Made by a program: the position numbers and the translations under genes. From Octopus sinensis (taxonomy: Eukaryota): a stretch of 64,000 nt of DNA. Of this stretch, positions 1-64,000 are shown in pieces. How positions within the stretch are numbered: position 1 is the first letter of the stretch; every line of letters starts with the position of its first letter. The stretch is taken from NCBI RefSeq assembly GCF_006345805.1, contig NC_043005.1, forward strand, positions 21,514,001 through 21,578,000, in the 5' to 3' direction. The notes under the pieces were generated by a model, which saw nothing but the letters and a program-made list of their open reading frames with translations, ran no database searches and was not told the origin of the DNA.

Positions 1-1765
1 TAAGATGAGATGTAGTTTGGTTTTGTTCTGGGTAGAAGCACCACTGATGCCATATTCCTGGTTCGACAACTGCAAGAGATATACCTAGCTAAAGATAAAC
101 ACATCTACTTAGCTTTCATGGACTTGGAGAAAGCCTTTGACAGGGTTCCCCGATCCCTTATCTGGTGGGCAATGCAGAAACTGGAGATTGACTAATGGTT
201 AATAAGGGCTGTACAGGCCATATACAGAGAGGCCATTAGTAAGATTAGGATTGGCAACGAGTATAGTGAAGAATTCTGGGTAGAAGTAGGGGTCCACCAA
301 GGTTCAGCCCTCAGCCACTTTTTATTCATCATAGTCCTCCAGGCAATAACAGAGGAATTCAAGTCGGGTTGCTCCTGGCAGCTCCTCTATGCTGATGACC
401 TGGCCCTAATTGCAGAATCACTACCGGAACTAGAAAAGAAATTCCGTGTGTGGAAGCTAGGTTTAGAATCAAAAGGCCTTAGAGTCAATGTAGCAAAGAC
501 TAAAGTTCTAATAAGTAGGAAGGTGAACTCATCACACACCCCTCATCACACACCCCTGCTCGATCTGTAGAAAAGGTGTAGGTAGAAACTCCATAAGATG
601 TACCCAGTGTAAGCTATGCATGCATAAGGGTTGCAGCAACATCAAAGGTAAATTAACCAAGAAGATAGCTTTCGTGTGCAACAGATGCACAGGGGCAATA
701 GACACCACAGATACTCAGAAAACAGATTCCATCACACTCCAGGAGGAGAAACTAGAAGTAGTTGATAGTTTCCACTACCTAGGTGACCAAGTTAGTAGTG
801 GAGGTGGATGCTCAGAGAGTGTTACCAATAGAATATGAATAGCCTGAGCAAAGTTTAGAAAGCTTCTACCCCTACTGGTGACAAAGGGTCTCTCACTCAG
901 AGTGAAAGGTAGATTGTACAACACATGTGTGAACTACCATGCTTCACGGTAATGAAACATGGGCTGTGACTGTGGAGGACATGCATAGGCTTGAAAGAAA
1001 TGAAGCTAGCATGATCTGCTGGATGTGTAATGTCAGTGTGCACACACGACAGAGTGTAAGCGCCCTGAGAGAAATGCTGGACATAAGAAACATCAGATGT
1101 GGTGTGCAAGAGAGACGTTTGTGCTGGTATGGTCATGTACTACAGATGGATGAGGAGAGGTGTGTGAAGAAGTGCCACTCCCAAACAGTTGAAGGAATCC
1201 AGGGTAGAGGTAGACCCAGGAAGACATGGGATGAGGTGGTCAAGCATGACCTTCGAATGTTAGGCCTCACAGAGGCAATGACAAAGACCAAGACCTCTGG
1301 ATATATGCTGAGACTGCGAAGACCTGACAAATAACGTGAGTTCATGGCTGTTTCCTGTACCAGCTTCACATAGCAGCCCCAGCCCATCCAAAGTACCTTG
1401 GATCGCAAGACAGCCTGCTGTGCTTACCTTGGATCGTAAGGCGACCTGCTGTGCTTGAGGAGATCTACATCAAAATAAAAATCAAATGGAAATCGTAGTT
1501 GTGATACCCATGCCAGTGGCACATAAAAAGCACCATCTGAATGTGGCTGATACCAGCGCTGCCTTGACTGTCTTCCATGCCGGTGGTATGTAAAAAGCAC
1601 CCACTACACTCACAGAGTGGTTGGCATTAGGAAGGTCATCCAGCTGTAAAAGCACTACCAGATCAGACTCGAGCCTAGTACAGCCTCCTAGCTTCCCAGA
1701 TCCCGGTCAACCCGTCCAACCCATGCTAGCATGGAAAATGGACGTTAAATGATGATGATGATGAT
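1..1765 (+). mobile_element. RTE-clade LINE, 3' part (decayed RT C-terminus, 3' UTR, (TGA)n tail)
   Basis: Broken frames with FMDLEKAFDRVP, LYADDL and the 620-838 and 939-1334 ORFs (HGNETWA...GRGRPRKTW), similar to the 782-aa RTE ORF at 8515-10863. Ends in catggaaaatggacgttaaa(tga)n. Confidence 0.92.
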
Positions 1766-1769
1766 ATAT

Positions 1770-2010
1770 CATCATCATCATTTAACGTCCATTGTCCATG
1801 CTGGCATGGATTGGACAGTTTGGCTGGTCTGGCATGCTGGAAAGCTGCATCTGATTTGGGATGGTTTTCTACTGCTGGATGCCTTTCCTAACATCAACCA
1901 TTCCGAGAGTGTAATAGGTGTTTTTATGTGCCACCAGCAGGGGTGTCATTTGTTTGACTCCTGAGTGTGTTTATGTGCCAATTTGCATGACACCGGTATC
2001 TGCTATGACT
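1770..2010 (-). mobile_element. RTE-family 3' end fragment, inverted
   Basis: (tca)n followed by tttaacgtccattgtccatgctggcatgg, the reverse complement of the tail at 1714-1765. Confidence 0.85.
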
Positions 2011-2199
2011 GCGATATATATATAAGTGCATGTATAAAATATATATAAAATATATATATGGTTTCAGTATATGTTTGAGTGTGTGTACATGCAAGTTTGT
2101 GTATATGCCCTGTATGAATGTGTGCATGTATGTTTGTGTGTATATTTTGCATGTGATGTATGTATATGAATATTCCAGTTCTATATTTAAGAGATGAGG

Positions 2200-2335
2200 A
2201 ATTATGTACATTATTTATATTATTTATATTTGACGGATATTTGTCCTCATTTTGTTTGTTGTTAATACGTTTCGGCTGATATACCCTCCAACCTTCATCA
2301 GGTGTCTTGGGGAAATCTTTAACCTGGGTTCTCAT
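2200..2335 (-). mobile_element. Penelope-like terminal remnant with minimal hammerhead-like core
   Basis: Minus strand reads cac-CTGATGA-a-ggttgg/tcagcc-GAAAC-GTA. Minimal hammerheads are established in Penelope-like terminal repeats. Confidence 0.5.
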
Positions 2336-2339
2336 TTTG

Positions 2340-2700
2340 CATTAAACTTGGGAAGTCTGATACAGACATTAAGCATGCTTCAGCAAGCTTATAGCAATGA
2401 GGCAATGGGATGTATGCAATGTTTTGAGTGGCATTGGTGCTTCAAAAAAGCAAACGAAAATCCTAGAAGATGATGAGTGATCAGGAAGACAAAAGTGTCA
2501 CACCTGGAAATGTGGTATCGTGCATCAAGAATTCATCCCCACCCCCAATCAAACTGTCAAGTGTTTTGCTGCGATATTTTGAAGCATTTGCGAGAGGATA
2601 TTTGGCAAAACAGACCAGACCTGTGGAGCACAAAGAACTGGATTCTTCACAATGAAAGTGTACCTGACTTACGGGAGAACAATAGATTGTTCTCTGTGTT
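2340..2700 (+). mobile_element. mariner transposase remnant, internally deleted
   Basis: QTLSMLQQAYSNEAMGCMQCFEWH (HTH region) and LREDIWQNRPDLWSTKNWILHNE (catalytic region) lie in adjacent broken frames. Confidence 0.75.
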
Positions 2701-3081
2701 ACAAATAGTTCATCTTGTCTTCAGTTTGAGACTGCATTCACATCCTGGCCTGAATAACATTGATAATTAAGCATATAGGAGGAATTTGAATTTGCACTGT
2801 CTTGTGTTTTGACACAACCCTGAATCAAATAGACAGAGGTAATAATTTCAATGCTTTCTTAATCAGATGTGAAAAACTTTTATGTTTATTTTGGTATAAG
2901 TTACCTACTTTTTTCTAGCTGGTCAAGTATTGGTCAACAACAGCCTTAAAATAAGTAGTTCCTATTACCATTACTTTGATCAAATTTCCTGCCTGGCAGA
3001 CAGGATGGTCTAGCTCTGTAGAAGATTAATGTAGTTTGTTCTCCATTTTCTTTAATTTGTATGATTATGAGATTGATTAAT

Positions 3082-4283
3082 ATCAAATCAAACCAAATCA
3101 AAATAGATGAACATCAATGGAATTTGTATCTTTGTGGTACCAGTACCGGTGGCACACAAGAAAACCATCCGAACGTGGCCGTAGCCAGTACCGCATCGAC
3201 TGGCCTCTGTGATGTGGGCACATAACAAACACCATCCGATCGTGGCCGTCCGCCAGCCTCATCTGGCACCTGTGTTGGTGGCACATAAAAACACCAACCG
3301 AAGACCCGGCAAGACTAGTCAGGCCATAACCCGTGGCCCCTACTTGGGACGTAGTCAGTCCACCTGTGTATACCTTCCTTCCTTCTTGTGACACTTGTGA
3401 AGACCTGTGAAGACCTGTTGAGGCAAGTGAAAATCAAATCAAATCAGATCAAAATAGATGAACATCAATGGAATTTGTATCTTTGTGGTACCAGTGCCGG
3501 TGGCACACAAGAAAACCATCCGAACGTGGCCGTAGCCAGTACCGCGTCGACTGGCCTCCGTGCTGTGGGCACGCAACAAACACCATCCGATCGTGGCCGT
3601 TCGCCAGCCTCATCTGGCACCTGTGTCGGTGGCACATAAAAACACCATCCGAAGACCCGGCAAGACTAGTCAGGCCATAACCCGTGGCCCCTACCTGGGA
3701 CGTAGTCAGTCCACCTGTGCATACCTTCCTTCTTGTGACACTTGTGAAGACCTGTTGAGGCAAGTGAAAATCAAATCAAATCAAAACAAATCAAAATAGA
3801 TGAACATCAATGGAATTTGTATCTTTGTGGTACCAGTGCCGGTGGCACACAAGAAAATCATCCGAACGTGGCCGTAGCCAGTACCGCATAGACTGGCCTC
3901 CGTGCTTTGGGGACGTAACAAACACCATCCGATCGTGGCCGTCCGCCAGCCTCATCTGGCACCTGTGTCGGTGGCACATAAAAACACCATCCGAGCGTGG
4001 CCGTCTGCCAGCCTCATCTGGCACCTGTGTCGGTGGCACATAAAAACACCATCCGAGCGTGGCCGTTCGCCAGCCTCGTCTGGCACCTGTGTCGGTGGCA
4101 CATAAAATCACCCACTACACTCTCGGAGTGGTTGGCGTTAGGAAGGGCATCCAGCTGTAGAAACACTGCAAGATCTGACTGGCCTGGTGCAGCCTTCGGG
4201 CTCCCCAGACCCCAGTTGAACCGTCCAACCCATGCTAGCATGGAAAACGGACGCTAAATGATGATGATGATGATGATGATGAT
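3082..4283 (+). mobile_element. Non-coding RTE 3'-UTR concatemer (three ~345-bp units, internal ~58-bp subrepeats, (TGA)n tail)
   Basis: aatagatgaacatcaatgg recurs at 3102, 3453 and 3795. The sequence matches the 3' UTR of the RTE copy at 7700-8270 (minus strand). Confidence 0.9.
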
Positions 4284-4613
4284 AGTATTAGGAAACTATG
4301 ATTCTACAACCTTATCAGAAACATGCATAAGCTAGCTGGAATAAATTATTTAAATATCCATCATCCTTGTACCTTTTCTATTATACTCTGTAACTATTGT
4401 ATATATCAATTTTACTTGGTGACTAAGCTTTTCATTAGGATCCTTAAGGATCACTTCCTTTCATGTGATATATGTATGTCTGTATGTGTGTGCCAATATC
4501 TTTAGTTTGTTACAGTCAATATCTTTTATTCTAAATTTGTCATTATTTCCTCATTCTCACCCTCCTCCTAACATATATTCACCATTGATATCAATTTCTA
4601 TTATCACTTCCAG

Positions 4614-4784
4614 TTATTACAAAAGTTGATTGTGGACTGCCAAAAGATGTTGTTGGTGCAAAGAAGTCCTACACTAAAACCACCTATAAATCTGAAGTGA
4701 CCTACACCTGTCCAGGAAGACAAAAGTTGAAGTCAAGATGTAAAGATGACAATAAATGGACTCCAGTTACATCCAGTTGCAAAG
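4614..4784 (+). CDS. Exon A1, Sushi/CCP-like domain of a multi-domain extracellular protein
   Basis: ttccag|...aaag|gtaatt; 171 nt, phase 1-1; ITKVDCGLPKDVVGAKKSYTKTTYKSEVTYTCPGRQKLKSRCKDDNKWTPVTSSCK (4 Cys, YTC, W before last Cys). Confidence 0.85.
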
Positions 4785-5380
4785 GTAATTTAAATAGGTT
4801 CGCTTCTGTTGTCTCTGTCTAGGTATTTTTGTTTAATTTTTTTTATTAAATATCTTTGTCAGAAGAATGTCTGTATCCATGACAATTTCTATAGTATTTG
4901 TGGCTGGTTGGAAGGAAAGCAAGAGCTGTCCTCAGACCAGATAACTTTCCAAATCTATGCAAATGAATAGACTTGCATAAGCTATCCAAGGTTGAGGTAA
5001 TGGTATTAATTTGAGTGAAGAATTAAGTTTACCAACCAAGAACATCAAGTGAGGAAGTGTGTTCTCTCCAGCAGGCTTCAGCATAGTTTCCATCCATCAA
5101 ACTTCATTCACAATTCTTAGTCATGAAACAGATTGGTAACATCAACAATGATTATTATTATTTATGCTGGTGATGGATTGAGAAAATCATCAGAACATCA
5201 GACAAAATGTGTTGTGGTATTAGTTCTGGCTCTTTTCCAGGGCCAATAAAATAAAATACCAGTCAAGTGTAAGGCCCAATTTAATCAATCACTTCCTACC
5301 TCAAATTTTTGTCCTTTTTTCTATGTTAGAAATTTTTGTTTTTGGTGTTTACATTTATCTCAATCTTATTTTAATTCCAG

Positions 5381-5620
5381 TTTCTAAAATCCATTTTGTG
5401 AAAGTAAAAGGTGCAGTTCTTGATATACCTGGAAAAATTTTGGAGAGTAATAAAAGTCTAACAGCAGATGTTTGCGCAGAAAGATGTTTGTCTAACAAAA
5501 ATTGTTTATCCTTTGAAATAACTGAAGAAACTGGAAAATGTTACTTATCAAAGGAAAGTGCAACTTCCTCCAAGAAAATAAAAGGAGCCAAAAGCAGAGA
5601 TTACTACCAACGAATAAATT
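5381..5620 (+). CDS. Exon B1, PAN/Apple-like domain
   Basis: ttccag|...aatt|gtaatt; 240 nt, phase 1-1; C-x3-C-x5-C-x-SF-x8-C-YL and DYYQR (CAERCLSNKNCLSFEITEETGKCYLS). Confidence 0.87.
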
Positions 5621-6169
5621 GTAATTATTCTTTGTGTTTTTCTTTTCCACTTATTTTGAAATTTGTAATTCCATTTCTACTTTGTGATACAGTTTTCTCT
5701 AATAGAATATCTACTTTTAAGTGGGGATAAATATTATCTCTTGATATTAATACTGCCTCTGTCACCAATATGTATTTTTCAACAAGCTAACTGGCTAATC
5801 ATGACATTAGCACCTGTTCTCACACTGTGATTCTGTATATTGCTGTAGCAGTCAAGTGTCCAACATTGACAAGACCAAAAAAGCTTGAAATGATCTAGTG
5901 ATCTCAGTGCTGGATATAGCAAGGATTTATCTCCCCACTAGCGATATAAACAAGAGTGCATTTTGCACCAAAAAGCCAATATGACTGTCTCTCATGGTAA
6001 CTGCTTCAGTAGACATTACTTTAGACTTTAAGTCAGATATTACACAAAGAATACCCCATGAGTAACTTAAGAAGTAGATCAGAAGACTTCATGGGAATTT
6101 CCACTTCTACTTCCAAGCTATATAATATTAAATTTTTTAGCAAGTATTACTGAAAAAATCTCCAATTTA

Positions 6170-6580
6170 TCCACAAATCTTTTATCATTTAGTTGTTGCA
6201 ATCATTTGATTGTGTCCATGTTGCTGCAACACCTTGAAGGGTTTTAGTTGAACAAATCAGCTCTAGGATTTATGTTTTAAAGCCAAGTACTAATTCTATC
6301 AGTCTCTTTTGCCAAACTACTAAGTTACAGGGTTGCAAATACACCACAAGCAGTTGTCAAGTGGTGGTGGGAGATGAACACACTCACACACACACATACA
6401 CACCTATATACAACAGGCTTCTTTCAGTTTCCGTTCTACCAAATTCACTCACAAAGCTTTGGTCAGCCAGGGGCTACAGTAGAAGACAATTGCCCATGCT
6501 TCCATGCAGTGGGACTGAACCTGCAACCATGTGGTTGAGAAGCAAGCTTGTTACCACACAGGCATGCTTGTGCTTACACA
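6170..6580 (-). mobile_element. tRNA-headed SINE (decayed)
   Basis: Minus strand begins with a tRNA-like head (ctgtgtggtaacaagcttgcttctcaaccacatggttgcaggttcagtcccactgc), then body and a (TG)n-type tract. A related 3' part lies near 34370-34580. Confidence 0.7.
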
Positions 6581-7699
6581 TATTTTTGATAGCATCTTTT
6601 ACAGTACAACAAGGTGTTATTTTGGATTGGCTTTAGAGAGAATATAGTATAAACAGAGCAACTTCCATCTCCACACCAAAACAGAATTAGGGAGGGATCA
6701 AATTTATTCTGTCTTCAGTTCAACCTAAATGTCTCAATGAACATGACCAGGAACTTTTTATCCTGTATTAGACACCATTTCTCAGAATGTGCATAGTGTT
6801 AAAGTTTGTAACTCTTCCAGCATTTCCACAACAGGAAATGCATACACGTATCCAGCTTTTATTCATGATGCCTAGTTATAACTGTCAAAATCCATCAAGC
6901 CCTCTGCTGAAAGAATTCTACCTTTCTATGTTAGTGGTATATAGAACAACCTTCACTCCAACTGATGGCTTCACAGTGAGACTTACTATCAGTAACTTCA
7001 AGAAAAGTTTCATTTAACTTATTTATTCTTTTAAGTTAATGTACAGGGGAAAGTTCACCTCTATTATAGTTTTATTTGGAGTGTCCAAGAACAGGAAAAT
7101 GATCTACCTAGCATAAGCACAAGCTTACTCACCTAATTATAAACAATGTTCTGTGTTCAAATATTATGTAATTATATAGAAATACCATGTAATCAGAATT
7201 TGAAAGAAAATATTAGAAAGCCATCTAATTCAGTATTTTTTATACAGACAATTTGTTATCAAAAGCACAATCGGTCCATGAGAATATGTTTTTGCATAGT
7301 CACCCATCTCAAAATTCATGTGCATTCTATTTTATCATAAGATGTACTTGGAAGCTCACCTAATTGTTTAGGTTGTACATAAATTATATGTACATTCCTC
7401 TTCTGCTAGTGTGCTTTTCTATAAGATTAAAGGAATTTTAACAACACTTGACACACTGGCTAACCACCTGCTGATCAGCACTTAGACAATACTAAATTAA
7501 TCCATTAGAAAAAGATATGCAAATGATACACAACTTAAACTTTGAAAGAAGTTTTCAAATGAGCCTGAAGATGTACTAAAACTCACATGAATTCCAAGTT
7601 GTAATTATGTGGATCAATTATCTGTTTATAATAAATTGTCCTTTTAAATTAAATTATGCACCAGATGCTATAATAATGTTTAATGTGTGTGTGAGATTC

Positions 7700-10600
7700 A
7701 TCATCATCATCATCATCATCGTTTAACGTCCGCTTTCCATGCTAGCATGGGTTGGACGGTTCAACTGGGGTCTGGGAAGCCTGAAGGCTGCACCAGGCCA
7801 GTCAGATCTGGCAGTGTTTCTACAGCTGGATGCCCTTCCTAACGCCAACCAATCCGAGAGTGTAGTGGGTGATTTTATGTGCTACCGACACAGGTGCCAG
7901 ACGAAGCTGGTGAACGGCCACGCTCGGATGGTGTTTTTTTATGTGCCACCGACACAGGTGCCAGACGAGGCTGGCGAATGACCACGATCGGATGGTGTTT
8001 GTTATGTGCCCACAGCACGGAGGCCAGTCGATGCGGTACTGGCTACGGCCACGTTCGGATGGTTGTCTTATGTGCCACAAAGATACAAATTCCATTGATG
8101 TTCATCTATTTTGATTTGGTTTGATTTTGGTTTGATTTTCACTTGCCTCAACAGGTCTTCACAAGTGTCACAAGAAGGAAGGTATGCACAGGTGGACTGA
8201 CTATGTCCCAGGTAGGGGCCACTGGTTATGGCCTCACTAGTTTTGCCGGGTCTTCTCACGCACAGCATACTTCCATAGGTCTCAGTCTCTAGTCATTTCC
8301 TTGGTGAGACCTAAAGTTCGAAGGTCATGTTTCACCACCTCATCTCAGGTTTTCCTGGGTCTACCTCTTCCACAGGTTCCCTCAACTGCTAGGGTGTAGC
8401 ACTTTTGCACACAACTATCTTCAGCCATTCTCATCACATGACCATACCAGCGCAAACGTCTCTCTTGCACACCACAACTGATGCTTCTTAGGTTCAACAT
8501 TTCTCTCAAGGTACTTACACTCTGTCGATTATGAACACTGACATTACACTGGCTTCATTTCTTGTGAGCTTACGCATATCCTCAGCAGTCACGGCCCATG
8601 TTTCACTACCATGTAGCATGGCTGTATGTACACATGCATCATACAGTCTGCCTTTTACTCTGAGCGAGAGGCCTTTTGTCACCAGTAGGGGTAAGAGCTC
8701 TCTAAACTTTGCCCAGGCTATTCTTACTCTAGCCGTTACACTTTCAGCACACCCACCCCTGCTACTGACTTGGTCACCTAGGTAGTGGAAGCTATCAACT
8801 ACTTCTAGTTTGTCTCCCTGGAACGTGGTAGAAGTTGGTCTCTGCACATTTCCAGTGTTTATTGCTCCTGAGCATCTGCCACAGACAAAAACTATTTTCC
8901 TAGTTAGCCTTCCTTTGACATTGCTGCACCTCTTATGTGTCCATAGCTTACACTTGGTGCACCTTATAGAGTTTCTACCTACACCTTTTTTACAGATCGA
9001 GCAGGGCCATCTACCTGAAGTCGTTTGTGATTGGTCCACCTTCCTACATATTAGGACTTTGGTTTTGGCTAGGTTGATTCTAAGGCCCTTCGATTCTAAT
9101 CCTTGTTTCCACACCTGAAACTTCTCCTCCAGTTCTGATAGTGACTCAGCAATTAGAGCAAGGTCATCAGCATAGAGGAGCTCCCAGGGGCATCCTGTCT
9201 TGAATTCCTCCGTTATTGTCTGAAGGACTATGATAAATAGGAGGGGACTGAGGACTGAACCTTGGTGGACCCCAACCTCTACCCGGAATTCTTCACTGTA
9301 CTCGTTGCCAACCCTCACCTTACTAGCAGCGTCTCTGTACATGGCTCGCACAGCTCTCACTAACCATTCATCTATCCCTAGTTTCCTCATTGACCACCAG
9401 ATAAGAGATCGGGGGACCCTGTCAAAGGCTTTCTCCATGTCAACAAAAGCCAGGTACAGGGGCTTATCTTTGGCTAGGTATTTCTCCTGCAGCTGTCTTA
9501 CCAGGAATATAGCATCAGTAGTACTTTTCCCTGGCATGAACCCAAACTGCATCTCATCTAAGCTAACTCTCTCTCTAATTAATTGGGCTATAACCCTCTC
9601 CGTAACCTTCATTACCTGATCCAGCAGCTTGATGCCCCTGTAGTTATTTGTATCTAGGGCATCACCTTTACCTTTGTAGCAGTTGACTATTATGTTGCTA
9701 CACCAGTCATTGGGTATGACTCCTTCGTGTATCACCTGGTTAACTATATGGGTGACTATGCTATAGCCGACACTACCAGATATTTTGAGCATCTCTGCAG
9801 TAATTCCTGATGGGCCTGGGGCTTTCCCTGTTTTCATGCTTGTAATTGCCTTAACTACTAAGGAACTGTTAACTCGGATTGCTGGTCCCTCTGTTGGGTC
9901 GACATTTGGCAGACTCTCTTTATCCCATTCATTTTCCTCATTCAGCAACCTTTCATAGTGGCGTCTCCAAGCCTCTCTCTTTGCATCCTCATTTAGCGCA
10001 AGTGAACCGTCATCCTTGCGAACACATTTCTCTCCTACCACGTCACGATTCTCTCTCACACACTGTCTTGCAACACAAAATACCTCAAGTCTTTCATCCT
10101 CATGGCGCAGGACATTGGCAAACTTTTTCTTATCTGCTTCCCCTCTGGCTAGATAGACCTGTCTCCTAGCTTCTCTTCTAGCAGTCTGATACACTTCCCT
10201 GCTACCACCGTTCTTCCAGGCCTTCCAAGCCTGTTTCTTTTGTCTAATAGCCCTGTCAACAATATTGTTCCACCACCACGTTATTTTGGGTCTTAAGGGG
10301 ACTTTGCACCAGCCACAGATCTGGTCAGTGGCTTTCAGCAGGTTGTCCCTCAGAAGCGTCCAGTTGTCTTCTACCCCATGTGTAGCTATACCCCCTTCCA
10401 TTTCGTCAAAGGCATCAAGTAACATATCTCTAAATCTCTGTCCATTCACAGGGTCTTTAAGCTTCCAGACCCTTCTTCTCCATGTTGGTCGTCTTCTAGT
10501 TGCCCTCTTAGTCCTGATCCTAAAGTCACTAACTACCAGTCTATGTTGTGGGGTGCATTCTTCGCCTGGGAAGGTTTTGGCATTTATAAGCAGCCATCTT

Positions 10601-11023
10601 TCCCTTTTTCTGGCAAGGATGTAGTCGATTTGGCTAGTATGCCGGCCCAATCGGTAGGTGACCAGGTGGCTTGTCGGTTTCCTGAAGTTAGTGTTGCAAA
10701 CCATAAGACTATTTGCATCGCAGAACTCCAGCAGCCTAGTTCCCTCCTCGTTGCGGGAACCATAACCATAGCCTCCATGTACGCCATGGAAGCCACCAGC
10801 ATGTCGTCCAACATGCCCATTGAAATCACCAGCCACAAAGAGAAGGTCCCTGTCGTTCATCAATGAGGTGGTCTACAGTAGGGTGTCATAGAAACTGTCT
10901 TTCTGTCCATCGGGTAGCCCTGGCTGAGGGGCATAGGCCGATATAATGGTTGCTAATCTATGATGAAGCACTATTCTAATCTTAAGTATTCTGTCACTTA
11001 CTCTGATTACCTCAATTACTTTA
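7700..11023 (-). mobile_element. RTE-clade LINE, 5'-truncated within the endonuclease, relatively young
   Basis: Continuous EN(partial)-RT homology. One TAG near 10873 and one short deletion/frameshift near 8550. Full 3' UTR and (TGA)n tail at about 7700-7722. Removing it restores homology with the intron upstream of exon C3. Confidence 0.95.
8515..10863 (-). pseudogene. RTE ORF remnant, 782 aa (EN C-terminus, RT, C4HC3 finger)
   Basis: AGDFNGHVG, SQIDYIL (APE endonuclease); KAPGPSG, YRGIKL, FVDMEKAFD, GVHQGSVLSP, YADD (RT). Confidence 0.93.
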
Positions 11024-11061
11024 TGAAATGTAATTCTTGTTTTCTTTCTTTTTTTATCTAG

Positions 11062-11295
11062 CTGATAAAGATATTTTAAAATTTGAAAAAACTTCCATAC
11101 CAAGAGAAGATACATTTAAACGGCTGGAAAATGTGACCGTAAAGGAGTGTGACCATGCTTGTCATCAAACTCCAGGATGTAACTCTTATGAGTATAATGA
11201 GAAAGCTAAGTTCTGTGATCAAAGTGATGCGACTCACCTGACTCATGACCTTCAACCAGATCAAAAGGATTGGGATACTTATGTCATTAACCCAG
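11062..11295 (+). CDS. Exon C1, PAN/Apple-like domain (type 2)
   Basis: tatctag|...cccag|gtcagt; 234 nt, phase 1-1; CDHACHQTPGCNSYEYNEKAKFCDQS...WDTY. Confidence 0.87.
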
Positions 11296-11466
11296 GTCAG
11301 TAGAGTGTTTTCATTTTATTTTATTATGCATGTACTTGCATGTATCTGTGTGTTTGTGTGTATTATTTACATATACATACATGTGTTTGTGCAATATATA
11401 CATGTATATATGTATACAGAGGCAAATATGTAAATAAACAAATTAGACAGATTAAATATATTAAAT

Positions 11467-11620
11467 ATCTATTAGAATAAAAGCGAAATTCTGTCTGTCT
11501 GGGACCCTTGTATCTCAGTCTACATTCGCTCTACAAAGACATATTATAGCTTGGGGAATCTGAATGATCCCAGGATTGAATATTTGCATCTTCATTTAGT
11601 TCTTTAACATCTGGTTTTGG
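11467..11620 (+). mobile_element. Helitron-like non-autonomous element 5' end (fragment)
   Basis: a|tctattagaataaaagcgaaattctgtctgtctg resembles the 5' end at 24215. No matching 3' end was located. Confidence 0.45.
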
Positions 11621-12009
11621 GATCTGATTCAAAAACATTTGGCTTACTACTTCTTGCAGATAAAGTTTGGCTGATTCACACCATCCTGGTTAATGTTTGT
11701 CAGATGATGTCAGATAAATAGCATTGCTTCATTAATTTTACATTGAGATAAGGACTTTGGGACGAACTGGCCAACAGTTAGATTTCAGCTTGGGACTGGA
11801 ACAATAAAATGATTGCATTACAGAATTAATTCTCATCCATCTTTTACCTCTGATTAAACATCATCAGAACATATAGTCATTATAAATAAATTATAGTCAT
11901 GCTATTTAGCTCTTTGTGGTTTGGGGACACAGGCCCAATTTACCCTTAGCCAGAGCTAGCTTAAAATTTTGCACAGAGTGCAGCTTTTAAGCTAGTCTTT
12001 AGATATAAG

Positions 12010-12560
12010 ACAAAGGATGTTTGTGTGTAATACATATGCATTTCAACAGGTTTCAACCGATTTGCTCTCTTTTTTCTCTTTGTTTATTTCTTTCTTATTT
12101 CTCTTTTTCTCATTCTCCATTTCTCTTGCTTACACATATTCTCTCTCACTCTCTAATAGTTCCTCTCTTTTTGTCTGTGTCTGTTTCTTTCACTCTCTCT
12201 CTCTCTATTTCTCTCTCTATCTTTATCTCAGTACTTACTAGCTTTAGTCTACAAATTGACTTCCATGTATTTCAATTGGTCATGAGTAACAATCTCTGTG
12301 ATGGCTTTTGTATGTTCACCATGATTATTTTAAATTTTTGTTCACCCATTGTGTTTAAATTCAGCTTTTCCAATTCTGCCTAAAAATTTACTTCAGTGTA
12401 TTTCAATTTTTTCATGTTTAAAAATCTTTGTCTTTGCAGTATTTGTACATTCCCCTACAACATTACTTATTTAAAATTTTTTGCACTTCATCTATTTAAA
12501 TACACTATTCTCTTGCAACCTCCACAATAGTTCCTCTCTTTTAGTCTATGTCTGTTTCCT

Positions 12561-12611
<51 letters not shown>

Positions 12612-12613
12612 CC

Positions 12614-12645
<32 letters not shown>

Positions 12646-13740
12646 CTCTCTCTCTCTCTCACCCACACACTAACTTTTGTCTACAAATGGATTTCTTTGT
12701 ATTTCAATTAGTTGTGTGTTAAAATCTCTGCTGTTATGGTTTTTGTACATTCTCCCAGAAAAATAATTTAGTTATTTTTAATTTTTGTTCATCTAGTGTT
12801 TTTAAATTCAGTTTTGCCACATCTACCAAAAAATTGATTTCAGTGTATTTCAATTTTGTTGTGCATAAATATCTTTGTCTTTATGGTATTTCATGTTCTC
12901 CCTACAACATTACTTATTTTAAATTTTTGGCACTCCATCTATTTAAATACACTATTTACATTTCTCCCTCTATCAAAGAACGTTGTACGAGCAGTTGTGC
13001 ATGTGTATACAGCCGATAAACCTTTATAATTAACCAATGAGATTTTAACCACACCACTGAGCAGTCATGCATTAGGAAAAAGCTATCCTAAAGCAGTTCA
13101 AGTTTTTTCACTCAAGCTATTTTCTTCTAGAGCTTTAGGCACACAAACGGGGTTTGTAAGTTCTGTCTGCAAATTGACTTCCTTGCATATAAATTAGTTG
13201 TGTAAAAATTTCTGATGTTACAGTTTTTGTACGTTCTACCTGAAAAATAATTTAGTTATTCTTAAATTTTATTCACCCAGTGTGTTTAAATTCAGTTATG
13301 TCACATATACCTAAAAATTGATTTCAGTGTATTTCAATTTTGTTGTGCATAAATAGCTTTGTCATTGTGGTATTTGTATGTTCTCTCAACAAAGGATGTT
13401 TGTGTCTCTGATTGTGTAGTACGTATAGATTTCTACAGTTTTCAACCGATTTTCACCAAACTTTACACACACATTACTTATGTGCTAAGAATCATCATGC
13501 AATATAACATTTTGCCCAGAGCTCTTGCTTAAACCATGAAAAACAGTCTTTTACATGGGTTTTTCTCTAAAAATTTATGCAGTTTTCAACTGATTTTTTC
13601 CATTTTCTCTCTATATATTTTTTGAACTTCGTGTAGTACAGTTTTATATGTTTTTCGCAAAAAATTAACTGTATTGTATGTTTTAGAGATTTTAAATTTC
13701 AATATTCTTTCTTTTTTATATGTATTTTCATTAATTTCAA
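12010..13740. repeat. Internally triplicated ~300-450-bp degenerate repeat with (TC)n/(TATC)n tracts, probably Helitron-like
   Basis: The block aaattcag...aaaaattgatttcagtgtatttcaatttt...tctttgtc recurs near 12355, 12805 and 13285. aaaggatgtttgtgt...ttcaaccgattt recurs at about 12012 and 13390. Confidence 0.6.
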
Positions 13741-13949
13741 GTCATTATATACCCATGTGGGGTGGTGTAGGAAGGTCAGTGGAGTTATGGGGTTATTAAG
13801 ACAGGAAATGGTGAGAGGAGAAAAGATAGTTCAGGAAGAGTGAGGGATTAATAATGAGGGTACTGAGGGAGATTGCAGTAGAAGTGGAGAGTTGGAAGAT
13901 TATGACCTAGGTTGATGTGGTAGTGGAACAATGCTTTAGACAAGGCTAT

Positions 13950-16150
13950 TAGAGCAAAGCAACAGGCCTTGAAGGACTGAAAGAGTGGGAGTAGCAGAAA
14001 ACTGCATCAGATAACCAGAAGGGAAGCTAGGAGACAGGTATATCTAGCCAAGGAAGAAGCAGAAAAAAAGAAGTTTGCCTATGTTCAGTGATGTGAAGAC
14101 CAAAGACTTGAAGTGTTTCAGATTGTAAGACAGTGTATGAGAGAAAATTGTGATGTCATAGGAGAGAAATGTGTCTGCATGGATGATGGTGCACTTGCAT
14201 TTAATGATTCTGCAAAGAAAGAGACTTGGAAATGCCATTATAAAAAGGTGCTAGATGTGGAGAATGAATGGGAGAAGGAAAGTGTGCCTAATATTGACCC
14301 AACTGAGGGACCAACTATCTGGAGAGGGTCATATCTCAATTAATTAGGGAGAGAATTAGAGTAGATGGGATACAGTTCAGATTTGTGCCAGGCAGGAGCA
14401 CAACTGATGTTCTATTCCTAGTTAGGCAACAGCAGGAGAAATATCTAGCCAAAAATAAACCCCTATACCTGGCTTTCATTGATATGGAGAAAGCCTTTGA
14501 CAGAGACCCCCCACTCTATTATCTGGTGATCAGTCAGGAAGCTAGGGATAGATGAGTAGTTGGTGAGAGCTGGACAGGCTATGTACAGGGATGCTGTCAG
14601 TAAGGTGAAGGTTAAGCAAGGAATTCAGAGTTAAGTAGGGGTTTACCAAGGATCAATTCTCAACCCACTCTTGTTCATCATAGGTCCCCTGGCAATAACA
14701 GGAATTCAAGACAGGCTGCCCCTCGGAGCTCTTGTATTTTGATGACCTTGCTCTTATACCTGAATCACTACCAGAAGTAGACAAGAAATTTCAGACATGG
14801 AGATATGGTATGGAATCAAAGGGCCTTAGAGTTAACCTAACAAAAACTAAAGTCTTAGTAAGTATAGGAGGGCAGACAAATCACAAATGCCTTCAGGTAG
14901 ATGGTCCTGCTCGATCTGTAGGGAAGTTATTTGTAGAAACTCCATAAGATGTCCTCAGTGCAAGCTATGGACACATAAGAGGTGCAGCAATCTCAGAGGA
15001 AAGTTGACTAGGAGTATAGGTTTTGTGTGGAGAAGGTGCATGGGTACAATAAACACCAAAAATGTACAGAAAATAGACTCCATCACCTGCCAGGTTGGTA
15101 AGTTAGAGGTAGTAGATAGCTTCTGTTATATAGGTGACCAAGTTAGTAGCAGAAGGGAATGCTCTGAGAGCATAGCTGCAAGAATAAGAATAGGGTGGGC
15201 AAAGTTCAGAGAGCTCCTACTTCTGCTGGCAACAAAGAGCCTCTCCCTCAGAGTGAAAGGCAGACTGTATAATGCTTGTGTGCAAGCAGCTATGCTATAC
15301 ACCAGTGAAACGTGAGCTGTGACAGCCAAGGGCATGTATAGACTTGAAAGGAATGAAGCTAATATACTTTGCTGGATGTGTAATGTCAATGTTCATGTTC
15401 AAATGTAAGCACCTTGAGAGAAAAGTTTGGCATAAGAGGCATCAGATATGGTGTGCAAGAGATAGATGACTGTGCTGGTATGGTCAAGTGGTGTGTATAG
15501 ACAAGGACAGTTGCGTGAAGAAGTGCTAATCTCTAACTGTGGAGGGAACTTGTGGTAGAGGTAGACCCAGGAAGATATGGAATGAGGTGGTGAAGCATGA
15601 TCTTTGAAATGTGGACTTCACTGAGGCAATGACTTAGTGACCAAGACCTTTGGCGATACAGCATGCTTGATAAGAGCTGTCAAGCTTAGTGATATCATAG
15701 CCATGGATGATGCTGGTGTCACATAACTGGCACCCCTTCTTGTGATACATAAAAAGTACTTTTTTAGTGTTGGGCTTCATGGAGGCAAGGTGGCCGATGC
15801 TAGTGGCATGTAAAAAGCATGCTTCAAGTATTGGGCCACATGGAGGCAATGACAAATGACCAAGATTTTTGGTATTATGCTGTGCTTGAGAAGAAGACCC
15901 ATCAAACCAAGTGAAATTGTAATTACAGCAGATACTGGTGTCATGCAAATTGCACCCCTGCCAGTGGCATGTAAATGCACATATTACACCCTTGGAGTGG
16001 TTGGTGTTTGGAAGTACATTCAAGCATAGAAATCATGCCAAATAATACTAGAGTCTGGTACAACCTTCCAGCTTGCCAGCCCTGGTAAAACCATCCAACC
16101 CATGCCAACATGGAAAATGGACGTTAAATGACAATGAAGATGAAGATAAC
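13950..16150 (+). mobile_element. RTE-clade LINE, decayed
   Basis: ORFs at 14113, 14732 and 14887 (VRQCMREN, YFDDLALI, CSICREVICRNSIRCPQCKLWTHKRC). Tail catggaaaatggacgttaaatga near 16110-16135. Confidence 0.9.
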
Positions 16151-16443
16151 AGTTCATTCTGATTATCTCTTTATTACCACTTGTTAATCCAGTAAGCTAA
16201 GCAGTGTTATCACAGAATGATCAAAAAAGAATTTGCCTGAATTTTACCATCACTGTGCCTTTGTGTTGAGTGTGTGTGTACATGCATGTGTATGTATGTA
16301 TATTTGTATTTGTATCTATGTGCAAATTACTTCAATTTGGTTCACTCAATATATTTTGTCCTAAATATGTCATTATCTCCTCATTTTCACCCTCTTCCTG
16401 ACATATACTCACAAATGATATCAATTTCTTTTTTCAATTTCAG

Positions 16444-16614
16444 CTTATTCAAGTATTAATTGTGGGCCTCCCAAAGATATTGTTGGTACATCAAAGTCCT
16501 ACAAAACTACTGCCTATAAATCTGAAGTACTCTATACTTGCTCAGATGGAGTACAGCTAAAGTCAATATGTGAAAAAGACAACAAATGGACTCCAGTAGC
16601 GTCTTCTTGTAACG
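16444..16614 (+). CDS. Exon A2, Sushi/CCP-like domain
   Basis: tttcag|...aacg|gtaaca; 171 nt, phase 1-1; YSSINCGPPKDIVGTSKSYKTTAYKSEVLYTCSDGVQLKSICEKDNKWTPVASSCN. Confidence 0.85.
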
Positions 16615-19612
16615 GTAACATAAATCCATTCCTTCATATTGCCTCTCTTTAAGTAATTTTGTTAAATTTTTCTGTTAAATGCCTTTGTGAAAAGAATACT
16701 GGCTGGCACCATTACTATTTCCATGGTGTTTGCAGCTGGTGGGAAGAAGAGAGGAAGGAATCCTCAGACCAGAGACTTCTTCAGATGCTTGCAATGTAGT
16801 GGATTCCAATAATATAACCAAAAAGCCTGATAATGCTATTAAACTTGGTGATGGATTAAGTTTGATGACCAAGAAATTGAAGGCTAGAAACTTGTCACCA
16901 GATGTATTCTAAAAAATTTCCATCCAGTAATTTTCATCCACAAGGATTCATTGTGAAGCAGATTTTTAACCACACTCACAAAACTCTACCCAATACAACA
17001 TTCTTGCTAAGTAAACTTATCAACTCATTAGCTATACTTCACCTCATCTTGATACACTTTTTAAAAATTTCTTACTTGATCTTTCTCACCCATATTTTAT
17101 ATCATCATCCAAAACTCAGTACAATTTAAGGCTCTACAATCCTCTGAAACGAACTTGTGCTTCTTTTGTTCCCTCTCATTTCTCCACCCTTGATTATAAC
17201 AATATTACTAATATTAAGCCAACAATTTTTGATGGACAGGTATTGTCATCACAATCAACCTTATAATTTGACTGGTCCTTTATGACATTGGCACCCTCAA
17301 GGATGAAAGGCAAAGTTAACTTTCGTTTCATTTGAACTGATGCCCAAAAAAACCATACTGTAAAGCATATCGTTCAACTCTCTAATTAGTGCCCATGTAT
17401 ACATTGAAAATAAGATGAGGATGATGATACAACCCCCTTAAATCTAGCAGAATCTATATCTAGGACCAATTGAAGAAACCTGTCATTGAAGATCATCCTG
17501 AAATCCAAGGATTAGTGTCCTCTCCAATTATTGTACACTGACCAAGTTTTATGCACTCAGGTCTCCATCCACTCTTGCCATTTTTTGCTAATTTCACCTT
17601 CATTTCAATAATTTCACTTGAAGTCAATTCCTACCATGTCATCCTTACCTTCTTTACAAGTGAAACTTAAAAAATATAGACGTGGATGTTTACCAATGTG
17701 GAAAGTCAATGTCATTTGACCATTCAACTTTTCTCACCAAACACCCTCTTTTTGTATAGCTACTAGACAGAGGAAAACTGCCTTCTCTGATGGTTACAGG
17801 AGGTCATGGGACAATCTTCATGATGGACTTGACTAACAGTCAAATCTATCCCCCATACAACAACGATAGATTTATATAACTCCATAAATCAGCAATACTT
17901 GGACGTTGAATGAGTGCATGCAAAATGGTTTTGTTTTATTGCCTGAATCTCAAACAGGCCTTTCTGATGGTACTTATATGACTGGAGTCCTTTGGTAGCT
18001 CTGCCAAGCCAAGACCTTCAGAAAGTTGTCCATAGTATTCTCTGACAAAATGTCCTCTGAAACACAACTTTGCAGTTTGTTGTTCATCAATACTCAGAAC
18101 AGCCCTAAGAATGTCAGCACTCTATCCCTCCACTAAATCTCAATGGATTGCTCGAGTGGAACATCCACCAGTCCCATTGCCCAGATCAGATTTGATCCTG
18201 CATACTACATCTGAAATTCTGAGGATTGCATTAAATAATATGAAATACTCTTTTTAAAGATGGTTGGGAATGATTGAGGGAGATATTATTTATAGTTCTA
18301 ACATGTTACATGTCCACATAAGGTGTTCCACAGTGACTGGTAAATTTTGGATTTATTATTGCAAGCTAAAATATTTCACACAGTTTATCTTCTGGTGTAA
18401 TTTATTGCCTTATTCAACACCACCACCTGGCCTTTGGGTGGTCTTGGTGATGGTGATGGACACTATTTGAGCCAATGTTAATATATCTGTTACAGTAGGA
18501 AACATTCATATTAACCCAGAGTTGCTCAGGCTGGACAAGAACCACTTTAATCTCACATTTAGGAGGGAAGGTGACCTGAGAAATTCATGGCTAAGTGGTT
18601 TCTGCCAGGGATAGCTTATTAAAACATAAATATCTTCTAATTGTAATCAATTATGTATTCTTTTGTTCATGACTAAACATAATTAGAGAAAGAGATTGTG
18701 ATATTCATGGCTTTCTAAATGTCTATGTAACATGAACTGATCATTGACTCACACCAGTCAATCCAAATTTATACTAAAAGAACAACTATGGAAAAATACT
18801 CAGAATTACCTTCTCTATGGAAAACAAATAGAAAATTGGCTACTTTACTTTAAATCGTAAAATAAAAATACTGTGATCAACTATAATTTTACCATAATTG
18901 ATCATTAAAATGGATAGTCTAATAAATAAATTCAGAAGAGACAACCTTATAAATATGAATTGCATTTTTCTTCCTATCACTGAAAGTTTAAGTTTGGTGA
19001 ATTCAAATTTCTTTGCTTACTATATTAAGTTGTGAGCATTCACATTTACTACATATTTATATTATTTACTTGATGAAGATGAAAGTCAGATCATTTTAGT
19101 TTTCCAAGGCAAAACACTATAAAATCAGTAGAGTGACTAACCATATTTAGTTATATACTTTTACATTCTTGGCTCAAATCCCACCAAGATGTACTTCACT
19201 TTTTATACTTCTGAGGTTGATTAAACAAGCACTATTCAAGAACAGAGGTTGATAAATTTTCGTGTATCCTCACTGTAGGATCTGTGGCCTTGTGTTTAAG
19301 TTAGGAACCACTATCATTAATATTGGTAACTTCAACAATGATTATGATTATTCTTGTTAATAAGGGTAATGTATTGACAGAATCATTCAAACATCAGATA
19401 AAATATGTTGTGGTATTTGTTCTGGCAATTATATTTCTTAGTTTAAATCTCGTTGATGTGAACATTGCTCATTCTAAGTTAATAAAATAAGCTATCAGTT
19501 AAGTGTAGAGGCTAATTTAATTGACCAGCTCTTACCTAAAAATTTGGCCTACTTTTAATGTTAGAAATTGTTGTTGTTAGTTTACTAAACCTAAAGTTTG
19601 CTTTAACTTTAG

Positions 19613-19852
19613 ATCCTCAGCTCCATTTTGTGAAAATAAAAGATGCAGCTCTGGATGTACCTGGGAAAACATTGTTGGATAAGGAAGATGTAACAGCAGA
19701 TGAATGTGCAAAAAGATGTCTGTCTGATGAAAGTTGTTTATCATTTGAAATAACCAAAGGAAATGGAAAATGTTACTTATCAGAGAAAACCGCTGCTACC
19801 TCCAAGAAATTAAAGGGAAACAAAGACAGAGATTACTACCAACGATTAAAGC
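19613..19852 (+). CDS. Exon B2, PAN/Apple-like domain
   Basis: ctttag|atcctcag...aagc|gtaatt; 240 nt, phase 1-1; CAKRCLSDESCLSFEITKGNGKCYLS...RDYYQRLK. Confidence 0.87.
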
Positions 19853-20879
19853 GTAATTATTTTTTGGATTTTATTATTGGAATTCTCTTTTCTATTATTT
19901 CTGAAATTTGGGACTCTGTTTGTACTTCATACTATATAGACCCCAATTTCTGTAAAGGCATTGACAGGTTTACCTATAAGGCCAGATATACACACATTCC
20001 AGAAATAAGCAATATTAGGAAATGTAAATACAGATAAGACATTCTCATACAACTTTTATTCACCTTGAACAATTTGATGGATGTTTTTAATTGTTTTTTT
20101 AAACATGAATAGTAGTAGTGATGGTGGTGGTGGTGGTGGTGGCATTAGCAATAACAGCAACTTTTTCTTCATTTCTCTATGTTAGCATCACTTAGTACTG
20201 TTACAACACAATGTCTTACCTCTAGTTGTCCTTCATTATCCAATATTGAAGATAACAGAAAACGTAATACCAATTTATGTAGCGATGTAAGTTTATCATG
20301 TATATTGTAGTAAGACGTCCTTCTTATCACTGGCCATTATTCTAAATGAAGAGAGTGTATTTTCCCCATGCTACTAGAATTAGAAAAAATGCTTTCTGGG
20401 AGTAGCGAATTCTCTGTATTTGAAATTAGACTTTATTCAGAATAGATCCAGGGTATTAAGAACTAAACAACCAGTAGATTGACTCAGTGTAAACTTGAAA
20501 GGATTTTGTCCTTTGCTATTGAAATTCTTCTTTCTTGAAGCTCTAGGTATCAAGGGAAAGTCCCTAGGTTTAGTGACCTTAAAATTAGAATACTTATGAA
20601 TGCTAGAATGCCATTGCTATAACGGTGAAAGAAAGAAAGGTGAGCCATTTTTCTATGAGGAAGATGAACAGGGATGAAGTTGCAGGCTTCACTGCAATAT
20701 TTGTTCTAGGTACCCTCTTCTAGTTCAAGCATATTCACAGATCGGGTTTAAACAGTGGCAATAGCCTAATGATTTCAAGTAATATGAACAGCCATGTGAT
20801 GAATGGATTTAAGAAGACACTGACAGGCATATAAAAGAAGTTTGATTCAGACTTAATGAATATTACCATAAGAAAATTA

Positions 20880-22280
20880 TAAGTTTGTTTTAAAATTTGA
20901 GATTACATAGACAATATTTTACACAGGATATGGGCAATTCCCATGACCATTATCTTTTGAATTTCTGCTATTTTAAAGTTTCTGGTATCTGAACTAGGTA
21001 AGAATCAGCCCCTTTTGCTATCATTCCTAGAGCACCTATGACAATAGGTATTGTTATAGTCTTGAGATTCCACATTTTTCCAGTTTCTATTTCAAGATCT
21101 TTATACTTACTCAGGTTTTGGTAGCTCTTGACAGATACATTTTTGTCCATTGGGACAGTTATATCAATAAGGAAGCATGATTTTTGTCTGAAGTCTTTCA
21201 ATATAGTGTCTGACCTATTTGCATATATCTTTCTGTCAGTTTGAATGGTGAAGTTCCAGAGGAGTGAGATGTGATCATTTTCAAGCACTGGGGATGCTTT
21301 GTGTTCCCACCAGTTTTTATCATGGGCAGGTCCAGGTTTTTGCAAATTATTTTGCACATTTATCAAGGCCAAATTGCATCCTGTTGTCATCACTGAATTA
21401 CTTAATAGTTGCTAGTAAGCCCTGTGGTCGTTGGTCATCTTTTGCAAAGTGCTTTAAATAACCCATGTAAAAGAAGTGATTCATATTTTTATCAAGCATT
21501 TTATAGCCTTATTTTGCATCATCGAGCAACATTGAGAGAGGTATTAAGGCTAGACAAGAGAGGAGTGGTGATAGAGAGTCACCCTGGAAAATGATATTCT
21601 TACATCTCCAGCATTGAGAGATTCATTGTCACTGTTCAAACTCAGTGTGGTTCTCCATGATCTCATACTTTCAGACAAGAAGTTTCACAGAGTAGGTGCT
21701 TTTTATACATTTCCAGACATTTCTTAAACCAACTACGTGGTAGACTATCAAAAGCCTTTTTATAGTCTACCCAGGCTATCAACAAGTTTTTGTATCGTTT
21801 GTGACAATCTTTCAAGATCATCTTATTGATGAGTAGCTGATCTTACATAGGACCCACGTTTACATCATTTTTGCTCATTAGAGAATATGCCACTTTCTAT
21901 TAAAAAACTATTTAGTCAAGACAGATATTAGCAATTTATACATTGTTGTTAAGCAGGTTATGGGACTATAATTTTTTGGTTCATTTGTTTCTTCATATTT
22001 TGGAAGTAGGAATGTAACACCATTAAGTAGCCAAGAGGGAATCATACTAGGTTGTTGCAAAACATTGTTGTAAAGTTTTGTTAGTAGTTTATGGCCCTCT
22101 GGGAAGGCATTCAACCAGAAGTTAAGAATTTTATCTTTTCCTGGAAACTTCCATTTGCTTGACTTCCTGATTTTCTAGATCATCTAGTTCACAGGTTCCT
22201 TTATCCATTCCACCAATGTTATTAGATTAGTGAGAGCTCGGTGTAGCACATCCATGTTGTTATTCAGCATGGAGCTCATC
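20880..22280 (-). mobile_element. R4/Dong-clade non-LTR retrotransposon (RLE type), decayed copy 1
   Basis: WKFPGKDKILNFWLNAF and NYSPITCLTTMYKLL (RT). TIQTDRKIYANRSD...CFLIDITVP...KYKDL...IPIVIGALG (restriction-like endonuclease). Confidence 0.85.
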
Positions 22281-22289
22281 ATTACTATT

Positions 22290-23815
22290 ATTATTATTGT
22301 TGTTATTGTTGTTGTTAGTATTGTTTATGTTATTGTTGGTGTCTTTTATATGAACTGTTCTGAGTTTCTCCCAGACACTTCAAAGAATAGCAAGTTACAC
22401 ATTCTACAACAGGTGTTATATATAATTAGTGATGATGTAGTGTATGGGAAGGATGCCAGAATCTGAGAACTTAGATTCTGTTAAATTTGTAATATTTCAG
22501 CTTTGATAGAATTTTAAAAGAATCAGGTGTTTTCAAGTTGACAATGTTTTTCTAAGAATGTTGGCAGTACCTATGAGAACAATTTTTTGCAGTTCTGTTG
22601 CCTTGAAGTTTCCTGGTATTTGAACAGAGTGTCTAAGAGTGCCATTTGGTATTGTCCACAAGGTTCCAATGATTACAGGTACACTTACTGCTCTTAGATA
22701 CCACATTTTTGAAACTTCTATCTCAAGGCCATTATGTTTACTTAATTTTCCAAATAATTTTACAGAAGTATTGCATTGTCACAATATCTGGTCTATTATT
22801 ATTATTGTTTGATGAAGACTCTCAGCTTATTTTGTTTGGTATAATGGAAGTTGTCAGCTGCCCACAGTTAGCAGACTAAGATGACACTTCTTTATTGCAG
22901 AGAACAATTGCAGTTCTAAGCAATGCTGATTTTTGTAGGTGTTCTACCTATACATTTCTACAAATCTTTTTCAGCCATGTTGATAGTTGGGTGCTGATAC
23001 TTCCATGTGCACCAATTAGTTTTGGTTTCACATCCCTTCTCTGCATATTTCCCACTTCAGTTCATCATAGTTGTTTACTTTTCTTCTTTCTCTTTGATCA
23101 TGTTGTCATCAGGGACATGCTATGTTGATTATCATGCATGTTTTCTTTTTTTTTTTTCTTGATCGCAACAACAGTGTCAGGTTTCCCGTGTCTAGTTTGT
23201 TGATCAGACTGAATCGCTGCATCTCAAGATTTTGCAATCTTCATTCTCACTAAATTTTTCTGGGATTTGGTCATAGCACATTTTTGGTCTTTATGGGCCA
23301 CCATAATTTCCACAAAGCTCCCAATGGATCATTCTTGCCACATTGTTATGTCTTTTGTATTTGCATTGTCCTAATTTCAGGCATTCACTAACAATGTGCC
23401 CTACTGTTTAACCCTCTCACTACACATTCTGCATTTATCACTTTCAGTTGTGTTGTCAGTCCTATACTTCACATTGTTTTTCCTCAATACTTGTTCTAGT
23501 GCAACGGATATGAGTGCTTCAGTTTCTATCCTCCAGTGACACCTTCACATCCAGAACAACTGTCTTCTGTAATTGTCTTGAAGGAGTTTGTATATCTTGC
23601 AAACTGACTATACATTTTGCCCCATGCTATTTCTTTTTCTTTTTTTTTGTATTCTTTTCCTATTTATGTTTCTTTCTTTACACTATTATCAGTTTTGATG
23701 ATGCCAGACTTCATCACATGTTTCAGCAATGGTTTTATTGCATTTTTTACATACCACCCCAAGAGTTGTTTTCCTCTACTTCAACGAAATCCTGACAACT
23801 GATCAAACATCTCCC
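22290..23815 (-). mobile_element. R4/Dong-clade non-LTR retrotransposon, decayed copy 2 (large internal deletion)
   Basis: Minus strand 22550-22750 reads KHNGLEIEVSKMWYLRAVSVPVIIGTL...ELQKIVLIGTANILRKTL. (TTA)n tracts flank both ends. Confidence 0.7.
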
Positions 23816-24214
23816 ATTATTATTATTATCATCTTTCAGCATAAGATACATTTCTAAGAATGAATACGTATTCTTATGCACCAGGACACATAAGAAAAAG
23901 CTCATCTCAATGTTTCAGTTGTAGGTAATCTATTTATAGATCTGTCTTCTGATGGTCTGTTTTTATTTAAGATTGAATGGCCATAGCACATGATATGTTT
24001 AGGGGATTGTCAACCCTACAAATATACACCATAAGAAGAGATGTATACAAATATATTGTCTACACCCTGTGTATTGAGACAAGCTTTTGAAAACAAGTTA
24101 GAAAAATGTTCTGTAACACAAACAAATTCTGATTAAGACATCATTTTGTAGATCAATAATTTGTTTATAATAAATTATCGAATTAAAAAATATCATGCAG
24201 AATGTGCTCTTCAA

Positions 24215-26932
24215 TCTTTATATATATAAAACTGAGAATGTGTGTCTGTCTGTCTGTCTATCTGTGTGTTTCCCTAAAACTTGAGAACTACACAACCAAT
24301 TTCATTCAAATTTTACACATGCCTTACTTAGGGTCCATGTAGTTTCATGGGCAAAAAAATGTTCAACTTCTTGCCTAGAGCGAGCCCATAGCAATATATC
24401 TTCTCCACTATTTCAGTATTATGTGTTAAAAGTGAAACAAAAACATTTCTCTATTTTATGTCAGATACTTTCACTTTAACAATAAAAATAATAATAACAA
24501 TTGAATTATATGTAGTAAGTAATAATTAAAATCAAACTAAAGTATAATATAATCGTAACATTAAAAAAAAGTAAAAATAGCAATTGGTATAAAATTGCAT
24601 CAATGACTTGAACTTGAATAAGTGGTTTCACATGAATGGGAATAAATTAAAAATAAAATTAGCGTGCAGAAATGGAATAGTCCAGATGGATAATAAAAAA
24701 TTAAATTAAAGAAAAGACTATTGTCTATAAAGTATACAATGTAGAGAAAAAAGAAGATTGAATGGACGTGTTTTTTTTGCGCTCTGTGAAATTCGGTTAA
24801 AAAAGAAAAAAGAACAAAAAGTGAATAGTTGTTGTTGTGAAATTTTGAACGTCGTTGATGCGGTTTCGCGTTTCACTGGTTCTGCGCGTTGCACTTATTC
24901 GGTTCGGGAGGCCGTTTTTCGGTCTGAGGCGACTATGAGCCGCCTCTACCAAACGGATGAGATGGAAGGGAGAAATTTCTCTGAAAATTCGTCGACATCT
25001 GAGGAGGAGTTGGCGGTGGAAAAAATGGAAAGCACCTACGCAGGTATAACGAAGAAGTCAACAGAAAAAGAGATAGACCTGGCTAAGTTGACGGGCTTCC
25101 AGGAGTTCATGAAGGAGGACGAGAACGGAGAGGTCGAGCTGCTGCCTCCAGCAGGGCGCGGAGACTGGTTCCATCGTAGAACCATTAAATATAAAGTATT
25201 TATGAATGGAGGTAGAAAAATGGAAGTGATTAACATGGAAGCAATTGAAGAGGCTCTCAAACAGACAGGAGAAGAAATTGTGTACATGACAAAAGGATTA
25301 GAATATGGAACCATAACGGTACAATTTAAAAGTGAGAAAGCAGCCAGGAATATAGCAGCCAAGGTGGTGAGTACAGAAAAGATTTACTTGTTCCCCTCGT
25401 ATTTGAATAGAAGGACCACCAGAATTAGGGTGGTGGGAATACCTCCACACCTAGAGGGCGAATTAATAACGGCTGCGGTTATCAAAGGAAATGAAGATAA
25501 AGTGGACATCCTCCATGCCATTATGAAATATGAAGGCGTGAGAGGTGCCACACTAGAAATGAACATACAGACGGAGGCGGAAGTTATAGAAAAGCTTACG
25601 GACAGTATAAAAACTGGGAATATTATTATGAGAGTGTGGGTGGAGGGTAGGGCGCCCAGGTGCTACAAGTGTGGCCAGAGGGGTCACATAAGAGCCTACT
25701 GCCCTCCCCCACCAAAGGAAAAAGAAAAGGAAATCGTCGCGGAAGCCCCAAAAGAGGAAGAAACCAAAGAGAACCAAACGGAAAAAGAAACGACAGAAGA
25801 AGAGGAGATGCAACAAGAGTGGGAAGAAGGAAGAAAAAAGAGAAAAAGAAAGAAAAAGAAAAACTGTGCAAAGCCCCAACCCACCCCAACACCACCCGCA
25901 CCCTCTGAATCCCACCCTTCCTCTGCAGACAGTGAACCCACCCGCTCCCCTCCAACAAGAAAACAAAAGAAAAATAATAATACAGACAGACAAGAGTTTG
26001 AAAACGAACCCAGGCCGAACATTTATATCGTGACTGAACAGAAAGAAGTTAAAAGGGTAATGGAGGAGTATGAATGGTATGAAATGGATGGGACCAGATA
26101 TGCAGTGCTGGAAAAGAAGAATATAGATGAGTTTGTGTTGAGGTGTGAGAGGGAGAATTGGGAGGTGAAGGATACAAGAATGAGCGATGAATTCGTGGAA
26201 AGTATGGAGGACAGTTTCGGAGTAAGAATGGATATGGAGGGTCTTCATATTGCGAATGAACATTCAGGTGACAGTGAAAACAAAAGGACAGGTAAGTGAT
26301 GCTGGCGGAGGGGGCCATTAGCATCGCTTTCATATTATCATTTTCATTTTAATATTCATTTGCTCATAAATTTAATCATATTGTTCTATGTCCCCCATGT
26401 TTTGTTATGTCCGCCATTCTTCGTAGCCCCTGGTGGGTAATAAAGAAATTACATGGAAGAAAGCACCTTCGAAAAGTGTCTTGCTGCAACTATGAAAGGT
26501 ATCTAATCAGAGGCGGTAAATTCGCCACAATAGAAGCAAGGTTCGAGTCAACGGAGCGTGCAAGGGAGTACTCAACTTGAACTTGCAAAGTGGAAATATT
26601 TTACTTTTACCTTTATATCTGGGACGTCCTACGTCCCGGAAAAAAATTTTAAATGCCCCCCAGCCCCCACCCAGAAGTTGAGGTCGGCTGGATTGTAGCC
26701 ACACTTCTATACAGATCCAATTGATCGAAATTGCAAGACACGGGCCTACAATTCCAGTCTGTTATATATTTTGAGTATTGTTATCACTAGCGATATCAAG
26801 ATATAACTTTGTATTTTGTATTTTATGTGTAGATGTATATATATAGATGTACATGTAATATGTACACATATATATACACATATATACATGCACTAGCACT
26901 ATGACCCGGCAACGATGGGTCTTTAATGCTAG
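24215..26932 (+). mobile_element. Non-autonomous Helitron (composite, carries an internal ORF1 element)
   Basis: A|TC 5' end, 3' hairpin gaccc-ggcaacgat-gggtc (26903-26921) and CTAG|T, no TSD. Excision gives cttcaa/tatttaatatgtgtgtga, homologous to the sequence upstream of exons C1 and C3. Confidence 0.85.
24935..26299 (+). CDS. Intact gag-like ORF1 protein (L1/Tx1-type): putative RRM-like region, one CCHC knuckle, Glu/Lys/Pro-rich tail, 454 aa
   Basis: ATG at 24935 in frame with the 24758-26299 ORF. CYKCGQRGHIRAYC at 25661-25702, basic run RKKRKRKKKK. No stops or frameshifts; CpG-rich leader. Confidence 0.85.
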   Translation: MSRLYQTDEMEGRNFSENSSTSEEELAVEKMESTYAGITKKSTEKEIDLAKLTGFQEFMKEDENGEVELLPPAGRGDWFHRRTIKYKVFMNGGRKMEVINMEAIEEALKQTGEEIVYMTKGLEYGTITVQFKSEKAARNIAAKVVSTEKIYLFPSYLNRRTTRIRVVGIPPHLEGELITAAVIKGNEDKVDILHAIMKYEGVRGATLEMNIQTEAEVIEKLTDSIKTGNIIMRVWVEGRAPRCYKCGQRGHIRAYCPPPPKEKEKEIVAEAPKEEETKENQTEKETTEEEEMQQEWEEGRKKRKRKKKKNCAKPQPTPTPPAPSESHPSSADSEPTRSPPTRKQKKNNNTDRQEFENEPRPNIYIVTEQKEVKRVMEEYEWYEMDGTRYAVLEKKNIDEFVLRCERENWEVKDTRMSDEFVESMEDSFGVRMDMEGLHIANEHSGDSENKRTGK

Positions 26933-27030
26933 TATTTAATATATGTGTGTGATGCATGTGATGTGTATTTGTGATTAAGTTGATGGATGACTATAAAATA
27001 TATATTTTTTGTGTTTTTTTTAACTTCCAG

Positions 27031-27264
27031 TTGATGACAAGCCTTTCATGATGAAAAAAGTTAGCATACCAAAGAAGGCTACAATAAAAGAGCTTCAGGG
27101 TATGAAATTAAAGGAGTGTGACGAAGCTTGCAGTCAATATGCAAGATGTAACTCTTATCAGTACAATAAGAAAGAGAAGATATGTGATCTGAGTCATGCG
27201 ACTGAGTTGAACAATGAACTTATGCCTAATGATGGAAGCTGGGATCTATACATTATTAATCCAG
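27031..27264 (+). CDS. Exon C2, PAN/Apple-like domain (type 2)
   Basis: ttccag|...ccag|gtcagt; 234 nt, phase 1-1; CDEACSQYARCNSYQYNKKEKICDLS...WDLYIINP. Confidence 0.87.
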
Positions 27265-27399
27265 GTCAGTAGAGTGTTTCCATTTTATTGCATGCATGTA
27301 TGTGTGTATGCAAAGCAGATGTTAAAGGATGATCATGATATCAAGAGTCTATATACGGGGATCTCACATAACAAAAAACTTCATATACTCAAACACTTC

Positions 27400-28260
27400 C
27401 TAGACCTTTGACCCAACCCCCAACCTGATATCTCCACACTTCGTTATCTGACTGAATTTTTTCTCTCCCTCAACTGCTTCTCATTCATGGGGTATTTTTA
27501 TCAACAGGTCTTGGGAGTGGCCATGGGAATGAGAATGGGCCCCATCTATGTGAACCTATTTGTTGGCTATAGTGAGGCTCAAATATTCTCACGATTCACT
27601 GGTCCCACTCCCGAACTATACATTCTCTATATTGATGACTGTATCGGTGCAACCTCACTCTCCTGCAAACAACTAGACTCTTTCCTCTCTTTTGTCCAAT
27701 CCTTTCATCCTGCCCTCGAATTCTCCTGTACAATTTCCAACACTTCCATCGCATTTCTCAACATTTCAGCCAACATACACCTCTCCACTCTCACTACCTT
27801 CATCCACTAGAAACTCACCGACTCACACTCATAGCTTAACTTCTCCTCCCACCCTACCCACACCAAGCTCTCCATTCTTTTCTCCCAATTCCACCATCTG
27901 CACAGGCTCTGAGATTCAGTCTCTACTCATAGCTCTCCACTTCATCCTTCATGGGATATCCCCTCACCACTATCCATACAGCCCTTGCTGGAGTACTTTC
28001 CATGGACCATGTCGCTGCTCTCTCACCTCACACCTGCCCTGCCATTGCCCGTCTTCTGTTTCCCCTCACCTCCCACCCATCCACACTACCCCTCCAACAC
28101 ACCATTCTCCAAGCCTTCCAGCAACTCCAGTGAGACACTGCCACCTCACACATCTTCCCCAACCTACCCCTTCCCTCCTTCTACCTTCCTTTCTTCACTC
28201 CTACCCACTTCTCTTCCTCTGACACCTACTTCCTCTCTTTACTCCTATCCAACCCTCCTC
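27400..28260 (+). mobile_element. Penelope-like element RT fragment
   Basis: YQQVLGVAMGMRMGPIYVNLFVG...LYILYIDDCIG (Penelope-type GxAMG and YIDD), followed by frameshifted downstream sequence. Confidence 0.85.
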
Positions 28261-28269
28261 AACCGGCTA

Positions 28270-28770
28270 ACGAAACACCGCATTTGATTAAATGGAACAT
28301 AATTGCAAAATCCATACTTTATGTGAATGGACTGAATGAATGCAGGCTTTGTTTAGCTGAGAGAGTGCAGATCTTGTTCAGATCTAAGATCCCTAACTCT
28401 CTACAAAACTCTAGGTCAGAAATTTTCACTAGTTGCATGCATATGTATAAATATTTTTTGAAGAATTAGAAAATTCTGCCTATCCCTGACTGACTTGATA
28501 CCTCTTACCATTTAAGGTCTAAGGAGGATAGATCCTTTACCTTTTTACTTTCTATTTTTTACACTTTAGTTTTTGTGCTTTCGTTTCCTGTTTTTCATTT
28601 TGTGTTTTCCGTTTTTTTACTTTCTGCATTCTCTGTATGTTGCTTTCTCAGTTTTTACATGTTTCTTCTATTATTGAATTTTTTTAGTTCATTATGATGT
28701 GTGGTTTGCACCTGAAGAATATGTTTGAGTATTTCTCAACATATGAAACTATTAGTAGCACTTAAATACA
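28270..28770 (+). mobile_element. Penelope-like element 3' end (C-terminus after GIY-YIG, 3' region with hammerhead-like core)
   Basis: IKWNII...CRLCLAERVQIL...NSRSEIFTSCMH, then CTGAAGA-stem-GAAAC at 28712-28749. Confidence 0.65.
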
Positions 28771-28861
28771 TGTAATGTGCCCTTTAAATAATAATGATAA
28801 TAATAATAATAATAATATATATATATACATATATATATATATAATGTTAGGTTATGCTATA

Positions 28862-30200
28862 TATACAGGGTGTAGTGAATAAACTGTTGTCTAAATTGTG
28901 CAAAAATGAAAATAACAGTGACATCTCATTTTAACAGATATATTTACCAAAATTACCATAAAAACTCATGTAATTTACGCACTTTCTTTGCAAAAACAAA
29001 AATAAACTTTAGTGGGTGCATAAATTACATGAGTAAATCATTTGCAGAATTTTTTAGAAATTCTTTTTATTGAAGAATGATGTACAAATGTAAACATTCA
29101 TACTGGAAGTTGACTCATTTAATGTCAGAATAAGTTTTTATGGAAAAAATATAATGAAGTTGACTTTTATTTATGTTGGACAGTATAATGCTTACTTTTC
29201 CTGTATAAATTTACTAATACCATTAAATGCTTAACTACTTTTGAAGTTTGACATTCATGCTGGTAATCACAGTCCAGGCCATATTTTACATTGCTTGGAG
29301 TTTCTACCTATCGCAATTTCCTTAAATAGATTAGATTTTCTACACCTAAAGGCAGCAAGCTGGCAGAAATGTTAGTATGCCGGGCGACATGCTTAGCAAT
29401 ATTTCATCTCCCTTTACATTCTGAGTTCAAATATTGCCAAGGTCAACTTTGCCTTTCATCCTTTCAGAATCGATAAATTAAGTACCAATTGCATTCTGGG
29501 GTTGATTTAATCAACTGGGCCCCTCCCCAAAAATTTCGGGCCTTTTCCCTAGAGTGCAAAAGATTTTCTCCACATTGCACCTAGCTTGTGTTTGCTTCCA
29601 GGAAGCTATTGTTCCAGGAACCTTCATTTACTTTATATGATGTTGAATGTTGTTTCTCATTCATGTTGAATTATGCAGCAATCTTATGTTCTCTTCATAG
29701 AACATTGAAGGTATGTATTAATTTTGGTAATGTAGTTCTTTTGGTATAGTAGATTTTTGCTATTCTTGTTTATGTCTCCTTACAGACATGTATATTCTAA
29801 CAAGTCGCTTCTTAAAATTCACACCTCTCTTGTTCAATAAATACTGAGTTAAACTTGCAAAGCCGTTTATTTCCTCCTTTCAGTTTTTAATGCTTAGTTT
29901 AGCAAATTACCAAACTATCAGTTTGGTCTCCCAACTAAAATAGTAATGACACATTTTTAAGTTTGTTTGACATTTTATAAGTGTGAAAGTGATTAAAATT
30001 TCGATACTCCATATCAAATGTTCCAACAAGAATAGGCAGAAAATCAGAACTTGAGAAAAGAAGACACTTTCAACCAATCAGAATTCTGTTTACATTATCA
30101 GTTTGATTGGTCACCTTCCTCTGTTAGTTGAGTAAAGTATAATCCAAGCTGATGTTTACTGGTAATTAAACTTATTTTGCAAAATTTATGCATATTTATC
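28862..30200. mobile_element. Probable Tc1/mariner-type DNA transposon remnant
   Basis: ta|cagggtgtagtgaataaactgttg resembles Tc1/mariner termini. The interior is too decayed to translate and the right boundary is uncertain. Confidence 0.35.
29350..29570 (+). mobile_element. tRNA-derived SINE
   Basis: ggcagcaagctggcagaaatgttag...ttctgagttcaaat...gcctttcatcctttc...gataaattaagtacca; same family as 31131. Confidence 0.85.
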
Positions 30201-30589
30201 AGCTTTGTTTTTGTTGTTGAGAATTATCAACAATTTTCCTGTAATCGTAGTTTGAGAAGACATACAGAAATATGCTAAAGATCAAACATAATCTCTTGTG
30301 AGAAAGAAATCTAAAATAAAGTTTATAACAAAGACAGAGTAATTTAATAGATTTCAGTGTGATACTTGTTAAACAGAAAATATTTTTATTTAATGAAAAT
30401 TGAATAAAATCTAATCATAAGTAAGTGAAATAATGCTAAATACAACTAAATTGAAAACCTTTTTTCCCTGGCCAGATTGGCAATTCTGAAAATTTTGGGG
30501 TGCAAATTTTACACAAGTAGAAGCTTTTTTTAAATAGTTTTTATCCTGAAAATCACCTGCATATACATGGGTTTTTATAGTACATAAGT

Positions 30590-31810
30590 ATACCTTGAAA
30601 TACTAAAGAGTAAATTTATTCAATAAAATTGCCATTGGCTTCAAGCATGGCCTCCAGATGACTTTGGAATCTCCTGCAACTCTTCTGGATGGTCTCCTTC
30701 TTTAAGTTGGTGAATACTGCCATAATCTTTGCCTTCAGTTCATCTTCAGTGTTACAAGGAGTTTTTTTGGGGTCTCTTACTCAACTGTTCCCCACATATA
30801 ATAACCAAGAGGGTTGCAGTCTGGGGAGTTGGGTGGCCTGATGTTAGGGATGATGTGGTTGCAGAAATTGTCTGACAGCCACGACTGGGTTCTGCTTGTG
30901 TGGCATGGTACAGAGTCCTTTTGACAGACATAAGGCATTCCAGCAGCCATCCTCTTCACCGAGTGCAGCACTTCCTTCTCCAGGCATCTGATGTAGACTT
31001 CCATGTTGAGTGTGCGGTTGTGTGGGAAGATGAATGGAGGCATAACATTACTATCACTAGTGATCACTGCAAACACTATGATGTTGATTGAATGTTTGAT
31101 TTTTATGTAGCTGATTCCTCTGCACTGCACTAAGGTGGTGAGCTGGCAGAAACGTTAGCATGCTGGGTGAAATGCTTAGCAGTATTTCGTCTGCCGCTAC
31201 GTTCTGAGTTCAAATTCCGCCGAGGTCGACTTTGCCTTTCATCCTTTCAGGGTCGATAAATTAAGTACCAGTTACGCACTGGGGTCGATGTAATCGACTT
31301 AATCCGTTTGCCTGTCCTTGTTTGTCCCCTCTGTGTTTAGCTCCTTGTGGGTAGTAAAGAAATAGGTATTTCATCTGCCGCTACATTCTGAGTTCGAATT
31401 CTGCCGAGGTTGACTTTGCCTTTCATCCTTTCAGGGTTGATTAAATAAGTACCAGTAATGCATTGGGCTTTATATAATCAACTTAATCCATTTGTCTGCC
31501 TTGTTTGTTCCCTCTGTGTGTAGCTCCTTGTGGGCCCTAAACAAATAAGAATCCTCTGCACTGTCCTCTGATTGACACTCAAAACATTCTGAAATGTTCA
31601 TATTGAAGCTTCCAGTGTGAATGCCAAGCAGTACAGCATGTCATTTCCAAATTTCTGGCAGAGTGAATTGCATCATGGTGCTGTTTTTCTCAGATGATGC
31701 CCAACTGACCCTAGTATACTGTATAGTTAATGAAGTCAAAAGCAAACAATGCACATGCACAAAATTAAGAAATATAGAATGGCAACAATTTACACATTGT
31801 ACCCTGTATA
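30590..31810 (-). mobile_element. Tc1/mariner (maT, DD37D-like) transposase remnant interrupted by SINEs
   Basis: ORF 30777-31130: VFAVITSDS...QKDSVPCH...NSPDCNPLGYYMW. Homology resumes after the SINE pair; right end caccctgta-like (taccctg|ta). Confidence 0.8.
31131..31550 (+). mobile_element. Tandem pair of tRNA-derived SINEs (full copy plus 5'-truncated copy)
   Basis: Two successive bodies ending ttagctccttgtgggtagtaaagaaata and tagctccttgtgggccctaaacaaata. Confidence 0.9.
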
Positions 31811-31828
31811 TATATATATATATATATA

Positions 31829-32216
31829 GGGAGAGTTCACAAAAGAAAACAAAAGACGAAGACAGGTGGTGTACAAAACAAACAGGTGTATTAGTATAAT
31901 GCTCAGGAATTGAAAAAGTCTTTTACATCTCAAACCAACTCTCTTCTACAGAAAGGGACACAGAAAACAACAAGGAGAGAAAAAAATGTGTGTAGTGGCT
32001 ACCAATCTATCAGTCACCATGATAGATCGGTAGCCACTACACACATTTTTTTTCTCTCCTTGTTTCTCTCCTTGTTTTTTTTCTGTGTACCTTTCCGTAG
32101 AAGGGCATAGGTTCGAAATGTAGAAGACTTTTTCAATTCCTGAACGTTATACTAATACATCTGTTTGTTTCCTACACCACCTGTCTTCGTCTTTTGTTTT
32201 TTTCATGAACTCTCCC
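31829..32216. repeat. Long inverted repeat (~185-bp arms, 7-nt loop)
   Basis: gggagagttca...atctatca-gtcacca-tgatagat...tgaactctccc. Confidence 0.92.
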
Positions 32217-32380
32217 CATATATCACATGCTCACGTGGTCGCACCAGTTGATCCTGTCATTTCTTATCACACACGAACTTCTCCACTGGACTTTCTACCT
32301 ATCTACCCTTTATGGATTCTCTTTTGGACATTTACCCTCCAGCTGCACCTCTCCTACATACGGGTCACTGTGGACTCTTC

Positions 32381-32425
<45 letters not shown>

Positions 32426-32569
32426 TTAATAATAATAGAAAATTTGACAGTGCAAATATTCTAGTGTATATATATATATTATATTATATTATATTAAAAC
32501 AAGAGATTGGACGATTTTTAGTACTATTTATTCACCATTGCATGTGTGGCATCTGCTCTATAGGAGTCT

Positions 32570-33020
32570 CATCATCATTTTCATTTAACATTTGTTGTCC
32601 ATGCTGGCATGGTTTAGACAGTTTGATCAGGGTGTGTACTTTAAGGGGCTGCACCAGATTCCAGTCTTATTTGGCATGGTTTCTACAGCTGGATACCCTT
32701 CTTAATGCCAACCACTACAAGAGTGTAATGTGTGCTTTTACGTGCCATTTGCATGACAACAGCATCTGCCATGACTATGATTTCACCCAACTTGATGGAT
32801 CTTTCTCCTCAAACACAACATATTGCCAAAGGTCTTAGTAATTTGTCATCTCCTCTGTGAGGCCCAGTGCTTGAAAGCTGCTTTTTATGTGCCACTCATA
32901 TGGTTGCTGGTTCCATGACACCAGCATTGGCCACATTGCCTCCATGAGGCCAAATACTCAAAAGGGGCTTTTTACATGCCACTGGTACGACTGCCAGTTG
33001 TGTGACACCGGTAACAACCA
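32570..33020 (-). mobile_element. RTE-family 3' end, decayed
   Basis: catcatcattttcatttaacatttgttgtccatgctggcatgg and the downstream UTR motifs shared with 15650-16140. Confidence 0.75.
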
Positions 33021-33278
33021 CAACTATATAGATACAATTGCTACTGAGATGAACACATTCATCATTATAGCAATAGTATCTATGTAAAAGGTTTGTATCT
33101 AAGTGTATGATGAAGCATGAATGTATGTATATTTGTATGTTATATTCATATATGTATGAAGATATATATATATATATATATATATATATCAAATAATATT
33201 AGGGAGTATAACTCCAAACTTACAGGGAAAAATTCAATTTAGTATTAAATCAAATTTCCCAGTATAAATATATAAAAT

Positions 33279-33527
33279 ATAAATTAGAGATAAAACCACT
33301 ATTATGCAAGTCACACAGTGATAGACATAAACCAATACATAAATAACCAATATATATATATATATATATAAATATATAAATAATGTTTTTTTTTTAAATA
33401 TATAACTTATAACTAGATCTCATAAACATTATTTATATATTTATATATATATATATTGGTTATTTATGTATTGGTTTATGTCTATCACTGTTTGACTTGC
33501 ATAATAGTGGTTTTATCTCTAATTTAT
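33279..33527. repeat. Inverted repeat (~105-bp arms, ~35-nt spacer)
   Basis: ataaattagagataaaaccactattatgcaagtca...aataatgttt versus aaacattatt...tgacttgcataatagtggttttatctctaatttat. Confidence 0.9.
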
Positions 33528-35417
33528 ATATATATATATATATATGTACTTGCTCATATGTATATGTGGCTATGTATATGCAGGAGTATATGTGCATATA
33601 ACAATTTCAGTCATTTAAGATGACATCTTCATACTGGAAAAAAATGGAAAGAAAAGTTGAAATAAATAGAAACTTCCATAATATCATTTGTGAAAGTTCC
33701 TATATTTCCTTTATAAAAGTCACATGGGGCTGTACTTCCCATCCTACTGATTGGTGCTTGTTGGTAGTGATGGCCATGGTTAATAAAAGTGCTTGCAGGC
33801 AAGTGGTGGTAGAAGGGATAGCAGAAAGTGTAGTAATGTTAGCAATTGTTGACTCTCTTCATTGATGGGAATGGTAGCAGGTGTGTTTGTTGTTGGCAGG
33901 AGAAGGAAAATAATAGTAGTAGTAGTAGCAGGAACACTTAGGTTTCCTTATGGCTTATAATGGTGTTTAATCTGGCTAGTAGTTGTGGTATTGGCTCATA
34001 GCATTTTTCAGTCTATGGCCTAGCAGTCATTGTTGTTGTGGTACCAGTAAGGGTTGCAGTATTGTTGTGATGGTTGTTGTCCTCCTTTCTCCACCATAGA
34101 AATTACAATGTGGTCAATATTTTATAATGAAGAACATTTCTTTGTTAATGTTTTAACATATACTTGTATTATCACCAAATTTATTGAGAGGGAAAATTAA
34201 AAAGCTAGGTTTTTTGTAACCTGTACACACGTCCAAATGTTCACTGGGTCCTGTTTTTCTATGTTCCCCTATTTTAATTTGTGCTCTGTGCTGGTTTGTT
34301 CATTGACATAGAGTATTTATTATTTGTCCAATATGATCCTTACCACATCCTAAGCATGTTATTATGTGTGTGTCTTTGTGTTTTGTCTTTGTCCCCACCT
34401 CTGCTGTGAAACTGGAGTTGGTTGGATTATGTCTCTGCGACTTAGCAGTTTGGCATGACAGAGCATTAGAATAAGTATCTCACAAATATAATTACTGAGT
34501 CCAATTCATTTCACTAAAACCCCTTCAAGGTAGTGCCCCAGTATGACCACATTCCAATGTCTGAAACAAGTAATGGATAAAAACTTACAAAAACACTCCC
34601 TTCCACATTGTCTCTCACTTTTTCATCTCCCTACTCTCCTTCCTTTTTGCCAGGTTCTCTCTCTGTTACTTTTTCACTTTGCTTCTCTCTATATATGGTG
34701 AAGATGCTGACGACCGCTTTGTTCAAAGCCTCCCTTGACCTCAAGTGGCCTGAACTCTTTACATGAACACCACCCTGTACTTAACTCCATGTCCCCCTAC
34801 ATGGCCTTGCTATTTGCTTTTGAGCCAAATTAACTAACTAACTAACATATCTCTCTCTAGCTCCAAGATTTACAACTTATTTTATTATTTTATATTTATA
34901 TATTTTACATTTTTTTCCTATTTAATGTTGTCCATTTTAGTTATTCCTTTCTCTTTTCATTGATTACAGGCCTCTCTTATTTTTTACCCCTCTCCCTTTC
35001 TGTCCGTTTCTTTCAGGCATTTGCTCTCAATCTACTTCTCTCAGCATACTTCTAACAACTGTACAACTTCACACATTTGATCTCCGTAATATAATGCAAT
35101 AAAATTTTCCCTTAATGATCCGTTTGTGGTTTGGCATCCAGTTGTACTTGGAACATCCAATTCATCCAATTTAAGCAACCACAATACTTGAGTGTACAAG
35201 GGGAACAAATAATATGAAATTGTGTTTATCATAATTTCTCCTACATTTGCTCTGTATATCATAACCAGTTTACTATACTGCATGCATGTATATTGTGCAA
35301 ATGATTCATTTTATTTTAGCTAATATCTTATATTCTAAATATGTAATTATCTCCTCATTCTTCTCTTCTTCCTAACATATACTCACAATTGACACTAGTT
35401 TCTTTTATCAATTACAG

Positions 35418-35585
35418 TTGTCACAAAAGTTGATTGTGGAGCACCAAAAGTTGTTGTTGGTGCATCTAAATCCTACAATACTACTAACTACAAATCTGAA
35501 GTGATCTATACTTGTCAAAAAGGAGAAATATTAAAGGCAACATGTAAAGAGAACAGGAAATGGTTTCCAGTAGTGTCTTGTAAAG
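35418..35585 (+). CDS. Exon A3, Sushi/CCP-like domain (one-codon deletion)
   Basis: attacag|...aaag|gtaatg; 168 nt, phase 1-1; VTKVDCGAPKVVVGASKSYNTTNYKSEVIYTCQKGEILKATCKENRKWFPVVSCK. Confidence 0.85.
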
Positions 35586-37829
35586 GTAATGTAAATAGGG
35601 TCTTTCTTTTTGACTCTGCCTCAGTAATTTTGTTTTAGCTTTGAGTTCCAAGTTTATGTCAGAGGAAGTCTGACTTTGTCCATGAAAATTTGCATTGTGT
35701 TTGTAATTGGTAGGAGAGTGAGAGCTAGTTATCCTCAGATCAGAGATGTTTCTAAATGCTTGCAACACAGTGTACTTCATTAAAGATATTTAAGAGCCAG
35801 GTAATGGTAATAATTTGGTTGATGGGTTAAGTCTTCACCAAAGAACAGAAAGTGAGGAAGTGCATTCTCTCCTTCAGGTTTCTGCTAGTCTCTATCCACC
35901 ACTAAATTTCATCCACAATGCATAGTTGTGAATCAGAATTTTAGCAACACAGCCACAAGTCTACAGAATATGATATTCTTGTTAAGTACACTTATTACTT
36001 CCATGAATATACCTCGCCTTAGTTTTGGAGTTTTTCTCTTAATTTTTAACTTAACCTTTCTCGTCCAGTCTTTGTTTCATCCTCTGAAACACTGTACAAT
36101 ACAATGCACTGAATTTTTATTTACTAGAATTCAGCAATCATCCAAAATTTCTGATACTCTAATGGTCCATTCCACCATCCTAAATTGTAATGAAACAAAT
36201 AATAATTATGGTTTCTGATGGAAAAAGAGCCAGTACTTTTGTATAGAAAATTGTTAGTCAGTATCCTTACATCCAATACTGGACTACTGTTTTGTGTTGT
36301 TGACTCACCCCTTACAAGAATGAAATGTAAAGTTAACATGGGCTGGATTTCAACTGCAAACAATAAAATCCTGAATACATCCCATAAAAAATCACTTCCA
36401 AAGCTCTAATTTGTATACATGTATATATTTAATATAAAAATGAGAACGATGATGTGATTTTCTAGAGTGTTGAAGAATCTTTGTCTAAAACTAATTGAAG
36501 AAACCCACTGTCAAAGACCACCATGAACTCCAAGAAGTGCCCTCTCCATTTAATATTCTTTGACCAACAGGTTTTAAGCAGTGTTGGACCCATCCACCCT
36601 CAGGTCACTTTCAATAATTTTCCTTTAGGAGAATATCTTCCTATCCATCCTCATCAACTTTACAAGTGAAACTTTAAAAATACAGATTAGGGATTATCTA
36701 AAGAAGAAAGTCCCTATTGTCAGACCCTTGAATCACATCCATCACACAACTGCTTTTGCTATAGCTAGCAGACAGAGGAAAATGAACTTTTCTACTTGGT
36801 TAAAAGAGGATGTGAGGCAGTCATAATAATGGACTTGAATAACAGCTGGATCTGTCTCACACATGATACCTGCTATTTGACATAAATTTACAAGTCAATA
36901 ATGCCTGGACATTGAACAAGTGCATATAAAATTAATTTGTTCCACTGTGAACATCTTGAACAGCACTGTCTGTTAGAATTTCTATGACTACATTTTATTT
37001 TGGTTTCATAGACCTATTTGATAACACTACCAAGGGCTACAGGAAGTTTCCCATAGTATTCCATGGCCAAGAAGTTCTTTGAAACAAACTTCCCGCCTCA
37101 TTCTCATCAAACCCCAGAATATTGCTGAGAATATCAATGATCTTCCCCTCAATTAATCTTCTATAGATTACATAGCCCAATCAAATTTGATTTGGTGTAC
37201 TTACGATTACATTAGGTAATCTGACTTTCCCATTTTTAAAATTGTGTATGTGATTGAGAGATATTTTGATATTTATTGCATTAATATACAGGCACATTGA
37301 CACAGTTGCTCTTACTGGACGTGGACCACAAGGTTCCATAGAATTTCATGACATAACTGTTTCTCTCACAACTAGCTTATAAGAAAATATAAATACCACC
37401 ACATTGTAATCAATTACGTATTCATTATTTAAGTACATGGCCAAAAATATTTAGAAAAAAGAAATTAGTTTATGTGAAATTCATGTCATTCTGAAGGTCA
37501 CTGTCTATATAAAGTGATCTGAATCAAATCCAGAATGTATTATCAAAAATATTGGTAACATCAGCAATAATTATAAATATTTGTATTGACAATGGATTGA
37601 GAGGATCATCAGAACATCAGACGAAATATGTTGTGGTATTTGTTCTGGCTCTTTGACATTTGAGTTCAACTATATTTTTCCAGTGCCAATAAAATAAAAT
37701 ATCTGTCAAATATAGGAGCCAATTTAATCAATCATCTCCTACCTCAAATTTTTGTTCATTTTGCTTCATTAGAAATTATGGATGTTGTTTTTGTTGTTTA
37801 CATTTATCTCAATCTTACTTTAATTCTAG

Positions 37830-38069
37830 TTACTGAGAGAAAATTTTTGAAAGTAAAAAATGCAATGCTGGATGTACCTGGAAAAACTTTGTGGAGAAAG
37901 AAAAATGTAACAGCAGATGCCTGTGCAGAAAAATGTTCATCTGACACAAATTGTTTATCATTTGAGATAACTAAAGTAAGTGGAAAATGTTACTTATCGA
38001 AAGCAACTGCAGCTTCCAACAAGAAAATAAAAACAGCCAAGAACAGAGATTACTACCAACGAATAGATC
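37830..38069 (+). CDS. Exon B3, PAN/Apple-like domain
   Basis: ttctag|...gatc|gtaatt; 240 nt, phase 1-1; CAEKCSSDTNCLSFEITKVSGKCYLS...RDYYQRID. Confidence 0.87.
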
Positions 38070-38599
38070 GTAATTATTTTTTGTGTTTCTCTTTACCTCA
38101 TTTTCTGAAATTTTTGATCCATTTGTACTTTGTAGTTTATAGAAAACCATTTCTGTAAAGGCATTGATAGCTTTATCTATAGGGACAAACATAAACACAT
38201 TCATGAAATAAGAAATTGTGGGAAAAATACTGTTAAGGCATTCTCATATAGCATTTGTTTATCTTGAAGACTTTTCTGTAATATGTTTTCAATCATTTCA
38301 AAAATAGGTATTTTAGACACATCTTGCAGTATTACAAGGTGTTAGCTAGAATTGGATTTCGTAAGAAGTCAATAAAAAATTAGCATTCTCCACCTCCATA
38401 GTTGAAGGCTGTAAGAAAGAAGAAATGTGAAATGATTTTTTAGTCACTGACCTGCATTATTATTAGGAGTTTTACAAAACATCTATATCAACCAATGAAA
38501 TGGTGCAGGTGCTGAACATTGTGTGGGGACCAAATCACTAGGACTTGCTCTACTCTGTGAGCTGTATTTCCACCTACCAAATATCTTCATTCCTGTCTT

Positions 38600-39600
38600 G
38601 AAAGCCATTCACTGCAATTTGCTGAAGACTGGAAGGATTTGGTGGGAATAGTGGCACACAGAAGATGGAGCAGAACAAGAGGGTTTCCATAGAATATTTC
38701 AGACCCAGAACTCTCTCTACAATATAGAGTTAAAGATTTTGGCAAATGTGCTTGTCAAGATTTTGGCACTTGTAACAATATCCACCTTATGCAAAACATC
38801 ATACATCACATCGAAAAGAGTTCTAGATTTGATGGGGCATTAGATTAGTGAAAAGCATTTGACAAGGTGGACCATTACTACCTAGCAGCTGTCCTAGGAC
38901 CTGTTAAGTTTGGTCCTTTCTTCAGAGGCTGGATCACCACAATGTACATTGGTATCAATTAAATGTGCATATCAAAATATTTAGCATTAGAATATTAGAA
39001 TATTAGCATTAAATGTTTGGTCTGTAAAGGATGCCTTTGCTGCTGAGAATGGAGAGTTTGAGGGTTATCCTACTTGGTATGGGCTACAGGAGGTCCATGT
39101 TGTCTTACATGGACAATATCACTGACAAGGTACTGGACACTTTCTATATGGATGGCTATACTACTGAAAGAGAATCACATACGTGCTACAGCAAATTGGT
39201 GGTCTTGCAACAAGGCACTCGGAGAGGCAAGCTCATGTTGGCCAACGGTTATGTGTGCCTCTAAACTAAGTGTCCAATGGAAGTCCTCAAAATCTGCTTT
39301 GGATCTCTAGGTTGATAATAACTGGATATTTGTTGCAAGCAAGGTGGCCAATCTCACTCAGAAATAATCTGAGAAGCTGTCCCTGAATGGTTGGGCTGAA
39401 GTGATTAAAGTATACATTGCTTTGGTGATGAACTACCATCTGATCATAATACCTCAAGAACGACCTCATCAGACTAGAGTGGATACTTTTCCAACTCTTT
39501 TAGAAGAAACAAGTTCCACTTATCAAAAAATCCATCTGCTGATAACAGCTACCCACAACAGTCTTCTGATGCCATCCTTGGTGGTGCACAGACATGCTTA
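38600..39600 (+). mobile_element. L1/Tx1-clade RT fragment, decayed
   Basis: aaagcatttgacaaggtggaccattactacctagcagctgtc reads KAFDKVDHYYLAAV...FGPFFRGWITTMY. ORF 39031 contains SYMDNIT (degenerate YADD). Confidence 0.7.
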
Positions 39601-39654
39601 AAGGCTAACACATCTGCAGAAATATTTGAACCACTGTGATGGTGAGGACATTAT

Positions 39655-40830
39655 AATCATCATTTAACATCCATTCTTCATGCTGGCATAGGTTGGACAG
39701 TTTAACCAGAGCTGGCCAACTGGAGGGTTGCCCAGGCTCCATTTTGTCTGTTTTGACATGGTTTCTTTCTATAGCTGGATGACCTTCCTAATGTCAACAA
39801 CTTTACAAAGTGTACTTGGTGTTTTAAAGTAACACTATCCCAGGCAGTGTCACATGGCACTGGCATGGGTGCTATTACTTGGCATTGGTACAGGCACTTT
39901 TACATGGCACAGGCATGGGAATTTTAATATGGCACCAGCACAGGCTCTTTTATATGCCACTGGGACGGGTGCTTTTATATGGTATCAGCATGGTTGCTTT
40001 TGCATGGCATTGGCATTGGCATGGGCACTTATCATGGCACCAGCACAGGAACTTTTACACAGCACTGGCACAGGTGCTCTCATGTGGCACTAGCATGGGT
40101 GCTTTTACATGACACCAGCATGGGCGCTTTTATGTGGCACCAGCACAGGCAGATTTGACTGGCACAGATGCTTTTGCATGGCACCAGTACCCATGAGTTC
40201 ACAAGACTGGGACCTCTCAGAGAGAGGGATATAAAAGCTATGCCTGTACATGTGGACAGCCATGTTTTACTTAGCTTGATGTGTCCCCTTAAGCACAGCA
40301 AATTGCCAGAAATCTAGGTCCCTTGTCATCTCCTCCATAAGGCCCAAATTCTGAAGGTCCTTTTACACCACTTAGCCTTACATCTGTGGTTTATCCTTTC
40401 CACACATTCCCTTCACATTTAGAAATCAGTTCTTCTTGATGCAGCTGTACTCATCCATATACATCACATAAACATATCAGTGCAGCCCTCTCACTTGCAC
40501 ACGTCTGATGCTTTGTATACCCAACTTTTCTCTCAAATCACTTGCCCTCTGTTGTACATGAACACTAACATTACTCATCCTTCAGAACATGCTGGCTTAA
40601 TTTTTTTCAAGCTTTCACACATTCTCAGATGTCACAACCCATGTCTCACTGCCATGTAACATACCTATTCATACACAGACACCATACAATCTATCTTTCC
40701 CAATGAGGAAGAGGCTCTATGTTATTAACATAGGTAGTAACTCTCAGAACTTTGCCCAGCCCCATCTTATTCTAGCAACTATGCATTCAGAACTATTTCC
40801 TCCACTCCTAACTTTGTCACCTAAGTAATG
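39655..40830 (-). mobile_element. RTE-clade LINE 3' fragment with ~25-bp minisatellite in the 3' UTR
   Basis: Tail catcatttaacatccatt; RT C-terminal remnants at 40300-40830; repeats of gtgcttttacatggcaccagca at 39850-40190. Confidence 0.8.
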
Positions 40831-41222
40831 TAGATAATACATTTGTACACCCATCTTCTGATGGTGTGCTTTTGTTTAAGATTAAATGATCATCTTTTGC
40901 ACTGTGTTTAGATTCGACAAAAGAACACCATTAGAAAATTAGGCACAAATAGATTTCATGCAACTTAAATTTTGAAACAAGGTTTCAAATGAGCCTGAAG
41001 ATATTCTACATTCACAAAACTCTGACAAAATCGTTATTTTGTGGATCAATTATTTGTTTATAATGCAGGCATGTCCAACCTATGCTTGCATGGAAAATGA
41101 ATGTAAAATGTTTATGATGAAGATGACCATTTAAAACAAATTATGCAACAAATTCTATATAATATTTAATATGTGTATGAATATAAAATATCTTTCTTGT
41201 TTTTCATTTCTTTTTTATCTAG

Positions 41223-41456
41223 CCGATGATGATCTTTTTACTTTTAAAAGAACTGCCATACCAAAGCATAATACATTTGGTCGGATTAAAGGAGTAAGTT
41301 TAAAGGAGTGTGACCGTGCTTGCCTTCAAATTCCAGGATGTAAATCTTATGAGTATCATGAAAAATATAAATTCTGTAATCCATCTAATGAGACTCACCT
41401 GACTTATGACCTTAAACCCAACAAAAATGGATGGGATATACATATCATGAACCCAG
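41223..41456 (+). CDS. Exon C3, PAN/Apple-like domain (type 2)
   Basis: tatctag|...cccag|gtcagt; 234 nt, phase 1-1; CDRACLQIPGCKSYEYHEKYKFCNPS...WDIHIMNP. Confidence 0.87.
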
Positions 41457-43544
41457 GTCAGTGGAGTGTAATTCATTTAATTTTATGTGTGTCTGCATGC
41501 ATGCATGTGTCAGTATGTTTATAAAACACACACACAAATGTACATCAGTTTAAATGAATACTGTAGCTTCTTAGCATCTAGCATATTTATGGTTTGTATA
41601 GAACACTCAAAGGCAAAAATAATAGATCAATAAAATTCATTAGTCAATTTATCACATTCATTTCATTGTATATCAGAATTAATTGAGTAATTTTGTTAAG
41701 ATGACAAATGCTCCAGATTGAATAGCAATGTACATTGCACAATATGTGATGAATAAACTTAGGAATAAAGAAAAAGGGAGAAATACACTTAAGAACAGCA
41801 CATATTTCTGAATCAGAAAAATTCAAACTATAAGTGTAATTACATCATAAAATAATGATATAATATGCTTCATCTTTAGGTATGGCACCACTCAGATGAA
41901 ATCAAGTTCCACATTGAGTATTGATGCAAATATTAAGTGTTTTATGAAATAACTACACTTATGATTTGAATATTTCTGCTTTGGTAATGTGCTGTATTTA
42001 ACTGCATTTCTTCATTATTATTATTGATATGACAGTTTGACCAAGGGAGCCTGACAGAGTAAGAACCAGATTTAAAAATGGGTACTGGATTCAGTTTGTT
42101 ATATGTGTTTTTGTGTATGTGCATGTGACATAATCCCAAATTTAAAAGAGTGGAATAGGTAATGTGTAAGCTACATACATTTCGTAACTAGCTGAAGTTC
42201 ATTACATAAGTATTATATAACAAACTATTTTTATTTATATAAATTGGAAGACAACACACTAGAAATCCACCGCAATCTATCCTTAACATTTTTAAATAAG
42301 ACTCTTAATGCCTGAATACATACCCCCTTATTTCCCAGAATGACACCAATTTTTTCTTTCTCCTTTTCTTCCTACTCTTTGACCCTTAACCACACCCACT
42401 CTATCCATTATTTCAGTTCCACCTTACACCAAGACATTCAGTGCTTTTTTTAAACTTGCTTTTTTTTTGTTATTGACTTTACTATCCATTTAGAATTCCT
42501 CACAGCAATGCAAACTTCATTGAAATAATTTCAACCTGATGACTACCTACATTGTAGAGAGTTCACTATGTAATACTTATGTAATGAGCTTCAGCTAATT
42601 AAGAAACATATGTAGTTTGCATATTACTTGTTCCACTCCTTTAAATTTTGGATTTTATTCACATTTTTAGCAGCATTATTTGCTGGCAGTGAGTTGTATA
42701 GAAACTGTCATTTATCAAACTTTTCTGTAATTTCGATATGGGAAAAAGTATGTAATTTATGATGCCAATAAAATATTATTTTGTTTTATTGTGTACTCTT
42801 CATATTTGTTCTCTAAATTTGTTGTCTATTGCTTGAATCTTACAAACTTCCTACACTTAGATCCCTGGATCACATTTATATTACTCTGTCTCTCTTTTCT
42901 TTCTCTCTCTCTCTTTCTATATATATATATATATAAATACACACATACACAAATATAGTGGCCAGTTTTTCACACATATGATTTGTAAAAAGATTGATTG
43001 AGTACAAAATTGATAGTATTTTCTGACTGAGATATATCATAATCATAATTATCAACATATTATATAGACAAAATGGTGGAGTTTCAGCATAGGTTACATG
43101 CAAAAGTAGAATTTTCTACATTTTGACAGGGTTTTTTCAAATTCTTTTCACCAAGCTCATCAAAATAAAGTATTGTAGCAATTTATGAAAAATGAATTTG
43201 AAAATCTTTGGTTTTCTCTCACCCACCCCTACCCAGGGCCCTGAAGACAGACTTTTATAATTATTTTTCCACTGTGCACATAAAAATGAAGGGGGAAGCA
43301 TTTAAAAAAAATTAAAATGTTGAATTCTATGAAAATCCATGATTTTATAATGTTGAAACAACAGAAATGACCATTATAATTCTTTCCCCACTCCTCTGTA
43401 TTTCAGCACATAATGAAATACAATTTTTAAAAGTTTTCCATTCAACATGAACAGCAAAAAAAAAAACAAAGAATAAATTTATAAACAATAGTGGAAACTT
43501 ATTTATCCCGTATTTATGAAATTGTTTTTGCGTATTTGTGTACA

Positions 43545-43600
<56 letters not shown>

Positions 43601-44749
43601 TGTGTGTGAATATATTCTAGGTCTAATTTTGAAAATAATTTTTACCATTGCAATTTCCATAACTAAATTGTTTTTTTGATTATTTAAATAGAGAAGTGAG
43701 TAATGCTGCATTGATTTGAAGCAAGTATGGGGTGGGGTGTCATTTTCTGGTTTGTCAATAAAAGAGAAGGCAAAAATAGCTATGCAGATTCAAAAATCAA
43801 ATGTAGATGTTTTAAAGGAAAGAATAAAGTCTCTCTCTATCCCTCTTTGTCTCTCTATCTCTATAAAAGGAAACAGCCAACAATCACACTAAGGATGTCT
43901 CAAAACTGGAGGAGCATAGAATTGAGATTATTTCTCAGAAGCTATCTAATATCTGAAAGAGACAACCCAAATAATATAATAACAACATTTATTCTTTGTT
44001 TTTTTTTGCTGTTCATGTTGAATAGAAAACTTTTAAAAATTGTATTTCCTTATGTGCTGAAATACAGAGGAGTGGTGAAAGAGCAATATCTACAGAAGGA
44101 CCACAGCTCAGATTGAGTGAGAAAAAAAATAAGAGCTCATTTGCTCCTATGTTCTCATCAGACTTCACATTAACATCTTTGATGCCATCTTTGAAAATGA
44201 ACTCAAAAAGGATGATAAGGATGGAAACACTGATGTGAGTGAAAGATGTTGCCTTGGCTCTACACACACCCAAGAATGAGAGATTTGCCAGAGAAGGAGA
44301 CAGAAACACTAATAGCCCTACCACTACTAATGTAAACAACTAAGGAGACTCATGGGATAATTAAAGAAAGAGAAAATGAAGAGTAAAGGAAAGTAAATGT
44401 CCCTGAAAACAAGCAGGAACAAAAAAATGATGATACAACTGATAAAAAAAAAAGAACAACTCTCTAACAAGAAGAACAGTGAAAGAAAGACGTAAGTTAG
44501 ACAGCCCATACACGAAGGTATCAATAGTAAAAAAGAAAACAAACATTGGCACAACAAAACCCTGGACAATGGAAACACAAGAAAGAGAGAGCACACAGAA
44601 GTGTGTAAATTCTACATCTGCAGTGTCTGAAAACTGCCATTTCACACTTCCAAAGCTGTGCCAGAGCTGCATAAGGCAGGATATAAACATGCCTCCAAAG
44701 GAACTAAAGGATAAATAAAAATTCCAAAGGGGAAAAAGTCATGAACCAC

Positions 44750-46000
44750 CTGCACTAAAATGAAAATATGCAGATGCAGTCATAAGGACTACAGCTGAGC
44801 AACAATCTTGTTTTCCAAGTTGACATAAGTATTGTGGTCAGAGCAATTAAGTATATCAAGGGTGGAAAAGCAGCTGGTCCATCAGGAATCATTAATATTA
44901 TGCTTAAAATATCTAGCAAATTGGAATACAGGTCAATTACTAAAATAGTCATTCACGTAATAAAAGTAAAATTCTAAACAACGATCGAAATAGTGTTAAC
45001 TGCTACAAACTGCAATAGAGATGCACTAGAGAGAGAAGACCACAGAAGAATCAGATTTTTATTAATGTTATGACAGTGACACAAAGGGTCATTTATTAAG
45101 AACAAGAATAACCTCAATAAGATACAGTTTGGCTTTATAATATGTTCCAAGTGAAACACTTGTTGAAATATTTAGCTAGTAGTGAACCCCTATATTTAGC
45201 ATTGATCAGTGTCACAGGCTCTGTGATTTTGTAGTTACTAAGCAAGGTAGGAATAGATGACTGTCTTATGAGGGCCATACAGTCTTTGGACTGAGATGCA
45301 TTAAGTAAAGTGAGAGTCCCACAATGCATTTTCAGTACCAGTGCTGATACCAACGTTTGAAATACTCTACAGGCTTGCAGAGGAAATTAGCTCCATATAC
45401 AAATCCTTCAAGATCCTGATAACAACTACAAAGTTACACAAAGCAGTGATATTGACAGGCTCTGTACAAGAATGTATGAAGGCCTAGAAACTTGAAATCA
45501 CTGAGAACCTTTGAATGTCATATGTTGAATAGTTTCACACAGACAGCAGCTGGGAAACAAAAGCAACAAAAACAAATACATTAAACTAGTGCTGAAAAGC
45601 AAAGAGAAGGACATTATGTATCTCGGCAGTGATCTCTGCAAGAACCAATCTCTTCATGACCCAAAAGAGCCTGGCTAACATAACTCGAAGAAGTCCTAGA
45701 TGTGAAACACACAGCACACTAAAAAAAAAAGGACTATGCTTGTGTGTATTTCTTGAAGACTTGGAGAAGACAGAAATATTGTCATGAAATGCAGCCTTCT
45801 TGGACTCATGACCACTACATAATGTCACACTTCAAAGCTTATAGGTTTGCTATATGTACTGAATGCACCTCTATCCAAAAGATGTATGGCCCTCATAAGA
45901 CACTCATCTCTTAGCTTGCTTAGTGACTAAAAAATCAAAGAGAATGTGACACTGATTAAGGCCTTCTCTAAGTTGATAAATGCTAAATAACATCACACTT
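44750..46000. mobile_element. Two highly decayed RTE RT fragments in opposite orientations
   Basis: Plus strand ggaaaagcagctggtccatcagga (GKAAGPSG) and KYLASSEPLYLA. Minus strand tatttagcatttatcaacttagagaag (YLAFINLEK). Confidence 0.6.
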
Positions 46001-46909
46001 CGAAGACTATATGTTTGCAATCCAAGGTGATTGCTACAGAATACCCAATAAATATAAGAAGCAGGGAAGCCATTGGAAACTCAAAATGCAACAAGACATG
46101 TCACTTATGTCATATTTCTATGGAAGACATCACAAATCTGATCAGCAACTGCCCAAAAATGTCATCAAGGTACTATTTCCTAATGTGACATGATGTTGTA
46201 ACTACCACAATATACAATGCTATCTGAAAACAAGAATGTTCTGGGATGACTACTGAATATATACACAAGTATCAACACAAGGAGAATTTCTGGAACATTA
46301 CCTTCAACATTTCTAGCAAACTAGATAGTGCTGTTTAGGAGGGATAAGAAAAAGCATATACAGTTATAGACATCAGTTGCCCCACTCATGAACATCTCTT
46401 CAAAAAATTAAAGAGAAAGTGTATAACTATGAACGACTGGTTTGAAACTTCAGCTTTTATACCTACCCTGACTATAAATTCACATTTATACCATTCATAA
46501 TTGGTGCAATTGGTCTTGTGAATAAATGCCTAAGTGAGATTCTGGATGAGTTATGGTTTCCAGAAGAAAGAAATCAACCAGCTAATACACATGTTACAAA
46601 TATAATCTGTAAGTGGAACAGTGAAAATATGCAAGACTTTCATAAAGTTCAGAATATAAATTTGTTTTCATCTCTATTTCAACATTGGAGCTTTGTATCT
46701 TTGTTAAATACCAGCTTCCTTCTTACAGAAAGTCTTCACATAATTAATAAAAGAAGAAAACTACAAACATACATGTGTTTTTATGTGTGAGCAAATTTCT
46801 TCTATTTGATTCATGCAATATGTTTTATTCTAACATTGTTATCTCCTTATTGTCACCCTTCTCCTAACATGCACACATCATTGATATCAATTTTTGTTTT
46901 CAATTCCAG

Positions 46910-47080
46910 TTTACAGCAAAATAAAATGTGGACGACCAAGAAAAATTGCTGGTTTATTGATGTCCTACAATTCCACCACTTATAGATCTGAAGTGACCTA
47001 CACATGTCCAGACGGAGAAGAACTGAAGTCGAAATGTGATAAGGACAAAAAATGGACTTCAGTAGACTCTGTTTGTGAAG
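46910..47080 (+). CDS. Exon A4, Sushi/CCP-like domain
   Basis: ttccag|...gaag|gtaagg; 171 nt, phase 1-1; YSKIKCGRPRKIAGLLMSYNSTTYRSEVTYTCPDGEELKSKCDKDKKWTSVDSVCE. Confidence 0.85.
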
Positions 47081-47675
47081 GTAAGGCAAATAGCTACCTT
47101 CTTGCTGTTTCTGTCTATGTAATTTTGTTTCACTTTTGTGCTAAATGTTTTAGTCAGAAGAGGACTGGCTGACTCTATAGCAACTTCTACATTGATTGTG
47201 GATGGTGTAAGGGAGAAAGAAAGCTATCCTCAGATCAGGGAACTCCTCAAACATAGTGGACATCATTTATTCTACCCAAGTGCCAGGTATTAGATTGGAT
47301 GATGGATTAAGTCCACCAGCCAAATAGGATAAGTGTGGAAATTTCTCCCTCCAGCAAGCTTCCACATAACTTTCATCTACCAAATTTCATCCTTAGTTGT
47401 AGAGCAAATTTTTAACCACAAAACCAAGACTACACCCAGGACCCCAAAGTTGTGAAGTAACCTTCTTAAATTCACAGTCATACCTAAGGGATTCTATGTG
47501 TATCTTCTTTTAATTTCTTTTTCACCAGTACCATGCACCATCATCCAAAACTCTGTTCAGTATAATGTTCTGGGTCCTTCATCACCAGAATTCAACAATC
47601 CTCTGAAATAGTCTTCTAATGCACCACTGATTCTTTCAATCCACCATTCTTAATCATACTTTCTACCATAGACAC

Positions 47676-47998
47676 AAGGCCTAAAATTTGGCAGAATTTG
47701 AACTCAGAATGTAATGACAAATGAAATACCACTAAGCATTTTGCTTGCCAGGCAAATGTTTCTTATTTTTTTAATGCCCACAAGGGGCTAAACATAGAGG
47801 AGACAAACAAAGACAGACAAATGGATTAAGTTGATTACATCGATCCCAGTGTGTAACTGGTACTTAATTTATTGACCCCGAAAGGATGAACGGCAAAGTC
47901 AACTTCGGCGGAATTTGAATTCAGAGCATAATAGCAGACAAAATACTGCTAAACATTTTGCCTAGTGTGCTAACATTTCTGCCAGCTCTCTACCTTAA
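47676..47998 (-). mobile_element. tRNA-derived SINE pair (full copy plus partial copy)
   Basis: Reverse complement of the 31131 family (cccacaaggggctaaaca...ctgccagctc). Confidence 0.85.
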
Positions 47999-48413
47999 AT
48001 AATAATAGCAGTTTTTATTTCATTTTTATTTTTTAGTATATATATTACATAATTTAAATAAGATTAAACTTAAATGTTTGTTAAATAAATACATAAATAA
48101 ATAATTTAATGGATATAGATTAAATTATAGAAATTTAGCTTTACTTAATGTATATTATGTATTTTAAATATTTTGTTTTAATTACCTGTACTTTAATTTT
48201 CCATTAAGGATATATTATAGTTTGTTATTTTCTTCTATAAGCTAAAATATATTTTCATAGATAAAATAAATATTTCAAAGATAAAAAAAATAACGATATA
48301 TTGTTGAATTTTGTTCGATTTTTTATTGTAAAATTACGTATTTATATATATATATATCTTTTCTTATAAGATAATATACATACATTTATTTAATTATTTT
48401 ATTGTTTTTATCT

Positions 48414-48498
48414 TAGACCTGATGAGTGACTTTATTTAAATTGAATTGATTTTATTGTTGTCAATTTGAAAATATAGCCATAAAACATGTGTAGTCTA
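48414..48498 (+). ncRNA. Degenerate type I hammerhead-like motif (probable Penelope terminal remnant)
   Basis: Stem I tagac/gtcta, CTGATGA, long imperfect stem II, aaaac in place of GAAAC, short stem III, GTA site. Confidence 0.45.
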
Positions 48499-48774
48499 CT
48501 GATTATATACTATTTATTTATTTAGTACTTTATGTTTTATCGAATCTTTAATTTTTTCTATATGGTATATTTAAGCATATCATTCTTGAATTGCTTCATG
48601 GTGGTTCTTCTCTAATTTTTATATATATATACAGATATATGTGTATGTGTATGTCTGTGTATATATGTGTCTATAAATATATATATATGTCCCTCTCTCT
48701 CTATATATATATATGTATGTGTGTATATATATACCTTTAAAGGTTAAATTTATAAACATTTTATCCTACATTAA

Positions 48775-48813
<39 letters not shown>

Positions 48814-48989
48814 TATGTATGTATGTAGATAGGTATGTAAGTAGGTAGATAAGAAGGTAGGTATGTAAGTTAGTGCATAGGTTGGAAGATAGATTGGTTC
48901 ATGGGTTGGTTGGTTGGCTGGTTGGTCGGTCAGTTGGTTGGTTGTAATGTGTGAGTGAGGAGCACCATACATAAAGCACTCCCAGAACT

Positions 48990-49620
48990 CAGTTATGCTG
49001 AGGTGGACAGGTTGTCTTAAGAACTTCATATTCTCGGACAAAGCCCTCATTTGTCACCTCTTCTGTGAGGTTCAACATCTAGATTTCAGTTCACTATTTC
49101 ACCTGACACTTTACTGGTTCTTCTTCTTTCATATGTTCATTCCACTTCAAGCAATTGGCACGTCTTTATATAGCTGCCTTCATCCAGACATATCACATGA
49201 CCAAACTATAAGTCTTCTCTCTTGTACATTACATTATTCCTCTTGTGCCTAATTTTTCTGTCAGCACATTTACACTTTCTAGCACATGCAAGCTGGTGTT
49301 GCACATTCTTTGTAACATGCTAGCTTCATTCATCTCTAATCTCTGCAGATCCTTTCTATTCACAGACCACATCTCACTGCCATAATGTATGCTTGTTTTT
49401 ACACAAGCACATACAATCTGCTTTTCACACAAAGAGAGAGATTTTTTGTTGCTAACAAAGGTAATTGCTCTCTGGACTTTTTAATCAAGCAATTATACAT
49501 TCAGAATATCTTCTGCCACTGCTAATTAGGTCACCCACGTAACATACACTGTCTACAACCTCTAGGGCACCTCCTGGAAAATCCAATTCCTGTGCGTTCT
49601 TAATTTTCATTGTTTCTGCT
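48990..49620 (-). mobile_element. RTE-clade RT C-terminal fragment
   Basis: ORF 49229-49432: HYGSEMW...RLEMNEASMLQRMC. Confidence 0.75.
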
Positions 49621-49809
49621 CATCTGACACATACAAAGACCATTTTCTCTGTTAAGCTACCTGTAATTACACTGCCCTTCTGATGTGTGCATATCTTACA
49701 CTGAGTACACCATATGGAATTCCTACCAACACTTTTCCTGCTTATTTAGCAGGGCACACACACATAATATACATGCAACATTCATGTCAGTTTCTATCTT
49801 CAATTTCAG

Positions 49810-49980
49810 TTTTTAAACACATTGACTGTGGAAATCCAAAAGAGATTGCCGGTGCAGCAAAGTCCTATGAAACCACCACCTATAAATCTGAAGTGACCTA
49901 TACTTGCCCAAAAGGAGAAAAACTAAAGTCAACATGTGAAAAGGACAAGAAATGGACTCCAATTGTGGAAATCTGTAAAG
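49810..49980 (+). CDS. Exon A5, Sushi/CCP-like domain
   Basis: tttcag|...aaag|gtaaca; 171 nt, phase 1-1; FKHIDCGNPKEIAGAAKSYETTTYKSEVTYTCPKGEKLKSTCEKDKKWTPIVEICK. Confidence 0.85.
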
Positions 49981-51230
49981 GTAACATAAATGGCTTATTT
50001 CTTGTTCTCTCTGCCTATGTAATTTTGTTTTAATTTTTTGTTAAATGCATTTGTCAGAGGAAGACTGACTGAATACATGACAAGTTCCTCACTGGTTATG
50101 GCTGTTGGTGGGAGAGAACTAGTTATCCTCAGACCAGATATCTCACAAATGCTTACAACAAAGTGGACATGGTCAATTCCACTGAAGGCCAAGGTAATGG
50201 TATTAAACTGGATGATGGATTAAGTCCACCAACCAAGAGCTGGAAGTATGGACAGTTTTTTTCTCTCCTACCCTCTTCAATATAGTTCACATCCACCAAA
50301 TTCTTCTTGAAAGCTTAGTTGTGAAGTGAATTTTTAATCATGCAGAAATAACTCTACCTTGTACCTTATGTTTAACAAGTAAACTTTACTACCTCCATAG
50401 CTATACTACAGCGCATCTTGATAGATTTTCTCTTAACTTCTAGCAAGAAATTTCTCTACCCTACTTTGTGCTACCATCCAGAACTCTGTAAATATAATGT
50501 CGGAGTTTTTCTTTACTAAAATATAGCAATCCCCTAATACAGACTTCTGATGCCCCTGTTATCTTTCATTCAACTACCTATAATTATAATACTACTAATA
50601 ACAATAATGGTTTCTGATTTAGGCACAAAGCAGTAGTTTTTAATGGATTGCATTTAGTCAAAACCTTGAACACTGCTAACTGCCTGGCACATTGTTTTAT
50701 TCATTCCCACAAGATTGAAAGCTCTTTGTTTAATTTGAACTGATGGACAAAAGAGCCTGATTACTTATTGTGATGCATTTCTTGTAATACTCTAATCAGT
50801 ATCCATCATCATCATCATCTTCATCATAATCAACAACATTATCATTATTAATATCATCATCTTTTAGCACCTGTTTTCTATGCTAGTAAGCATTCGACAG
50901 TTTGATAATATCCAGTGAACTGTAGAGCTGCATTAAGCCCAATCTTATCTTTGACATGGTTTAAGTGGCTGAATACCATTCCTCAGACTAACCACTTTAG
51001 AGGGTGTATTGGGTCCCTTTCCTTGTTACTAGTAAGGTCACCAATAACTTGTAACACAAAATAAAGGGAAAGCAAAAAGACCCCTCAGCTAGGTGAGAGT
51101 GTATTTGAGAGAGTGAGAGGTAGATTTGTGCCATGTATTGAAGGCTAAGGTATGAAAGAGTGACAAGCATAGGTGTCTTACTATAGAGGAGATACACTGC
51201 TACTCCATATTACGTGATGATGGGTAAGAG

Positions 51231-53000
51231 CAGGAGTGCCAAACTCAATCACACAGGGGACCAAAACTCAAAGCACACTTTAGATTGCAGGCCGAACATA
51301 ATAAACATTTATTGAACAGACTAAAACTTTTTGAACATGAACATGTATTGAAACAGATGGTATATAATTTTATTCCAAAAGTAAATTAACTTTAATTTAA
51401 ATTGCTTAAAATATTTTGCTCTGCATGAAAATATCTTTTGTCAATATTATAAAAATTTAAAATAAGAATATGTTGCAAAAAAACAAAAAGAAAATATAAA
51501 TAAAAAATTGTGCTTCTTAGTGAAAATTAAAATAATAAATCAAACTTTCTATTTTCTTTATCCAATTTTATCCAAGCTACATACTTGGCATCTTTTCTTG
51601 ACAACATGTACATTGATGTTTGGGGCAAGGTCCTGTGTTGTTGAGACTCATGGGATGGATTGCAGGCGTTCATCTGTGAGATGACTCCTATGTGACATTT
51701 TATTCATCTTCATCACAGAGAACAGCTGATAGCACAGATATGTGTTTCCAAACAAAACAGCGTTCAAGTTACATGTAAATGGAGCTGGGGCATTGTTTCA
51801 GGTATGAAGCAAGTGAACTGTATGGGTCCCACATTGTCATACTTTGTTTTTAATGTCCCATTACACTGCAGTTCTATCACCTCCATTTGAATCTGTACAG
51901 GTGCAGTTTCCACATTGACGGCAAATGGGTTGCGAAGCAGCTTGAAATTATTTTTCTGTGCTTCAAAGTCATTAAAGCACCATTCGAATTCAGTGTGGAG
52001 CACACTCAATTTATCAGCAAAGTGTTGCTTTGGGAATACCGTGGCACTGACTTGGCTCAACATTACTTGGCAACAGGGAAAGTGAGACAAATTTAATTAG
52101 TGCATTTGTGTCTCCCATAAGTGCAGTTTCACTTGAAATGCATTCACTACATCATACATTTCACAGATCATGTGATCCTGTCCCTGGAGCTGGATGTTTA
52201 AAACATTGAGATGTGTAGTTATGTCAACCAGAAATGCTAACTTGCATTTCCACTTTCCATCTCACAGAACTGTAGATTCTTTTCCTTTACTATCCATGAA
52301 CTGACATATCTCCTCAACTAGCTCAAAAACTATATTGAGGACCTTTACCTGACTGACCTACTTAACCTCCATATGATAAGGCGCATCACCGAACTCTGAA
52401 TGTATTTCCTGCAGGAAAGATTGCAATTGGCAGTGATTTAACCCTTTGGCTCAGATAAAATTTACAGTTTGTGTTACAGTGCTTGTTACATTTTTAAGGC
52501 TTTAGTGCACAGCGTTTCCTAGTGTATAATGCAGTGATATGTTGTCTGCTCATCAGTGTAGTTCTCTTCTTGCATCTTTAAACATATCCTAACCACTAGT
52601 CCACTTTTTTCACCACACATCACTGGTGCTCCATCTATTGTAAGTCCAACAATTTTGTCCCAAGGTGGTTTCATGTTGGTTACATTCTGGTAAATTTTTT
52701 CAAAATGTTCCTTTCCTGTTGTTGTCCTGGGCATCAATTTAATGTCCAAAATTTCCTCCATGATGAACAAATTGGAGTCCACTTCACAGATGAAGATAGC
52801 CAACTGTGCTGTATCAATTGTGTCTGTAGTGTCACCCATAACAAGAGAGCATGCAACAAAATCTTTTCCTTTTTCAATCAACTGTGTTTTCAAGTCAGTT
52901 GCCATCTCACACACCTGATCAGCAACCGTATTTCTGCTAATACTCACTTTAGCAAACAGTTGCTTCTTGTCTGGACACAAAACGTCAAACATTTTCATTA
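51231..53000 (-). mobile_element. hAT transposon (SPIN/GTF2IRD2-like transposase), 5'-truncated, decayed
   Basis: SRNTVADQV...DTTDTIDTAQLAIF...TIDGAPVM...HCIIH and FRNPF-like LRNPF. One terminus caggagtgccaaactc at 51231. Confidence 0.88.
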
Positions 53001-53366
53001 ATTCTCATCCACTCTAGCCATTTTTGCCACTCTCACATAATTTCCCTTGAAGATAGTACCTTCCGCTTCATCTTTAAATTCTTTACAAGTGAAATTTACA
53101 AATGCAGATGAGAGATTGATCAAAGAATAAAAACACTGTTGTCTGACCTTTCAGCCTCATCCACCACACAAACACAGAAATACTACCTTCCAGATAAAAA
53201 AAAGTGTGAAGCAATTATTCCACACATAACAACAGTTTTTTGACATAAATTCACAATGCAGCAGTGCTTGGGCACTGAATGAGTGCATACAAAATGATTT
53301 TGTTTTACTGCATACATCTGAAAGGGGTCAGTTTCCCAATGTTATTCCCCGAGGAAAAAGTTTTCC

Positions 53367-53663
53367 TGTTGTATAGTGAAACTGTATACTCTTTCCAATA
53401 AAAAGTGGTAGGAGACTACCATTATAAATAGACTAGCAGCCTGTTGTCATGAGAGGGTCGATAGCCAGAGAATTGAGTGTTGAAAGTTCTAGTTGGTGTT
53501 TGTGGAGCTGTCATTGATAGTAAGACAGAAGTTACTGTTCTGGAAGAAAGAGATGTAATGGTATCCGTTGACTAGTAACTATTGTGGCTACTAGCATGAA
53601 ACAGCAACTACAGTACAACAGCAGTCACACATCTCACCAGTGGGAGGAACCCACTTTACAACA
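53367..53663 (+). repeat. 5' LTR
   Basis: TGTTGTATAG...TTTACAACA. Confidence 0.92.
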
Positions 53664-56094
53664 GTGGGGACAAGGAAAAACAAATTTACACAGAGTGAAA
53701 AAAAAAAGGCATTCATACGGAGAGTTCAAACTAATTCACATGGAAATTAAACAAATCTTTGAAAAAAATGTCAGGATTGGATGGACGAAATGAAAATGTG
53801 TCTAGTTTTAAGAACACTAGTGACAGCAGAGCATGAGAAGTATAGTAACTTCATATTGCCAAAAAAAGTATCCGACATAAATTTCACCAATGCAGTTCAC
53901 ATTTTGTGTACTATGTTTAGTGAAAAGAACTCATTGATTAATACTAGATGGAAATGTTTAAACATAGAAAAGAGCAAAGACAAAGACTTCACTGCTTACA
54001 CTGGTAGAGTCAACAAAGAATATAAGAGATTTAGGCTGGATATGCTTACTCCAGATTCTTTCAAGTGCACAAAGATTGACGGATAAAAGAGATGCAGAAA
54101 TCCGAATGAAAATTCTAGCAAAACTAGAAATGAATTGGGATTTAACATGCAGAAACTGTCAGAAGAATGTGACATGATATTAAAATTAAGACATGACATA
54201 GAAGAAATTTAATGGAAAAAGTGTTTTCACACAAGTGTAAAAACGTCAGAAGACAAAGTGTTGCAGGAAAAACTGAAAAATATCAGGATGTAGACCCACG
54301 TATAGCATGTGGTGGGATGCATCTGAAAAAAGATTGTCCATATATAAAAGCAAAGTGTTTTTGCTGTTGGTTTACAGGACATATAGAATCACACTGCAAA
54401 CCTAGAATGATAGGAAAATAGAATAAAACAACAAAAAAATAATAGTTTGTCACCAGGAAATGTTGAGATTACAACAAACAGAAAATTCATGAATGTGAGA
54501 ATTGAAACCACTAGTGTCAGAATGCAATTAGACATGGGAAGTGACTTGACAATCATAAATGAGAAAACATGGCTAAACCAAAATTATGTAGTTCAAACAA
54601 AATAGCGTATGGTGTTACTGGAAGAAAATTATATTTCACAGGAAAACACGTTTGTAATATAATGTTCAAAGGTCAGACCAAAAAATGAATGCTTGTGTTG
54701 AAAAAAATCCATGAATTTATTTGGCACCAAATGTATGGAGGAATTTAATTTATGAGATTCATCCAGAAATGCTTTGTGCAATCAAACAAGGTCGATGAAC
54801 TGAAACAAAAAAAGTGATGTGGAACATCATGCATGAACTACCAGAAACTTTGGAAGAAATAAAAAGAAAACTGTGGTCAACAAAAGGAAATAAAGAAAGG
54901 TCTGATGCAAAGAACTGCCAAGATGTGAGCGTGTAATCTATATGTGATCAGAGGATGGTCATACCACAGACATTACAGAAGAGAATGCTAAAAGAGTTCC
55001 ATGTGGGACACCCCGGCATCTCTAGAATGAAAGCACTGATGCAAAGTTTTGTATACTGGCCAAGCATAGACAAGGAAGTTGAAAACCTGGTAAAATGCTG
55101 CAGAGGATGTGCACTGGCAGCAAAACGACCTACTATAAAATGCGAACCTTGGCTGGAAGTGAAAATACCATGTTCTTGATTGCATATCGATTTTGCAGAC
55201 CCTGTAAAGGGATACTATAACTTAGTATTAGTGGTCAACTACACAAAATGGCCTGAGCTTGTGAGGTATAAATGACCAACCTCATATACAATAATAAACT
55301 TCTTACATGAGTTGTTTGTAAGATTTGGTGTACCAGTTACTTTTGGTGTACAGAGTATTTGGTGTACTCTGTCTCTGATAGCAGAACAGAGTTTGTATCC
55401 TGTGAGTTCAAAAGATTCTACAAGATGTTCACATTAGAACATAAAACTATAGCACTGTATCACCCTAGATAGAATGGAAGGGCCGAACAGTTTGTGAACA
55501 CTTTTAAGAGGGCTTTAAAGAGAGCTAATAAGGAAGCCATGGACGAGGTCATGATCCAACAATTCTTCAAGGTATACAGGGTAACTCTGAACCCAAATGT
55601 ATCAGAAGGAAGTTCACCAGCAGAATTAATATTTGCCAGAAAGGTGAAGTCAGTATTCAATAAACTGTTACCAGTGAAGAAAAAGATACATACTAGTAAA
55701 GACATGTTAAAATTCTTTAGAATTGGTGATAATGTATATGTAAGAATGTACAAAAATGGCAAGAAATATTGGGAAAAAGGAGAAATTGTAACATACATAG
55801 GGAGAATGATGCATGGTGTTAGAAGCAGAAATGGAATGGAAAGGAGACAGAAATCGGCTTAAGGAAAGAATCATAGAAAAGGAAACAACAAAAGTAGAAA
55901 TATGGATGGACTGGCTATATGAAACTTCAGGCTCCAACACTGTTACAAGAAGTCGAAGCCACATATACAAAAAAAGAAAGAACACTGAATTCCTAAAAGT
56001 AGATCCTAAGAAGAAAAGATATTGAGTATATAAAAAAAAGAGGAGGTGGGGGTGAGAAAAATTGATTGCTAAATATAATTATTAAAAGGGGAGA

Positions 56095-56396
56095 TGTTGT
56101 ATAGTGAAATTGTATACTCCTCACAGTAAAAAGTGGTAGGAGTCTGCCATTATAAATAGACCAGTAGCCAGTCATCGAGAGAGGGTCAAAGAGTTGAGAG
56201 TCAACAGTTCTAGTCGGTGTCTTGTGAAGTGACCAGCGATAGTAAGACAGAAGAAGTTAGTGTATTGCTATTCCAGTATGCAGAGATACAATGGCATCCA
56301 ATGACTAGTAACTATTGTCACTACTAGCATAAAACAGCGACTATGAAACAATGGCAGTCACATGTCACACCAATGTGAGGAACCCACTTTACAATA
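56095..56396 (+). repeat. 3' LTR
   Basis: TGTTGTATAG...TTTACAATA; 9 mismatches to the 5' LTR in the first 75 nt. Confidence 0.92.
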
Positions 56397-57600
56397 CTTC
56401 CCAAACAAACTTACTAGTTCATTGTCATCAATGACCAAAACAACCCTGAGAATGTCATTGCTTTATCCCACCATTAGCTCTCAATAGATTGCTATAGTGG
56501 AACTTCCACCTATCCAATTGCCTAGATTATGTTTGATCCTGCATACTGTATCTTTAGAAATCCTTTGGATGAAATTACATAATATGAAATACTCTTTCTA
56601 AAGATGGCTGGGAATAATTGACAGAAGTTTTGTCAATATTTCTAACATATTGGGCATCTACACAGGGATTCCACAGTAAGTGTTGAACTTAATATTACAA
56701 GCTAACAGATCTGACACAGCTTATTCTCTGATACATGACACTTCAGGTGGTCTTAGTGATGGTGGTAAACAATAGTTGGTTACTGTTTATATATTTATTA
56801 CAATATCAAGCATTCATATTGACTTGCAATTGCCCATGTTGAACATGAACCACAGGAATCTCACAAACATAGAAAGGAGAGTGGCCACAAAATTTCATGA
56901 CATAACTGTTTCTGTCAAGATATATAAATACTATCTCATTGTACTCAATTCTATATTCCTTGTTTAGGCACATGGCCAAATATATTTAGAGAAAACAATG
57001 AGATTGTGTGACTTCATGGGCACTAACTGTCTTTATAAAATGAAGTATGTTGCGCTGAGGATCATTGACTTGCATCACTTAATTCCTATATATACTAAAA
57101 GAATACTCATGGCAAAATATTTAGAGTCAATTCTTGCATGGAAAACAAATAGCAAAGTGACTACTCATTAAACCAAAATATTATAATTAATTAATGATTC
57201 ACCCATAGAGAGGAAGAAGAAAATTATTATGTTAACATTTTAATTTGGTTGTGAAATTCAGAAGAGAAAGCCTTGTGAAAGTAATCACTTTTTTTTAATC
57301 TCATTAAAAGTAAAAGCACTAGATGGTGATGGATGAGAAATTATTTTTGCTATTCCAAGCAAAACTTTGCTATATAGTAAAGTGGTGAGTTACATCCTTT
57401 TACATTCTATATAGTAAAGTGGTGAGTTACATCCTTTTACATCCTTTTACATTATCATGAAATGTGATACTGGTCCGATGTAGAAGCCAATTTCATTGAT
57501 CAATTCCTACCTAAGTTTTGACTTATTTTCTATGATGGTAAATTATTATAGTTGTTGATGATGTTATTGTTTATTGGTTTAAATTTTTCTTTAACTCTAG

Positions 57601-57840
57601 ATCCTCAGATCCATTTTGTGAAAGTAAAAGGTGCTGCTCTGGATGTACCAGGGAAGATATTGTGGAAGAAGAAAAATGTAACAACAAAAGCCTGTGCAGA
57701 AAAATGTTTGTCAGACAAAAAATGTCTATCATTTGAAATAAATAAAGAAATGGGAAAGTGTTTCTTATCAAAGCAAGCTGCAAGTTCCTCCAAGAATATG
57801 AAAACAGACTCAAGAAAAGATTACTACCAACGAGTAGAAT
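57601..57840 (+). CDS. Exon B4, PAN/Apple-like domain
   Basis: ctctag|atcctcag...gaat|gtaatt; 240 nt, phase 1-1; CAEKCLSDKKCLSFEINKEMGKCFLS...KDYYQRVE. Confidence 0.87.
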
Positions 57841-59989
57841 GTAATTATTCTTTGTATTTTATTATTGAAATTATCCTCTCCTCTTCTTATGAAATTTGAT
57901 TCCATTTGAATTGCTTGGAATACTTATGGACAACTATTTCTGTAAAGACATTGATAGGTTCATCTATAAGACTAAACATAGACATGTTCCTGTAAAAGAA
58001 AAGCAATATTAAGAACTATAAATACTCCTAAGACATTGTCATACAGCATTTGTTCACATTGAACATTTCTATGGATGTTTTCAGTTGTATTTTGTGTGTG
58101 TGTGTGTCTGTGTGCATGTGTGTCAGAAAAGAATATCTTGTTCTCTTAAACCCGATTAGTTTTAGTAGAGGTAGAAGCAGTCATTGTGGATTTTCTTCAT
58201 CTCTCCATGTTGACATGGCTTTGACAGTACTGTTAGAACACATTGTCTCATCTCTAGTTGATGTGCTACATAATCTAATATATGGAATAGCAGAAAAAGT
58301 AATACCAAGCTATGTAGTTGTGTATTTCCTATATTTTCATATGGTTATATAGCAAAATGCTCTTCCTATCACCAACCATAATACCACATGAAAGAGTACA
58401 TTTTCCCATACATCTAGAATCAGAGTAGTTGTCTGCAAGGACAAAAAGAATCCTTTCTACTTAAAGAACAACACAGCAAGCAAAATCACTCAGTGCAGCT
58501 CAAGGATTTTGTCCTTTCCTGTTGAAATTCTTTGCTGAAATCCTGGACATAAGAAGAAATTTGCAAGTTTTAGTGATCCAGTATTCAAATATTCATGGTT
58601 GCCAGGATGTCATTGCTTATGATCAAACTTTCTAGCTCAAAAATAAAAGGTGGGATCCATTTCTCTGAATATTTATGTGGAACTTTAACTGAGCTGAAGT
58701 TGCGGATTTCACTCCAATATTTATTCTTGGCACTCTCAAGAAGTTCAAGCACATTCCCAGATCAGGTTTATACATAGGTAAAATTCCAGCAATTTCAATA
58801 ATATGAACAGCTATGACATGAAAAGGTTTAGCAAGAAATTGACATGAATCTTCAAAGAGTTCGATATAACCATAAGAATTACTACCAATCTAACTATGTT
58901 CAACATGGTGGACATTACCTTAGAACTGAAGTCTGGTATCAGACAAGAAATGTTCTTACAAAAAGCCTGATAAGAAAATCAGACATCTTCATAGGAATTT
59001 GAACTCCTTCTTCCAAGCTATAATAAAACATTACAAAAAGAATCTCCAGTTCATCCTCAAATAGAGATATTTGTGACAGCATCCAATGCTAGCTGCTAGC
59101 TAGGTTGGATTTAGTGAGAAGTTAGTTCAGCCTCCATATCCAAAAATATTTAGAAAGCAGATAGCTTGATTTAGTTATCCTTCAAACTAAATATCTCCAT
59201 GAACATAACAAGGAATTTTTGTCCTCCAGTTGACATTTCCCAGGCATGCATAAGTATCTCATGCTATTTAATGCATATAGTGTTAAGTTTTGTTACTCCT
59301 GTCTAGACACAACATCCAGCATTGTAAGCTACAGTAGGAATAGCATACATTTATATAACCTTTATTGCAAACATCACCTTGTGTTTGTCAAAATCATCCC
59401 ACATCTCTACTGAAAGAATTCTGCCTGTTTATGACAGAGTTCATAGAACAACCTTCACTCCACCTGATGAATTACCAATGAATTGCATGGGACTCATACC
59501 CATTGACTTCTAGGGGAGTTTCGTTCAGCATATATACCCTTTCAAGTTCAAATATAGGAAAAGGTCCACTGCTCTTGCTCTGTTTTATCTGGGAAGTTCA
59601 GGAACAGGGAAATGATCTTCCCATATAAACCTCAGGTATACTCACCAAACCAACTTCCTTAGCAAAAGGTAGTCATTTTTTCTCTGCCTAGGCCACAGAA
59701 AGCACATACATATGTGTATACATGTACAAAGAGAGGTGCTTGAATATCTATTTATATGTACACACATAGGTATCTGTGCATCTATGTAGGTGTGCAGTTA
59801 TGTATTCATCCATGCATGCACTGATATATATGTGTGACTTTTCAATAATCTTACAGTGTGGGCCAGACCATAGTTCTTGAACAATTTCAAATACATACAT
59901 ATATACACATGTATACACAGACACACACATACTAATACATACTTACATATATAAGCATATGTAAACATTCAAAAAGTATGTACATCTCT

Positions 59990-60600
59990 GTACATACTCT
60001 TAAAATCAGTATCAAAACACTTATGTCATATTCTGGCCAGCTCCTGGAAAGCATTACTTTGAATCACTCTTGACAATCAACTATCAGTCTCTTCAAGCTT
60101 TAGGGAGATTCACTGACCTTGGGAGTACACGGTCAAAAAGTCTTCACAGTCAGGAACAAGTGAATGCAAAGGCTGCAAAATGCAATTCTGCCTTTAGACA
60201 TGTTTGAAATAAGTTTTGACTATGACGACAAAACTTGATTAATACACAGTTATAGTTGTCACTACATTATTTTATGGATGTCAGACCAGAGCAATTTATC
60301 ATTTGGAAAAAATTCCAAACATTATTGTGCAAGAGAAGGCTAATATGTCAAGTACGTATGCTTTTCTAAGTATATTCCAACTCTGTAGAAGTGAACATGT
60401 AGCATTCTTGACGCCAGACTTTCATACATATGGTAGAACAAAAGAGACAAAGACACTGTCAAGACAATTTGAAAAAGTGTAACTTAGAACAATCTGTTGG
60501 GGGAACATTTTACTCCAAGAAGCTCACTGAAACAGTGCTGTGTATATGGGGTTGAAGCACTTAAAATCAGAAATGATCAGAGAAATTATTTTGTGGTCCC
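59990..60600 (+). mobile_element. Decayed RTE (BovB-like) RT C-terminal fragment
   Basis: FTDLGS...VNAKAAK and IVVTTLFYGCQT in broken frames, resembling FxYLGS and TTLLYGCET. Confidence 0.5.
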
Positions 60601-60914
60601 ACATTAACTGTGGGTTTTATGCCACTGTTGGGTCTTATATACAACAGCAAATCACACAAAGAGTAAAGTTGTAAATTTGGTCGTCTTCTTAGGCATGCAG
60701 AATAAACATCACTTAAATACATACATAATTACACACACACATATATGCTTATCTATATACATATGCATATATATATATATGTATGTATATATATATATAT
60801 TAACAATTGAGGATAAAATCTTTAAAAGAAATTATCAGTAGTCAGCGTGAAAAAACCTCGTAAGAGAAAAAATCCGTAAATTCTTCCTCTTTGAAAATAT
60901 TCATTTATATTTTT

Positions 60915-61216
60915 ATTTTATATTGAGGGTACTACTATTCGTAGATACCAACACGCTAAGAGGGACCAATGCGGTCAAAACTACTAAATAAACAAACTTT
61001 TACCGAATGCAAAACTTCAAAACACATCATTTTAAAACAGAATTCAGTTACATATCACATGCGAAATCACATGTGATATGTAACTGAATTCTTTTTTAAA
61101 ATGATGTGTTTTGAAGTTTTGCATTCGGTAAAATTTTGTTTATTTAGTAGTTTTGACCGCATTGGTCCCTCTTAGCGTGTTGGTATCTACGAATAGTAGT
61201 ACCCTCAATATAAAAT
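60915..61216. repeat. Near-perfect palindrome (~147-bp arms, 8-nt loop)
   Basis: attttatattgagggt...catatcacatg-cgaaatca-catgtgatatg...accctcaatataaaat; I counted two arm mismatches. Confidence 0.95.
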
Positions 61217-61218
61217 TA

Positions 61219-61269
<51 letters not shown>

Positions 61270-61396
61270 TACATACCTACATACATATATATATATATAT
61301 ATACACATGCATATTCTGGCACACATACAAAATACATACTGACATATATAAGTATATATAAACATTCAAAATTACATCTCTGTACATACTCTTACA

Positions 61397-61610
61397 TACA
61401 GGGGTTGGACAAAATAATGGAAACACCTAGCATCATAGCATCATAATTTTGAAATCTCTATAAAACCATCAAAAGCTTGTTTATTTTTATGTTTTTTTGA
61501 TTTATTATTAGTGTTGATTAATATGTTTTGCAAAAACATATTAAGAATGAACAGTAAAGGTATACTAGTAAATAAATAAATAGATAAATATGTAAATAAT
61601 GAAATCCCGA
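61397..61610. mobile_element. Tc1-like terminal fragment
   Basis: ta|caggggttggacaaaataatggaaacacc, a Tc1-type terminus with no partner found. Confidence 0.5.
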
Positions 61611-61810
61611 AGCATACATAGGAACTAAATATTTATACTGGTTTTTATCTTATTTCCCATTATGATATACATAATATCCACTACACTAGATGCCAGCTAA
61701 CTGCACACACAAGATAGACAGACAGACAGATATATATATATGTATGTGTGTGTGTGTGTGTGTGTGTATACACACACAAACACATTCATTTATATATAAA
61801 CATGTATATA

Positions 61811-63091
61811 TCACGTTGAGTAAAAAGTAAGCAATGATTTGAACCATGAAGAATTTGTACTGGATTTTTGTGTTTGCAGAGTTTTGAATTTTTTTAAACA
61901 TTTTTTTTGCAGTTGTCTGATAATACAGACATAGACTTGCCCAAATACATCAATAAATTAACATTCATATTGTTTTCACCATTGTTACAATTATTTGAAA
62001 TGGAACTGTCAAAGTGTGATATTTGAGCAATTTTGTTATTGAACCTCAAAAGGACATAAAGCAGCTGAAACTGTTCGTGATGTCAACAAAACGTTTGTTG
62101 AGGAAATGACCAGTGAGTGGTCAGCTCAAAATTGGTTTAAACAATTTTACAGTGCAGTATTGGGCCTTGAAGGTCGTGAACATAATGGATGCCCATCTGT
62201 CATCAATGATGTTCAATTAAAGATCATCATTGAGAAAGATCCATGTAAAACCATTTGAAAACTGGCAAAAGAACTTCAACTTAGCCAGAAAACTGCCTGC
62301 AACCATTTGCATGTGATCGGAAAATCAAAAAAACTCAACAAATGGGTACCACACGATTTGAATGAAAATCAAAAAATGCACAGGTAGGAAATTTACTCAT
62401 CACTTCTTCTCCACAACCAGACTAATCTATTTCTTGGCCATATTGTAACTTGTGATGCGAAGTGGATTCTGTACTATAATAAAAAATGTTCTTCGCAGTA
62501 GTTGGACAAAAATGAAGCACTGAAAACCTTCCCAAACCCAAGCTCTTCAAAGAGAAGATTATGGTAACTATTTGGTGGTGTACTGCTGGACTCATCCGCA
62601 ATAACTTCTAACAATCTGGAATACCATTACTGCAGAAACATATTGCCATGAAATTGCCAAAATGAATGAAAAACTGCTACTCCTCCATCCTAGACTGGTC
62701 AAAAGAAGAGGGTCAATCATTCTTCATGACAATGCTCAACCATAGTTTTCACTTATGATGCTCCAAAAGTTGAAGAAACTCTGCTATGAAGTTCTTCGCT
62801 GCCCAGCTTATTTCCGAGACCTTTCTCCTACCAACTACCACTTTTTCAAGCACCTTGATGGTTTCCCGTGCGAAAAGGAGTTCAAAAATCAAACCAATGC
62901 TGAAAGTTCATTCAAAGAGTTCATCAGCTCCAAAACTCCAGATTTTTATGTTACCAGAATAAACAAACTCGTAACTCGTTGGCAAAAATGTGTTGATTGT
63001 AATGGTACTTAATTTGACGAATAAAATTTCTGCTTTGTTGAAAAATATTGTGATGAATTTCATGTTTCAAAACGTGGCTTACTCAACCTGA
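61811..63091 (+). mobile_element. Full-length decayed mariner (DD34D), 1281 bp
   Basis: TA-flanked TIRs tcacgttgagtaa / ttactcaacctga; WVPHDL, TCDAKW, HDNAQP, DLSPTNYHFF; multiple stops and frameshifts. Confidence 0.92.
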
Positions 63092-63275
63092 TAGTTGTAT
63101 ATGTATGGGAGTTGGTTTTGTGTATATAGGAGGAAACACTGTGTGTCACTGTTGTTTATTTTCCATATCAAACACCAAAGTGCTCAAATGAACAGGCAGA
63201 AAATTTGGAACGTAGTGTTTATGCTTAATTCCTGCTGATTTTTATGCTAATATAATATATATAATAGAGCGTAAT

Positions 63276-64000
63276 ATCTATATACTATTGAAAGTGAAGT
63301 TCAATCTTGCTTGCTTGCAGTGTTACACAGCCAAACTGGCACATAATGGTAAAATACTTTGAAAGTAAAGTGCCCTTGAAATGTGGATATGAATGGAATA
63401 GTTTTTCATAAATTGGACCAGTAGCTATTGAGATATTTGGGGTTTTGAGATATGAATACCCAAAACTGCATAATGGGAAAATACCTCGAAAATAACTTCA
63501 CCCAGAAAGGGAAGAAACCTTTCAATTAGACACATTATGATAGGCAAAATATTTTAAAGTGAAATTAACTTTAAAAATATGGTTAATATTTCATAAAAAA
63601 CCCATTAGTAACCTCAGTGTGAAATAGTTTTCTTTCCGTAGGTTTCATTCGATTGCATTCAATGTATCTCACCTCCAAAGATTTGGCTGCTATTTCTAGC
63701 ATACTCTACCACCATGTAACATCTATTTGCAATAAAAGACCTGAAATACCTGTTATATGGCAGTAGGGCATGCAAGAAATAGCAGCCAAATCTTTCTTTT
63801 CTGAGGAAAGGAGCCTTTTACATGTGATTTCGATGTCACATCCATTGAAAGCATGCGAAATAATATGGAAAAGAAAAAAAACCTACGAAACAAAACTCCA
63901 TTGCTGGAAAACTCACACTCCCTCAGTGACCCAACAGGTCACAGGTAGTCTAGCAATATAATATAAATGTATAAACAAAATCACAAATGAAAATGTTTCC
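63276..64000 (+). mobile_element. Possible Helitron-like non-autonomous element 5' part
   Basis: a|tctatatactattgaaagtgaag resembles the 5' ends at 24215 and 11467. The 3' end is not visible. Confidence 0.35.

Follow-up and report, generated by a model that had tools for sequence, protein, structure and literature searches.

The closest described systems are the GON proteins of coleoid cephalopods, which are 450-500 amino acids long and carry a signal peptide, one cassette with one or two Sushi modules, and a GON domain. GON-Abd-1 (R4G2C1, Abdopus aculeatus), GON-SepT-1 and GON-SepT-2 (Sepioteuthis australis), and a homologue from Acanthosepion pharaonis all have the order PAN-PAN-Sushi-GON. 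In line with their UniProt names, we take their source to be the posterior salivary (venom) gland. When the literature on GON, on octopus PAN/apple domains and on venom-gland genomics was searched, no paper on a Sushi-PAN-PAN/GON family was found. The GON proteins were reportedly described from venom-gland transcriptomes by Ruder et al. in 2013 (J Mol Evol 76:192).

We examined a window of 64,000 nucleotides on Octopus sinensis chromosome CM016867.1, in which an earlier note, made from the sequence alone, had recognized a series of domain exons. Four peptides derived from open reading frames were used as tblastn queries against the window, and the flanks of the matches were then read for exon ends. 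Exactly 12 strong matches were obtained, all on the + strand, and no others. The exons fall into three classes (A, 171 or 168 nt; B, 240 nt; C, 234 nt) and run in the order ABC ABC ABC A AB:

4614..4784, + strand: exon A1, Sushi/CCP module, 171 nt, phase 1-1, AG/GT, open frame
5381..5620, + strand: exon B1, PAN module, 240 nt, AG/GT, open frame; Pfam PAN_1 45.5 bits
11062..11295, + strand: exon C1, PAN module, 234 nt, AG/GT, open frame; Pfam PAN_1 31.7 bits
16444..16614, + strand: exon A2, Sushi/CCP module
19613..19852, + strand: exon B2, PAN module
27031..27264, + strand: exon C2, PAN module
35418..35585, + strand: exon A3, Sushi/CCP module, 168 nt, one codon shorter
37830..38069, + strand: exon B3, PAN module
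41223..41456, + strand: exon C3, PAN module
46910..47080, + strand: exon A4, first Sushi of the conserved double-Sushi (AAB) step
49810..49980, + strand: exon A5, second Sushi of the AAB step
57601..57840, + strand: exon B4, PAN module

Every one of the 12 exons has an AG upstream behind a pyrimidine tract and GTAA or GTCAGT downstream, and both starts and ends in phase 1. Joined, they make up 2514 nt (838 codons) free of stops, and the exon classes, order, splice sites, phases and open frame claimed in the earlier note were thus all confirmed. The sole change in length is the one in-frame codon of A3. All 48 cysteines (four per exon) and the Sushi tryptophan are retained despite differences at 20-35% of bases between copies, a combination that excludes a chance origin. 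Eight family-protein queries, together with N-terminal and GON queries, turned up neither an additional exon of class A, B or C nor any GON or signal-peptide exon in the window; the C exon expected after B4 is absent from 57841-64000 and is therefore expected beyond the window. The joined product is very basic, with a net charge of +45 over 837 residues and 15% lysine. It does hold the sequons previously listed (NKS, NVT, NTT, NET and NST), but their count of seven equals chance (5.9 +/- 2.2 in shuffled sequence of the same composition), and enrichment of sequons as a sign of glycosylation was therefore rejected.

The earlier assignment of the modules as Sushi, PAN and PAN was borne out on the spliced 838-codon product, in which Pfam finds PAN_1 in seven stretches (E 5.7e-57) and Sushi in four (E 1e-07, 32.7 bits against a cut-off of 20.7). 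Taken singly, exon A1 reaches 17.6 bits for Sushi (PF00084), under that cut-off, and B1 and C1 both pass the PAN (PF00024) gathering score of 21.4 bits. In 38 A domains of 55-56 residues C6, C32, C42, W48 and C55 are invariant, and the A-domain profile matches modules of CR2, CR1 and DAF at E 5.7e-14. The B and C modules have exactly four invariant cysteines each, and the ABC unit has 12. By these profiles and residues, class A is a short Sushi/CCP module, whereas classes B and C are PAN modules with four cysteines each. The apple subtype of factor XI and prekallikrein was rejected for B and C, which have four cysteines, not six, and are core PAN modules.

The AlphaFold model of A1 (pLDDT 86) has three to four strands, and Foldseek found no CCP match for it in the PDB, only noise with nothing better than E 0.8, so that Sushi membership rests on the sequence profiles. 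The ABC unit that was modelled with AlphaFold (pLDDT 84) comes from O. bimaculoides and is 64% identical to unit 1 of the window. Foldseek matched it to the apple domains of factor XI and prekallikrein, TgMIC4, the SML-2 lectin, plasminogen PAp (rmsd 2.0 A over 78 columns) and the HGF N domain, and MIC4 was matched by sequence profile too. In this model, the B and C modules adopt the PAN fold, with a helix packed on an antiparallel sheet.

Exon A1 encodes exactly the final domain (residues 2582-2637, 100% identity) of the O. sinensis protein XP_036361601.1, in keeping with the cephalopod origin that had been proposed. This protein, the RefSeq model of LOC118764742, has 36 domains built on the Sushi-PAN-PAN triplet and a gene range of 152.7 kb, and its tail maps within the window:

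4862..4882, + strand: terminal mini-exon of the XP_036361601.1 model, six codons (EECLYP) and a stop

The acceptor of this putative mini-exon is ttgtcag, an AATAAA lies downstream at about 5247, and its use would be an alternative to A1-B1 splicing. A3, A4 and A5 are likewise followed by a comparable acceptor-like motif and an early stop. RefSeq places no gene in the 10 kb past the model that ends at A1, and no protein in the collections searched matches the remaining 11 exons; the gene that the earlier note called hidden is thus hidden in 11 of its 12 exons, with A1 already part of an annotated protein. No near-identical protein was found for the full product or for unit 2 in the protein sets searched, nor any transcript or peptide across a window junction in the sets searched. 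Logan matches were rejected as transcripts, being single exons that run into introns and hence genomic, and one candidate transcript-derived PAN protein proved to be unrelated and fused to a transposase fragment. In the searched portion of a published O. vulgaris salivary-gland proteome supplement, neither peptides with the family motifs DYYQR and CLSFE nor InterPro entries for GON or Sushi were present.

Uncharacterised gene models with the same cassette are present in O. sinensis (380, 667 and 2643 amino acids), O. bimaculoides (709, 761, 1067, 1133, 1865 and 4083 amino acids) and O. vulgaris. Six loci were sampled in the first two species, amounting to about a third of each interval of ~0.57 Mb, and continuity between them is extrapolated. 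In every sampled stretch the exons follow one another in order on one strand, through gene models, gaps and flanks. Of 111 detected exons in the two species, 108 are intact (AG/GT, open frame, length a multiple of three), and all 108 are symmetric phase 1-1. The higher-order repeat has 13 exons, ABC ABC ABC AABC, and the window is one copy with 12 of the 13; the AAB step is present in all homologues. The best match of nine of the 12 window exons to XP_036361601.1 lies at an offset of 13 or 26 domains, and A5 and B4 are 80% and 89-90% identical to domain 32 and residues 2423-2501, respectively, each 13 domains upstream. The window is also collinear with the last 12 domains of O. bimaculoides LOC128248837 (61% identity, 99% coverage). 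Overlap of the window with the sampled loci of either species was rejected, the similarity being paralogous and only 65-83%. Transposon copies are shared between the window and the O. sinensis loci at up to 95% identity. GON exons occur in only one of the six loci, in O. bimaculoides, where the stretch closing the array terminates in four of them. No signal-peptide exon was found in the six loci by tblastn, which short, divergent ones would escape. The idea that the window holds the middle of a long, repetitive protein of secretory type is supported, and the locus is far larger than had been supposed.

Between copies, amino-acid identity is about 50-65%, and pN/pS is 0.59 for A, 0.82 for B and 0.68 for C. 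Exon identity is about 0.68-0.81, compared with about 0.55-0.74 for flanking introns, and alignments of paralogous flanks extend for 0.3-0.8 kb at about 70% identity. We rejected the notion that conservation is higher just 3' of the A exons than in the exons themselves (0.64-0.74 vs 0.68-0.81 pairwise identity). Judged from sequence, the 12 window exons are real coding exons maintained by selection, and the repeats evolve fast on a fixed cysteine scaffold.

On balance, we favour the view that the window exons are part of one long LOC118764742 unit, coding for a giant secreted multivalent binding protein amplified from a GON ancestor. The founder would have been a small secreted protein (signal peptide, PAN, PAN, Sushi, GON) that was amplified in octopods by repeated unequal crossing-over of segments holding an exon and its flanking intron, and added copies would remain in frame because every exon is phase 1-1. 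The window exons would prolong the transcription unit annotated as LOC118764742, and the product would be a very long, secreted, disulfide-bonded and strongly basic protein, resembling beads on a string. By analogy with other PAN proteins, each PAN pair could be a module that binds glycans or proteins, with the short Sushi as a spacer or second site. Tandem copies would then confer high avidity, fast divergence of surface residues on the invariant cysteine scaffold would broaden the binding range, and the high charge and lysine content would favour glycosaminoglycans, mucins or other polyanionic partners. Secretion or anchoring may be the task of the C-terminal GON domain. We infer a role in recognition or adhesion, and our guess at the tissue is a gland or epithelium with secretory function, for example the salivary glands; nothing was found in favour of the egg-coat role that the earlier note had raised.

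It is also possible, although rather unlikely, that the array is a tandem cluster of separate genes, in which case the window would hold the 3' end of LOC118764742 (A1 and the mini-exon) followed by the body of an unannotated paralogue. RefSeq indeed splits the region into many models, and the stop-bearing mini-exon can be spliced and is followed by AATAAA, with similar motifs after A3-A5; the true end of the LOC118764742 unit may therefore lie right after A1. However, nearly all RefSeq models begin within a domain exon and lack a signal peptide, the gaps between models are filled by intact exons in order, and only one model terminates in GON. Moreover, the gap between A1 and B1 is only 596 nt and contains no sequence resembling a first exon. 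That the 11 unannotated exons are unexpressed relics of recent duplications seems extremely unlikely. They are missing from every protein set searched, the exons are just slightly more similar to each other than their flanking introns are, and pN/pS is high, yet neutral decay at such divergence predicts, by a rough estimate, ~15-20 stops per 838 codons as well as frameshifts, and none is seen. All splice sites and cysteines have been retained, and nearly all exons detected in the two species are intact.

A different product from the same exons would result if in-frame subsets were joined into many short or medium isoforms, each with a signal peptide, a few cassettes and GON, so that no giant protein is made. 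The symmetry of all 108 intact exons, the strong diversification of the copies and the single cassette of the cDNA-derived members in other coleoids would all fit such a scheme, but RefSeq models link neighbouring exons in genomic order, and the short cDNAs stem from other species and may be ordinary small genes; we consider it quite unlikely. In the specific form that we regard as very unlikely, the half-megabase array would be a combinatorial library of a hundred or more diversified cassette exons, placed in alternative combinations between a single signal-peptide exon and a single GON end. If it were true, each cell or gland could secrete its own set of Sushi-PAN-PAN binding proteins, and an invertebrate would have a splicing-based repertoire for recognition or prey targeting, in principle like Dscam.

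If the preferred single unit is transcribed as inferred, it would rank with the largest loci for repetitive secreted proteins known from molluscs, and would represent an octopod-lineage expansion of a small venom-gland protein that annotation has mostly missed. It would also be a concrete candidate for a binding protein that evolves fast and acts in octopus saliva, mucus or immunity. The array is a clean natural case of domain amplification via symmetric phase-1 exons, with a repeat-of-repeats structure. The RefSeq models here are fragments, and about 11 of every 12 exons can escape annotation.

The earlier note knew of no described gene with this architecture, and that claim does not hold: the triplet is shared by uncharacterised RefSeq models, and the cassette is homologous to that of the coleoid GON proteins. 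The triplet and AAB step of the window recur in LOC118764742 and LOC118764741 of O. sinensis and in LOC128248837, LOC128248838, LOC128248840, LOC106869402 and LOC106869390 of O. bimaculoides. These models are automatic predictions without name or function, and they omit many intact exons, among them the run from B1 to B4 in the window. Two family models were given the name SVEP1 by similarity, as SVEP1 contains runs of Sushi modules; we rejected this identity as a similarity artefact, since VWA, EGF and pentraxin domains are all missing from their Pfam lists and domain maps. Aligned with the window product, GON-Abd-1 is 45% identical (E 6e-62), and the coleoid GON proteins, with domain maps BCA, BCAA and BCA, share with that product homologous B, C and A modules in PAN, PAN, Sushi order and the pattern of four cysteines per module. 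In contrast to these proteins, the window has four cassettes and neither end, and the domain exons of the octopus locus number roughly a hundred or more, against the single cassette of the GON proteins.

The best structural matches of the modelled PAN pair, Toxoplasma MIC4, Sarcocystis SML-2 and the apple domains of factor XI and prekallikrein (Foldseek E 3e-05 to 1e-03), belong to proteins that employ tandem PAN modules in binding. However, they and the other PAN-fold matches share only 11-23% sequence identity with the modelled unit, and none has Sushi or GON; in apple domains there are six cysteines, and a third disulfide joins the first and last, whereas B and C have four, as in plasminogen PAp and the HGF N domain. 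The likeness to multi-PAN proteins is one of fold and working principle, not of orthology. Higher-order amplification of exons inside a gene is known from the long homologous repeats of human complement receptor 1 and the kringle IV-2 array of LPA. Here, too, blocks of several domain-sized phase 1-1 exons appear to have been duplicated in tandem by unequal crossing-over, with a repeat-of-repeats unit of 13 exons compared with seven CCP modules in CR1. The octopus array differs from both in its domains and lineage, in its far larger scale, and in copies that are far more diverged.

When the window was searched by tblastn with four peptides drawn from its list of open reading frames, 12 strong matches were seen, all on the plus strand, with only noise elsewhere. 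Exon borders were set by reading the flanks.

Exons of the Sushi-PAN-PAN array in the window (tblastn and flank reading)
4614-4784, plus strand, exon A1
5381-5620, plus strand, exon B1
11062-11295, plus strand, exon C1
16444-16614, plus strand, exon A2
19613-19852, plus strand, exon B2
27031-27264, plus strand, exon C2
35418-35585, plus strand, exon A3
37830-38069, plus strand, exon B3
41223-41456, plus strand, exon C3
46910-47080, plus strand, exon A4
49810-49980, plus strand, exon A5
57601-57840, plus strand, exon B4

The A exons are 171 nt long (168 nt in A3), the B exons 240 nt and the C exons 234 nt. All 12 are preceded by a pyrimidine tract and AG, followed directly by GTAA or GTCAGT, and in phase 1 at both ends; spliced together, they yield 2514 nt that are open throughout. 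With these matches, borders, phases and frame, the 12-exon array claimed in the earlier note is borne out. The N-glycosylation sequons that it listed are present, but their count of seven is the chance expectation for the composition. Of the residues in the product segment, 48 are cysteines and 15% are lysine; its net charge is +45, and it contains no hydrophobic span. Family proteins used as queries turned up no further exon of the family within the window, nor any GON or signal-peptide exon.

Both of the domains named in that note were recovered by Pfam on the spliced product: PAN_1 with E 5.7e-57 in seven stretches, and Sushi with E 1e-07 (32.7 bits vs a cut-off of 20.7). Taken singly, B1 and C1 each exceed the PAN cut-off, and A1, at 17.6 bits, falls below that for Sushi. 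When 38 A domains were combined into a profile, it matched CCP modules in complement receptor 2, complement receptor 1 and decay-accelerating factor at E 5.7e-14, and the four cysteines and the tryptophan of the A domains align in these matches. An alignment of 18 ABC units has 12 invariant cysteines per unit, four per module, and for this reason we class B and C as four-cysteine PAN modules of the plasminogen/HGF kind rather than six-cysteine apple domains. A structure model was made on an O. bimaculoides ABC unit that is 64% identical to the window's unit (pLDDT 84). Its PAN pair matches the apple domains of factor XI and prekallikrein, Toxoplasma MIC4 and the Sarcocystis lectin SML-2, and also the HGF N domain and, at an rmsd of 2.0 A, plasminogen PAp. 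A model of window exon A1 on its own reached pLDDT 86, and Foldseek with this single-exon model returned no CCP match.

The top-ranked protein in an exhaustive profile search was XP_036361601.1, the 2643 aa "uncharacterized protein LOC118764742" of Octopus sinensis, whose gene range covers 152.7 kb on chromosome CM016867.1 (109.7 Mb). The protein ends in 62 residues that consist of exon A1, at 100% identity, and then EECLYP. There are no gene calls in the 10 kb 3' of this model, and none of the remaining 11 window exons has a protein match above 90% identity in the collections searched. Within these collections, the description of the gene as hidden therefore fits 11 of the 12 exons, but not A1, which is already part of XP_036361601.1.

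The domain order of this protein is BCABCAABC, then ABCABCABCAABC twice, then A1. For nine of the 12 window exons the best match within it lies exactly 13 or 26 domains upstream, and because of this offset we read the window as the copy that comes next in a higher-order repeat of 13 exons; the last C exon of this copy would lie past base 64000. Identities to the upstream matches are 89% for B4, 80% for A5 and 77% for A1. The double Sushi (AAB) that had been remarked on earlier is the end marker of the 13-exon unit and recurs in all species. The intron flanking paralogous exons is about 70% identical over 0.3-0.8 kb, and since these flanks are shared, the duplicated unit would be genomic DNA and not cDNA.

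The array extends well beyond the window. Four O. bimaculoides models lie on one chromosome, at 88.25-88.83 Mb, with more PAN/Sushi models, 1865 and 4083 aa long, as neighbours. Exon profile mapping placed A, B and C exons in regular order along a single strand of each fetched O. bimaculoides stretch, within models, in the gaps between them and in unannotated 10-kb flanks; four GON exons were seen, all where the last locus (L001) ends, and an unrelated gene comes next. Two O. sinensis loci, at 20.76 and 21.27 Mb, have the same order pattern, with spacing as wide as in the window. Over the window and the six sampled loci, 108 of the 111 exons detected combine AG/GT with an open frame and a length divisible by three. 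Because the fetched DNA amounts to about a third of each species' interval, continuity of the array between the sampled stretches is an extrapolation. The published RefSeq models of the locus are fragments: nearly all start within a domain, without a signal peptide, and intact exons were found outside them.

Intact A, B and C exons in order without a gene call (L001, L002 and L004 from O. bimaculoides, L005 from O. sinensis)
L002, 3253-9986
L002, 35974-44047
L001, 241-8630
L004 and L005, flanks

Exons lie about 4.5-5.5 kb apart in O. sinensis (window, L005 and a second sampled locus, L006) vs about 2 kb in O. bimaculoides (L001 to L004); transposons inserted into the introns appear to account for the difference.

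Transposon-related features of the window
3-1331 and 14321-15653, plus strand, decayed retrotransposon relatives (73-79% identity)
3082-3994, plus strand, 351-bp unit repeated 2.6 times at 93% identity
8515-10863, minus strand, non-LTR retrotransposon in the B1-C1 intron, a 782-aa ORF with RVT_1 (E 3e-32) and a weak PHD finger
24758-26299, plus strand, Lys/Glu-rich 513-aa ORF in the B2-C2 intron, with a CX2CX4HX4C zinc knuckle, CYKCGQRGHIRAYC
54955-55179, plus strand, Integrase_H2C2 fragment (integrase zinc-binding domain, E 7e-16) in the long A5-B4 intron

The 351-bp unit resembles a young satellite or SINE-like element. An inverted relative lies at about 7698-8255, 4 kb off, across exons A1 and B1, and copies at 95% identity occur in L005. 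The 513-aa ORF has no Pfam match and probably encodes a gag-like retroelement protein, and we take the integrase fragment to be an LTR retrotransposon remnant.

Window copies differ from one another by dS 0.3-0.9, with dN/dS of 0.33-0.97, and the exons are barely more alike than their own flanks. By a rough estimate, neutral decay at such divergence leaves on the order of 15-20 stops per 838 codons. No stops, frameshifts, lost splice sites or lost cysteines were seen among the window copies, and because the exons are intact it is unlikely that they are dead relics. Over 103 distinct exons pN/pS is 0.59 in A, 0.82 in B and 0.68 in C, and at 20 of 79 B sites the non-synonymous rate exceeds the mean synonymous rate in a heuristic count that ignores the tree. 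We suggest that the scaffold is fixed and the surface fast-changing. In the window and L001 to L006, the B exons have a lower pS (0.27) than A (0.39) or C (0.45), yet the highest pN/pS; this reflects either homogenisation by gene conversion or constrained silent sites with a diversifying surface.

By analogy with the roles of PAN, Sushi and GON domains in other proteins, we suggest that the window would encode a segment of a very long secreted protein, in which small modules, each locked by disulfides, follow one another. The PAN pairs would be the binding sites for glycans or proteins, many tandem copies would give avidity and divergence among them breadth of binding, and the GON end could serve export or anchoring. 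The one pointer to a possible salivary role is the origin of the short homologues; the portion of the O. vulgaris salivary proteome supplement available to us contained no family peptides.

Alternatively, the array may be several genes and not one unit, or a cassette library that is read out via alternative splicing. In RefSeq, LOC118764742 ends in a mini-exon that follows A1; this stop-bearing exon and its AATAAA speak for internal ends, as do similar motifs behind A3 to A5.

Mini-exon and post-A acceptor-like motif regions in the window
4862-4882, six-codon mini-exon (EECLYP tail), with acceptor ttgtcag upstream and AATAAA near 5247
4785-4930, 35586-35731, 47081-47226 and 49981-50126, motif regions

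A conserved acceptor-like TTTGTCAG lies about 77 nt past the donors of A1, A3, A4 and A5, and the short in-frame readings behind it stop after 3-7 codons (EECLYP, EEV, EEDWLTL and EED, respectively). Its AG is lost after A2. The motif may represent a recurring poison exon or alternative terminal exon, or no more than shared intron sequence.

The closest proteins are uncharacterised models of O. bimaculoides, O. vulgaris and O. sinensis, together with GON-Abd-1 of Abdopus aculeatus, which as a query added GON-SepT-1 and -2 from the squid Sepioteuthis and one cuttlefish protein. We take these GON names to go back to the transcriptome study of coleoid venom glands by Ruder et al. 2013. The short GON proteins consist of a signal peptide, PAN, PAN, one or two Sushi and a GON domain. 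The PAN-PAN-Sushi cassette belongs to a named, barely studied family and RefSeq already holds fragmentary models of the array; the earlier suggestion that the architecture may be undescribed is not supported. Mosaics with one phase 1-1 exon per domain are textbook, as are Sushi and PAN modules. Two points appear to be new, since the literature searched contained no paper on them: that the cassette has been amplified in octopods into a structured array spanning about half a megabase, and how much of this array annotation misses.

Among 1.84 billion representatives, the complete A-B-C triplet was found in Octopus proteins only; the other matches are Sushi runs only or PAN pairs only. Tandem PAN pairs like B-C also occur on the C-terminal side of octopus reprolysin-TSP1 metalloproteases (the ADAMTS-like P0135 and P0163) and N-terminally in octopus WSC-domain and zonadhesin-like proteins (P0098 and P0096). 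Because it recurs in these proteins, we regard the PAN pair as a module that has been shuffled in cephalopods. Elsewhere the GON domain is known from ADAMTS-9 and -20, and the PAN pair of the ADAMTS-like proteins may therefore be relevant to how the GON family arose.

What the first reader, a model, noticed from the sequence alone, without database searches (positions are those of the whole stretch)
5381..41456. Paralogous exons show replacement excess: candidate diversifying selection
Hand counts from the sequence. C1 vs C3: 36 of 77 codons change amino acid, while the 41 conserved codons hold only 5 silent differences plus one AGT/TCT Ser switch. B1 vs B3: 29 of 79 codons change, with 7 silent differences in the 50 conserved codons. 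A1 vs A3: 35 of 56 residues identical. All Cys and the reading frames are kept, while the introns carry many indels. Inference: the fold is conserved and the surface is diversifying, as seen in immune-recognition and gamete-recognition proteins.
Basis: partly seen in the sequence, partly recalled or inferred. Interest (0 to 1): 0.72.

Follow-up and report, generated by a model that had tools for sequence, protein, structure and literature searches.

The report
Octopus Sushi–PAN–PAN exon array, near-neutral divergence
The repeated exons are single-domain modules of a giant, uncharacterised octopus extracellular protein array that evolve fast on a fixed cysteine scaffold, but the many amino-acid changes are about what near-neutral drift gives, not a demonstrated case of diversifying selection.

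Summary
C1/C3 differ at 36 of 77 codons with 6 silent codons, B1/B3 at 29 of 79 with 7, and A1/A3 share 35 of 56 residues. All Cys and reading frames are kept.

The "excess" arises because about 79% of codon sites are non-synonymous. Corrected pairwise dN/dS is 0.33-0.97 and never exceeds 1. Pooled unit 1 vs unit 3 gives 0.74.

The 12 exons are Sushi (A) and PAN (B, C) domains. All are phase 1-1 and splice into one 837-aa open frame. They form one copy of a 13-exon higher-order repeat. A1 is the last Sushi domain of the Octopus sinensis LOC118764742 model; the other 11 exons match no annotated protein.

Standard site tests on 49 exon copies flag a positive class for B (p about 1e-5) and A (p about 0.003), but not C. 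That signal vanishes once among-site rate variation is allowed (B p=0.12, A p=0.85). In simulations with no positive selection, the standard test was "significant" in 13 of 16 runs. The rate-aware test detected real selection of the fitted strength in 12 of 12 runs.

Best reading: a strongly constrained core (dN/dS about 0.03-0.15) and the remaining sites near neutral.

The parts
4614..4784 (+). A1: Sushi/CCP-like domain exon (171 nt, phase 1-1). It is the last Sushi domain of the O. sinensis LOC118764742 model.
   Evidence: AG/GT boundaries and frame. 100% identical over 56 aa to P0006 residues 2582-2637.
4863..4882 (+). Short terminal coding piece of RefSeq model XP_036361601.1 (tail EECLYP plus stop), 78 nt after the A1 donor. 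Possibly only an artefact that closes the gene model.
   Evidence: ECLYP found in frame at window 4865, preceded by AG. C-terminus of P0006.
5381..5620 (+). B1: first PAN-domain exon of unit 1 (240 nt, phase 1-1)
   Evidence: Pfam PAN_1 45.5 bits against a cut-off of 21.4. AF2 pLDDT 91.9 and Foldseek match to the HGF N domain.
11062..11295 (+). C1: second PAN-domain exon of unit 1 (234 nt, phase 1-1)
   Evidence: Pfam PAN_1 31.7 bits.
16444..16614 (+). A2: Sushi exon of unit 2
   Evidence: Best Pfam Sushi stretch in the spliced product.
19613..19852 (+). B2: PAN exon of unit 2
27031..27264 (+). C2: PAN exon of unit 2
35418..35585 (+). A3: Sushi exon of unit 3 (168 nt, with a one-codon deletion). 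Two Sushi domains of P0006 carry the same ...EVSCK ending.
37830..38069 (+). B3: PAN exon of unit 3
41223..41456 (+). C3: PAN exon of unit 3
46910..47080 (+). A4: first Sushi exon of the A-A-B-C unit that starts the next higher-order repeat
49810..49980 (+). A5: second Sushi exon of the A-A-B-C unit (82% aa identity to P0006 2366-2420)
57601..57840 (+). B4: PAN exon of the A-A-B-C unit (90% aa identity to P0006 2423-2500). The matching C exon should lie beyond the window end.

Best explanation
The window lies inside a very large tandem array on an Octopus sinensis chromosome. Each exon encodes exactly one extracellular domain, in the order Sushi (A), PAN (B), PAN (C).

All exons are phase 1-1 and a multiple of 3 in length, so any run of them splices into one open frame. 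Unequal crossing-over can therefore add or remove units without breaking the protein. The array is organised as a 13-exon higher-order repeat, [A-A-B-C][A-B-C][A-B-C][A-B-C]. The window holds one such copy, starting at the last exon of the LOC118764742 model.

After duplication the modules diverged under a two-tier regime.
- About 15-45% of codons are strongly constrained (dN/dS about 0.03-0.15). These are the four Cys of each domain, the Sushi Trp, and core hydrophobic and Gly residues.
- The remaining codons evolve at about the neutral rate (dN/dS about 1), with some sites simply faster than others.

Shown: domain identity, exon structure, array organisation, the dN/dS values, and loss of the positive-selection signal under a rate-aware model. 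Inferred: that the exons are expressed as one long secreted or adhesive binding protein, and that expansion was by unequal crossing-over.
For: - Exon anatomy and the single 837-aa open frame.
- Pfam PAN_1 in 7 stretches plus Sushi.
- PAN fold of B1.
- A1 and the EECLYP tail are identical to XP_036361601.1.
- P0006 domain layout is BC ABC AABC ABC ABC ABC AABC ABC ABC ABC AABC A. The same pattern occurs in O. bimaculoides.
- Pairwise dN/dS is 0.33-0.97.
- Orthologous exons give dN 0.111, dS 0.188 and intron K80 0.217, so dS is neutral-like and dN is about half the neutral rate.
- M0 dN/dS is 0.56, 0.75 and 0.67.
- M1a+G fits better than M2a, and M2a+G adds nothing: 2dlnL is 0.34 (A), 4.3 (B) and 0 (C).
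- In simulations the standard LRT exceeded 5.99 in 13 of 16 null data sets. The rate-aware LRT detected real selection in 12 of 12.
- Cross-validation in the window copies gives pN/pS 0.13-0.15 for the core class and 0.9-1.2 for the 'neutral' class.
- Constraint on the reading frame: there are no stops or frameshifts, although introns show about 0.066-0.08 frame-shifting indels per substitution. A neutral exon has only a 0.12-0.17 chance of staying stop-free over one pairwise distance.
Against: - The maximum-likelihood estimate for B still contains a class with dN/dS about 2.6 at about 16% of sites, even with rate variation. It is non-significant (p=0.12).
- Standard M1a/M2a, M7/M8 and M8a/M8 tests are significant for B and A. 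They are robust to codon-frequency model, full branch-length optimisation and split trees.
- Flagged B sites lie mostly in loops or at strand ends of the model, as a binding-surface hypothesis would predict.
- The codon models were my own implementation on NJ trees of mixed paralogues and orthologues. Alignments are short (56-79 codons).
- There is no expression evidence for the 11 unannotated exons.
Confidence: 0.62

Rival explanations
1. Diversifying selection. A subset of surface-loop residues in the Sushi and first PAN domain is repeatedly driven to change. The array would then be a repertoire of binding modules with different specificities, as in immune-recognition or gamete-recognition proteins.
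For: - M1a/M2a 2dlnL is 23.4 (B) and 11.8 (A); M7/M8 gives 21.0 and 10.4; M8a/M8 gives 20.2 and 9.7.
- The result is stable across codon-frequency models. For B it is also stable with separate trees for halves and thirds.
- Flagged B sites (1-3, 12, 17, 21-22, 36, 49, 68, 71) sit mostly in loops or at strand ends.
- Average dN/dS is very high for Cys-rich domains.
Against: - No pairwise dN/dS exceeds 1.
- Exon C shows nothing under any model.
- The signal is lost once sites may vary in rate. Such variation alone produces LRT values of 11-46 in 13 of 16 null simulations. A real effect of the fitted size would have been found in 12 of 12.
- Sites called positive from the non-window copies have pN/pS 0.5 and a raised pS (0.76) in the window's B copies.
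- Window-only tests are non-significant for B and C. For A they are numerically unstable (fitted dN/dS of 220 on about 3 sites).
Confidence: 0.17
2. Decaying, unexpressed repeat copies. The 11 exons after A1 have dropped out of the transcript and drift neutrally, which would explain dN/dS near 1.
For: - None of B1 to B4 is in any annotated protein. The best database identity is 56-62% although the window is O. sinensis.
- The RefSeq model stops 78 nt after A1, and no gene is called within 10 kb downstream.
- dN/dS for B is not significantly below 1 in pairwise tests.
Against: - All 11 exons keep AG/GT, phase and an open frame.
- There are no frameshifts, against an expectation of roughly 20 from the intron indel rate. 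There are no stops.
- Core codons show pN/pS 0.13-0.15 among the window copies themselves.
- Any loss of function would therefore have to be very recent.
- Repeat arrays are commonly split or truncated by annotation pipelines. O. bimaculoides and O. vulgaris models do join equivalent units.
Confidence: 0.1
3. Artefact of comparing non-equivalent repeats. Gene conversion or unequal exchange among units scrambles the phylogeny, which inflates apparent replacement rates and site-test statistics.
For: - Window copies have no clean one-to-one partner in the other loci.
- NJ trees mix species and positions.
- The A signal disappears when the alignment is split into thirds with separate trees.
Against: - Pairwise dN/dS needs no tree and gives the same picture (0.33-0.97).
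- Clean O. bimaculoides vs O. sinensis orthologous pairs give dN/dS 0.59.
- The B result survives partitioning.
Confidence: 0.08

Closest known systems
Octopus sinensis LOC118764742 (XP_036361601.1, 2643 aa) and its neighbours: LOC118764741, O. bimaculoides LOC128248838, LOC128248840 and LOC106869390, and O. vulgaris CAI9728792.1. All are annotated 'uncharacterized protein' or 'SVEP1-like'.
   Same: They show the same Sushi-PAN-PAN exon triplets and the same A-A-B-C/A-B-C higher-order pattern. They lie on the same chromosome. A1 and the model's C-terminal tail are encoded in the window.
   Different: Exons B1 to B4 of the window are in none of these models. Identity to the nearest annotated copies is only 56-90%.
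PAN/apple module: N domain of hepatocyte growth factor, N-terminal domain of plasminogen, leech antiplatelet protein, factor XI apple domains
   Same: Pfam PAN_1 hits are above the cut-off. The domain has a four-Cys core. The AF2 model of B1 superposes on the HGF N domain (TM 0.72-0.75) and on plasminogen (TM 0.77).
   Different: Sequence identity is only 20-29%. There is no kringle or protease partner. The domain is repeated dozens of times and alternates with Sushi domains. No ligand is known.
Long Sushi/CCP-repeat proteins (CR1, SVEP1 type)
   Same: One domain per phase 1-1 exon, with four Cys and an invariant Trp. Amplification is tandem. Distant hits in the representative search are CR1-like Sushi arrays.
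   Different: Here Sushi is the minority domain, regularly interleaved with two PAN domains. Sequence similarity to CR1-type proteins is about 30% and limited to the A exon.
GON-Abd-1 of Abdopus aculeatus (UniProt R4G2C1). From memory it derives from a posterior salivary ('venom') gland transcriptome study; I did not verify this here.
   Same: It contains one B-type PAN, one C-type PAN and one A-type Sushi domain in the same order. Identity to the window units is 43-45%.
   Different: It has a signal peptide and a C-terminal GON domain. Neither is encoded in the window or in the three related loci examined.

Membership tests
PAN/apple domain (Pfam PF00024 PAN_1) | Profile match above the curated cut-off | tested here: met
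   B1 scores 45.5 bits and C1 31.7 bits against a cut-off of 21.4. The spliced product has 7 stretches, E=5.7e-57.
PAN/apple domain (Pfam PF00024 PAN_1) | Conserved disulfide core (four Cys) kept in all copies | tested here: met
   Cys columns are invariant in 15 B and 16 C copies.
PAN/apple domain (Pfam PF00024 PAN_1) | Alpha/beta hairpin-loop fold | tested here: met
   B1 AF2 model has pLDDT 91.9. Foldseek matches the HGF N domain, plasminogen PAN and LAPP with prob 1.00 and TM 0.69-0.78. The C exon was not modelled.
Sushi/CCP/SCR domain (Pfam PF00084) | About 60 residues with four Cys and an invariant Trp between Cys3 and Cys4, encoded by one phase 1-1 exon | tested here: met
   C6, C32, C42, W48 and C55 are invariant in 18 copies. 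Exon phases.
Sushi/CCP/SCR domain (Pfam PF00084) | Profile match above the curated cut-off | tested here: inconclusive
   The spliced product scores 32.7 bits against a cut-off of 20.7, with A2 as the best stretch. A1 alone gives no hit at E<=0.001.
Genes under diversifying (positive) selection | dN/dS above 1 between copies after multiple-hit correction | tested here: not met
   All 19 window pairs give 0.33-0.97. Orthologues give 0.59.
Genes under diversifying (positive) selection | A site class with dN/dS above 1 that survives realistic null models | tested here: not met
   The class is significant under M1a/M2a and M7/M8 for A and B. It is not significant with among-site rate variation. 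The standard test gives 13 of 16 false positives under that null. C is never significant.
Genes under diversifying (positive) selection | The same sites are selected in independent copies | tested here: not met
   B sites called from the non-window copies show pN/pS 0.5 in the window copies. For A only 2 sites were called, with tiny counts.
O. sinensis LOC118764742 gene model | Exons of the window are part of the annotated coding sequence | tested here: inconclusive
   A1 and the 20-nt tail are in the model. The other 11 exons are not, and no transcript data were available.
GON-domain PAN proteins (GON-Abd-1 type) | C-terminal GON domain and N-terminal signal peptide | tested here: not met
   tblastn of both parts against the window and three related loci returned hits only for the N-terminal query, all weak (E>=0.19), and none for the GON part.

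The most novel reading that the evidence does not exclude
The array is an octopod-specific, exon-modular repertoire of PAN/Sushi binding units. A minority of loop residues, chiefly in the first PAN domain, would be under real diversifying selection. Unit number and composition would vary by unequal exchange, or by alternative splicing of the freely combinable phase 1-1 exons. That would make it a new kind of variable recognition or adhesion system, for prey, pathogens or gametes, in a cephalopod.
Probability: 0.12. Interest if true: 0.65.

Novelty: new member of a known kind. Interest (0 to 1): 0.3.

Why it matters
This is mainly a cautionary result. Counting replaced against silent codons, and even the standard M1a/M2a and M7/M8 tests, suggests positive selection here. 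A null model with rate variation among sites explains the signal.

What remains is modest but real. The window shows that a Sushi-PAN-PAN array with a 13-exon higher-order repeat continues beyond the 152.7-kb LOC118764742 model, through at least 11 intact but unannotated exons. Related arrays lie about 0.5 Mb apart on the same O. sinensis chromosome. The gene models in this region are therefore probably fragments of something larger.

The family is uncharacterised. In the search I ran, close relatives came only from Octopus species. It evolves at roughly half to three-quarters of the neutral rate. That makes it a reasonable candidate for lineage-specific biology once expression data are examined.

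Tried and rejected
1. My first extraction of O. sinensis exons was flawed. The file L002.fa holds two records (L002 and L003), and hits from one were read on the other. This produced spurious 'no clean exon' copies. The resulting idea of many pseudo-exons was dropped. Extraction and all main tests were redone. Searches used the older, smaller but valid set.

2. Biopython's ML dN/dS timed out, and YN00 failed on several pairs. I used NG86, LWL85 and my own GY94 code instead.

Surface exposure could not be computed because no coordinates are returned. Only secondary-structure context was used.

4. I first treated P0004 as evidence for a spliced mRNA. It is a UniParc entry of unknown origin, probably an old gene model, so I withdrew that argument.

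5. I looked for a clean orthologue of the window in O. bimaculoides. Genic DNA is only 70-80% identical and positional orthology is inconsistent.

6. The DNA of the closest paralogues, the preceding higher-order repeat inside LOC118764742, could not be fetched because the gene range is too long.

7. Literature searches for this family (octopus PAN/Sushi, GON domain, venom gland) found nothing relevant.
Full report
**What is there**

The window is AT-rich animal DNA full of SINE and LINE copies. An all-against-all comparison of its open frames found three families of short conserved coding pieces, all on the + strand.

- A (171 nt; A3 is 168 nt): A1 4614-4784, A2 16444-16614, A3 35418-35585, A4 46910-47080, A5 49810-49980.
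- B (240 nt): B1 5381-5620, B2 19613-19852, B3 37830-38069, B4 57601-57840.
- C (234 nt): C1 11062-11295, C2 27031-27264, C3 41223-41456.

Every exon is flanked by AG...GT, starts and ends in phase 1, and is a multiple of 3 long. Joined in genomic order, the 12 exons give one 837-residue open frame with no stop. tblastn finds no further copies in the window.

Pfam identifies B and C as PAN domains: 7 stretches with E=5.7e-57, and B1 and C1 each score above the cut-off on their own. A is a Sushi/CCP domain. An AlphaFold2 model of B1 is confident (pLDDT 91.9). It matches the N domain of hepatocyte growth factor, the plasminogen PAN domain and leech antiplatelet protein (TM 0.69-0.78).

**Where it comes from**

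Homologues are octopus proteins annotated as uncharacterised.

The last Sushi domain of O. sinensis XP_036361601.1 (LOC118764742, 2643 aa, gene range 152.7 kb) is 100% identical to A1. Its odd C-terminal tail, EECLYP-stop, is encoded at window 4863-4882, just after an AG. The window is therefore O. sinensis, or a near-identical member of the O. vulgaris complex. It begins inside the 3' end of that gene model.

That protein's domain order is BC ABC AABC ABC ABC ABC AABC ABC ABC ABC AABC A. This is a higher-order repeat of 13 exons. The window is the next copy: ABC ABC ABC AAB, with the C exon expected beyond the window end. O. bimaculoides shows the same pattern.

Exons B1 to B4 are in no annotated protein. 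The best identity is 56-62%. No gene is called within 10 kb downstream of LOC118764742. The window and three related loci encode no signal-peptide exon and no GON domain.

The 'paralogous exons' are thus internal domain repeats of one very long array, not separate genes.

**The observation**

All Cys are invariant in the 49 copies aligned.

Introns carry frequent indels. Among window flanks there are 176 events per 2197 substitutions, 144 of them not a multiple of three. Between O. bimaculoides and O. sinensis introns there are 72 events per 713 substitutions. The exons have no frameshift and a single one-codon deletion.

A neutrally evolving exon would stay stop-free over one pairwise distance only 12-17% of the time. 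The reading frames are therefore clearly maintained by selection.

**Is there a replacement excess?**

No. Non-synonymous sites outnumber synonymous sites about 3.9 to 1, so many replaced codons and few silent ones are expected.

- Nei-Gojobori dN/dS is 0.33-0.76 for A pairs, 0.62-0.80 for B pairs and 0.59-0.97 for C pairs.
- Unit 1 vs unit 3 pooled gives dN 0.254, dS 0.341 and dN/dS 0.74, with Fisher p=0.16.
- Seven orthologous exons of O. bimaculoides and O. sinensis (501 codons) give dN 0.111, dS 0.188 and dN/dS 0.59.
- Their flanking introns give K80=0.217 over 3797 nt.

Synonymous sites therefore behave neutrally, and replacements accumulate at about half the neutral rate. Among the window copies, exon and alignable-intron divergences are similar.

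The rates are very high for disulfide-rich domains, but they are not above neutral.

**Site models**

I extracted clean copies from the window, one O. bimaculoides locus and two further O. sinensis loci: A n=18, B n=15, C n=16. I fitted GY94 codon models with my own code, using F3x4 frequencies and NJ trees.

| Test | A | B | C |
|---|---|---|---|
| M0 dN/dS | 0.56 | 0.75 | 0.67 |
| M1a vs M2a, 2dlnL | 11.8 (p=0.003) | 23.4 (p=8e-6) | 0.5 |
| M7 vs M8, 2dlnL | 10.4 | 21.0 | 2.7 |
| M8a vs M8, 2dlnL | 9.7 | 20.2 | 2.0 |

The A and B results survive other codon-frequency models and full branch-length optimisation. For B they also survive separate trees for halves and thirds of the exon.

**Why I do not accept that signal**

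1. With the window copies alone, B (2dlnL 3.9) and C (0.0) are non-significant. A is 'significant' only with an absurd dN/dS of 220 on about 3 codons.

2. Cross-validation. I classified sites from the non-window copies and then measured them in the window copies.
   - The constrained class is confirmed: pN/pS is 0.13-0.15.
   - The 'neutral' class gives 0.9-1.2.
   - The 'positive' B sites give pN/pS 0.5 with a raised pS of 0.76. They are fast at silent positions too.

3. Adding a gamma distribution of overall rate among sites improves the null greatly. M1a+G fits better than M2a for all three exons. It also removes the need for a positive class: M1a+G vs M2a+G gives 2dlnL of 0.34 (A), 4.3 (B, p=0.12) and 0 (C).

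4. Simulation on the B tree.
   - Data generated under the fitted M1a+G model, with no positive selection, gave a standard M1a/M2a statistic above 5.99 in 13 of 16 replicates. The 13 values ranged from 11 to 46, which covers the observed 23.4.
   - Data generated under the fitted M2a model were detected by the rate-aware test in 12 of 12 replicates (7.1-22.9). All of these lie above the observed 4.3.

The standard tests are therefore unreliable here, and the rate-aware test had the power to see an effect of the claimed size.

**Interpretation**

The best-supported picture has two tiers.
- A constrained scaffold: roughly 15-45% of codons, depending on exon and model, with dN/dS about 0.03-0.15.
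- The remaining codons drift at about the neutral rate, with rate heterogeneity among sites.

This sits in an array that grows and shrinks by unequal exchange of freely combinable phase 1-1 exons. A small positively selected fraction in the first PAN domain cannot be excluded. The point estimate remains dN/dS about 2.6 at 16% of sites, and the flagged sites are mostly in loops or at strand ends.

The alternative that the unannotated exons are dead copies is unlikely. Their frames and splice sites are intact and their core codons are constrained. No transcript evidence was available, however.

**Limits**
- The codon models are my own implementation, not PAML or HyPhy.
- Trees are NJ trees of mixed paralogues and orthologues.
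- Alignments are only 56-79 codons long.
- The simulations used 12-16 replicates.
- The closest paralogues, inside LOC118764742, could not be retrieved as DNA.
- I found no published description of the family.

Noticed in passing
window 8518-10872 (- strand), in the B1-C1 intron; fragments at 16-1331 (+) and 13981-15312 (+): A non-LTR retrotransposon with an uninterrupted 785-aa frame (Pfam RVT_1, plus a weak PHD finger). Copies about 90% identical occur in the other O. sinensis loci, so the element may be young or active. Older, broken copies of the same family lie at the window start and between units 1 and 2.
   Followed up: partly
window 4037-4282 and 7698-7943: A 246-nt inverted repeat, 95% complementary, made of SINE-like elements with GATGAT tails. 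The two arms bracket exons A1 and B1. Such a pair could promote inversion or hairpin formation around these two exons.
   Followed up: partly
window 3082-3994 and 3920-4112; inverted partial copy at 7873-8010: A 351-nt tandem repeat (2.6 copies, 93% matches) that ends in a 62-nt tandem repeat (3.1 copies). It sits just upstream of A1 and is apparently part of the same SINE-like or satellite element.
   Followed up: no
window 4785-4882: The RefSeq model XP_036361601.1 ends through a 78-nt 'intron' after A1 and a 20-nt terminal coding piece (EECLYP-stop). Nothing here shows this terminal piece to be a real exon. The model's end may be an annotation artefact, and the array may be transcribed further.
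   Followed up: partly
window 35418-35585 (A3) and P0006 Sushi domains ending ...EVSCK: A3 lacks one codon before its last Cys. Two Sushi domains of LOC118764742 end in the same shortened way (...PEVSCK). If these occupy the same position in their repeat copies, the deletion predates the duplication of the 13-exon repeat and marks positional homology between copies; I did not check their positions.
   Followed up: partly
L001 (O. bimaculoides CM046610.1, 88.28 Mb); L002 and L003 (O. sinensis CM016867.1, 21.26 and 20.76 Mb): Arrays of the same three exon types occur at loci about 0.5 Mb apart on one O. sinensis chromosome. In O. bimaculoides the 1133-aa neighbouring gene is also PAN/Sushi. The cluster may therefore span hundreds of kilobases and be split arbitrarily into several gene models.
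   Followed up: partly
window 39841-40151: A degenerate 50-nt tandem repeat (6 copies, 66% matches) in the B3-C3 intron, next to a SINE copy.
   Followed up: no
session files (/data/L002.fa): Technical point, not biological. Two loci fetched in parallel were written into one FASTA file, which silently corrupted my first exon extraction. This is worth knowing for anyone who reuses the scripts.
   Followed up: yes
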